DNA of 64,000 nt from positions 18,600,001 through 18,664,000 of the forward strand of contig JBHGNT010000017.1 in NCBI GenBank assembly GCA_043228905.1, given 5' to 3'. The notes below the pieces were generated by a model. It saw only the letters and a program-made list of their open reading frames with translations. It was not told the DNA's origin and ran no database searches. Below, piece after piece: positions 1-64,000 of this stretch. Both the position numbers and the translations under genes were made by a program. Positions within the stretch are counted from its first letter, which is position 1; each line of letters starts with the position of its first letter. Source of the stretch: Azolla caroliniana (Eukaryota > Plantae > Polypodiophyta).

Positions 1-415
1 AAACTATCACACTATATGAGAAAGGTACTATCAGAGACTCGAAGGCAATGACCTCGAGCTTTGTATCTTCACCAGCCGACGGTTACAACAAAATATCGCT
101 TTGTATCTCTTACTTTCACTGTCGCTCTCTCTATACAACAATATGACTACAACATAATCTGATTGCCCTAAGACATATTTATACTTATATGAACTTAGGG
201 CTATTTACAAATATAGCCTCAATAGGCTTACTCAAAAAACATATTTACACATATGTCTTCTCATCTGTTTCTTACCGGATCCATCCGATTCGGTTTCCGA
301 ATCTCTTCCGGTTCTCACTGGGTCCTCTTTATTCATCACCGGATCCCATTCGGAGGGACCGATTTCCCAACAATGGCTTCCATGAGCTGATTTATTTTCT
401 CAGTAAGATCCGACA
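1..415 (-). mobile_element. Distal part of an LTR (copia-like), truncated by the window start, inserted in the leader of a Tcn1-like element
   Basis: Ends in ...CCGACA at 415; TATTTATAC (minus-strand TATA) near 176; CCGGATCC-rich U3 resembling the copia LTR at 24240; Tcn1 leader and PBS resume right after it. Confidence 0.5.
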
Positions 416-449
416 TGCTGGGGCTTAGAAACTGGGAAGGTGAACAAAC

Positions 450-920
450 TGTCACGAAAGGGTGGAATGAGGCTAAGTACTAAGAGAGAGCGAGAGCATA
501 AGCAAGATCACAAGATTGTCACGAACAAGTAGACGAGACTCAATATTAAGAGATAACGGGAGAGAGAGCATAGACAAGAGAACAAGCAAGAGAGAGAGAA
601 AATAGTCAAATGAACAAGAACTTAATTATGCTTTCGTAACTGGTGTTGTTCACCTTGATTGTAATCAAGGTGCACCACAATATTTATACAAGAATGTGGA
701 GGTATGCATGAAAGCTAGAAGACTTCTAGAGAGTGCATGAAGATGCATTCTCTAGAAGGTTCTTGAAAGTTCTGGTGATCAATCTATAATGAAATAAGTT
801 GAATCTTATACAATACAATAATGCATAGCCGGATGTACCTCAACTAGTAAGGTTTCTCAATAAGACCATAAGGTCATGGGTTCAACCCCCACCATTCCAT
901 GTGGCATCCTGTCTATGACA
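450..920 (-). mobile_element. 5' LTR of a Tcn1-like gypsy element, with PBS at 437-447
   Basis: TGTCA...TGACA termini; minus strand reads TGACA-GTTTGTTCACCTT, the same LTR/PBS junction as the element at 26142; TATA at 681-688. Confidence 0.75.
829..899 (+). ncRNA. tRNA-like (A-box/B-box) sequence within LTR U3, antisense to the element
   Basis: GGATG-TACCTCAACTAGTAAGG...GGTCATGGG-TTCAACC-CCCAC-CATTCC: D-arm-like A box, T-arm B box, tRNA length; degenerate, so not a functional tRNA call. Confidence 0.55.
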
Positions 921-1159
921 AGTAGATGCTCGATCATATTCAGCTGTTTGGTAGACAAGGGTTGGGCAATCGCCTTATGTTTTTACATCTACAAAGGATA
1001 CTATAGAAGCGCTTGGGAATAGCAAAAATAGAGTATATAAAGACCATCGTGTTTTATTCAAGGATTCCCATGTGGAAAAAAGAATAACAAGAGAAGTAAC
1101 ATCTTCTCAAAAGGAGAGACAAGTAGGTTTGACTAATAAGAGGTCTTCTCCATCTCAAT

Positions 1160-3540
1160 CTTGATATGGATTATTTTAACATTTTATCTTGGAACCTTCA
1201 AGGACTAGGTGTGAGCCGTTGTAATAGAGTAAAGTGTTACTTGAATCAAGAACAATCTCTATCTTCTATAGGTAGACTTGATATGGGATGTTTTCAAGAA
1301 CACCATCTTTATTCGTGAAGGATAGTGTCGATTAGAAATTTACTACGTGGTAGTTGGATTTATGAATGGGTTCCCAGTTTTTGGGCCCTCTAGTACTCAA
1401 GGTAGTCTGTGTATCGCACTCATAATGCAATGGTTGTCTCATGTGCAAGCTAATTCTTATTTCTGGTGGTGGTAGAGTTCAATATATGCTTAATATTCTT
1501 ATTTCTAGAAAATTGATTGGTTTTTTGAATGTATATGCTCCGAGTTCTGCTATTGGAAGAATTTGATTGTGGAATATGTTATTGCAAGACCTTCTTGTGG
1601 CACAACATTGATGTATGTGTGGTGATTGGAACATGATTGAAAGTCCTATTGATAGATTAGGTGGATCTTCTACTACTATCTCGGGTTTGGAATTGCATGA
1701 GTGGGAGAAATTAATTTTCAAATATGAAGTTACTTATTTGTGGCATATTCCTACTTTCTCTCACATGTCTGATTCCTTGTTATATTCACGTTCCAATCGA
1801 AGAAGTGACGCCCTCAATTTGTTTAGAATAGATAGGTTTTATGCAGATTCTTTTTTTTTGGGGATCGTGGAGGATATGTGGGTATTATATCAGGCACTTT
1901 TTTCTCTTATCATGCTCCGATTATGCTCAAATTCTATATGAACAACCATACTTCTATTTCTTGATTGTATGTGCCAAGGTTTATTGTTGATGATATGAAT
2001 TTGCAGCATACAGTCTTTTCACTTTGGAGAATGGATGTAGGGGATTCTTATTGTCATAAATGACAAAATGCACTTCTAGCAGTTTCCAACTTCTTTATAC
2101 AACAAGTTAAGTTAAAACAAAGTAATTACACTAGAAGTTTGTTGAATGCTAAGAGAAGTTTGGCTTCTCTTCAAATTTTGCAAGAAAAATAGCCTCATTC
2201 TCAATATATTCATTCTAAATTACAAAATGCTATGATGCTTATTTCTTCTTTGTAGCAAAAACGTGCTCAATTTTTTTTCAAGCATCTGCAGCAAGATGGT
2301 GTGCAAAAGGAGACACCATGTCAAATCTTTTTCCCCAACATGTTATGCCTAAAAGAAATAAAATTTAGATTGTGTAGTTGAAAAGATTTGACGGCATTGT
2401 CACAACGAATAGAGATGAAATGAGGCATATTGTAGCCGCTTATTATGAGTCATTGTTATCAATAGATATTCCAAGTGTTGAAACTCTACAGATGCGCCAA
2501 AAAGTATGGATTGGTATTGTGGTTAAGGTAACATCTTGGATATCGCATCAGCTTCTTCGTCCATTTTCCTCTGAAATATTGCAAACTATCAAAGGTGTTG
2601 GGCTAGCCAGATGTGTGCCCAGGAGTAGATGGAATGGGGAGAGATTTTTTCATTACATATTGGGATTTGATTGTTGATGATTTACTTGTAGGATTGATAT
2701 GCCTCATTCCAAAAGGTGATGTAGTTATGGATGACGTAAAGGGTTGGCGCCCCATTGCTACTGCGGTTAAGGCAACATCTTGGATATCGCATCAACTTCT
2801 TCGTCCATTTTCCTCCTTTGAAATATTGCAGACTATCAAAGGTGTTGGGCCAGATGTGTGCCCGAGAGTAGATGGAATGGGGAGAGATTTTTTCATTACA
2901 TATTGGGATTTGATTGTTGATGATTTACTTGTAGGATTGATATGCCTCATTCCAAAAGGTGATGTAGTTACGGATGACGTAAAGGGTTGGTGCCCCATTG
3001 CTACTGCGGTTAAGGCAACATCTTGGATATCGCATCAACTTCTTCGTCCATTTTCCTCCTTTGAAATATTGCAGACTATCAAAGGTGTTGGGCCAGATGT
3101 GTGCCCGAGAGTAGATGGAATGGGGAGAGATTTTTTCATTACATATTGGGATTTGATTGTTGATGATTTACTTGCTGGATTGATATGCCTCATTCCTAAA
3201 GGTGATGTAGTTACGGATGAGGTAAAGGGTTGGCACCCCATTACTCTATTAAATACAATTTACAAAATTTATGCTAAGTTATTGGCTTTGAGATTACAAT
3301 CCTTTCTTCCGGATATTGTGTATGAATCTCAGGCAGGATTTATGCAAGAATGTAGTATTTTTTATAATGTTTTTCTGTTCTGGGAATTAACAGGGATCGC
3401 AACGAAAAATAAAGAAGATATTGCAGTACTATTATTAGATTTTGAAAAAGCATATGACAAAGTTGATTGGGACTTCATGGAAGGTTCATTTTTGAGATTA
3501 GGTTTTCCGGTTCAATGGATTAGGGTTGTAGCTTCGTTGT
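1160..3540 (+). mobile_element. L1-clade LINE ORF2 relic (AP endonuclease plus N-terminal RT), truncated by an LTR
   Basis: Motifs ILSWNLQG, CGDWNMIE, RIDRFY, WHPITLLNTIYKI, LLLDFEKAYDKVDW across frameshifted ORFs. Confidence 0.85.
2521..3245 (+). repeat. Tandem triplication of about 243 bp inside L1 ORF2
   Basis: Unit GGTTAAGG...CCCATT starts at 2521, 2765 and 3008; visible as a repeated peptide in ORF 2613-3548. Confidence 0.95.
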
Positions 3541-3551
3541 TGTCGTAACTC

Positions 3552-3614
<63 letters not shown>

Positions 3615-3959
3615 GACAGGAAATGGAAATGGTATTATATTATGAGAAAACAAGGTTACAAAGAGTAGGCTAAGGGCTAAAGACTAGTGTTGAACCGAAT
3701 GAGTTCTGATGAATGTATAAACACCTATTTATAGATCCTTATGGAGTATTCTAGAATATTTTAGATATTTATGATAATAAATATAATCATGAAATATTCA
3801 AGAATGTTCTGGAATATTCTAAATATCTTGTAATCACTAAAAATATAATTATTATAACGACCCATCATATATATTATTACAATGGTTAAAGGTTCAATAC
3901 ATGGACCAAGAAGTTGTGGGTTCAACTCTTGATAAGCCAAAATGTATGTCTTCATGACA
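3541..3959 (-). repeat. 3' LTR of element A, with (GA)n tract, HSE array and tRNA-like module
   Basis: TG...TGACA termini; adjacent TTATCCCCCTT (PPT on minus strand); highly similar to 23553-23935. Confidence 0.85.
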
Positions 3960-4816
3960 TTATCCCCCTTCTTCGAGTTCCACGAGTCGGAAGACAAGAG
4001 TTCGGACTTGGTTTATGGGGATATTTATTGTGAAATGTAGCTACCATGTCGGAGGCATTAGCAAGATGCTCGACAAGCTCCCATGTTCGATCATTAGGTG
4101 TATAACTTAACCAATCAACCAGATAATATAGTTTGTTGTGGATGATCTTGGAATCGAGAATGGCAGCAACCTCATATTCAGAGCCATTGGAAAATTCGAT
4201 TGGAGGTGGGGGTAGTGTAAGACGACCCGAAATAGAGCTTGGTGTGTAGGGCTCCAAAAGTGAAACATGGAAGATAGGGTGAAGACGGATATGAGGAGGA
4301 AGATCAAGGTGAAATGTCACATCATTGATCTTACCAGAGATCACATATGGGTCGAAACATTGATAATCCAGTTTGTAGCAAGGTCGGGTGGTTTTAATGC
4401 TACCTTGTAAGAGCCATACTCCATCGCCAACATGAAATGTAGTCGATGAATCACGTCGATGACAATCAACAACCTTCTTATGAGTGGTTTGAGCATTACA
4501 TAAATAGTGCAAAAGTATATCCTAAACTTAACGGAGTTAGGTGAGCCAATCTTTAGCAATGTGGTTTGTTGGAAGTTCGAGATGTTCAAGCATTGTCCAA
4601 CGAGGATGGTACCCAATGTTCGCAAAAAATGGGGAATATCTAGTAGAAGAATGTTTGGAGTTGCTGTAAGTAAATTCCGCCAAATGTAATAGATCAACCC
4701 AATCATCTTGTTGATAGTTGACAAAACAATGAAGATAGTGTTCGACTTGTTGTTCATCTTGTTGATAGTTGACAAAACAATGAAGATAGTGTTTATCTTG
4801 TTGGTCTTCACTATCT
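3952..4816 (-). pseudogene. Integrase C-terminus with chromodomain (element A)
   Basis: [41 protein letters not shown]...YLVDW...TWE. Confidence 0.85.
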
Positions 4817-5165
4817 TCACAAGACGGCCGAATGTACGAGGAAGACACAAAACACACACACAAATGCTCGTACGCCTTTATGAGGAGGAGAGGTGCATGG
4901 GCAAGCCCGAACGGTCCCCTCATCACAAGACGGCCAAACGTACAAGAAAGACACAAACATACGCATAAAATGCTCGTACGCCTTTATGAGGAGGAGAGGT
5001 GCATGGACAAGCCCGAACAGTCCCCTCGTCACAACACGGCCAAACGTACAAGGAAGACACAAACACACACACAAATGCTCGTACGCCTTTATGAGGAGGA
5101 GAGGTGCATGGGCAAGCCCGAACGGTCCCCTCGTCACAAGACAACGGAACATACAAGGAAGACAC
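4817..5165. repeat. About 106-bp tandem repeat array in the 3' LTR of element D
   Basis: CACAAGACGG-like unit starts at 4818, 4924, 5030, 5135. Confidence 0.9.
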
Positions 5166-6110
5166 GAATAAAGAAAGAAGGAGAGAAAGAAACACGAATG
5201 CTATCAACTAAAGAGATAAATACGTGTTCGATTCCAACGCAAGAGGACCCTTTATAAAATAGGGTTTTGTTTACAATGGCAACTTATAGTTAACCACAAG
5301 CTCAATCAAAACATAAATATTAAATGCCCTTAGAGACAAAAGCAAATCCTAACACGGCGAAGATGAACACACGAGCACCACCAAAATGCCAATCCCGACG
5401 AACCACGACCACCTGAACGGTGAGCACAAGGGCTCGCAACGACGAACGGGGCGGAGCAACGTCAAACCAACGAAGCTTGGGCTCACGAGCACTTCAAGTG
5501 CCGACGCGAAGAAGACGAGCACGTGGCGATGGGGGGATGAAGGGGTATGAGATGAAGAGAAGTGGTGAATAAGGAGATGAAGAGCTTCGAAGGAAAATTG
5601 GCGATAGTCTCCTCCTCCCCAAAACGTCCTCTCAAATGAGCCCCCCTCGACCTCCTTTTATAGGAAAAAAAAGAAAGGGGGGGGTCGTCAAATTTGTCTT
5701 CAATGAAAAAGGAATAAAATTCCTTAAATCACATTGCATTGTAAGACTAGATTTGAACTATGCACCTACAACTAGTAGTCAATGTGACTATCCACTAGCC
5801 TACTAACTCTCTCTTGTACAATATATAATTCTATCTCTATAAATTTATAGCCTGTCTCCCCTCTACCCTTTATCTCTCCTCTCTCTTACTTTTTGCACGA
5901 GCTTCTATACCTCCTTTTTACCCTTTCTTTTCCTTTTTATTTTGCATATGCACAATTAATCGCTTTTGTGTGCACACACATTGCACGTGCACATTTTTGA
6001 ACCCCCCTTTCGCCGGTTTTTCCCACCCTCGAGCACGCCACATCACAACATCCACCCCCACTAAACCGCACATCCTCCGGTATGTGCCAAGAATGGCGGG
6101 CTGAGGGTGG

Positions 6111-9100
6111 TCAATAGTTCATTTCCTCCTCCTCATTGACCCCATGGCTTGTTGTTTGCTCGCCTTTATCTTCGTCAAGGTCATCGAGGTTTGGCTCCTT
6201 GTCGTGTCGCTTTTTGTAGATTTTGACCCGCTTCCTAGCTATTGGTACTGCCAGCTTAGTCCCATCGAGTTCAGCGAGGTGGTAGGTAGCATTATCGTTT
6301 ACACTCGTTACCACATACGGCCTGAACCATCGCTTTGCGAATTTCCGCATCGACCTATGTTGATTGTCGAGACTACTATCATATACAATCACCCAGTCTC
6401 CTTCTTCGATTTTCCGAGGGCGCAGTCGGTGTGTCTGGTCGAATCGGGCTTTGTTACTTAGCCTAGTCGCTTCTAACCTCTCCTTTGCCAACTCTAAGTC
6501 TTCGGGTCTTCTCTCAAGTTGCCTTATCCTTGTGGCTAGAAGCTCTTCTCGACTCATCTCGTTTTCCCACGGCATCGCTACCCATGAAGCGATCGTGTCT
6601 TCAATGGGCATCGCCGGCTTTTGTCCGTACATGAGTTCAGCTGGCCAACTCTAAGTCTTCGGGTCTTCTCTCAAGTTGCCTTATCCTTGTGGCTAGAAGC
6701 TCTTCTCGACTCATCTCGTTTTCCCACGGCATCGCTACCCATGAAGCGATCGTGTCTTCAATGGGCATCGCCGGCTTTTGTCCGTACATGAGTTCAGCTG
6801 GCATGAAACCTATAACTGAGCTATGAGTTGTTCTGTCGGCCCACAAGGCATAAGGTAATAACCGAGGCCAATTCCCGACTCGCCCATCACAAGCTCGCAC
6901 AATGGCTTTTACGATAGGCCCGTGTTCGCGTTCTATCTTTCCATTATCCTCCGGGTTATAAGCGGTCGTGAGAGAGAGCTTCACTCCAAGTCGGTCAAAG
7001 AGCTCTGTAGCTTCGTGAGCATTCAGCTCTCCTCTGTCGGCCACTCTCTTTCCCACACATCCGTACCGGCAGATGACATCCTCGAGTAAGAATTTACACA
7101 CCCCCGCCGTCGTTTTGTTTGCTAAGGCCCGCCCTTCTACTTGGTTTGTTAGGTCTTCTCTTGCTAGCACCAAATATTTCATTTGGCCCACTCCCATTCG
7201 AAACCAAATCCACCATCCATTTGAAGTGTATGGTGAGTGGGTAGGTCGGGTGCAACTCGTCCCTATGGCGTATGTTGGAGTGTATCTGGCAGCTTTCACA
7301 CGTCCCCACGAAATGGGCGACATCCTTGTACATTCCCGGCCACCAATACTTCTCCTTTAACTTCTCGAATGTTGCCCACGTTCCTCTATGGCCCGCCCAA
7401 GGACTCTCGTGGAATTTAGACACCAATGTTGTCTGGTCCTCTTCCTTTATGACCACTCGTTGTGGCGTCCCCGTCCTTCTCTTTGGGTGCCTCCAAAGGA
7501 ATCCCCCTCATAGGAAGTACTTGTACGCTTTCTTTCGGACTCTCTGTGCTTCCTGCTTCGACCATGAACTATCCACCGTCATTGAGCTTAAGAACTTGCC
7601 AATGTGTAGCCACTCCCCTTCGTATTCACTTTCGTTGAAGGCGTGGAGTACTCGCACATCTTGATCATCTATAGACGCTTGGGCCATCCTTAAGAAGTCA
7701 AGAGCGACATCCTCATCTTCAGACACCATGTCGCTTTCGCCCTCGAACCTTGCCCTTGATAGCATATCTGGCATGACATTGTTCTTCCCTGAAATGTGGT
7801 GAATCTCCAGGTTCATTGATTTGATGTAAGCAATCCATCTTAGCATAGCTAGGTCAAGCGTTGCACACCCCGAAACCATCCCTAGGATTGGAAGGCAATC
7901 CGTCCCTATTACCACCTCTGACCCGATTAGGTAATCTTTATCCGCCTTCACTGCGGACACAATATCCCAAAGCTCACGTTTTACTTGGGCGTATCCTCGT
8001 TGTCGCTCGCTTAAGACCTTGGCTCCGAACTGGATGGCATAGCGTGTACCATCCTCTCCTTCTTGGTTGATGACCCATCCGATCCCTGTTGGACTCGTAT
8101 CTACCGTCACGTAGATGGGCACCCCTTCCTTGTATACGAGTTTTCGTAAAGTTGGTGCCACTACCAACATTCCTTTGAGCCTCTTCATTGCCTTTGTGTG
8201 CTCTTCCTCCCACTTGAACTTCCGCCCCTTCTTGAGTATCCCATACAAGGACTCCGCTAGGTGAGCATAGTGTGGGATCCAGATGTGGTAGAATGCACAG
8301 GCACCAAGAAATCGCCTCACCTCTATTTGCGATTTACATTCTTCTCTCATGTCTATGATGGCGTCCACCTTTGCCGGGGATGGCTTCCGTCCGTACGCCC
8401 CGCACAAGTGTCCCACCACAAGGATCTCCAGTTGGCCGAATGTTGATTTCTCACCCGAGAAGGTCAAGCGTGCATCTTCGAGTCTTTGTAGAACCTTCTC
8501 GCAATCGGAGATGTGATATGCCACAAAACGTCTGCACCCATCCTCGTCCAAGGTTTCATCTTTCTCCGCTTCAGAGCACCCTTTTATGGGGATGTCATCG
8601 AGGAACGGCATGGTGATGTCAGGGATGCAATCTCTCAATACCTTGTTCATTGCATTTACCATGTGGGCTACAGAGTTAGTGCCTCCTTGTGGCAAGGTAC
8701 ACATTCGCACTAGGCCGATAGGGGTCCGCATTGTCGTGATGTCCCTACTCTCCACAGCTAGTTGGAATTGATCATACCCTGAGTATAGATCACCAATCGA
8801 ATAAATAGACCTTCCAGCGAAGGCCTCGGCGAATTCGTCAACGCTCGATCTGACCCCGAAATTTCGAATTGTCACTTGATTAATAGATTGTAGGTCCTGG
8901 ATGAAGCGTAATGTGTCGTTCTTCTTTGGCACAGTGAACCACCAATTCGAGTATGGGGCGCTTGATGGCTCGAGGATACCCATCTCGATCTTTTCCTTGA
9001 GTAGCTCAATCAACTTCGGGATGTCAGCTCTCGGAACAAGGATTGGCTTGATGTTCCACAGTACATGCGGCACCGTAAAGATCACCATTGGCTCCACGAT

Positions 9101-9763
9101 CTTAGGGTTTACACACCCTATCTCACATGACGAGAAGGCGAAAGCCCTTCCGTGGCTTTCGATCATCCTTCTAAATCTTTCCTCCTCCCTAGGCAATAGG
9201 AAGCCACCCCCACCAATACGGAGCTTCTGTCGCGTCTCGTCGGTGAACCGATGCCCTATGCCTCGTGGGTCCCGCAAGCTAGGATCAGCCACTACCCCCT
9301 TTATCCGATCCCAACTATCGTTAGGCAATGGGGCAGCCACAAGCTTCACCTTCTTGTCCACGGTCTTGTACTTTGTTTGCACCTTGACCGTCCTCGCTTC
9401 CTCAATCAACCGCCCAAGCTCTTCGATGGCGGTGTACATGTCAACTGAGTTGACTGGAATTACCTTGTCTTCATTGAGGCCCGAAACGACTACCCTCTCC
9501 ATCTCTCTGAGAGTGTCGTCGAACGAGACTGCCTCCATGGCGCCGCTTATGGTGTCATCTTCCCCCAATAAATTACATTGTTTGAGATACCTTTCGTATC
9601 TCTTGGCCCTAGACTTATCTCTATCACTTAAACTAGTAATTTTACAAGCTCCATTTTCGGAGAACCAAAATTGTTTCCTATTACATTTAATAGTTTTACA
9701 AGGGTTTAGGGTCTTAGTTTGCCTCGGGCTATTGCGGCCCCACTCTTTAATAGCCCGAATCAA
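6111..9763 (-). pseudogene. Pol ORF2 (RT-RNase H-integrase) of element D, disrupted
   Basis: GDLYSGYDQ, LPQG, FLDD (RT); VDTS (RH); H-x-H/C-x2-C zinc finger; ADRG and TAYNPEDNGKIE (IN); internal stop, frameshift and 157-bp duplication. Confidence 0.9.
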
Positions 9764-9769
9764 AAATCC
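9700..9769 (-). promoter_or_regulatory. Putative -1 ribosomal frameshift signal (G GAU UUU plus stem-loop/pseudoknot)
   Basis: Heptamer in ORF1 frame just before TGA; perfect 10-bp stem 9749-9758/9724-9733; pol lies in the -1 frame. Confidence 0.75.
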
Positions 9770-11883
9770 TCTCGGTTATCCCCTTTGAGGGAGGCTCGAT
9801 TGCGCTCATGGTTGGGCCTCACCGTAAGGAATTAGACCGAATGCTTCCCATCTTGGCTCTTGACCCTCGCATATGCCGACCCGTTGTCTAGCACCTTCGT
9901 CTCCATGTGAGCCGCCGTGATGTATGGTTCACCCAAGATGACTGAGTGCGAGGGCGTCTCTTGAACAAAGAAATGTTGATCTATTTCTACGTCCCCCACC
10001 TTCACACGTACATTCGGGCAAGCCCCGTATAGCTCCTCGATTGCTCGGGTCGCCGCTGTAATCTTCCACCCGTGCTTCGTGTTGATCGGCCACTTTCCCT
10101 TTTTATAAAAGTCCATGGACATAAGGTTGATCTCAGAGCCATGGTCGATCAATGCTACCACCGGCTCTTTTACATCTCCGACCCGTACCGGTGTCTCCAT
10201 TGTTGCTCTCGCCCAATGCAGCCTCGTATAGTGACTGTCTGCATAATCTTCGTCTTCCTCGGGAACCTCAATTGACAATGCATTTACAATCGCGGGTTTT
10301 GCCACTTCTTGCTCCGTCGAGAGCCGCTTCCTCTTCATTAGGTCGATGATGACCTCGTGGAATTCTTTCTTGGCAATTCCGAGGACCTCTCGCAGAGTAA
10401 ACTCTATGCGACTATCGAGGATCCTCTTCTCCACCACCTTCTTCAAGTCCGTTGCTTGTTCGATCTCCGAGCAAAGCTTGAAGTTGGGGGGGTTCCCCTT
10501 CTCTTTCCATCTTTCGTTGCGTGCTTGAGACTGGTTCGGCTCTTCCCTTCTTCGTGCACCTCGAGCGTCGTATTTCCTTGATGGATCGGCTCCCTCGTCA
10601 TTTCCTACCTTCTTCTCTTCTACCATTACTTCGTAGTTTTGGCAAGCGGCTTCCACTAAGCATGTCTTTTCTTCCACCGGATCCTTCCACCTGGTTGCTT
10701 CTTGGACCCTTCTTTCCGCTTCGTCCGCTTCTTCTCTTTTGAACTTCCCCTCAGAGAGGCTTCCAAGGATTGATGGCCAAAAGTCAAAATCTTTCTCCTC
10801 TTGCCTTCTCACCTCTTTCCCCACTCGGATCCCAGCCGACGCTGAGTAGTGGATGGCTTCAACATGTCGTGCTTCGGCCTCCTCCATTAGGCTTCTCATG
10901 CCCCCTCGGCCTTGATTCAATCCCAAGGGGCGCCTTGTCTCCGTCGAATAGACCCTATTGTTCCAAAGATAGACAATATCCTTTCTTAGGGCCTCTTGAA
11001 AGTCTCCACACTCCCTTCGTAGGTGGTCGGGGTTGTCGCACCACATACATCTTTGCGCGAACGGGGGACGTCGATCTTGAGAGCCGCCACTCTCTCTCCT
11101 AGCTTGCGCTATTTGGAGATCTTGCACCATCTTTGTGAGCTCGTCTATTGCCGACCCTCCCGACGGTGCTTCAACCACGTTTCTCTCGGGGATGAACCTT
11201 GCATTTGCTTGCTCTCTTTCTTGAGGTATTCTACCACCCCTGGGTTCATGTCTCTCACTAATGGAGCCTGTGGATGTTTGGCCGCTCAACGGAGACCAGT
11301 CATTCCATTCCCTTCTTTTATCGAAGCGGCTACAAACCCGTTTTACCATAGCCCAATCCGTCGTGAGCCCATCATCAGTTTCGAGGAGGGACCCCACCTT
11401 CTCTCGGTCTCGTGCATCAACAGTCTTTATGAATAGTAGGACCTTGCTTGTGTCAAGAACCATCCTATCGAGCGTCGAGAGTCGCGTGAAGTGCTTCTCA
11501 GATTCTTGTAAAAGTACCATAGTATTTCTCCCCTTGCCGGGAAGCTCAACCCACTCCATTAGATCCCTTTTCGAAATTCTGAGTGAGTCATCAAGGCCGT
11601 ACTTCTCGAGGAGTCTTTCTTCGAACTCCACCCAATTGCAACAGTCCGCTTGGATCTCGAGTACCTCCGCGTGGATACTCGGTGTTACCACTCTGGCGAA
11701 TCCGGTTAGCCACCTATCTTCGAGGACGTTTCGCATAAGCATTTCGGCCTTACAGGCATCCAAGTAGCTCATGATATCTCTTCCATTGAACCGACCCATT
11801 GTGCTGACCACCGTCTCTATGGCCCGGTCTAGGCTGGCGATGCCTTCTTGGGCATTTACCAAGCGGTCCACCGCCGCCGCCAT
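9760..11883 (-). pseudogene. Gag-protease ORF1 of element D (one premature stop at 9832-9834)
   Basis: Zinc knuckle CMWCDNPDHLRREC; aspartic protease ALIDHGSEIN...ILGEPY; the frame continues past the stop to ...GDNREDF-stop at 9760. Confidence 0.85.
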
Positions 11884-12224
11884 CGGTTCAGCGAGTTCTC
11901 CTCCTCACATCTTAGATCTCCCTTGCCACCCTTTCACGTCGGTTTCACCAATTTATGTTGCCAAGTTTCGCGCACGTGTGTTACTTGGGCGGGACCACGA
12001 GGGTCTTGGACTAGGAAGTACTCAAGGGATAGAGAAGACCCGAGGTTTGCTTTACGACAATACTACTTCCCGACCCCTTCCCAAGCAAGGTCTCATTGCC
12101 CTTTGTTTTGTGAGGCCGGTGGCTCTTGTTGATCACGACTCGTCGACCTTCCGAGATCACTGCACGACCCAAGGTACAAGAAAGATGAGCACGCAACATG
12201 AACGCACAAGGGGACGATAACACA

Positions 12225-12630
12225 AACATGAATGTCGGTACGTCTTTATGAGGAGGAGAGGTGCATGGGCACGCCTGAATGCTCCCTCGTCACAAGACGT
12301 CGAACGTACGAGGAAGACACAAAACACATGCACAAAATGCTCATACACCTTTATGAGGAGGAGAGGTGCATGGGCAAGCCCGAATGGTCCCCTCATCACA
12401 AGACGGCCGAACGTACGAGGAAGACACAAAACACACACACAAATGCGCGTATGCCTTTATGAGGAGGAGAGGTGCATGGACAAGCCCGAACGGTCCCCTC
12501 GTCACAAGACGGCCGAACGTACAAGAAAGACACAAACGCACGCACAAAATGCTCGTACGCCTTTATGAGGAGGAGAGATGCATGGGCAAGCCCGAACGGT
12601 CCCCGAACGTCACAAGACGGCCGAACGTAA
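12225..12630. repeat. About 106-bp tandem repeat array in the 5' LTR of element D
   Basis: Unit starts at 12291, 12397, 12503, 12611. Confidence 0.9.
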
Positions 12631-13803
12631 CCACAAGCTCAATCAAAACATAAATATTAAATGCCCTTAGAGACAAAATCAAATCCTAACACGGCGAAGA
12701 TGAACACACGAGCACCACCAAAATGCCAATCCCGACGAACCACAACCACTCGAACGGCGAGCACAAGGGCTCGCAACGACGAATGGGGCGGAGCAACGTC
12801 AAACCAACGAAGCTTGGGCTCACGAGCACTTCAAGTGCCGACGCGAAGAAGACGAGCACGTGGCGATGGGGGGATGAAGGGGTATGAGATGAAGAGAAGT
12901 GGTGAATAAGGAGATGAAGAGCTTCGAAGGAAAATTGGCGATAGTCTCCTCCTCCCCAAAACGTCCTCTCAAATGAGCCCCCCTCGACCTCCTTTTATAG
13001 GAAAAAAAAGAAAGGGGGGGGTCGTCAAATTTGTCTTCAATGAAAAAGGAATAAAATTCCTTAAATCACATTGCATTGTAAGACTAGATTCAAACTATGC
13101 ACCTACAACTAGTAGTCAATGTGACTATCCACTAGCCTACTAACTCTCTCTTGTACAATATATAATTCTATCTCTATAAATTTATAGCCTGTCTCCCCTC
13201 TACCCTTTATCTCTCCTCTCTCTTACTTTTTGCACGAGCTTCTATACCTCCTTTTTACCCTTTCTTTTCCTTTTTATTTTGCATATGCACAATTAATCGC
13301 TTTTGTGTGCACACACATTGCACATGCACATTTTTGAACCCCCCTTTCGCCGGTTTTTCCCACCCTCGAGCACGCCACATCACGACACCGTGATAGCGAA
13401 ACACCTCCCGCATGAGTAAATCGGTTGTCTCATGGCTAGTAATGGTCTTCGTGCATGGACGGAAATGCGCCATCTTCGTAAAACGATCTACTACTGTGAA
13501 AATAGAATCAAAAACCTTTGAAGGGGGAAGATCCGTAATAAAGTCCAAGGAAATAGATTTCCATGGGCTCTCAGGAATAGGTATTGGCTGTAATAAGCCA
13601 TATGGTGATGTCGAGGCTTTTTTTATCAGCAACATGTATCACAACTACGAACATAATCCGTAACAAAATGGTGAAGCCGTGGCCACCAATATCGGCGAGA
13701 AATCAACTCAAAAGTCTTGTGGATGCCAAAATGTCCAGCCATTGGTGTATCATGACATTGTTGCACGACTTTGAGTCGAGAAGGACCGTTCAACACATAC
13801 AAG

Positions 13804-15581
13804 TGTAAGAACAAAGCAAGAGATTGAATGATTGAAGGAAGGTATAAGAGAAGAGATGAAGAGAGGAGAATGGATTGATAAGAGAAGAGTGAATAGAATG
13901 AGTACAAGGATGAGTTGGATACAAGGTAGGCTTGGAGTTGAAGACTGGTCGAATTAATTTGATATGATCTATTTGTCTATTTATAGGTTTCTATAGAATA
14001 GCTTAGAGCTTTCTAGAATGTTCTAGAATGTTCTGGACCTAGAATATTCCAGGATGTTCCAAAAGATTTCTAGAATGTTCTAGAAAGTTCCAGAAGTTTC
14101 TCTAATACAATAATCACTATGAAAAGTAGCCTTTATTATTTCCCATCCTAATAGGTTACCTTAATGGTTACACTTCGAATTTCGTAATACGAAGTCTTGG
14201 GTTCAAGTCCAGGTGAAGCATAATGTTCACAGATTCATGACACTATCCCTCCTCTTAAAACAATGAGTGGAAGGAGTTGTTAACAAAGCAAGGTCGGGTT
14301 TGTTTGGATAGTGACGATGGAAGCCGTCGATAAGAGCTTGAGCATTACAAACATTATCGACAAGTTCCCATGTGCGATCACTCGGGGTATACCCTAGCCA
14401 ATCAACTAGATAATACAACTTATTGCGCACAATCTTAGAATCGAGAATGGAGGCTACCTCGTACTATGGGCCATCAGCAAGTTGGAGAGGAGGAGGTGGC
14501 GGCACGACACGATTCAGAATCGACCTAGTGTGGCACGGTTCCAAAAGAGAGCTGTGAAAAAGACTGGATGAACCCGCAAATTTGCAGGAAGATCAAGACG
14601 GAATGTTGCATCATTATCCGCTCCATGATGACAAAAGGACTCAAGCGTTTATAATCTAGCTTATCACATGGTCGAGTAGTCTTTATGTTCAACGGCGTAA
14701 CAATCATACCCGATCACCAATCGTGAATGGAGACGGAAGACGATGTTGATCTATGTGGGCCTTATGTTGGGCTTGAGCTTTCTGAAGATGTGAAGAAAAC
14801 TCAGACTGGAGGTGTTGCAGTCGGTGGAGGTGTTGCTTTGCACTAGGGCTTGTTCATCCCAAGGAATATCACTTGCAATGAGACGAAAATTGGCTACATA
14901 CGTTGATGTTGGTTGATCCCCTTGTCGTAGTGTGTGAATCCTGTTGATTTCTGTTCTTACACTATCTGTGTCTCCGAAGTAAGCCTTAAACTCTTTGATA
15001 AATTCTTCAAAGTTGTTAAGTACGGGAGAATTTGCTTCTAGCAATGGTGCAAACCATGACAATGTTGTGTCAGTCAATAATGTGCCCACTAACCCGATTC
15101 GAGATGAATCTGTCGGATCACACGTGGGATGCATCTGGATCACCAACCACACTTGATTTATAAAACCCCGAAAATGTGCTCTCGAACCATCGAATTTAGC
15201 TGGGAGGTTGATTTTGGGCTCCTTAAGAACTCCTTGAACGTCGACTTTTAGTTGTTGTAAAGCAACTGCTGCTTACTCTAATTGTTGAACCCTTCATGTA
15301 AACTCGTTGTGTATTTGTTGCTTCTCTACAGAAACATTATGTAGATCTTCAAGCAATCGTTGATTCTCTAGCTCTAGTGATGCAAACTTGCTTTTGAGAT
15401 TCTCCATTTCTGCAACAAGGGCGAGGTATTCTTGTGGGTTGCTAGCAGCCATGGGTACTGACTAGTGTTTGTGGAAGAGGATAAAGGAGAAGAAGTTCGA
15501 ATCAAACTGTCAGAACAAAGCAAGAGATTGAACAATTGAAGGAAGGTATAAGAGAATAGAAGAAAAGAGGAGAATGGATTA
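13804..15581 (-). mobile_element. Internally deleted Tcn1-like element B (gag 5' part fused to IN/chromodomain 3' part)
   Basis: 3' LTR 13804-14242 with PPT; 5' LTR remnant 15508-15581; ACAAG at 13799-13803 and 15582-15586; host integrase frame rejoins across it. Confidence 0.8.
14011..14100. promoter_or_regulatory. Heat-shock element arrays in LTR U3
   Basis: TTCtaGAAtgTTCtaGAAtgTTC (14011-14033) and TTCtaGAAtgTTCtaGAAagTTCcaGAAgtTTC (14068-14100), upstream of the minus-strand TATA near 13977. Confidence 0.7.
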
Positions 15582-15586
15582 ACAAG

Positions 15587-18500
15587 AGAGTTTGCCGAAA
15601 AAGTAAACCATCATGCCAACTAACTGGGTGTAGTCTAGCTGGAAGCATGATTTGGGATAACATGGTTCAAAATCTCTTGGGCGAATCAATCAGACGCAAT
15701 ATGCTCCCGAATGGAATCAAGAAGCCTTGAATCTCCTGGTGTGTTGATAGTACTCATTGTCATTAGTCGTAGACGATCAGGACCTAAGAGGATTTGCTTC
15801 TGACTTTCAAATGTGGCCTCTCCTGGTTGAAGTTCCATATACGAATGTCGAGATAAAGCATCGGCTTTTCCTTGTTGCATCCCAGGGAGATATAGAATTA
15901 CGAAATCAAAACGAGTTAAGAATTGCGCCCAACGAGCTTGTCGACGATTCAAGACTCAAGCACTTTGGAAGTATGTTAGATTTTTGTGATCATTGTAGAC
16001 AATAATATGTTGAGAAGAACCCTCCAAAAAATGACACAATTGTTGAAAAGAATCCACAATGGCAAGAAGCTCTTTGTCATGAATCTCATAGTTGATTTCT
16101 ACGGCTTCAAATTTCCATGAGTGAAAAACCATAGGGTGCAGTTCGCCATCGTCGCTAATCTGGGATAGTACGCTTCCAAGTGCAAAGTCAGATGCATCAG
16201 CTTAAAGTATAAAGTGCCTCATTGGATCGACATGCATTAAAATTGGTGTAGATGTAAACGCATGCTTTAAACCCTCAAATGCAGAGTTCGCCTCTGTACT
16301 CCATACAAATGATTGATTCTTTTGCGTTAGTTGAGTGAGTGACAATACAATCTTTGAATAATCTTTGATGAACTTGCGATAAAAGTTTGCAAACCCCAAA
16401 AAACATTGTACATCTCGCACAAACTATGGTGTTTGCCAATCCAAAATTGTTTGCACCTTTGATGGATCCATGGAGATGCCATTTGAAGAGACTATGTACC
16501 CCAAAAATTCCACTTGACAATGGTCGAAACTATGCTTCTCCAATTTTGCATAGAGACCATACTCTCGCAACCATTGCAAAACTTAGCGAACGTGTATCTC
16601 ATGCTCCTCTTGAGTTTTTTAGTAGATCAAGATATCATCCAGGTAAACTATGATGAGATATCGAGGAAGTCCCGAAAAATGTCATTCGCCATATGTTGGA
16701 AAAATGTTGGTGCATTCATGAGTCCAAATGGCATCACTGTATACTCAAAATGACCATAGTGAGTGGGGAAAGCAGTCTTCCATTCATCCCCAGGACGAAT
16801 TCGAACAAGGGAGCATATCGATTTCGAATAGTCACTTTATTCAAGCCTCGATAATCCATGACCATACAAAGTGTACCATCTTTCTTCTTAACGAAAAAGA
16901 TGGGTGCACCAACAAGAGATCTTGAATGTTGGATAAAACCATTTTCTAGGTTCTCATCGATATATTCTCGAAGAACCTCTAACTCTATGGGCGAAAGGTT
17001 ATAAATTGGCCCCCATAGAGGCTCTTTTCTTGGCTGCAAATCAATCGGGCAATGATAAGGTCGATGCTCTGGTAGTCAATTAGCCTTCACCTTATCAAAC
17101 ACATCAGAGAATTCTATATACTTCTTTGGTAGTTGGACCCCCAACTCTTGTGAGTTAGATGGAGTTGTTAAAACCGCGAACACAAACATGTCTTCTTTCC
17201 TTCCATCCTCACGTAACTAATGTATAAAGATTGTTGAAATCGTGTGGAATTCTAGATCCTTTGTTGGAGTTTCAAGAGACTCGGATTGTACCGTGACCTT
17301 TTCAATAGCTTTTTTTCTCCAATCAATAGTTGGGTTATGTAACTCAAACCAAGGAAGACCAAGAACTAGGGAGTGCTCTAGACTACTAATAATGTTGAAT
17401 GAGATGACACTGGCCTAATTACCTAGGACTACAAGAATTGGTTCGGACTCTTTGACTATATCACCTAATGCTATAGGGCGACCATTGATGACTCCTACAA
17501 CTACTGGGTTCGGGAGCTTATTCAAGAGGATGTTTTGGGTCAATGCAAACTCACTATCCATGAAACAAGAATTGGCTCTGGAATCTAGGAGGGTAGAGGC
17601 TAGGACTCGATGACCTATAGATGTGCTAAGCTCCACTTGTGTAGAAAAAACTTTACTAACTAGATTTGATGAAATGGAACCACAACTAGGTACTGATTCT
17701 ACATATCTAGGATGGTCCAACCAAATGGATCCTATTTTGGCCGGACTTATTCGTTTAACACATCCTCTAATTGGCTCAAGACATCAAATCGATTCTCATG
17801 GCATGAGGTATTAGGCTTACTTAAGTTATTAGAAGTGATAGTAGAACTCAAGGTAGGGTTTTCATGTGCATTTACTTGGTATACTTGGCGTCTGGGTTTA
17901 TGTGGACAATTCACGACTATATCTCTTGGACCACCACAATATAGGCATAGGCGGTGCGCTCGACGTCGTTGTTTCTCAGCATTTGACAAGGGCCCTCGAC
18001 GTTGTGTTGACTCTATTTCCATAGGAGTGGGACCATCCCTCGTAACGGGTCTAGGAACTTTTGGCGGCGTTGCGACAATTGAAGCGTACGTCTGTTCCGG
18101 TTGGCGGCATAATATTTTTTTTGGTTTACAACGTCTCTCAAATAGGCGATTATCACACCTCACAGCTCAACTAATTGCCTCTATAAGAGACTTCAGATCT
18201 TCGTGGAAAGTAAGAAGAAGATCTTTGACATCGTTACGCAAACTCTGACGGAATTGATCCATTAAGGCTGCCTCATCCCAAGAGATGGAAATCTGTTGCG
18301 TAAGCTGAAGCGGGACGATCTCCTTGTCAGAGTCTTCGAATCTTGTTTATTGTCATCCTAGTGTTATTGGTGTCTCCAGAACTAGCTTGAAACTCCTTAA
18401 CGAATGCTTTGAAATCCTCCAACAACGGTGATTTCTTCTCAAGAAGTGGTGCAAACCATGCTAATGATGTACCGCTTAGCAAGGTTCCTACTAATCCCAC

Positions 18501-18800
18501 ACGAGCAACATCAGTTGGGTACTGATTGGGATGTAATTGAATCACCAAACAAACTTGATTCAGGAAACCTCGAAACAGAGATCTTGTACCATCAAACTTG
18601 GCAGGGAGGTTAACCTTTGGTTCCTTGGGGAGTTTTGAACCCCTGCCGCTTGTTCTCGTAATGCTAATATAGTAGCCTCGAGTTGATCAACCCGTTGTGA
18701 TAACTCCTCATATTGGTGAGCTTTCTCAGTATTGACGTGTTATAGATCCCCGAGTAGCCTTTGATTTTCTTGCTCTAATGCCACAAACTTAGTCGTAAGC
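15587..18800 (-). pseudogene. gag-PR-RT-RH of element A, heavily degenerate
   Basis: [55 protein letters not shown] in fragmented ORFs. Confidence 0.85.
17707..17759 (-). promoter_or_regulatory. Putative -1 frameshift signal (G UUA AAC plus H-type pseudoknot), element A
   Basis: Heptamer 17753-17759, 6-nt spacer, 11-bp stem, loop UAGGAU complementary to downstream AUCCUA; protease lies in the -1 frame. Confidence 0.75.
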
Positions 18801-18954
18801 ATGTCGAGCTCAGAAAGGACACGCATATATTCTTGCTTGCTGACGAACTCCATAATTGAGAGGGAAAAAGAAAGAAGGAAAAAGAAGAAAGCTTGCTAGG
18901 GTTATTGGAAGAGGGAAAAGAAAGAATTCGGTTCAAACTGTCATGACTCGTGAG

Positions 18955-21900
18955 TAGGAGATAGATAGATAGATAGATTATATTATCGTCTTCGGAGGTC
19001 AATTATGACCTATGAGACCAAAAATATTACATTTCACGTGATACGTGTGAAAGTGAGTAGTGACTCTCGATGTTCAAGAACTTTTCCAATGAATGTTGCA
19101 ATCGAGAGGGCACATTGTGGTTGTGAGAGGAATTCATGCAAAGATTGGGCTCGTTCGAAGAGATGTGGAAAGCATGGTCGAATATGATCAAAGGTAGAGC
19201 ATTGTATCAAAGTGTGATACTCAGACTCACGAACTTGTTTAGGTCAAAGTGTGCATAGCCGACCACTCTCATCACTTGTGCCCCAACGCCATGTTTCACA
19301 TCACAATGCATGTGAGCTAAGTCACATGGAAGCAATGGTTCGAATGGCAGATAACAGTATGGGCTCTAACATGTATCGATGTGCACAATTTCCCCATTCC
19401 GCAAAGAATATGGTTTTGTAGTTAGGTGCAACATCTGTAGTATAATGTATGAAGCGCGAGCCTCCACATTTGTCCCATGTCATGATACATTGGCATTGCA
19501 AAAAGGCCTCATTTATAGAGGAATCTAATGATGTATCATGAAGCAAGTGCCTCGCATCCCATCTACCAAACCATTTTTCTATATCTTGCATCCAACCAGA
19601 ACACAAAATTTTTCTTTTATGCGTCTTTTGGATCTTTTTGCTTGCTTCCCACGCAATTCTAGGAAGTCGATGTGAGGGACTTTTTTGAACCTTAAGCATG
19701 TATTCAACAACCCTTTCCATGGCCATGATCTCAATGGGAAGCAATCCCGTCTCAAGGAGGAGGAGGGTGTAGGGCGTTTGTTTCTTAACTTGTAGAAACT
19801 TTATAAGAAAATGTTTTCAAACATTTTCAAACTCTTTCCACATAGATTTAGGGATGCTACCGCCCCGTACTTCCACCCCATAGAGAAGAATTGGTGTCAC
19901 CAAAATGTCGAAAAGATATTTCTTGAGGACCCAACACTTAATATCTCCAAGATTGCATAGTGTAGCACATTCATTCCATCTATGATTTGAAGCAACTTCA
20001 AGGCCAAGATATTTGAATCTTTCCACACATTCAAGTGGCTCATTGTTGTACATAATGCATGGTTTATCTCTTTTTTGGCTCTTCACAAGCATAATCTTTG
20101 TTTTAGAGCTATTGACACTTAATTTAGTATGCATGCAAAAAAATCCAATGCCTTCATAAGCTTTTGTGCATCTCCTAAAGTATTTGCAAAAAACACTACA
20201 TCATCTGCATATAACAAAAGCATAATCACAACATTCCCAATGGCAACTTCTTCAACACAATCTTCCTTTGCAAACTTGGTAACCATTTCTTCCAATTCAT
20301 CAATGCATAGACCAAATAGTGTTGGTGAGAGTGGGCATCCTTGGTTAACACCAATAGTGCTTTTGAAAAAATCTGAAAGTTTATCTCTCATGCGCACACA
20401 ACATATAACCTTCTCATAAATTCGGGAAATTGCAAGCATATATTCACTTGGCACCTCAAGTTCTTCCATTCGTCTCCAAAGATGCTCACGAGCTACCATA
20501 TCAAAAGCTTTCTTGAATTCTACAAAGCAACAATATAAACCTTTACCTCTAAGGTGACTTTCCTCCATTAATACTCGAAGGGTGATAAGGTGATCAATGG
20601 TGTTATGGTGTTTCCAAAAGCCAGCTTGTCCATAAGCTCTCTTACCATTATTTTCAGCCCATACAGTTATCTTTGATTCCATTATACATCCAAATAGTTT
20701 TGCCATTAATGAGCCAACCATGATGGTTCGATAGTTGTTTACATTATTTATATCTCCACCTTTATGTAAAGGTTTGATCCAATTTGTAGTCCAATCGTAC
20801 GGCATACCATGTTGTAATGCATCATTAAACATATCTCTTATCCATATATGTGCTTCCTTTCCCGTCCATTTGAGCATTTAAACCTTTATACATTGAAGAT
20901 CGCTTGTCTTTCGAGAGGCCAATTTGTTAAGTCCTATGCATATATCTTCAATTGTAAAGAAGGGAGGCATATGTGAAAGAGAACTATAACACATCATCTT
21001 TCCGACAAGAGATAACTCATATAAATTCTTACAATGCATAGACAAGTCGTGAAGAGTTAAGTCACCATAACTATCAACACGTTTCCCCTTTAGATTTCCC
21101 CAAATTTTAGCACATGCATGTGCTTTCTCTTGCGTTTGGATAAATTGTTGAGTAACTTCCCATATTCTTCTCTTTCTTTGAATAAGCCTTTTATACTCAT
21201 GCAAATGCTTTTGGTAATTCTCTTTATCCTTAACTACATCCAAAACCACAAGGCACTTTTGAGTTTCACGACATTCTTTATCAAACCATTTTTTCCTATA
21301 AGGCACTTTTGAGTTTCACGACATTCTTTATCAAACCATTTTTTCCTAAGTTTCTTGGTGCATTTCCAAGATGTGCGGTTGGTCGAAAAACATTTGTTTG
21401 TATAGGAGAGAATGACTTTCTTGAAAGCTTCCCATTTGCATTCTAGTGTGGCACCATGTTGTATCTTTGTCATTTGTAACATATCCTCAACCATCTTGGA
21501 ATACATGGGTGCTCGCTTAAGGTTCATGCTCAAGTGTGGTTGTTTATTATCTTCAGTAGCCTTCTCACAATCAAACCTATGCATACATTTGAGATCAATA
21601 CATAAAGGCCTATGATCGGATTCCGGTGTCCATTCACCAAGTGAGAATTTATGTATACGATCCAAAATACCTTTGGAAAGTAGCACATGGTCAATCACAC
21701 TATTTCCATTGTGTTTTCTACATGTAAAACCATTAGTGTTGGGCCATAAGGAAATACCATTTGCAATAAGCAATCCGGTACTATTGCACATTTGTAGGAG
21801 TAACTTCCCAAATTGGTCCGGATCTTTTTCATCGCTAGAAGAGCGGCTATACATTTGCATATCCTCCTGCATCCTTGAGATATGTGGCATGAAAGATTCT

Positions 21901-23551
21901 TGGGAATCAAGTTGGAAACTTCTTGTACGAGCATTCATGTCACCAAAGACAATAACTTCCCCTTTGGATTTGAAATAAGCAATATCATCTGCTAGATTGG
22001 CAAACGGTTGATCTTTATCCAAACAAGCATAAAAGTTAGAATCTTGATGAGGAATGTAACATCCAACTACAAAAGTGGGCAAATCATTAGGTGTTTCAAT
22101 TTTGAGCCATATGTAGCATTTATGTTCATCATTTTTTATGATTGACACATATTTCTCTATTTCCTTCTTAATCAAACATGCCACCCCTCCTTGTCCTCTT
22201 CTTTGTCTTGGATTTTTCTTTCATATCAAAGAGTGTACATTATAGTTTCCTAAACCTTGATTCCTTTGAGTATCATGCTCCCATGTTTCAACAAGAAGTG
22301 TGATATCCGAGTCATCGGTGAACTCCTCTATGCCAAATCCCGCATTCCATGGGTATCCATTGCCATTCCAAAAGCATAGTCGTAAAAGGAGTGGGTTAGT
22401 CTCATAGATCACGTGTCCCTATTTGCCTACATTTCCATCTTTAGGCACATCCTTAACCTTATTTTTCAATCTTTCTTGATATGCTTTACAGTGAGCATTT
22501 TGTTGTGAGATAGTATGATCTTCACTCACAAAGCATTGCGTACCTTTGAGGTATACCCAACTATTTTCGAGTATGATCCATCGCTTTGTATCATCTGTCA
22601 TTGTGCATACAATAGGCCTTTCTCCCAAGCGAGTAACACCATGTTTCCCAACTCGGTATGCCCCATATACATTCACATTTAACATCCCATAATGCATGCT
22701 AAAAAATTCACCAATGGCCTTTCCAAGGGATGCGGGTGTTTCCATACTCTCTTCTTTAATCCCACGGACGACAATGTTCTTTGATCGTCATTCACGTTCT
22801 TTCAATTCTCAGACATCTATGCTTTCTATATTCTTCTCTTGATGCATCACATGCATATTAGATGAGTTTGATAGCACATCCCCACCACATACATCATCCC
22901 ATAACTTCGTTGTACATACATTTTTCATCTCACTTACATCCTGCCTCATCGTGTCCAATTTTTTTTCTTTTAATGCTTCCTTTAACTCAATCTTGTTAAG
23001 GCGCTCATTTGTTTCGAAACAAGCTCTTTTACATTCTTGAATCTCTTCTTGAAGTTTTGCAGCCACTTGTTTAAGACTTTCATTCTCAATGACAACACTT
23101 TGGAGCTTAGCATTCTCTTTCATTAACGTCCTAATCTCTTCACCTTGCTTGTTTATGGTTTCTTGAAGAGAAATCAAGTGACTCATAAGAATTTTGTCCA
23201 TTGCATTGGAATCGAGATTTGTTGGTGATCTCGACTCATTATCAATCATACCCCCGAACTTTGCGTCGGCTTTACGAGTATTTTTCATTGTAGGGACAAA
23301 CCCTACGGGAAGAGAGAGACACAGAGGGAAGGAAAGAGAATGTACCTTTCACTCTATTTACGGCTTCAAAATCTACCTTGCATTTGAGGAACCGTGGGGC
23401 AAAGATGGTTGCGGATGAAAATGCTCATAACTTCTCGCCACACTAACGGAATTCAGTAAATGAACATTCTTTAGAAAGCTCTCTGAAAGAGCTTTCCAAC
23501 GAGCTATAGAACGTAGAAAACGATGGCCGGAGTGAACTTACAAAGAGCTTT

Positions 23552-23552
<1 letters not shown>
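18955..23552 (-). mobile_element. Near full-length RTE/RTEX-like LINE with ORF1 and ORF2 (APE-RT), inserted at the (GA)n tract of an LTR
   Basis: Coiled-coil ORF1 23288-22419; APE motifs CFWNGNG, LVETWE, FGDMNAR, SDH; RT motifs QGCPLSP and LLYADD; C-terminal Cys/His region; (TATC)n 3' tail near 18960-18978. Confidence 0.8.
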
Positions 23553-23590
<38 letters not shown>

Positions 23591-26543
23591 GGGAAATGAT
23601 ATTATATTATGAGAAACAAGGTTACAAAGAGTAGGCTAAGGGCTAAAGACTGGTGTTGAACCGAATGAGTTGTGATGAATGTATAAACACCTATTTATAG
23701 ATCCTTATAGAATATTATAGAATGTTCTAGAATATTTTAGATATTTATGATAATAAATATAATCACGAAATATATTCAAGAATGTTCTAAAATATTCCAA
23801 ATATCTTGTAATAACTAAAAATATAATTATTATGGCTACACCATATATCTTATTACAATGGTTAAAGGTTCAACACATAGACCAAGAAGTTTTGGGTTCG
23901 ACTTCTACTAAACCAAAATGTATGTCTTCATGACACCACTCACATGTACAACGAGAAAAAATAAAACTCACTTCTCTTTATTATGACAGATAATATGCTT
24001 CTTACTCCCACACCATTTACCCTTGTCCTTAGATTCCAAAAATAAGGTAATTGCTTCATTTTCTCTAATTTACACCAATAGACCTATAGGACAACCCTGA
24101 TTCCTAAGGTCCTTGTACTATAGAATTGTAAGATAGGAACGGAAATGCGATCAAATAAAATAGCCCTCCTCGACCCTCAATAATATGCTTCTAATCTCCA
24201 CACCATCAACACTCACTCGCCTATTAGCACCAAAATCCTTGTAAGAGAATACGTTGTGCAGAAGCGTATGCGAAACACAGAGTACACAGTTCGGAGAACT
24301 CAGAAAACACAGAGATGGAGATGGAGAGAGAGAGAGAGAGAGAGAACAGACAACTCAGATTTATTTCAAAGTAATGACTCTCTATACATAAAACGTGCTC
24401 AACCACACAATTTATACAAGTCCTAAGAGGACTGACAGGAGTACCGCGTACTTCAATGCTCATACGAGCGTTTGACACTAACTACGAGACTATTAACTAC
24501 CTAGTAGTCTAGGCTACTACTAGGCTTCTGGTTACTGTTTGATCTAGCTAACCGGCTCCCCAGCTCACCGGCTCGCCGATCCGGTTTCATCCTTCTGGAT
24601 GCCGATCCGGATCCGGTTGAGCTTGCCGCTCAACACTCCCCCTCAAGCTCAACTTGAGGTCGGATCGTAGTGTCAGTCTTCATGGCAACCGGTCCTTCCA
24701 CTAGGCTCCTTCTGGCATCACTCCACCTCGCTCGCGCTCCTTGCCCGGTCTGGTCCCGTTTGTTGTGACCCCTCTGGCTCTGCGCGCCTCAACCTCCTCG
24801 GTCGGCTTGTCTGCTCAACATGCCCAATTCAACTCCCTCGCTGTTGTGACTTCGGCTCTTGCCGATTCGTTGATTCCTTTGTGTTGGCGTCGACTTTCAC
24901 TGCCTTCTCATCCTCTTGGCCTTGAATTGATCTGATTCTTCCGAATCCGTCTGTTGACCCAAATCGGTTGTCTCCGATTCGTTCCATCTCTTGTCTGAAT
25001 CGGTTACTCCCGATTCGTCTTCCGGTTCCAAGCACTTCACCTCATCGGACCATGTCCGGATCTTGGCCTTCTTCTTCCGGTCGGCTCTGTCCTTCTTGAC
25101 TCTGCCGCCACTGTCGCTTGTTCCGACTTGTTCGGATGTGTCAACTTCCTTTGTCGACTCGGATCCTTTCTTCTTCTTGTCTCTCCCCTTGTCAGTTCTT
25201 CCCTTACCGGCGCAATCAACAGTCTCTTTGCCTTTGCCCGTTCCGGTGTCGTTGCCCATTCTCCCCCTCAAGTATGGCACGTCAAGATGTTGAACACCAA
25301 GCATTTCGATGAAGTGTTGCAACTTGTCCAATCCAAGCGGTTTGGTGAAGATGTCGGCAACTTGCCAATCCGTATGAACATACCGAAGTTCGACTTCACC
25401 GCTCAAGACACGCTCACGCATGAAGTGGTAGTGCACTTCTATGTGCTTTGTGCGAACATGGAATACGGGGTTCTTGGCGAGCTACATGCTACTTATGTTG
25501 TCACAGTAGATCAGGATCGGGGTTGGCACCTCGATCTGCAGGTCCTGTAGCAATCGTCGAAGCCAAATTGGCTTCACAAGTGGCAACAATAGCGCCCCGG
25601 TATTCAACCTCAGTGCTCGAAAGGGCCACTGTTGGCTGCTTTTTGCTGCTCCACGCAACAGCCGCCCTACCAAGGGAAAACATATAGCAAGAGGTGGATC
25701 GGTGATCCGATGCATCGCCGGCCCAGTCGGCATCGGTGTAGCCGACGAGCTCTTCGGTTATACCATGCCGGTATAACAATCCTCGGTCCTTCGTGCCGCT
25801 CACATATCGCAAAATTCGATGTGCGCACAAAAGGTGCTCCACGGTTGGCTTCTACATATATTGGCTAATCACGCCGACTGGATAACTGATGTCGGGTCGG
25901 GTAATTGTCAAGTATATAAGGCTTCCGAAAATTTGTCAGAACCGCTTCTCATCGCAAGCCGGTCCGGAGTCGAGACGGAGCTTCTGGTTCCGGTCTAAGA
26001 GTGTGGAGATCGGTCGGCATTCCGTCATGCCGAACTTGTACAGCATATTCAACACATAGTGTCTTTGTGAGACCAATATGCCGTCGGGGGTTCGGATCAC
26101 CTCGATCCCAAGGAAATAGTGAAGGTCCCCCAGGTCCTTCATGTCAAGATTCGAACTCTTGACACGACCATGTTATAATCTAGTATTATGAGTTAACCAA
26201 GATATCTAGTACTAGTTATGTATGTAATTGGTCCTTATTATTTTGCTAGCATCATGTGCATAGTTGCTCCCTTGTAGTATTTACACTTGGCACATGCATG
26301 CATACCTACATGCTCTATTGTAGATTCACATGCGTGCAACAAGTATGCATGCCATGTAGTATAAATAGAGGAGTTCACCTTGAAGGAATTCAAGGTGAAC
26401 AACACCAGTTATGGAGTCTTTCCTTTAATACTATCTTCTTTCTTGTCCATTTGGTTATCTTCTTGCTTGTCTCTTGAGCTTATGATCCGTGACAGTTTGT
26501 TCACCTTCCATCTTCATAGCTCTCCCTCTCATAAGCCATAGCT

Positions 26544-27560
26544 ATGTCCGACTCAACTAGTGAGTTAGGCCAAATAAGGGTAGCCTTACGACAACTGCAG
26601 CTTGAAAATGAAGCTCTTCGAAATTCTTTACAAGAACTTCAAGTCGGTACCTCCCTATCCTCACAACCCCCGAACCCTAGTCTCCCACAACAACCTAGCC
26701 TAGAGCCCGATCTTCTACCAACATCTAGCCTAGCTTCGTCACAGTTTCTTGAGCCTAAGGTTAGCCTCCCAGAAAAATTTGATGGAACGAGGTTGCGTTT
26801 CCGAGGGTTCATCAACCAAGTTCGACTTATCATTCGGCTACAACCTCAACGTTATGGAGCTGGTCTTCGACAAGTCGGCCTTGTGGGCACCCTTCTCTCC
26901 GGTCCGGCCCAAGCTTGGTATGCACAATTGGTAGAAACCTCATCACCTTTATTGGAGGACTTTCCCACCTTCCTCGTCGAGTTAGAGGCCACATTTGGAG
27001 AGACGGACCGACGACGTACAGCTCTTAACAAGATTTATGCACTCGAACAAGGTTCACATGCAACTTCGGTCTATGCTTCCGAATTTCGACAACTAGCATG
27101 CGACGTCAATTGGGATGATCAAGCTTTAGCTGATCACTTTCGGCGCGGCCTTCGAAGCAATGTCAAGAATCTTCTCTTAAACTTTCCGGAGCCCACCTCG
27201 TTATCCCAAGCGATTTCACAAGCAGTCCATTGTGACAATTGTCTTTTCGAATTTCGCCAAGAAGAGCGCCGGACTTGGGTTCCACCTCATTCACTTCCAC
27301 GCCACACCCCGGTCATACAACCCCAAGCATCCTCACACTCGCCTACTTCGGCAGATGCTCCTGTCCCCATGGAAATTGATCAAGCCCGATTTCAGCCATT
27401 GACTGATGCTGAACGACAATTTCGGCGGGCTAATGGCTTGTGCATGTATTGTGGCGCCTCCGGTCATGTCGTTCGCCATTGTCCTAGGAGTACTCGCCCA
27501 CAATTCCATTGAGCTAACGAACCCCAACATCCGGAAAACGACATCGTTCGGTTGCAATAG
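26544..27560 (+). pseudogene. Gag of element C (premature TGA at 27510; probable natural stop at 27558-27560)
   Basis: PEKFDGTR, PVPMEID, CMYCGASGHVVRHC zinc knuckle. Confidence 0.85.
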
Positions 27561-27586
27561 GAGCCATGCAACTGGACATCTCCCGT
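27533..27586 (+). promoter_or_regulatory. Putative -1 frameshift signal (G GAA AAC plus pseudoknot), element C
   Basis: Heptamer in gag frame, 6-nt spacer, 11-bp stem 27546-27556/27567-27577, loop GGAG pairs with CTCC 27580-27583; protease lies in the -1 frame. Confidence 0.75.
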
Positions 27587-30500
27587 CGCCCACATTCTCT
27601 TGGTTCCATTGCCGGACCATCAGGCAATTTCACATTGGAGGTATGGCTTTCGTTTAACTCTAGTTCCATTCAGTCTGTTGCTTTACTTCATTCTGGGGCA
27701 TCTTCTTGCTTCATCGACGTCGCGTTTGCCCAAGCACATGGAGTACCTATCGTTGCCTCTCAAAACCCATTCCAGTTGAAGCCATCGACGGGTGCGTCCT
27801 CTCGTCAGGTGCAATTACTCAAGCTACAATCCCATTAGGGCTTCGGGTGGGCTCACACCAGGAGGAGCTCACCTTTTACCTCATCGCATCTCCTCGACAT
27901 CCGATCGTCTTAGGACTAACGTGGTTGGAGGCGCACAATCCAATAGTGGATTGGTGCAACCACTCGATCACATTTAGCAAGCCAAGATTCTCGTGCAAAA
28001 GTATGAAAGTAAATTTAGTTTCCTATCCTTCGGAGACGGTCGACTCCAAATTGACTACCCCAGCATCGGTCCAGGATGGGTTTGTTTGTGGCGCCATTTC
28101 TAACACACTCCATGTTATTCCCGAAAAATACCAACACTTCTCCGACGTATTTGAAAAATGTAATGCTGATCGTTTGCCTGAACACTAGCTCTACGACTGT
28201 CCGATTGATCTTCAAGAAGGTGTGTGTCCACCCTTTGGTCCTCTATATGCGTTGTCTGCACCAGAGTTGAAGGCCCTTCGTGTGTATCTCAATGAGAACC
28301 TCGAGAAAGGATTTATTCAACCTTCTAAGTCACCAGCCGGGGCCCCCATTTTATTTGTGAAGAAGAAGGACGGCTCTCTACGCTTATGCGTCGACTACCG
28401 AGGTCTCAACAAACTCACTGTGCGCAACCGCTATCCGCTACCTCTGATCCCCGAACTACTTGATCGGCTCCGAGTTGCGCGTGTCTTCTCCAAAGTCTAT
28501 CTACGTGGAGCGTACAATCTAGTACGCATCAAGCCGGGGGATGAATGGAAAACCGCATTTCGAACACGGTATGGGCATTTCGAATACAAGGTAATGCCTT
28601 TTGGTCTTACTAACGCTCCCGCAGTTTTTCAACATATGATGAACGATATTTTCCGGGAATATCTTGATCTTTTTGTTGTCATTTACCTCGATGATATTCT
28701 CATTTTCTTGCCAAACATGGAGGAGCACACTCGCCAAGTCCGATTAGTTCTTGCCAAACTTCGCGAGCATGGCCTTTATGCCAAAGGCGAGAAATGCAAG
28801 TTCGACCGTACCTCGATCGAATTTCTGGGCTACATCATCTCGCCCACTGGCATCACCATGGATATGAAGAAGGTCTCTATCATTCAGGCGTGGGCGACTC
28901 CAAGGCGACTTAAAGATGTGCAATCCTTCCTCGGCTTCGCGAATTTTTACCGTCGCTTCATCAAGGGGTTTTCCACCCTAGCACAACCTCTTATCGCTCT
29001 CACCCATAAAGGCACTCCATTTTTATGGACCTCGGAGGCACAAAATGCGTTCGACTCACTCAAACACGCATTCATCACTGCCCCGGTGCTGCTACATGCC
29101 GACCCCACAAAACCCTTCCAAGTCGAAACCGATGCCTCTGACTTTGCCATTGGCGCCATCTTATCCCAGGCAGACAACAACAACCTAATGCACCCAGTGG
29201 CTTACTATTCCCGAAAATTTACGGCATCCGAAATCAATTATCCCATTTACGACAAGGAGCTTGCTACTATCATTGTTGCCTTTGAAGAATGGCGACCCTA
29301 CTTGGCCGGCGCACAACATCGTGTCCAGGTAGTGACTGATCATAAAAATTTAGTTTATTTTTCCACCACTCGTACATTGAATCGAAGGCAGGCCCGTTGG
29401 TCGACATTTCTTGCCGACTACGATTTTGAGATCGTATTTCGACCTGGTGGCCAACATGGGAAGGCTGATGCCCTTTCTCGCCAAGCTGACCTTGCACTCC
29501 ACCCTGGGGATGTTGCTTATGCTCAACAATCTAGACGTTTGTTGAAACCCGACCAATTGCATCTTTTTGCCACTTGTATGTTGCAGGATGATTCTTTACT
29601 CCAACAAATCACTACTGCATCCAAGACCAATGCGTTCGCCAACGAGATTCGAGATAGTCTGCAAAACCCCTCCAAGGCGACCAAAAGGAAGGATCTTGAC
29701 ACCTTCACCATACAAGAGGGTTTGTTGTTCCGAGATCATCTCTTATACGTCCCAGAGGGCCCATGTCGCACCCGGGTGTTGCGAGAATGCCACTATGACC
29801 CACTTGCAGGTCATTTCGGGGTCGCGAAAACCCTCGAGCTAATCTCTCGGGGGTATTGGTGGCCACAACCATGGAAGCTGGTCAAAGAATACATAAAGAG
29901 TTGTGAGGTTTGTGCTCGCTCCAAAGCCATTCATCATCGGCCATACGGCTTACTACAGCCACTTCTATGTCCTCGTCGTCCTTGGGCCTCTATCTCTATG
30001 GACCTGATAACTGATCTACCCTTGGTCAATAGCTATGACTCAGTGTTGGTCGTTGTCGATTGGTTTACGAAGATGGCTCACTTCACTCCATGCTCCAAAA
30101 CCATTTCCGGAGAAGGAATGGTGCATCTCCTACTCAACAATGTGGTACGCTTGCATGGACTCCCCGACGATGTCATCTCGGATCGCGGACCCCAGTTTGT
30201 CTCTCACTTCTGGCAGCGCCTGCTACAAAATTTAGGCATCTCTGTCAAGTTGTCCTCCGCTTATCACCCCCAAACTGACGGGCAAACGGAGCGTATCAAC
30301 CAAATCCTTGAGCAGTATCTTCGGTGCTCGGTTAGTTACCAACAAGATGATTGGGTCAACTTACTTTCGCTCGCGGAATTCGCCTACAATAATTCTCTCC
30401 ATGCATCAACTGGTGTCACTCCCTTCTTTGCCAACTACGGTTTACATCCTCGCTTCAACATTTCCCTTCCTACCACTTCCGTGAACCCTTCGGCGGAGGA

Positions 30501-31113
30501 TCGCGCCCGCATTTTGGAAGAACTACATCATGATTTATCCTTGGAGCTCAGTCTTGCTAGTGAACGATACAAGACGCAGGCTGATCGCCATCGATCTTCC
30601 ACTCCACACTTTGTCGTTGGAGACATGGTCTGGTTGTTACGTCGACACATCTCTACTACTCGTCCATGTGCGAAACTTGATTACAAGAAGTTGGGACCAT
30701 TCCGTATCATCGAGTGCATCAATCCCGTCGCCTTCCAGCTCGCCCTTCCATCCCACTTCCGGATTCACGATGTTTTTCATGTCTCCCTCCTCGAACCCCA
30801 TTATGCTTCACAACTCCCAGGACGTCAAGCCCCACCACCACCACCTGTGCAATTGACGATAGGGGAGGAATACGAGGTCGACCAAATCCTTAACTCGCGT
30901 TGGCACCGTCGACACTTGCAATACCTCGTCCTATGGAGGGGTTACCCCATGTCTGAGGCCACATGGGAACCATCGGCAAATTTACAAAATGCCCCAGAGG
31001 TCGTCCAAGATTTTCATCACCGATATCCCCACAAACCAGTGGCCGATTTGGGAAGGCGGCGTAGGAGGGGGGATAATGTCAAGATTCGAACTCTTGACAC
31101 GACCATGTTATAA
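27539..31113 (+). pseudogene. Pol (PR-RT-RH-IN-chromodomain) of element C; 963-aa open segment 28222-31113
   Basis: YLDD, ETDASDFAIG, SDRGPQF, HPQTDGQTER, chromodomain EYEVDQIL...YLVLWRGY...ATWEP; lesions in PR and RT. Confidence 0.9.
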
Positions 31114-34100
31114 TCTAGTATTATGAGTTAACCAAGATATCTAGTACTAGTTATGTATGTAATTGGTCCTTATTATTTTGCTAGCATCATGTGCATAGTT
31201 GCTCCCTTGTAGTATTTACACTTGGCACATGCATGCATACCTACATGCTCTATTGTAGATTCACATGCGTGCAACAAGTATGCATGCCATGTAGTATAAA
31301 TAGAGGAGTTCACCTTGAAGGAATTCAAGGTGAACAACACCAGTTATGGAGTCTTTCCTTTAATACTATCTTCTTTCTTGTCCATTTGGTTATCTTCTTG
31401 CTTGTCTCTTGAGCTTATGATCCGTGACACTTCATCTCAAATGCATCCGACAATTGGGACTTGACTCGGTTGATTTCATCAAGTCCGGGTCCAGTGATGA
31501 CTAGATCATCAACATACAGTGAGATGCAAACCGGACCGTCTGGACCTTGCCGGATGAACAACGAAGAATCGGACTTGGAGGCCGCAAACCCCATCTTACG
31601 CAACCGGTGCCTGATCTTCGCATTTCAAGCTCAGGGGGCTTGCTTCAGGACATAAAGTGACTTCTTCAGCCAGCATACCGCCAACTTGTTCATCTCCTTC
31701 TGGAAACCCGGAGGTTGGGTCATAAAGACCTCTTCTTCAAGATCTCCTTGAAGAAATGCATTCTTCGCGTCCATCTGGTGAAGATGCCACTCCCTTGCCG
31801 CAACAACCACCAGCACCACACGAACCGTCATCATCTTCGCTACTGGGGCGAAGGTCTCATCGTAGTCGATTCCGTGGGTCTGCGCGTATCCCTTCGCCAC
31901 TAACCGGGCCTTGTACCGGTTAACCGATCTGTCGGCATTGTACTTTACTTTGTACACCCACTTACATCCGATCAGTTTACAGTGTCGGGGAGGGTCAACT
32001 AGGTCCCATGTGTTGTTGGCATCAAGTACTCGCATTTCTTCCTCTATAGTGGGACACCAATTTGCATCCTTTGCCGCTTCTGTGTAGCTCTCCGACTCAC
32101 GCACTTCTGCCACCCTGGTCATGTACGCATAGTGATGCGCCATGTACTCATTGTAGCCATACCACTTCACGGGGTTCTTCGGCCAGGAACACTGGCATAA
32201 CCTATCGTTACCCGGTTTGAGGCCCTTCTTGGCCGGTTCGAACTTCATTATCGAAGGTCCACCTTCAACTTTTCCGGAGTAGGATTCGCTCCGATCCGAC
32301 TCAACGTTGCTGGTTTCGTATTCTGGCATCTTCTTCTTCCCCTTCTCTTTGCGCATGAACCGTCTCCTCAGTTCCTTGCGTGGTGAGAGCACGGCAGAGT
32401 CTCCATTACTCGCCGGCTCCTCATCTAACTGGTCATCCCGACTCAGTCACTCGTTCGGTCCACTCAACCGAAACGAATTAGGACTCTCATCATCTAGAGT
32501 CTCGAACCCTTCATCTTCTAACTGGACCGGTTCAAGCTCACTAGCCTCATCCTCTAATATCGGGTCGGGGTCAGAAGTCGGAGCCGGTAAGGCATACCAT
32601 GATGCCGTCTCATCAAACTCAACATCCCTGCTAACTCGGACCTGCTTCGTCCGAGGGTTATAACACTTGTACCCCTTTTGCTCATGTGAGTAACCGACTA
32701 AGATGCACTTCTCCGACTTTGCATCCAACTTCCTCCGCTTATCATCCGGTACATGCACATATGCAATGCTACCGAATATCCGAAGGTGTTTCAAATTTGG
32801 CTTGCGCCCGAAATACAACTCATGCGTGGACACCTTGTCACCAATTCAGTTTTGGATGTAGACGACCGTCTGGACCGCCTCCGCCCAGTAGAAATGGGGC
32901 ATGCTCTTCTCTTCCAGCATTGCCCTTGCCGCGTCGACGATCGACCGGTTCTTCCTTTCGGCCACACCATTTTCTCCGGTGTGTATCTGCAGCTGAACTC
33001 TCTCCGAATTCCTTTTTGCTGCAGATAACCATTGAATTGGCCGGAAAAATATTATTTTCCGCCATCCGACCGCAAGCACTTGATCTTCCTCTCTATTTCC
33101 CGTTCAACTAGGTTTTGCAGGTTTCGGAAACACTCGAAGAATTCGCTCTTCCGCTCAATGAGGTAGATCCATGTGTGCCAACTGTAGTCGTCGATGAAGG
33201 AGACGAAATATCGACTCCCGCCAAGACTCACGTTCTGTGCCGGTCCCCATACATCCGAATGGATTAGATCGAGCTTGTTACGGCTCCGGTTTCGTTCGGT
33301 GGGGAATGGAAGCCGGTGTTGCTTCTAGAGTTGGCAGGCTTCACATATTTTAGCCTTCTGACCACTGAACTTCGGCAAACCGAAAACAACTTGTTTCGTT
33401 TGCAAGTCTTGAAGCCTCCGGTAATTGATGTGGCCGATCTGCTTGTGCTAGAGATCAATATCCAACTCAATCTTCTGTCCTTTGGTGAACAAAGCGGTGC
33501 CGACGTCATTGGTGTCGAGGATAAACATCATCCCGTCTCTGCGCCCTTGCGCAATGATTTGGCCCTCTTCCTCGATGAAGCACCCTAGGTGCGTAAACCA
33601 CACCTGCATCCCATGGTCGACAATCTGTCCAACCGACACCAAGTTGTTCATGATGGTCGGAACGTGTAATACGTTCATCAACTTCCCCCTCTGTCCGACG
33701 TGGCTCAAAGGGACTTCTCCGATATGCACGATAGGGTGTGGAGTGTCGTCTCCGGTTTCGACAAGTCCTGGTTGTTCTGATTTCTCCAAGAAGGAGAACC
33801 ACTCTCTGTGGCTCGTCATGTGATTTGATGCACCAGAATCAACATACCACACTTCCTCCGATTTGGAAGTGGTCTTCTTCATTGAGTTAGCTTTGTGTTT
33901 CATCACCAAGGCTGGCCCTTTACCGGCTTTTCCGGTTTTGGATCCTCCCGATCCTTCTGCGTAGTGCGAGTATTGCTGGTTCTCTCTGTCGGCCTTGCCG
34001 GATCCGGATCTGTCCGAATCGGCGTGCTTCTTCCAGCACTCCCTTTCTCTATGGCCCTTTTTACCACAGTACCAGCATTCCATGTCGGCCTTTGCTTGCC

Positions 34101-35479
34101 AGCCTCCGGCGCCGCCTTGACTCCCCCTGCTTGTGGAGGGCCCGAAACTGCTGTCGGCACGCTCTCTGTGCCTTCGGTTCTACTCTTGCCAACCGCTACC
34201 ATTGCGAGCCGACCCGCCTCATCCACCACGCCCATGGGGACGATCCGCCTCCGTGTACAGCATCCGGTTGTCGGTGAGTGCACTTGTTGACGCACCGACG
34301 TGGTTCTCCTCTACAAGGAGCATCGACTGTAAGTTGAAAAATGACGGCGTATTCTACCTCGTACAGACTGTCATTCGGAAAGTTCCGAACTTGCACGCTA
34401 GCCCACCAAGACAAACCTACACCATTTTGTCCTCCTCGACGTTCACGTTGATGGAGGCAAGAGAGTCGCAGATTTCCTTTATTTGAGCCGTATAATCGGC
34501 CACAGACAGATCTTTCTGTCGGACATTACTGAGCTCCTGTCTGAGCTGCAGTTTCCTGGCCATTGTGCTTGCGGCGAAAAGCTTTTTGAGATTTTCCCAC
34601 ACGTCCTTCGGCGTCTTGGCATCCCGAATATAGCTCAAAAGCTAATCGCTCACATAGGACGCGAAGCAGTACAACACTCTGCTTGCCGCTTGTTCCCAAG
34701 CCGAATAGTCCCTATGTGTCGAGTCGGGTGCCACATCGTTTGCTCCTTCGACATAACTCCATTAGCCGTGACCGAACAGGTACTGGTGCATCTTGTACGA
34801 CCAAGATGCGTAGTTGCTCCTGTCAAGCTTTTCAGTCGGAAGTGAGCTTCCCATACCTCTATCCATATTGTTCAACTCTGTTTTGTCGCAAGCTTTTCTT
34901 GTCGGCTGTAGAGGACTTCAACCCTCACGCTCTGATACCATGTAAAAGAATACATTGTGCGGAAGTGTATGCGAAACACAGAGTACACAGTTCGGAGAAC
35001 TCAAAAAACACAGAGATGGAGATGGAGAGAGTGAGAGAGAGCAGACAACTCAGATTTATTTCAAAGTAATGACTCTCTATACATAAAACGTGCTCAACAG
35101 CACTATTTATACAAGTCCTAAGAGGACTGACAGAAGTACCGCGTACTTCAATGCTCATATGAGCGTCTGACACTAACTACGAGACTATTAACTACCTAGT
35201 AGTCTAGGCTACTACTAGGCTTCCGGTTACTGTTTGATCCAGCTAACCGGCTCCCCAGCTCACCGGCTTGCCAATCCGGCTTCATCCTTTTGGATGCCGA
35301 TCCGGCTCAGGCTTATTCAACCGATCTAGATTTGGTTGAGCTTGCCGCTCAACAATCCTACACATACAAAAAAAGAATGAATCTACTCTCCTTATCTCCT
35401 CATGAAAATATGTGTCAGCCCCCGACACCATCATCACTCATCCTTATCTAAAATAGAAAATATGCTTCATTTTCTATAT

Positions 35480-35990
35480 CAACCATCTCCCCGATTACCA
35501 CCAAAACCTGTACATACAAAAACAACTTATAAAGGGGTGTTGAAACTTGATGAGGTACATTGCCATGGCGTACCAATATTCAAGAAAAGGTCCATGGAAG
35601 TCGATAGTTCCATTGAGGCCCTTGATCTGACACTACAAAGAGGGGCAACTTTCTCTAATAAGTGAAGAAGCTTCTTCCTTCTCTTATTAACATTTTCTGG
35701 AGAACCATGCATATTATCATACTGCCCACAGACTACTGCCAGCAATTTCTCCCATATCTTGAACAGTACATCTACGAGACCAAGATTTGTTGCATCATAA
35801 AGTCGACTACATCTACATTTCCATAATGCCCATAATGTTACCGTAGTCACTGTTTTCCAGACATGGATAGATCGCACCTACTGAAATGGACTAACTGATA
35901 TCAATCTTCTATTGTGTACCATCATGGCCTCGTGAACATCGTTTGCCTTATACAACATCAAGCTTGAATCTTCTATTATGTAATCCTATT
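35480..35990 (-). mobile_element. 3' fragment of an L1 LINE ORF2
   Basis: VWKTVTTVTLWALWKCRC resembles WETISSITIWVLWTSRC at the end of the L1 near 49.5 kb. Confidence 0.6.
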
Positions 35991-37193
35991 TTATTTCAAT
36001 GCACATTCATTTAATTATTAAGCTTATGTGAATGCATCCAATAATCAAAGTTCAACTAGAAACATTACAATCTCTTAAACCATTTTTTGTCAAACGCTTA
36101 AAGGATTGATTCACATGTTGCATTTACCACATACAAATGGGCTTCTTCGAGGATTTGATTACCTACTCCATCCTCATAGTTCCTCATTTTAGGATGCAAT
36201 ATGCAATTGTCAATGTCCAATTTTTCAATTAAGTAATACACAAAAATGTGATGCATCAAAGCGTGTTTACAAATCAATGAGTGGTTGAGGGTTCTAAACT
36301 ATACTCCGAAGTGGTCCTCGAGAGCGAGCCCAAAAGTGGCTACTTTAATGACATCAATGGGGGGCTCATAAGCCCACGTAATATGCTTGAAAGACTCTAC
36401 ATGATCACAAGTGTCCTTGAATCCCTTTAATTGGGGGACCAACTTACTAATTTGGGCACGTTTAGCATTGTCGTTTTTAGGTCGCATTGAGGGGTTATTA
36501 TTTACTTCTCTCGCTCCTTTACTAATGTTGGTGTCTGGATTGACTATAGAGCTATAACTAGCTCTATGTTGGATGGTGTGCAAGAGGTGGAATCACATCC
36601 TAGGTCTACTCTTACTCAAGTTATTGGGAAAGTTCCTCAAGTAGCCTCCCATTGACAAGGTCAACAAGGTGCTACTTGGTTTATTATATGCTCATGTGAA
36701 CCAACTCTATGTTCATGCAGATTCAACTCTTGTTGTCCTTTTTGTGCATAGTTCATGGGGGTGTGTCAAGTGTTAATTGACATTATGTTATAACAACTCC
36801 TATCTCTCTAGTTACGGCCTCAAATCTTCCACCTTTTGTTAGCTGGGAGGGCCAAATTTCAATCTCTTTTCCAATGGCTTCATTTCTTATAGGATGTTTA
36901 GGCGATCACTATTACAAAAAATATGCTTATGCATGTGTAACGTGAGTGAGACCACCATGGACTTGAACTAGAGAAGATGGGTTTGGCTCAAGTTCGAATC
37001 TTTGTAACTGATGGTTATGGTGGGCTTTAACTTCCTCTCTATATTATTGATAGAATTCGAAAATGCCTAATTCTCTTTTAAATGTGTGTTTATGGCTATA
37101 TGTGAAAATGTCAAAATAATTATGTAGTTATCTTGTATATTTTTATATAAATGTTTATGTATATGATTATTTGTATGATAAATGATGAAGATA

Positions 37194-39616
37194 CAGTAAC
37201 CATTCGGTTAACTACGTGTCCAACCAAGTGCACTTTTTATAGATGTCAAAATCCTGTTCAAAAAAATTACATTGTTTCATGACAAAATACATTGAACTAA
37301 ATTGAAGCTTTCCAAAAATTCAAAAAATAACAAAATCATCAATAAAGATAAGATTTCTAAGTTCTTTCACAATTTCATACCAAAATCATGTAATGTCATT
37401 TTCCTACTTTTAGCGATAACTTAGAAACAATGGCAAAAAATCAACAAAATTAAGATTCCCAAGTCTTCCACTATTTCATACCAAAATCATGTATGGTCAT
37501 TTGCCTACTTTTAACGATACGCTTAGAAACAATGGCAGAATTTGCTTCTTGAATAATTTTATGAGCACTCGCTAAAGCTGATTTTAAACTTGCTTTGCTT
37601 TCTCAAAACTCAAATAAGTTGTTGTCATTATCAAGTTGAGCATGAGTTCGGTATCAACAATATTTTGCAATACTTCAAGAATAATCACATCTTCTTCCTT
37701 TAAGCATCCATGCATATCTTGCATCTCAACAAACTCAGAATCTAAGTCGTTTTCATCATATGCAAGTGGTTCATTGGTGTTGGATGCTTGTGTTATAACT
37801 TTATCAATCTCTTCAAGGAGATTTTGATTAAGTTTTTCTTATTCATTTGCATCTGCATTGACACATTCCATGATTTCCTCTCAAATTTCTTCTACATTAT
37901 GTGCATTTTCAAGCAAACTATAGTTACATAACAAAGCAACAAGATCATCAAGGCATTGATCTTCCATTTCAACGACTTCAACATCATTAATATGGAAAGA
38001 TGGAATAATAATTGTCGTTCTATGGCAATTAAAAAATGTCTCCTGCTTGATCTCATTCCAAGCAATAACAATGAGATTGGCAACATCTAGCAAATGTGCC
38101 GACTTTGCAAAAGCTAAACCAACAGAATCTCTTCTCATTCGTTTAGCTGCATCCTCCAAACAAATCTTAACATATTTTGGACTATCATGATATGTCAAAT
38201 TTTCTCTTATCAAATGATATTTGTACCTCTTTTTCAAAGTTGCAATAATTCCCATATTCGTTGGTTGCTTCCATGATGTGTCATTTGCTAGGAAAAAAAT
38301 CACTTTAATAGCATCACACTCAAATACTTCGGCATGACCAAGAGCATTATCAAGGATTAAAACGCACTTTGCAATTAGTTCAAGAACAAAAAAAAGTACA
38401 AACACATGATCAACCCACTTATTAAAAGCAGGGATATCAATGCAAGCATTTCTCTATGCTAAATAAGGTAATGACCAAGAATTTCCAACAATACAAGCAG
38501 GTTCTTAGCCTTTCCAATCATTGTAATAGGAACTTTTTCAGTTCCAGTCGCATTACAACAAACAACTAAGGTAACTCTATCTAGGAATTTTTTCTTTTCT
38601 CAAATTGTTGTAGGATCTTCAATAGGCAAAAGCATTGTGCGTCTAGGAACTAATCGAAAAAATAAGCCCATTTCATCCATATTGTAAACACAACTAGGAT
38701 CATACTCGTTAACTATAGCATAGAGCCTTTCCAAAAAAGCCAACAATTCAAGGTCATTTGGATCAACTTCCCCTCCTTCGCCATACAAACTAATAGTATT
38801 CAAACATTGGCGATGACGAAATTTCCAAAACCAACCCCAAGTTGCTTTGAAATCATCGTCACAAATATTCATTTGTGTAGCTAGTTGTCAAGCCTTCTCC
38901 ATAATAACTGATGGAGGCAATGCATTTGACAATCGACGAGATGCATCAATCCAGGCATACAAGTGTTCCCCTAATTTAGGATATTTCCCTTTAGATTCCC
39001 TAAAAGTTGTTTTCCTTGTGTTATGAACTTTTAATTGGACACGGATTCGTACCTCATCTTTCTTCTTGATCAAACTTCTAATCGCATATTCACTTACACC
39101 AAAATTTCTACCTATGTTGCAAAGAGAAGGAGCTAATGGTTGTTCCATTATCTCCAAATTTTGTAGCCTTTGTTCATGATTCAAAGGAGGTTCAACACCT
39201 CGCTTATGGGTTAAATTCATCTTTGTAATAAAGCGAATTAGCTAATTTCACATTGACTTATCTATTATATTAAATTCCCTAAACCCTCAGTCTAAGAAAC
39301 CCATGCTAAACCCTCGGTCTTAGAAAACTTGGAAATGCAAAGAAAGTCTACATACCCAGAGAAGACTATAGGAGCACAGTAGTGTCGTGAGCAACAACAT
39401 GGTGAAGCATCAGCCTCGTGAATAGTTGTGTGGGATCTATTAAGGAGAAAAGAGGATTTGATTGGTGGATGTTGGGGCTACACTTTCTCAAATGTGGAGA
39501 GAAAAGAAAATTTGGGAAAAAAATAATTTGTGTGTAAAAAGCCCTAAGTGTGTAGTTCAGTTAAGTGCACACTTTTTCCTTGTGATCAAAGTGCACGCTT
39601 AACTAAATGTTTACTG
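37194..39616 (-). mobile_element. pogo/Tigger-type Tc1/mariner DNA transposon with degenerate transposase
   Basis: TA-CAGTA...TACTG-TA imperfect TIRs with TA TSD; CENP-B-type HTH and DDE_1 motifs (GWFWKFRHR, YNMDEMGLFF, LILDNA, QPTNMG) in ORFs 39220-37881. Confidence 0.85.
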
Positions 39617-39619
39617 TAT

Positions 39620-40629
39620 TGTTAAGCACTTGGACAGCACCACGATCGGCTGTGAAGAAGGGTGCATCAACAAGGAATTTGTACGGTGTCAAAGATATCC
39701 GCATGCACGTGTAGGATCCGGGGTAGGACCATCGGGGTCTTGGACGAAGGAGCTGGAAAGAGAGTGCCAAGGAGAAGTATAGCTATCCGAATTGCTTCTC
39801 GATGACTTTGCTAGAGCGTTGCACGAACGAGTATACAGTTCAGATCAATCTCTAGAAGCTGGATGGGGAGCACATGGGCTCAGACGCGTGAACTACACCG
39901 GCCTATTACCGAACACCGGACGATGAGCACACGGGCTCAGGGACTCCGGTTAAGCTCACAACCGGAGAGAATGGAGATAAGAGTGTAGACAGAAGCAGAG
40001 AAAAGAAACTCAATGACACAGTGAAAACCGAATACAACAAATATGATCGATTAGTCCTTAAATATAGAGAGTGATACAATCCGGACACGACCGATAACAA
40101 CGCTTCGAGCTCTGCACACACATAGAACGATGAGCCTCTGGTCGGGAGCACACTATCTTCCTACGCGAGCAGAGGCCTCACCTTCTTCCCAGACCAGTAT
40201 AGAGCAAAACAGAGAGAACGATAGAGCTCCTGATCACCAAGCCAATAACACATCATTCTCCAAAAGATGGATACCTCACTCACCCACAACCCGCTCCTTT
40301 TATAGCTCAAGGAGAGGTTGTTACATCATGTTGTTAATACAGTCACTTTTTTGTCCCGATTCCCTCCTCGGTTTCCTCTCATCAATCCCCTTTATTCCTC
40401 TACTCGTGTGGTAATAAAAGTACCTATTGAATCACTCCTACCTACTATTAATCAACACTTAAACTAACATATACTATTTACACATATTGGTACATCAAAA
40501 CGGTTTCGTGTGAATTTGTGCACACCCCCGTTCACATGCTCACCGACCCGATGTCCTCCTTGTGTCCGAGATCCCCGTTCAACAGCGTCCGGCTGAGTTT
40601 TCTCTCGGTGGCCGGAATCCTTCACAACA
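39620..40629 (-). mobile_element. Possible solo LTR
   Basis: TGTT...AACA termini, CCTTTTATAG TATA near 40297, higher GC than flanks; no TSD found. Confidence 0.35.
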
Positions 40630-41145
40630 TCGGCTAAAGGAACCAAGAGCAAACCAAAGGAAAGAGGAGCTAATGGATGGTCATGTGTGAAAGGGCCATA
40701 CCCTAAGTGTAAATCCTATATAAACCACATGTGTGGTGTCTTTGTAAAGGTTCTTCCATTTGTAAAGATCTCCGTAGTGATTAAGAGCTTAAGCCTCCTC
40801 TCTTCTCTTCTTGTAACCTTTGAGTCTAAGAGAGTGTTTAGTAGAGAAACACTAATCTCTCTTCCTTGTTAGTGCTAGACCTCTAAGCAAGAGGGTAATA
40901 AAAGATATCTTTGTTTCCATTGTCTATGAGCGCGAGTGAGATAGATAGATAGAGAGTGAGTGAGTGAGTGAGTGAGTGAGTGAGTGAGTGAGTGAAAGAG
41001 AGAGATTATTCTTAATCACCTTTTAATCATTAAGTGAGTGTGTGGTTCGAAGGTGAGTGACAACCATCTTCACCTGCTCCAGACGATATCGAGGAGAGAT
41101 TAACTCCGTCAATACATAGATCCAACACAGAGATATAGAGAAGAG

Positions 41146-41738
41146 CATAGTTCTAGCCATACGTCTCAAACGTGTCATACTCATACGTGAATATTCGTAT
41201 CATACTCATACGTGAAATGGTTCCAAGTATGATTGGAATCCATTCGTCTATATTTATATTTATATTTATTTTTATTACTCTAAATTTTTTTTAAAAAATA
41301 TGAAAAATAGAAAATAATCAAGATTTTTATAGAAAATGGGCCGTGGCTGCTGCTGCGCTGCTGAGAGAAATCTCTCTCTGTGTGCCTCTGCTTCTAAGTT
41401 CTAGCTCTCAGACTCTTGACTCTCAGAAAATCAGACTCAGACTCAGTCTCGACTCTCGACTCTCGAGTCTCGACTGTTCACTGTTCACTCTCGACTCACT
41501 GCTCAGTCTCGACTCTCGACTGTTCACTCTCGACTCTCGTTAACGCTGCACGCATCAGAAAAAAACCCCCAAAAAAAACCGCCAAAAAAAACACCCAAAA
41601 AAAACCCCAAAAAAAATTAAAAAAAAACCAAAAAATTTTAAAAAAAATGGCAAACGAATATCGCGTATCATACGCGTACGTTTGCAAACGTTCGCGTACG
41701 TCCAATAAATTGGACGTACGCGAATATTAGGAACTATG
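41146..41738. mobile_element. Non-autonomous hAT-like element (MITE)
   Basis: TIR CATAGTTC/GAACTATG; 8-bp TSD GAGAAGAG (41138-41145, 41739-41746); subterminal TACG repeats; internal CTCGACT repeats. Confidence 0.8.
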
Positions 41739-43844
41739 GAGAAGAGATAGAGAAGAGAAGAGGAAGAGGAAGAATGTTACAATATACTATTATGGAAACA
41801 ATACAAACTTGTTAGAGTCCAACCATAACACCAAAGAACTACTTGATTTTCAATCATCCAAACTCATAAAGTCCTTTCTTCATCTCCCTCTTTCTTCTAC
41901 TATGCCTCTTCTCACTTCTTCTAAACTTCAATAATTCTTTTTCTCTTATGGCTAAGAATCCACTCCTATTTGTAGATTTTTTGGTTGTGTTCTTCATAGG
42001 GTATTCTTACTTATTTTTTATTTATATACTTGAGTCAATGTGAGATGTTTTTACATCACTATTTTTCCTCTATAACCCCAATTTCGACATACAAGATATT
42101 TTTGGAATGCTCTTGTCGTCATGTTTTTATGAATCTTTTCTTTCGAAAGTTGGATATCAAATGAAGAATAATATGCTTTTTTATCTATCTAAATCTTCGT
42201 ATCCATGGCCTACTTTTTTCTACTTTTTGACGTTTTTGAAAAAATGACTTTATTTGTATCCATTCGAGCTCCTTCTTTGATTGTTATGATACTTCATATT
42301 GAGCTTTATTCTTGGGCATCCTATCATCCAACATATTTGCAACGATCTTTTCCTTCAAACAAAAACTAACTTCACAAAAATATATGTGTAAATGAAGTGC
42401 CTTTAGGTGCTTATGCATATATGCACTTGAATATAAGTATAAATGTGTGTATCAATATATGAGGGTGCGCAAATGTGTATATGCGTGAATGGGCATGTAT
42501 GTATGTCTAGGTGTGGTTGGGGTTTAGGGTTTAGGGTTTATGTTAATATGTAAGTCCAAATAGTAATGTGAATGCAAGTGCTAGAGTGTGTGCTTGTGTA
42601 AGGGTATATGTTCTTATGTAATTTTGCTAAGATGTATGTTCATACATGTAAATATGTATTAGTAATTTAGTATGCAAGTTTACTATATTCATGGGTAAGA
42701 AGGGTATTTGGGGAAATGAAAAAGTGTTTTAAGTCTTGTCATTAGGGTCCTAATAAATTTCTTTACTTTTTTTCTAAGGTATAAAGTGACGAGTTGAGAG
42801 CAGTTGACATGGCAACTAACCCATATTAACTTGAGAGGGCTTACAATAATAATCAGATACACATGAGAGGAAATCTCATCTCCATTTCATGGAGTGGCTT
42901 AATCGACAAATAGTCAAGATAGGAATAGTACAAGACCATGGAGAAGTGCTTTGGAAGGAAATCCTCGAGTATCAGTGCAACATTTGAACAAATGACAACC
43001 ACGCCGCCTTTTGTCACCATTGGTCTTGCACAATCTCTTAATTCGCAACCCCAAGCTCAATCAATATTTTACTTGTGTTGTTGCTTTGCACAAAATTTAG
43101 ATTCCCAATAATGAGCTCTCTTCTCTCTTTTATAGGCTCTTTCATCTACTCGTGCAAATGAAAATAGTAAATGCTTCTTTTAGCATGCACTTGTGTGAGC
43201 AAAGTGTTCATTGTCACGTACATATTTTTCATGTCTTGAGACTCATTCCATCTCTTGACCTTCTTGTCATATCTTTGTCCTAACCTTCAACCTTCCATAT
43301 AATCTTGGAGTTCGACGCTTTTCTCTCCATGAACACACCACATCAAGATATCATGGTTTGAAGTTATTCGATCTATGCCAAAGTCACTATCTACTGATGT
43401 GGGGGTGTAGGAGGTGCGAGCATGTTCACTACTATTCAAGTATAGTTTCAATGCTAGCCCAAGTGTTAGCTCGCCAAGTTGTGCTTGGTTGGGTTCATTT
43501 TTGGATGTTACGGTTGACATAACATTAAATAGGTCATTCCATGGGACCTTCCCTCGTGACATTTTTTAATCTGTGTGTGCGGTCAAGAACGGTACATATG
43601 TATACAAATTAATTATGCAAGTAAATTTTTATATTTTAAACTCATGGACTAGAAGCTTCACATGTTGAGCCTCGTGGGACAACTTTGTAGGCTACTCATC
43701 ATTTGTTGAGCCTCATGTGCTAAACCTCAAGGGAGAAGGTTGGCGTAGGGGGGGGGGGGGGGGGGGGGGTGTGTAAGTTTAGGATAATTTCATGTATTGG
43801 AAAATTACATCATGGCCAACTCGTGTATGGCTTAAAGTGGTGCA

Positions 43845-46800
43845 ATGTATTATGAACCCATGATATTATACTCTTTGCCTGCTTCCCTGGAAAAAGAAGG
43901 CATTACATGGTATATTCCGACATATTACACAAATATGACGAGTGCGTTCGGTGTTGTGACAACACGTAGAAGGGACTCCATTGCACCACCCTTCGCTTCC
44001 TCTCTAGTCGCAGATCTCACGGTGGACTTCTGTCTCTCTGCTGCTATAGAACAGAAGTTACATGTAGAGGTGGATCGCTTGCAACAACATTCAATTGTTA
44101 TTTATGATGTGGGAGGTCGTCGAAATTGGGATGAGTTGTGTCATCTACTACAGGCTCGGTTGCAAGGTGAGTTAGCACAAATAATCGACATCCAATTTCT
44201 CGGAAAGGATTGCTACCACATTGAATTTAATAGTGGTAATATGGTGGATAAATTGCTTCTGTTGGGTAGTGTTAAGATAAAAGGAATATGGATGCAATTT
44301 TTTAAATGGTATGTGGGATTCAATTTAGATGACTTGAGAGAGACAATTGCTAGGCAATTTGTTTTCTCTGTTATGTTCTCGGCCTTACCCAAAGAGTGGT
44401 GTCCGGTAATAAATGATATTGCGGCCACAATTGGGCAATTGATAGATGACGATGTAGAAATTGATAGGTTTAATTCAAAAAACCAGAATACACCAATAGT
44501 GCGGTTGTTAGGTCATAGCAATATGGTTCTTCCCGCATCGATTCAATTGTTGCCATTGTGTGGTGGCAAAGTGCGAGTACAAAAGATTATATATGCTAGA
44601 TTGCCGAATCAGTGCTTCAAATGTAGGCAAATTGGGCATATGGCAAACGATTGTATATGGCAGAATGTGCCTCATGTGAATAGTATGGAAAATTTTAAAG
44701 AAAAAGGGGCTACATATGTGGTGGACGATTGGACTACAATGAGAAAAGGACAAATTTTTCTTCTTGCAAAGAATGTGAACCTTTCTAATATTAAATGGGT
44801 TCCAACAAGAAATAGATTTGGACCCATTGGTAATCTCACACAAACATTGTCATTGGATGATGTTTTGCTTGAGGAGGTAAATGAAGCTTCCATTACCAAA
44901 CATAAATTGATATGGATCGAATTATAGATCGTGCCCTTTCTACTTCTTCGATGAATATAGATGTTAATTATTTACTAGACTCTTTGGTGGGTGAGGTACA
45001 TACCAAGGATAATCATACCTTGGTACACAATAATGAGGATCTAGGGATGAAGGGAGATGAAAACTTGCCATTAGTTGTATATGCAGAAAAGGAAGGTCAC
45101 ACGGCCCGTTAGGAAGACTCTAATGTGGAAAAAAGTAGGGAAGAGGTTAACTTGTTGCAAATTGTGACTACTGAAATTTGTCACTCATCAAGGGAGAATC
45201 CCCATAATTACAATGGGCATATAACTAGATCAAGGGAAAAATATTTAGAGAGTAGGTTTCATTCTAATCACCACTTTAATCATGAAATTGTTGCATTTGT
45301 GCATTGTACTCTTAATAAGGTCGTGGATAGAAATAATATGATTAATCGATTTATGCATCATGCAAGAAAACATGGTACTATTTCTTATTCAAATAAGATG
45401 TCCCTTAAGAGATTGAAAATTAGCAATAAAGATTACAAGTTTAAAAAGTCTACATTGGATGGGAGAACTAAGGTTAGTAGACAACTTTTGTTGAATTATG
45501 GATAATTTCCGAATTTTGTCTTGGAACATTCAAGGGCTTGGAGGGGCTCTTAGTAAGAAGTTTAAAGGTAGAGTCTGTCAAGAGTTGCATAAGTTTAATG
45601 TGGATGTCCGTGATATGATCTATTTACAAGAAACTCATCTATCGGATAAGCAAATAATTACATATGGGAACATATTGAAAGGAAATTGGAAATACTATTG
45701 GAATCCTATGATTGGCAATCAAAACAAACATGGAGGTTTATGTATAGCCTTAGCAAAGAAATGGAGTTAGCAAGTGCTAGATTGTCATGTATTGGTCGAT
45801 GGAAGACCTCAATACATCATCCTATTGATCTCCAGCCTTAAGTTGGGCTTTCTTAATATTTATGCTCTGAATTCGAGAGGGGCTAGAAAGGAATTTTGGT
45901 TTAAGATAGGAGCTAGTTTACTGTCAGTGGATCATTGGTGTATGGTGGATGATTTTAATATGATTGAGGATTTTGGTGATAGGATTGGAGGATCTCATGC
46001 TTTGATAAGTGCATCTGGGTTAATAACTTTGGAAAGATTATGTTTATCATTGAGATTACAAGATGCATGGCATGTTACATCTTTTGATCGATTAAAAGAT
46101 TCATTAAGTTTCTCTCAATCAAATAGAAGACAACAAAGGGTAAATTTGTCACGTTTGGATAGAATATACATTGATGATTTTTTATTGCAAAATGGTGGGG
46201 AGATTGGTATTGTATTAGGCTCTTTATTCTCAGATCATGCACCTGTGATTATGGTTGTTGGAAAACAACCATATCATAAATAATTGTGGTCGTATTCCAA
46301 AATGGATTTATTTGGATACGTCTCTTAGACATGATATTGTACATATGTGGGAAGTGCAAAATACATCTTCTGCAAATGTCTTGCAAATGGTCAACTTTGC
46401 TATTTAGAGTACTTCGAAATTTCTTAGATTTAAAGTATTCAAGACTATGGAGAAATGTAAGTTACAAATGGCTGCTAATAGGAGGGCTTTGAAGTCTCTT
46501 CAGCATTTTCAGGAAAAATGTCAACATGCATCTTGGGTTGAAATAGAGTTGGGTCACTTAAGAAATGAACTACTAAATTTAGAAGATAAGATATCTCAAA
46601 CAAAGTTTCATGCTGCTGCTACAAAATGGGCTAGATTAGGTGATAAAATTGAATTCCGAATTTTTTGCATGGTATAAAGGTGGTCATTCAGGTAGTTGTA
46701 TGAGACAACTTCAAAGGGAAGATGGGTCTATCACAAATGACACTAATGAAATGAGGGACATTGCTACGTCTATGGAGAAATGTAAGGTACAGATGGCTGC

Positions 46801-49750
46801 TAATAGGAGGGCTTTGAAGTCTCTTCAGCATTTTCAGGAAAAATGTGCACATGCATCTTGGGTTGAAATGGAGTTGGGTCACTTAAGAAATGAACTACTA
46901 AATTTAGAAGATAAGATATCTCAAACAAAGTTTCATGTTGTTGCTACAAAATGGGCTAGATTAGGTGATAATGTGAATCCCAAATTTTTTGCATATTATA
47001 AAGGTGGTCATTCAGGTAGTTGTATGAGACAATTTCAAAGGGAAGATGGGTCTATCACAAAGGACACTAATGAAATGAGGGACATTGCTACATCCTTTTA
47101 TAAAAATCTACTAAATGCCCAACAATTTTCGGTTCAACACCAAAAAAGGAAAATTAGTTTTGGACTGTCTAGAACATAAGGTCTCAAATGAGATGGCCGA
47201 ATCATTGGTAAAGACAATCTCTTCTGCAGAGGTAAGAGTTGCATTGGTGACTGTTGGGAAGAATGTATGCCCAGGAAATGATGGATTATCACCATAATTC
47301 TTTTTAGAATATTGGGATGATATAGCCGATGTTTTCACATCCTCTTTACAAGAAGTTTTTAAGTTGGGAAGGATGCCTCTAAATGGAATGAAGGAATGGT
47401 TTATTTGATTCCAAAGTTAGAAGATGTGGTGGATGATATTAAGAAATGGAGGCCTATAATTTTATTAAATATTGTATATAAAGTTTATGTTAAATTATTA
47501 GTGACACGTTTGCAGCCTTTTCTTCCACAAATTGTGCATAAAACTCAGACGGGCTTTATACAAGAGAGTATATTTGATAATATTTTCATGTTTTGGGAGA
47601 TGATAGCAATAACACAAGAAACAAAACAAGGATTGACAATATTGCTTTTGGATTTTTGAAAGCATATGACCGAGTCTATTGGAATTTCTTATACAAAGTT
47701 ATGGGTCGTCAAGGTCTTCCAAGTGACTATGTTAAGGCTATTTTTGCATTATATAATTCAACATCTAGTCGAGTTCTTGTTCTGTGTGATATTTGTGGGT
47801 GCCAAGTGGGAATTAATCTTCCTCAAGAAGCTCATATACAACCATTACTGCTTTCTTTGGGGAAGAAGTTGATCTTTTGGAGTTCTAAGAATTTGTCACT
47901 TGCGGGGAGGCTAGCTATTTCTAATCAAGTATTACTCTCCTCAATGTGGTATATTCTATCCTCTTGGTTATTCTCCAAATATTTTTTGTCAAAGTTATAG
48001 AGATTGATTAGGAATTTTTTATGGGGATCTACTGATTGTAAGAATGTTAGACCAAAGGTAGCTTGGAAAACTATTATAGCGTCGACTTCTCAAGGGGGTT
48101 TAGGTTTGGTAGATCCTCTAATGCAATGTAAGGTATTATTGGCAAATTTATAGTACAAGGATTACTGCCAAGAAATGAGCCTTGGTAGATGCTTCTTCAG
48201 TTCAGAATGAAAGAGGTCTTCCCGAAAACTAGAGGTGAATGGGCAAGGTCTCTTTGATGGTGGTTTATTCCTATAACTTCCATTCGCATAAGATAGTGTT
48301 TCAAAATGATAGATTCTTCGTTGCGATAAAGCGAGCCTGGTGGTCCATAAAGGATAATTTACAACAAGTCCGACCCAATTCGATGGATGAAAGGTTACAT
48401 CAGCCCTTGGTTTGGAATCCTTTATTTTTAGATGTTGGGGAGGAGAGTAAGATTAAATTGGGCTCAAGTGGATTCATCTTTTGCCTCATCACTTAGTAAT
48501 TGGCAACAATTTGTTCACAACCCTACTCATATTATTCAACAAGATTATAAAGGAATAAGAGGAGGAAAGGTGATAGTTCATGAGTTAAGGAAGTTTGTAG
48601 TTACCCTTGCAGGATAATATACTTTCTAATTGCCATAAGTGGGTGGGATTATTTTCAAATTTTCAGGTTTTACTTGGAGTCTGTGGCCTTAGAGATTATG
48701 GTACTTTCTCAAGTTATGATGTTCTACAGGATGGACGATTAGGGATGATTCCCCGGGAAGATGAATGTTTTAGCTAAGGCTATATTAAAATCTATTAGAA
48801 TTCTAGCTAAGGTAGATAAGGTTTGGGTCCTTGACCCTAATCCTAATTATGTTCATCCATGGTGGGATCTATGGGTAGTGGGAAAAAAACCATTATGTGA
48901 ATTGGAATGGGACCCAAGAGAATGGACGTGGCTACCTACATCATATTCTAGGGAGGATATTAAGCTAATTCCGTTTTTTCAATATTCCATTCGATTGGGA
49001 AGGGAGATGATAAGACGCAGGGTACCCCATTGGCCAACAACAACTACAACATGGTTGAGTTATAATGTTGATCCTACTCACATGACAACATTTTGGAAAT
49101 GGTTATGGGCTATGCAAATTCCAAAGAAGATTATTCTATTTAGATGGTTGATTGTTCATTGTGCGGTTCTTGTTAGGTTTTGGATGTATTGTAAAGAAGT
49201 GGATAAAATGTGTGATTTTTGTGGGTTAGAAGTGGAATCGTTTCGTCACCTATTATGGTCATGTATGGCTACCCAATTGGTTTGGAAAAGGTTTTTACGT
49301 CTCTTGCATGAGGTTTATGGCTCTAGAGTATATAAATGGGGGGCAATGATGTGGGTTGATATTAAGTGTGAGGTATAAGATTATGAAAAAGAAAATGTTA
49401 ACTTTGCATTATATACAAGAAGTCAATATGTTGAGGAAGTGTTGCCATGTATGCATATTAATTCAATCCAGAATGGAGTGGTTTGGGAGACGATTAGTTC
49501 AATAACCATATGGGTTTTGTGGACCAGTAGATGTCGAAGGATATTTCAGCAAATTCAATGGAATGTTGTGGATGTAGTCAAGGAGATTTGGGTGACCTTG
49601 GTGCATACACTAAAAGGAGAATATGATGCTACTAAAGGGAAGAGATGGGAAAGCAAGAGGTTTTTAAGAAGAGATGGGAAAGCATGAAGGTATTCTGCAT
49701 GGTTAATGGTGGTAGACGTTGCAGGTATCATCCACCACTCTGGGTATTTC
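43845..49750 (+). mobile_element. Near full-length L1-clade LINE (ORF1 plus ORF2), degenerate
   Basis: ORF1 with CFKCRQIGHMANDC knuckle; ORF2 ILSWNIQG, SDHAP, WRPIILLN, C-terminal CDFC...HLLWSC; RT core deleted near 47790; 325-bp duplication. Confidence 0.9.
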
Positions 49751-51249
49751 CTCCACCGACATGAAGCATGTGCCCATGTATAACTATTATTACTAATGCT
49801 TTGGGACATACATATGTCTATAGCAATCCAAGAGTAGTTGAAAGGAACCATGGCTTTCGACAAAGAAGTGACCTTTCATATCAAGTGCATCTACATAAAC
49901 ACGCATGGCAGGCCGTGCGAGCATTGGGAATTGGATTTTGGTTAACTGATGGAGAAGCTAGCTAGAGTGCAGTACTTGTCTGAAAAGGATCCCAAAAATT
50001 GTGCATTGCTATATTACCTTGCTTTACAACACAAGAATGTTTTAATGAGTCTTTTTAAGCTGAGATGAGATGAGAAGGATAAAGATTTGTATGTGTTTCT
50101 AACTCGAGATTTTCAAGAGTAGAAAAAACAGGTTGTTGCATTAAAATGCATAATATGTTCTAATGGAAAACACCATCGTGATCTTGCTATAGCATTCTTC
50201 CTTCTTGATGGTGATTTAAGATCAGATCAATTGACATGGTAGAATTCATGCATTTAACATCTAATACAAGATTACTTTTGTTGGATAATAAGGGCAAGAT
50301 TGAAGCTGAATCAAAGATGATAGTTCTCCTACACATCTTAAGCAGTATTTGTTCTTGGGAGTAGTGCAAGTCGAGTGCATTGGACCTTTTGACAAAAGTA
50401 ATTAAATCTAGAACAACATCTCTTTCGGTGGTGAACATTAAGATTGATGCTAACACTTACCTTTGGTCCTTTCTCGGAAGATCTATACTTGTTGAGATGG
50501 AAAATATTATAGACTATTTGTATATTGGCCTTGACCACTTTAATTTTAATACCAATAGAGGATATTTAAAAAAGAAAAAGAAAAAAGGCATTACATGCAT
50601 TGTTGCAACCTCCCATGATCCCAATGACATGTCTCGTAACACTTTTGGTCATAGCATTCTCTAACCACATAAAAGATGTGCATTGACATGAGATGTTGAA
50701 AGAAGTTTGCAAAAAAGTGAGTCACAATGCTTATATGCAAGAACATTAACTAATTATGTTGTGAATCCAGGACTTCTAAGGTCTTCTTAGGGAGTTATAA
50801 TTGTCAAGAAATGGAAGATATAGTGAGTGGCACATAGCATAGAAATGATGACTACCTTCATACATATGGATATTCCCCTTTGTCATGAGTTGTGAGGGGC
50901 CAACATGCAAGTATGGGAAAGACTCATGATATTGACAAGTCTATGAATATCAGTTTTTTGTGGCATTAGTGATTAAAAATCTTGGAATGCAATGTGACAT
51001 TCCACATCAACATCTACTTGATATTCACAAATATTTACAGTTAAAGAGGGGTGGGGTTAAACATGGAACTAATGATTAAGCCAATAACATCTAATAAAGG
51101 AAATAAATAGATTAAAGGCACTTTCCTCCCAACCATCCCTGAGGAAAGGAATTTATGAGATAGATGGATCTTAAACACCATCAAATATTGCTTAAGACCA
51201 TACCTTGAATGCAAATCCACAATGCATTATTGTTTGCAAGAGGTTGAGA

Positions 51250-51295
<46 letters not shown>

Positions 51296-53259
51296 ATGAG
51301 GTTAGCCACTCATTTAATACTTGATCCCTAGGTCCTCAAGCCCCCGCATGCACTTGTCATGTGTCAGACTCGTGACCTTATAAGAATTGCCTCATTCCTA
51401 AGATACCCTAAAACCATTAAAATTTCTCCCTTGTGTAGTTGGCTATACTTATGCCAACAATTTAAATATGTAAAGTAAAATTACAAGACAGTGGTACAAC
51501 TTACCTTTAACCTATTCACTATACTTTATGAATTTACAAAAGCGTGGTTCAAATTTTGAATCCTAAGGTCATGATTGTCAAGAAGGTGGATCCTTCATTC
51601 TCAATGGTCAACATTTGACAACAACGAGTTGAAACTATTTCCACATCCTTATGTAATGAATCACATTATATGGAGCCTGCCAACTCAAATGTAAAACAAT
51701 GGTATAAAGAAGCAAACATACGTGTCATGCACATTATATCTTACTCCATGTGCTTGACATAATGTCATGAGCTCAAGACGTGTCATACTCTCTTGTCCGT
51801 CCTTGGTCATTAGACTTTCAGCATCTCCATTTTTTCATTGTCAACCATGGGTATTGTTGAAAAGAACACTCTCCTTGAGAGATTTCAAGTTTGAGAAATG
51901 TCCTTGTATTGAATATTAAGCATCATAGTCTCATGGTGAAGAAGTATGATTTGGGTTTTGAATGAAGTTCCATATTATATGTAAGTGTACTTTTTCAAAC
52001 TATATAATATATTGCACACTCAAGCTGATAGTTTGGCAAGACTGAGAGACCAAGAACCTTTTATTTTTAACCCTAAAAGATTCGACAAACGTATATAAAA
52101 TTATAAGATCAAGATTGGATGACATCGCTAGCATGATCCTAAAACATTTTTGATAATTTCCATCTAGCCAAGAGATGAAGAGGGGTTTAATATTATATCA
52201 AATAAAATACACACTCTCTTGGTTAACAACAGTCAATGATTTCTTGCACCCCCAATCGCAAGATACCAATAGTTGAGTGTGAGATGGAGGGGGAAATGCA
52301 AAAGTATACATTTCCCAAAGTTCCATTTGTGAATCATTAAGAATATATGCTAGTAACTTAAGTATCAATGGTTGCTTCTGTCGTTGTCGAAAGAAAATGT
52401 AACACTAATCTACTGATCATCGATAATGTAGAATTAACCCGGCACTTTCAAAATCTAGTGGAAATGCAAATTTTCATGATATCAAGACGACAAAAACCCA
52501 ATATTACAAACACCAATAATTCACGACTTTGATGAGAAAAAGCCCTGGGTACTCATCGTGATACCATAAGTACCTAGCCTTACAATAATTGTTTTGTGTC
52601 GAACATTGCAAAGCTTAGAATATTACTTAATAGCCGTTGTCAAGAAAACATGGAAAGTCCCAAGTCTAAAATAAAGGAAATTTAATTTGCAACTTGGTGG
52701 TTTCCATCAACAACAATAAGAGGACCAAAGCTCATATCAGACTGTATGGAAGGAAATTGGATCACTTTTGGAGCACATAATAATGGAGGACAAACTTTCC
52801 ATGGCTTACAATGTCACATTGTCGAATCAAGTAATGGCGAGTCCTCTAATAAAAAAAGATTTTCTTACCAAGGATGTGTTGCCTAGGCACAATAAGCTCA
52901 AGGGAGATCTAAAAATATATATAAGAGGCTTCCTATCGTATAGATCTAATCCGAAGGACCCAACGACAATTTCCCGAATAAGTAATCAAGCAAACAGATT
53001 TGCTAAATCATGTTGGATTGGAGGATCGGTTTGGTGCACACGAGAAGTCCGGCAACACATTCCACAACGAAGCTCAATCATATTTTTGAGGTGGATTGGA
53101 CAAAAGGGAAATATGTACTAGTGTATGAAGAAGACACACATAAACCTAGCAAAGCAAAGGTGTTATGTGGAGGAGGAGAGGGAAATGTAATGAAGAAAGG
53201 AAGGAGATAGATGGATGTAATGAATCAATCACTCACCAAAGGACAAAAAAACTGTATGG

Positions 53260-53607
53260 ATGGGATGGGATGGGATGATTGGATGCACTATCCCATGCCA
53301 TGCCATCAGGCCCGTCATCATCACATCCATCATATGCCATGCCATGCCATGCCATTCCATGTGCCATGGGGTTGCGTTATGCCATGCCCATCAGGTCCAT
53401 CATCATGCCATGCATGGGTTGCATTATGCCATGCCATTAGGCCCCATCATCATCACATCCATCATATACCATGCCATACCTTGTGCCATGCATGGGGATG
53501 CATTATGCCATGCCATTAGGCCCCATCATCATCACATCCATCATATACCATGCCATACCAGGTGCCATGGGATGCACAGTGCCATGCCACGTGGCATGGG
53601 ATGGAAT
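53260..53607. repeat. CCATG/CATGC-rich minisatellite
   Basis: Dense CCATGCCAT motifs with a repeated CATCATCACATCCATCATAT unit. Confidence 0.8.
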
Positions 53608-53886
53608 TAGTACGTAATATTCGTGTTCGTTAGCCCAAACATTCGTTTTCATACGGTTGAAACGAATGCGTATGTTATAAAAAACATTATTGTGTTTTTT
53701 TTAAAAAAACACCTTTTACCTTAAATTACCTTTAACTTCATTGCCCTAAAAAAAATTTATAAAAAATAATGAGTGCAAAAGTATGGTATTTACTATTTGC
53801 CAATACGTAGAGGGTGTTTTTCAATGCTCGAATGATAAAGAAGGTTAGAGAATGCGAATGCACGAATGATACGTATGTTTCATACT
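53608..53886. mobile_element. Possible MITE
   Basis: TAGTA...TACTA ends with imperfect inverted ATTCGTG/CACGAAT repeats and AT-rich core; no TSD recognised. Confidence 0.4.
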
Positions 53887-54034
53887 ACTGATCGATGATA
53901 TGATGAGGATGGTGATTGTGATGGCGATGGCGATGGCGATGATGCAAAATGGTCTGTCTATCTCTCATTTTCTGATTGTTGGAACTTGGGTTGTACCGTA
54001 CCTCCTCCCCTTCTCCCTATACCCCCCACTGTCA

Positions 54035-54063
54035 CAGACACAAACAGAAACAGAGAAACAGAG

Positions 54064-54118
<55 letters not shown>

Positions 54119-54231
54119 GAGAGAGAATGCACCTCCAGTACAGCCCTCTGCTATATACCTGCCAGTACTCTGTAGAGAATCAGAAGTAGTATACATATAC
54201 AATGTAGTACACACACAGACAAGGCAGGAAA

Positions 54232-54272
<41 letters not shown>

Positions 54273-54391
54273 CTTGACTGAGTGTGACATGAGTGGAAAA
54301 ACTGTCTTGAGAATATTCAGGAAAGCAAGAAATAATAGAGAGAGAATGCGGGTGGAAGGCACACATAACGAACCCACGCATTCCTCAAAGT

Positions 54392-54426
<35 letters not shown>

Positions 54427-55270
54427 CTCTCTATAAACTGTCATAACTCATTATTATGATTTGCTGCCCAGTAATGGTAATGGACCCATGGTAATGTTAA
54501 TGGTAATGGTGGCTGTAGTGGTAGAAAGGACGAATGTTCTGAGAAAGAAAGAAAGAAAGAAATATTAATGTCTTCTAAGGCCAAAATTGGCCCATGAGAG
54601 CGCACACACACACACACATGTCTTTCTGTCTGTAATGTATGTACATAAATTGTATGTATGTATAATGTAGATATGTATGTAAAATTGTAATTGTATGTAT
54701 GTACAATGTACATATGTATATGTATGTAAAATTGTAATTGTATGTATGTACAATGTACATATATATATGTATGTAAAATTGTAATTGTATGTATGTATAA
54801 TGTACATATTTATATGTATGTAAAATTGTAATTGGGGGAGAGGAGAAAGGGAGGTGCATTTCTGTAATTGATCCAAATATGTACAGGAAATCCGAACCAA
54901 CATTCTCTCTTCCTGAAAATTCAGAACTTTGTTGTTCTCTCTTCTTCCTCTTTTTTCCCTTTCTTTTTTGTTTTCAATGGGAGCTCTGATTTTGAAAGAA
55001 AAGAGAGCAGATGAAGGAAAAAGCAAAAAGCAAAAGGCAAATATTGGGGTGGGGGAATAGTCGTTGGTGTTTAAATCTCTCTGTAGCCTCTCTGTTTTGT
55101 TGTTGTATATACGACGTATACAGTATGTATATACATATATATACTGCGTATATACATATATGTATGAGCGAAATACTGCGTAATGGTTGGATTTAAGTGT
55201 AGTCTATATTCTGAGAGAGAGAGACAGAGAGGGAGAGACACAGACACAGACACAGACACAGAGAATTCAA
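54035..55270. repeat. Microsatellite-rich region upstream of the kinase gene: (GA)n, (CT)n and a ~50-bp TATG-rich tandem repeat at 54640-54832
   Basis: Directly visible simple repeats. Confidence 0.85.
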
Positions 55271-55917
55271 TGCGCTAAGGCCCCCCCCCCCCCCCCTTGT
55301 CTTAATGCAGTTAGTTGATGATCCTAATGGGATGGATTGATTATTCAGAGAAGATTTAGTTATTATGTATGCAATAATGTATGTATAGCTCATCTTTTCT
55401 TCCTTTTTTTTTTTTCTCTTGGTTTTGGCTCCAATTCTCGAGGCCCAAACTGTGTCCTGCTACTGCTCTGCCACTACTACTACTAATTAGTAATACACAC
55501 AGACGGATTTGATAGATGCAGATATATATATATGTGTGTGTGTGTGTGTGATATGATAGGATATGCATGATGTGGTAGTATTATGTACTGGGCGGATTCA
55601 TATTTTCAATGTTGCAGGTTTAATGGCGGTGCTGGTATCTTACCAAATTAGGTTGTCAGAAAAGATTTGGGTAACTTTCTCCCATTTTATTATCTTTCTC
55701 GCTACCTTTTATTTGTTCGTTAGCCTCTTCTTCTTCTTCTTCTTCTTCTTCTTCCCTGCAGACATACAACAAGGCCGCCTGAAGGTTCATTCGGAGTATC
55801 GATCGATAGTTTTTAAGGGGGGCCCCATTCCATTATTGTTTCTCGTTGCAGGTAACACAGTCATCACTGGTTCTTGTGTGCAAGATCTCTAGTTCGATCG
55901 ATCCATCCTGTTCAACA

Positions 55918-58900
55918 ATGTCATCAATGGAGAGCTCCTGCATCTATCCTTTCATCGTCATTACTCATTCATTGTCATTCTTTCTCCTCATCCTGGCTTC
56001 TCTCCCCTGCGTCTACGCCCAGCTTAACAATTCCGAAGGTAACCCATCCAATCTACCACCATTGTATCTGTTACAATCGGTGGGTGCATCTGCTCCATAT
56101 AATGTACAGGAATGATCGAGCAAACAAAATCAACACGATTTCTTTTCTTCATTCGGAGGTGATCCACTGATTAACTGCCGTTTTCTGTGCAGTCCTAGTG
56201 TTAATGTCTGTGAAGGAGAGCTTGGTGGATCCCCAGAATGCGACTTCCGGGTGGGACAGCGGATTCACTGACCCTTGTAGCTGGCATTACATCACTTGCT
56301 CTGCAGAACTCTCCGTTATAGAACTGTAATGATTCCCAATCAGCTCCTCCAACCCTAATTGCATTTCCTCACTCAATCCTCATTCTTCTCCATTAAATCT
56401 CCATATTATACAGGGACCTAGTAAGGTTGCAGCTCTCTGGAACCATTTCTCCTCAAATCTCAAACTTGCCTAACTTAAGAATACTGTAAGCGTCTCTGAT
56501 TAACCTTTTGCCCTAGTTAGTGATGGAACTCCATACTGATTAGCTATTAAATGATATGTCTAATTTGATTACACAGATCATTCGAGGGAAACGACATAAC
56601 TGGACCCATTCCTGAAGAGATTGGTTTGCTCTCAAACCTTCAGCTCCTTGATCTGGCCGGGAACAGACTGACTGGGTCCATTCCATCTTCGTTGGGACAA
56701 TTGAAAACCCTGAGTTCTTTGTGCGTACATCACCATATATACATTGTATATTGCTAATGGAGCAGATAATCACTGCTTGATGTATAGGGTTTAAGGCTGA
56801 TTCTTCCGGTATTTATTTATTTATTACCTTATTCTACAGGTTGTTGAACAATAACAGTCTCTCTGGACCTATCCCTCCATCACTGGCATCCATTCACACT
56901 CTGTCTTCTGTGTAAGCATTTCATTAATACAAATTCAGTCTGACACAAATTTGTTTTTGATTACTTATAATTAATGTGCTTACTGCTCCATTAATGCATA
57001 TTCATTTCTCTGTGACCTTCCTTTCATTCAAGCAGGGATTTCTCCAACAACAACCTTAGTGGCCAGCTCCCTAACTTCTCGACCACATCTGTGCGGTGAG
57101 CAACAGGAAATTAGGACAGGAGGAGAGGGGGGGGGCGATTAAAGCTTATTCATATTATTCAATTAAGAGTATTGGACAAAATGCAGGTTCTAACACTTGT
57201 GGCATTGACTGTTATACCAGCTCAGAAGGAAACACGCATCTTTGTGAGGACAAAACGGGCTCAAGCATTCCAGAATGTATCATGAATCATGGACAGCCTT
57301 TACTTCTTAATGAATCCTCAGGTTAGCTTGATGCGGTATCATGGATTCTATATGTAATATATGCCAAACGAAGTTTAGTCATCGTTCTGATGTGCTAGAT
57401 GATCCCACACTTTCGCTCAGGCATTCTTGGATCATAAACCCTAACAGGATTCCATCCTAAACCCTCAAACCATTTAATTATGGAAGGTTTAGCCTTAATT
57501 TGATGTCAGGTTAGTAATCTGAAATTTCTATCCATCTTTCAGGGGATACTTTGAAACACAAGCATGCTCGGTCTGCCTGGATAATATGTGGTGTGGTGCT
57601 GGTGCTCACCGTTTTCCTGGTGATGGGATGTACATGGTGTTATAGAAGAATTTATACATACTCCCAGAGAACGTCTAATGGTAATTTTACCAGACTTAAT
57701 TTGCTTCTTTCCTTGCTTAGCTAGAAGTGGTGACTTTAATTAAGTGTCTTGCTCTTGCTACCCAGGGTTAAAGCATTTGTTTTTCACATTCGCAGGCCAG
57801 CAAGTGTTAGATACGGAGATGTGTTTGGGACAACTTATGAGGTATTCCTTGCGAGAATTGCAACAAGCTACTAATAACTTCAGTGCAAGCAATCATCTGG
57901 GAACAGGGGGTTCCGGAAATGTTTATAAGGGGTTCCTTCCCGATGGGTCTGTTGTAGCTGTGAAGAGATTGAGGAATCGGCAAGCGGCAGCTGAATTCAA
58001 AGTAGAGCTAGAGATGATTAGCCTTGCTGCACACCGGAACCTTCTTCGATTGCTGGGATACTGCTCTTCCTCTACTGACATTGTTCTTATTTATCCTTAC
58101 ATGAGAAATGGCAGTGTTGCTACCTGCCTCCAAGGTGAGGCAGATGATTGTTTCATGAGTTTTGTTACTGTGTATGCAACCAACAGCCTTTGAACTATCT
58201 ATCTAGTGTACAATATAAGCAAGCATATTTACACCCTTGTGAATGTGAGGGGATGAATACCTTTTAGGTTACATCCCATGATTGACATTGTCACGTTTGT
58301 GATTGGAAGGAGCATATACTCACTCCATCGGAGAATTGATATAAGGCTATTCGAAACCTTATGCGGTTTTATCAATGGTGTGTTGTTTATTTGTGTGCAG
58401 AAAAGAGGCCTTTAGATTGGGCAGCTAGAAAGCGCATTGCACTCGGATCGGCACGAGCATTAGTGTACCTGCATGAGCAATGCGACCCTAAAATCATTCA
58501 TGGAGATGTCAAAGCGGCCAATATTTTGCTTGATGATCAAGGGGAGGCTGTTGTAGCTGATTTTGGGCTTGCAAAGTTCTTGGATCATAGTGTTTCCCAT
58601 GTTACCACAGCTGTGAGAGGGACCATTGGTTACATCGCACCAGAGTCACTATCGGGGCAAATCTCTGCTAAAACAGACGTGTTTAGCTATGGGATTTTGC
58701 TCTTGGAGCTAATTTTAGGACAAACCGAACATGGTTTTCGACGAATGTCTGGTCAGAATCTCCTTTCATGGGTAAGGCCTCCTACCTCAATGTTTGTGCT
58801 GACTTACCATTCCTACATACAAGGGACCTTCATTCACCCTTGTTTATTTATGTTATTGGTAGGTGACTAGGCTATATCAAGAGAAAAGACTGCATGAGCT

Positions 58901-59204
58901 CGTGGATGAGCAATTGAGGAGAGTGGGGTATGAACCCACGGAACTCGAGGAGATGGTACAAGTAGCTCTCCTATGCACATTGTCTCACTATGTGGAGAGG
59001 CCGAAGATGTCTGAGGTTTTGCAAATGCTTGAGGGGGATGGGCTAGGCCAGAGATGGGAGATGTTGCAGAAGGCTGAGGAAGATAGGAGTAAAACTATGT
59101 CACTAGAGCAAGATCAACAAGCATTCCTACCATCATCATATGTTGACTTACTATGTGATGCCACTCAACATGCCGTTGAGCTTCAGCTGTCTGGCCCTCG
59201 ATAA
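55918..59204 (+). CDS. LRR receptor-like kinase, subfamily II (SERK/NIK/CIK-like); exons 55918-56038, 56193-56325, 56414-56485, 56577-56720, 56840-56911, 57036-57095, 57221-57321, 57543-57680, 57796-58134, 58401-58771, 58863-59204
   Basis: GT-AG junctions keep frame; signal peptide, [10 protein letters not shown] cap, 72/144-bp LRR exons, TM helix, kinase ([27 protein letters not shown]), C-terminal LSGPR. Confidence 0.9.
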
Positions 59205-60617
59205 ATGTCACTACTAGCTACTAGCTTAAGTTGTAAATCGTGAAGAGTGGAGTTGGGGATGTATGTGTTTTTCTTTCCAACCCTCATATATAGAAATTGT
59301 GCATAGTATATATAACGTATGTAGTTTACACATGGGAGTATTTAATAGGTTTTCTTGTACTCAATTTTTTGTTCAAGTTTGAGAAAAGCCTCAAAATCAA
59401 ATCCTGATCCATATCCCAAGCTGTACCCAGCAATGATGCGGTTTTCTTTCCAATCCTCATACACATTGTGCATAGTAGTATATATATAACGTGGTTTATT
59501 TATACATATGGAATTTTCAATGGCTTTTCTATTACTCTAATGATTTTTAAAGTCTTATTCACATACCCAGCTGTACCGCTCACATGAATTTTTTATTTAA
59601 ACAGAATGTCTATGTTGCTTTTCAAGTTTATGCTCCTCTGTAGCTACACTAGGATGTGTATTCAGTTTTTAAAATTCTCAATCCTTGAAAAGCTTACGCT
59701 CATTTGTTAAACCTTGATTTCTTTTCATGCTTTTTGGTTGTGAATTTTACTCTTTCGTGTATTTTCCCCTGCAAGTACTTCACTTTCATTGACTGGTGAA
59801 TTTGTGATGTCATGATAAGAGCTACTTTTGTATTTGAATATATTGGGTCTTTGAAGTGAACCTAAACACTTTTTTTTTTAAAAACTTTCCTCCATTGACT
59901 TGTGTATATACATCATTGATAACGGCGCCACACCCCACACCTTTTGTTATGCATCCAACTTAATCTATGGGTGCGTACCACTTTTACCAAGCTATTTTTG
60001 CAAATCATCAATGCATGTCAATCCCAAGTCTCTTACAGCTTTTTTTTTGCTTACTCTTGATTCACTTCAAGTAGAAGATGTAATCTTTCTAGATGGAAAA
60101 TTTGACAAACATAGACTTTCAAATTATAAAATATCTATTCAAATTAGGGTATTACAATCACCTTGCAACCATTAGAGGGTCCAACTGGGCATATTTGGTG
60201 TAAAATCTTCACATTACATAACTCTCATGTGGAAGGCACAGTACAGATTCAAAATCATGTTTGTGATAAAGAGTATGACAGATGTGGAAGAACAGTATTC
60301 GGATTACCATATTGAGATACATGCACTAGAAATTCCTACACAGGCCCTGTTCATCAAGAAAAAAGCAATGCTACACCATTTCATTTCTGGCAATGTCACC
60401 ATCCAGTTCACTGTTATTAGCTAGAAAGTATAGGCGTAAGGTATGAATCACATTTAAGAAAATACGCCCAGCCAGATTTGACGCCATTTGCCAAGAAAAC
60501 AGCCTTGGATGTACATACAGGAAAATTCTCATCATTCACATCCCCCCTCATGTTTTCTGGGTCACTCTAACCCTTATCTGAGTCAAGCATGTTCTTCTGC
60601 CAATCTTAGAGATATCA

Positions 60618-62146
60618 TCAATATAATAGTTTCTGAAGATAGATATCGAGAGCCTTCATAGCCTTCTTTATAAGCAACTTTTGGTGTATTCTATACCTGC
60701 AAATACAAACAAGATGATTATATTGAACCTTTCTTACCTTGTCCAAAACAAAAGATTTGCAAGTCAGAAACTTACTCAACAGCTACTCTCCACCGTTTGC
60801 TCTGTTTTTCAGAGTTAGAGGCTGCACATGATACAAAAAAATGTTCAGTTGACTTTTGAAGGGCCACTGTATGCTGTATCAGGAGTTCTTGCATATTCCA
60901 AGAAATTATATGCCGCTAATGCCAGCACTGAGAACAATTTCATTGAAAGTATCCTATCTATAGAGCTGAGAAAAGAGCTGTATCAGGAGTTCTTGCATAT
61001 TCCAAGAAATTATATGCTGCTAATGCCAGCACTGAGAACAATTTCATTGAAAGTATCCTATATATAGAGCTGAGAAAAGAGCTGCTACAATGCAAGAATT
61101 TTACTCAGCAACTCTGATCATTAAGCATTAAGCATTGTAGTACACTAAACCAGCATAATTTTTACCTACTTGTGAGGAATCTTAGAAATGTTACCTAGCA
61201 ACTTCAGATCTGTTTCCATAGTTGTGGAGTATGTATTGAGCATCATTGTACACTCTCTGACCAGCCCTTTCACAGCAATGCTTTCAGCACTTGGTAGAAA
61301 TGGAAGGTCGCCCTCTGACCAAAATGGCATGTTTCTAGCTACAGCTAATAGGTAGCCATCCAGAAATTTATCTCCAGTTTTCACACCATTACCTGAAAAA
61401 CCATTTAACTGTTATAGCTCTGTAGAGAGGGAGAGAGAGCTACATTCTTTCATACTCACATCCACATGGAGTGAAGGAATTATACCATTATAATAATATT
61501 CATCTGGTAACCCAGATATGTGAAAGACAGAAAGGAAGGAATCCTTGTGTATTCTCACGTCTCCTGAGAAATTCAGTTTCTCCCAGGAATTCTGTTCCAG
61601 ATAAAAAAAAAAGTATTTCATTGCTCCAGAGGATAAGCACAGGTTGATACCAGCATCCATGTATTCAGACCATCGTTTAGCAATAAAGAAAAACAAAAGA
61701 ATCCAGAGGTTCATCAGTTTGGAGTGATAAACAATCTCTAGTTCTGTCCACTTACAGAACTTTAGAGCAACCTATGCAACTGGTTGCCGAATTAAAAGAG
61801 AACCACCAAAAAAACATGCAAACACATTATCTAACAGTACATCTATAACACCTACCTCTGGAGACGAGAAACCAAAAGTCTGAACATACTTCTGATTGGG
61901 TGCCTTTCCCATGTAATTTAACGTCAGCTGCAGAAAAACAGATGTAAGATTCAAAATAAGTCACTTTATCATTTGGAAAAGTTATTGACCATGCATTGCA
62001 TTACATTCATTTTGCTAACTGGGACTTGAATCATACCTCTGTTCCAGCCTTTATACTTTGATTGCGGTTTAGAAGTACCTCAAGCATTCTATCTTTCCTC
62101 CGCCATCGATATGAACAAGTTGGTTGTAGTGAGTGATTCATCATAT
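60618..62146 (-). CDS. PTAC14: 3' exons of a pTAC14/PAP7-like plastid SET-domain protein; exons 62037-62146, 61856-61927, 61486-61591, 61195-61392, 60776-60821, 60618-60696; upstream exons not located in the window
   Basis: DMMNHS (SET motif), RIHKDSFLSVFHISGLPDEYY, WSEGDLPFLPSAE and YRIHQKL...KALDIY match pTAC14 as I recall it; canonical splice sites. Confidence 0.8.
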
Positions 62147-64000
62147 CTATGACAAAATAATTCACAGTGAGCAACTATATTTTAAGATATCAACCCAATA
62201 GATTTCTAGGAATATTTTCTGTTATCAGTATTCTCAGAATGTAGCCTGCAGGGAACAAGATTCTTGAGGAAGTTTTCAGATATTTGGAAGTTTATGGGCC
62301 AAGGAATGGCAAGGATAGATTTTCTCATGTTTTACTTAAGATGCCTACTTGATATTTGAGTTCAAGAAAATCCTAACTAGAACAATACAGAAAAATTATA
62401 AAGCTGCATCGACAGCATCACGTGTACTCCACAGAGTATAGAATAGTTGTATTATCAGAATAACTCACATCCAGGACTTCTGCATAACAGTGATAAGTTT
62501 TGCATCCATGTATAGTCACTAACAATGTAACCATTTTTATGCTAGTCACTCTGATATTCAATTGTTTCATCACATGCAGCCACACGATATCTTTGTGCAT
62601 TGCCACAATCTTCATAACCATTCTTGCTTCTTTTTACACGTTTATAAAACTAAATGTAACAGTGGACATATGTGAAAAAATTCTCATGGGAACTAAGGAT
62701 GAGAGAGATTCCTGCTGCAACTGCCAGTTAAAAGATATCATTATGTCCAGAAGCTGGGACAGTGGACACGTGACAATTTTAATGGGGTCTGTTGTTTCAA
62801 TCTTCAATAGGTTCCATGCCTATCATGTAATAAGTTCTTTCCATAGATAGGTCTTCACAAACAATGCAATGTCACATCAGAATATGGGATTCAAATCACG
62901 TGCAAGTTGGTTTTATGGCCATCAAATTGAGACATGAAACATGCAGTTTCATGAATTTTTATAATTTAGTGTGCCTCCTTGCCTTGATAATTTTGTCATT
63001 CACTGAACCCAAGATTGTAAGATCCTTGAAAAGAAATTTCAAGGTATACGAAGTCCAGAATATACATCTCTTTAATTTGGCGAGTAAACTTATTTTAGAT
63101 TAATTTGCCTACTTTTTGTAACCCAATTTCTTTGCTTCTCAAGAGTTTCTCCTGCTAGTGTTGAAGTTCAAGCAAGATGGATGTGGCTTTACTCTAAATC
63201 CCATAGGTAATTTTGGTCTTTCCAAGATGTTATAACATTTCATTTCTCTCTCCAAATTTGCATCATGTTTCAGAAGTCCAAATTTTGGAAATTCTAAATC
63301 TTGTTTTTTCAGTAATCCCTCAATCTGATCATATTTCAGAAAACTCTCTGAAATCTAGAAATTTAGAACCTTAATCTTTGTAAGTTTGTAATTCTGAAGT
63401 ATCTAACCAAGATGTCCTCAACTGCAATGTAAGTTACTTAATATAATGGTCTTTCATCAAGCCATTTCACTAGTCACCTTGAGATAGAACACCCCAGTTT
63501 GGGTGTAATGTTTCGTGAGAACAATGCCTGAAACTAAAAAGATATGTAAAAAGACATCCCTAGACTTACACTGCCATATCTTCATTAGAAGTATAGATTG
63601 GATTGTAGCCTTGGTTCTGTAACTTTCATTCATTTTACAGTACATCTGGCTATTGCATTATGTTGCCGCCAGCCTTGCATTTATGAATATTACAAAGGCC
63701 CGTTTCAGCATTTCAAATTTCTGCAGCAACATATACATGCTAAATGGGCTGTACCATAGTGAATTCTTTCTCTTGCATCTTGAAAGCCAATAACTTTCTT
63801 GGTATCTAGCTTAAATATCACAGTAAGTTGAGCTGCAGGTTGGGAATTCAACTCCCATGATTGCCCCAGATTCTGTTGGTGATAGCCAATGTTAGACCCC
63901 CTTCACATATATATAATGTCTTTTAAGACACCAAAATGGGCCACAAGACCAAACACTAGATTACACCTTAAAATGTTGTCTCTTTTTAAGACAACAAACA

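Follow-up and report, generated by a model that had tools for sequence, protein, structure and literature searches.

Antisense A-box/B-box units of probable tRNA origin at the outer LTR edge of Tcn1-like chromoviruses in the fern Azolla caroliniana: candidate TFIIIC docking sites

Pol III promoter parts in LTRs are known from TRIMs, elements without coding capacity whose transcription they presumably drive. The Helenus TRIMs (TRIMp3; Kojima, 2024, PMC10886601) are described as having tRNA-derived sequence in the LTR, as do the elements reported here; however, Helenus elements are non-coding, 311–1263 bp long and equipped with a tRNA PBS, whereas those studied here are coding chromoviruses of 5.3 kb that have a TATA box and a self-priming PBS. 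Besides, the Helenus module was proposed to drive its own transcript, whereas the module found here is antisense and has a degenerate A box. According to the same source, whose analysis covers TRIMs only, “not a few” LTRs in Repbase resemble part of a tRNA, and Cassandra and Ajax likewise keep Pol III promoter motifs in the LTR. The latter two are 5S rRNA-derived, non-autonomous TRIMs, in contrast to the coding elements with tRNA-derived sequence found here, and Cassandra is transcribed from a 5S-type promoter with a terminator that the modules described below do not have (PMC10886601). As for the element type, the plant Tcn1 chromoviruses of the Tf1/Sushi group share with our elements an RT-RH-IN-chromodomain pol, a PPT, TG...CA LTRs, a 5-bp TSD and predicted self-priming, but they were placed in mosses and club-mosses instead of a fern, and the passages describing them make no mention of a tRNA-like U3 module (PMC6317226, PMC2864245, PMC3350952).

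The stretch of DNA analysed (64,000 nt of A. caroliniana contig JBHGNT010000017.1, hereafter the window) was found to contain four Tcn1-like families, A to D, with the following features.

450–920, minus strand: family A 5′ LTR with TGTCA...TGACA ends, followed by a self-priming PBS and the start of gag
829–900, plus strand: family A module; A box from 836, B box 879–889
3541–3959, minus strand: family B 3′ LTR, adjoining a PPT and an SH3/chromodomain frame (3955–4521)
3868–3940, plus strand: family B module; A box from 3875, B box 3919–3929
13762–14242, minus strand: family C 3′ LTR, after a PPT, nested inside a family B integrase frame
14150–14220, plus strand: family C module; A box from 14157, B box 14200–14210
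15510–15590 (approximate limits), minus strand: family C 5′ LTR remnant, U5 only, without module
18920–18975, minus strand: family B LTR tail and PBS, the latter an 11-nt complement to the LTR, 33 nt past the TATA box
23552–23935, minus strand: family B LTR, U3/R part (B′), 88.5% identical to the copy at 3541–3959
23844–23916, plus strand: B′ module; A box from 23851, B box 23895–23905
26142–26494, plus strand: family D 5′ LTR, 353 nt, same sequence as the 3′ LTR; TSD CTTCA; TATA box at 26360
26142–26215, minus strand: family D module of the 5′ LTR; B box 26147–26157, weak A box 26197–26208
26497–26507, plus strand: family D self-priming PBS, 11 nt complementary to 26392–26402, 32 nt past the TATA box
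26535–27512, plus strand: family D gag frame
27664–31113, plus strand: family D pol with protease region, RT, RNase H, integrase, SH3_Tf2-1 and chromodomain
31077–31429, plus strand: family D 3′ LTR, after a PPT
31077–31150, minus strand: family D module of the 3′ LTR; B box 31082–31092, weak A box 31132–31143

Element D, with 5,288 nt and both gag and pol, is not a short non-coding TRIM. Its RT/RNase H/integrase/chromodomain pol is complete and interrupted by a single stop (28186–28188, between the protease region and RT), and family B shows SH3 and chromodomain. The segment at 18920–18975 probably belongs to the LTR at 23552–23935 as its 3′ part, split off by a LINE. In A, B and D the PBS is self-complementary to the element's own LTR over 11 nt, 32–33 nt past the TATA box, and the decayed copy of family C retains 6 nt of self-complementarity only; these Tcn1-like families thus likely prime themselves. 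In trees built without reference Tcn1 sequences, the elements grouped with fungal and unnamed chromoviruses.

An A-box/B-box unit at the LTR 5′ end was found in all six intact ends of the four families within the window, at the places and on the strands originally given, always antisense to the element and facing outward. The B box (G53, T55, C56, A58, C61) is recognisable in each of these six ends, with C61 altered in B′. The statement that every Tcn1-like LTR has the unit holds for intact ends; a seventh LTR, the C 5′ remnant, has lost its U3 and has no module. The module does lie near the LTR edge, but the distance of at most about 25 nt first given was inexact, as the gap between the terminus and the end of the B box is 5 nt in D and 30–32 nt in A, B, B′ and C. 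Position and orientation are common to the diverged families. The U3 regions are not otherwise as dissimilar as had been stated: the B LTRs match C-family LTRs with 68–71% identity over 149–231 nt of inner U3. The module +1 lies 133–176 nt from the TATA box in the 12 LTRs in which this could be measured. Four further module-bearing families were found on metagenome contigs, giving a total of eight families and 14 modules, with a terminal segment beside the module of 5 to 48 nt.

Chance likeness was ruled out as an explanation by a shuffle test and by leave-one-family-out recovery. A PWM trained on 30 bacterial tRNAs, in which scoring D starts one base off, gave 20.0 (A), 12.0 (B), 11.4 (B′), 22.0 (C) and 12.0 for each D module, scores reached by 0, 0, 2, 0, 2 and 1 of 300 dinucleotide shuffles, respectively, and the same PWM gave −6.3 to 1.2 on the sense strand. 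With the spacing held to 40–50 nt, C and A had the top two PWM scores in the window and D dropped to 6.3. A CM built from bacterial tRNAs only ranked module A first in the window (15.5 bits, E 0.031), B′ second and C tenth. Leave-one-family-out profiles recovered 14/14 modules (B 26.7, B′ 27.4, D 20.0), with 0–1 of 125,768 background positions scoring as high, and in leave-clade-out scoring this was the case for 0–7 background positions. The scoring with tRNA models and with left-out families upholds the shared position and orientation, and supports a derivation of the modules from tRNA as judged from their sequence. BLAST of module A against phages gave chance matches only; the L015 module matched the T arms of annotated tRNA-Ile and tRNA-Arg with E 0.2–0.6, too weak for an isotype, and scans of viral_contigs gave 0 loci.

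The description of the unit as tRNA-like was borne out for sequence and spacing and not for the fold, since the stems have decayed. Pairs were formed at 43/77 acceptor (chance 0.55), 31/60 anticodon (0.57), 31/48 D-stem (0.59) and 27/48 T-stem positions (0.40), compared to 0.995 in real tRNAs. ARAGORN found 0 tRNA genes, its 137 calls in the window with lowered thresholds being noise, and Rfam RF00005, by which the modules were to have been scored, gave no tRNA match at E≤10 in the window, with module A alone or in eight loci. A tRNA gene with a cloverleaf was therefore rejected, the acceptor and anticodon stems being at chance and both programs blank. The modules share no consensus structure; T-stem covariation was absent (312/500 shuffles as high), and no covariation of the Levitt pair (15–48) was seen by eye. 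The promoter-box residues, on the other hand, were retained across diverged families as predicted: cross-family identity (eight families, 28 pairs) is 0.69 in the boxes and 0.31 in the spacer. Out of 14 modules, B-box and T-loop residues are present in 13 (G53), 14 (T54), 14 (T55), 13 (C56), 14 (R57), 14 (A58) and 12 (C61), and A-box/D-loop residues in 13 (T8), 13 (R9), 10 (A14, absent in 3/4 D/E modules), 11 (R15), 12 (G18) and 14 (G19), counts that are inflated at the B-box and GG positions, which served as anchors. The G18–T54 distance is 35–37 nt in 12/14 modules (36–37 nt in 25/30 tRNAs); the family D spacer is 7 nt longer than in its relative L001. The boxes would seem to be under purifying selection.

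The explanation that we prefer, at roughly even chances, is that the antisense unit acts as DNA, as a TFIIIC docking site. Coding Tcn1-like chromoviruses hold a tRNA-derived A-box/B-box unit at the outer U3 edge, box residues and spacing being retained while the stems have decayed. The unit, which stands back-to-back with the TATA box of the Pol II promoter, would recruit TFIIIC, a Pol III factor, so that this promoter further inward might be shielded from silencing or held open. We infer TFIIIC binding with weak or no productive Pol III transcription. TFIIIC recognises A and B boxes (PMC13578239), and TFIIIB/C function as barriers in yeast (PMC9540200); in the literature found, such TFIIIC activity was documented for yeast and animals, and no paper reported it in plants. 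An insulator role of the module, as originally proposed, is plausible, and a barrier function against flanking heterochromatin is speculative. A point against the docking model is that part of the conserved letters can form hairpins with the LTR terminus; for example, the family D B box (26147–26157) sits in an 8-bp terminal hairpin. tRNA-processing nucleases would cut a sense tRNA-like stretch in the element's genomic RNA, and one may speculate that the unit is antisense because this avoids such cutting.

Rather unlikely, in our judgement, is an active type-2 Pol III promoter whose antisense RNA regulates the element or opens chromatin by transcription, running from the 3′ LTR through the PPT into the chromodomain region and from the 5′ LTR into host DNA. 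Both boxes are at tRNA spacing, and AT content at −20 to −35 is 0.62–0.94, higher than in inner U3 in 11/12 LTRs and equal within rounding in 1/12. However, G10 of the A box is present in 4/14 modules and lost in 10/14, and CAA occurs at −10 to −3 in 1/12 only. No conserved oligo(T) terminator was found: T4 first occurs at +73 to +284, or is absent within about 400 nt (5/15 contexts), so that no defined Pol III product is expected, and the defined antisense small RNA suggested earlier is disfavoured. From two runs guessed to be RNA, 3 and 0 contigs were obtained; none of them covered the module, and no conclusion on expression follows from this.

Conservation within families and distribution bear on a further explanation, also unlikely, by which the module is a relic, neutral and without a current role. 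The head of a tRNA or SINE would have been caught on one or two occasions, and LTR copying as well as recombination between co-resident families would have spread it. Contrary to the prediction, conservation within families was no higher in the boxes than in the adjoining U3 (80/100 versus 428/544 in inner U3, p = 0.44; versus 96/127 in the spacer, p = 0.27), as expected of a relic. In favour of the docking model, among family D copies in two DNA runs no variant of at least 2% was listed in 26142–26179 compared to four spacer sites, which are small numbers. The module was found neither at 56 LTR starts outside the two clades (maximum score 12.3) nor at those LTR ends of Copia and non-chromovirus elements that were scored within the window. 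A single clade of the two lineages bearing it was rejected (AU p = 2e-82). In clade II, L004 is without module and L003 retains no more than a trace (0.9 and 8.4). L006/L009, the sister group, have none either; the module is therefore dispensable. Its loss or decay in L003, L004 and L017 would fit a relic, and similar modules in the PR-RT linker of L020 suggest recurring captures. Nevertheless, decay that randomised the stems and the spacer should have erased boxes and spacing too, and both persist in eight families.

The U3 half of the bipartite PBS of Ty3 binds tRNAiMet at its T and D arms (PMC5371799). By analogy the sense RNA of our elements, with its complementarity to both arms in a host tRNA, could anneal to such a tRNA in dimerisation, packaging or strand transfer. 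U3 location and antisense orientation agree with this and the complementarity to both arms is shared, but Ty3 is tRNA-primed and has short complementary blocks, whereas the elements here are apparently self-primed and keep whole-tRNA spacing (PMC5371799). With an 11-nt self-priming PBS in A, B and D no tRNA primer would be needed, only 5/21 deviations at invariant positions are tolerable by G·U wobble, and the T-stem letters vary widely among families, which makes this role improbable. Very improbable is a terminal hairpin or attachment-site structure beside the PPT with incidental tRNA likeness: perfect terminal stems of at least 6 bp occur in 6/14 module LTRs compared to 7/58 others and TTCGAA is palindromic, but the stem partner differs among families, and A-box residues, fixed spacing and recovery by tRNA-only models are left unexplained. 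As to a landing pad, the only interruptions seen are those in the L017 spacer and, in L001, some 100 nt upstream of +1, which lends this idea no support.

Returning to TFIIIC docking, an antisense, structure-free A/B unit is kept by at least eight coding families from two separate lineages, which points to a job on DNA different from that in TRIMs. More tentatively, and less likely than not, two unrelated autonomous chromovirus lineages in the same plant group may have captured tRNA promoters independently and kept the TFIIIC-reading boxes antisense at the LTR edge as a portable chromatin barrier, by which heterochromatin-targeting elements would stay transcribable. If so, plants would have a mobile TFIIIC insulator in large copy number. 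Should TFIIIC bind, one could test directly by which means chromodomain elements remain active in heterochromatin, and whether TFIIIC sites serve as barriers in plants too. Module-bearing LTRs also scatter candidate TFIIIC sites through the genome. The yeast ETC sites and the S. pombe B-box boundaries are experimentally shown TFIIIC-only barrier sites, and like the modules they combine a strong B box with a weak A box and no clear transcript; however, those are fixed chromosomal sites in yeasts, whereas the modules are mobile, lie in a plant and are known from sequence.

The window was found to be a repeat-rich plant region (GC 41.5%) containing four related Ty3/gypsy families, A to D:

Family A: 5′ LTR and gag start
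3541–3959: family B, 3′ LTR
23552–23935: family B, second LTR (B′), with its tail near 18940 on the other side of a LINE
13762–14242: family C, 3′ LTR; the C 5′ LTR is cut down to U5
26142–31429: family D, full element with gag and pol; its two 353-nt LTRs are identical and the TSD is CTTCA

The pol of family D was shown to contain RT, RNase H, integrase, SH3 and chromodomain, with a single stop (28186–28188) between protease and RT, and this young element was inserted in a Copia element (24237–35311). Deep nesting was seen at about 3541–23935, where an internally deleted C element (13762–15590) lies within the integrase of B, B also contains a non-chromovirus gypsy element (LTRs 5291–6050 and 12628–13387) with 106-nt tandem repeats flanking it, and the LINE splits a B LTR at a microsatellite of that LTR. 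An 11-nt complementarity between the PBS region and the LTR, 32–33 nt after the TATA, was present in A, B and D, and a self-priming layout of this kind is predicted for Tcn1 in the available text of PMC6317226. The families were labeled Tcn1-like because of this self-complementary PBS and the domain and LTR layout, rather than from a tree with reference sequences. Plant Tcn1 is placed in mosses and club-mosses in the consulted parts of three papers (PMC6317226, PMC2864245, PMC3350952); if the host is a fern, the range of Tcn1-like self-priming elements reaches past these groups. The closest named relatives by identity of a flanking LRR-kinase exon (58400–58771) came from Adiantum (85%) and Ceratopteris (84%), both ferns, so that from this one gene a fern is the likely host. 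A long hairpin of inverted microsatellites, (GA)n…(TC)n, was seen upstream of this gene (54219–54436), with Rfam miRNA matches below threshold only.

As originally noted, a tRNA-like A-box/B-box module, antisense and pointing outward, was present at the LTR 5′ end in all six intact ends of the window. A covariance model (CM) and a PWM were trained on 30 bacterial tRNAs and nothing else. The CM gave 10 matches in the window at E ≤ 10, with module A ranked first (15.5 bits, E 0.031), the B′ module second and the C module tenth; the B and antisense D modules were absent from these 10. PWM scores of the six modules were 11.4–22.0, A and C being the best two sites of the whole window, and D was weakest (6.3 at spacing held to 40–50 nt). 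Only 0–2 of 300 shuffles scored as high as each module. The description as tRNA-like held for box sequence and spacing and failed for the fold, as pairing in the acceptor, anticodon and D stems was near chance and neither ARAGORN nor the proposed Rfam scoring found a tRNA in the window.

Related loci were taken from a pol C-terminus scan of metagenomes (best 80 of 545 confirmed loci) and genome bins (48 loci). The eukaryote-type chromovirus sequence inside the 48 prokaryotic bins (L081–L128) is most likely contamination. The LTR start was located automatically in 65/128 loci and through a second pattern in 4 more. Among these best 80 and 48 bin loci, the module was present in L001, L002, L005, L007, L015, L018, L020, L023, L029 and L033, interrupted in L017, a trace only in L003, and absent from L004. 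A profile trained without the tested family recovered 14/14 modules, with 0–1 of 125,768 background positions scoring as high (0–7 when trained on the other module-bearing clade only). The highest score was 12.3 among the 56 LTR starts outside the two clades (of 71 scored) and 1.1 among the window's scored LTR ends of Copia and non-chromovirus elements; scores of the 30 bacterial tRNAs were 12.4–31.6. The tRNA model gave 12 matches over 24 loci, of which five were LTR modules (L015, L007, L018, L020, L023) and two were similar antisense modules in the PR-RT linker. In L020, antisense tRNA-like A/B modules of two related elements were seen in the protease-RT linker, within the pol frame:

999–1070 (−): extra module, CM 9.2 bits, module profile 24.3
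6323–6391 (−): extra module, CM 13.0 bits, module profile 17.0

No linker module was found in the two window protease-RT linkers examined (B-type and D). Besides, antisense tRNA-like boxes were seen in two distant chromoviruses, in the 3′ UTR of L074 about 170 nt before the PPT (about 3025–3100, −; profile 20.6) and downstream of the LTR TATA in L105 (about 3310–3365, −; profile 18.8); neither was matched by the tRNA CM or Rfam, and both are weak leads. In P0037, a clade I relative, a dUTPase domain separates protease from RT.

In a quick pol tree (980 columns, 66 rows), in which several rows were linked to LTRs only by 81–85% similarity and many had no known LTR, module-bearing families formed two groups, B/C/L015/L023 and A-like/D/L002. 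The latter was placed in a branch of support 99 that also contained the module-free L004, elements of the L009 type and one protein bearing the name of the chytrid Powellomyces. After removal of 25 long-branch or redundant rows, a single clade for both groups was rejected (p-AU 2e-82), as was a wider grouping (p-AU 0.011), the tested groups having been defined only after the trees were seen. Thus, either the module was gained twice, or lineages exchanged LTRs, or one old gain was followed by many losses.

T-loop and D-loop invariants were kept in 10–14 of the 14 modules except for G10 (4/14), the counts for the B box and GG being inflated since these were alignment anchors. Stem pairing was near chance for the acceptor (43/77 vs. 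0.55), anticodon (31/60 vs. 0.57) and D stems (31/48 vs. 0.59) and modestly above it for the T stem (27/48 vs. 0.40), which showed no covariation; RNAalifold gave no consensus structure among the modules. Identity across eight families was 0.69 in boxes and 0.31 in the spacer between them. The G18–T54 distance was 35–37 nt in 12/14 modules, the terminal segment varied from 5 to 48 nt, and the tRNA-trained PWM, left free over 40–50 nt, on its own picked 43–44 nt in 10 of the modules.

Because box residues and spacing were retained while the fold was lost, a reading as a DNA element is preferred over RNA. Chromodomains direct elements to heterochromatin. The module, as a DNA element read by TFIIIC, would provide a putative docking site shielding the adjacent Pol II promoter, whose TATA lies 133–176 nt from the module's presumed Pol III start in 12 measurable LTRs; from sequence, we give this role about an even chance. 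TFIIIC is described as reading A and B boxes in the accessible part of PMC13578239, and silencing spread in yeast as limited by TFIIIB/C in that of PMC9540200. An active antisense Pol III promoter is unlikely: the A box is poor and no conserved terminator was found among the modules, which disfavors a defined transcript. CAA was found just before the module's presumed start (−10 to −3) in 1/12. The prediction that boxes are more conserved than neighboring U3 was not upheld within four family pairs, several copies of which are old and decayed (80/100 vs. 428/544 in inner U3, p = 0.44); nor did boxes exceed the spacer there (96/127, p = 0.27). In two DNA runs, family D copies showed no variants of at least 2% in 26142–26179, four in the spacer, and 7 variant sites plus 5 indels in 26210–26340, and a separate listing gave one A-box variant (26201); this distribution is suggestive only. 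A neutral relic, on which these comparisons bear, ranks next and is improbable. Pairing with a tRNA as in Ty3 is doubtful and lower still, as just 5/21 deviations were wobble-compatible. Perfect 6–8 bp fold-back stems were seen at the LTR terminus of D (26142–26164), L002, L004, L005, L015, L023 and L029. Such stems lie directly after the PPT (6/14 module LTRs vs. 7/58 others), and a terminal hairpin as the explanation is very improbable.

In the literature searched, which included few subscription papers, no account was found of such a module in Tcn1 elements or in any other plant LTR elements with coding capacity. The nearest known kind is Helenus/Cassandra, which the available portion of PMC10886601 treats as non-coding TRIMs, mentioning without analysis a likeness to parts of tRNAs in other Repbase LTRs. 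Judged from its sequence, the module described here is real, its functional role being putative, and it is new as a coding-element counterpart to the Helenus/Cassandra theme.
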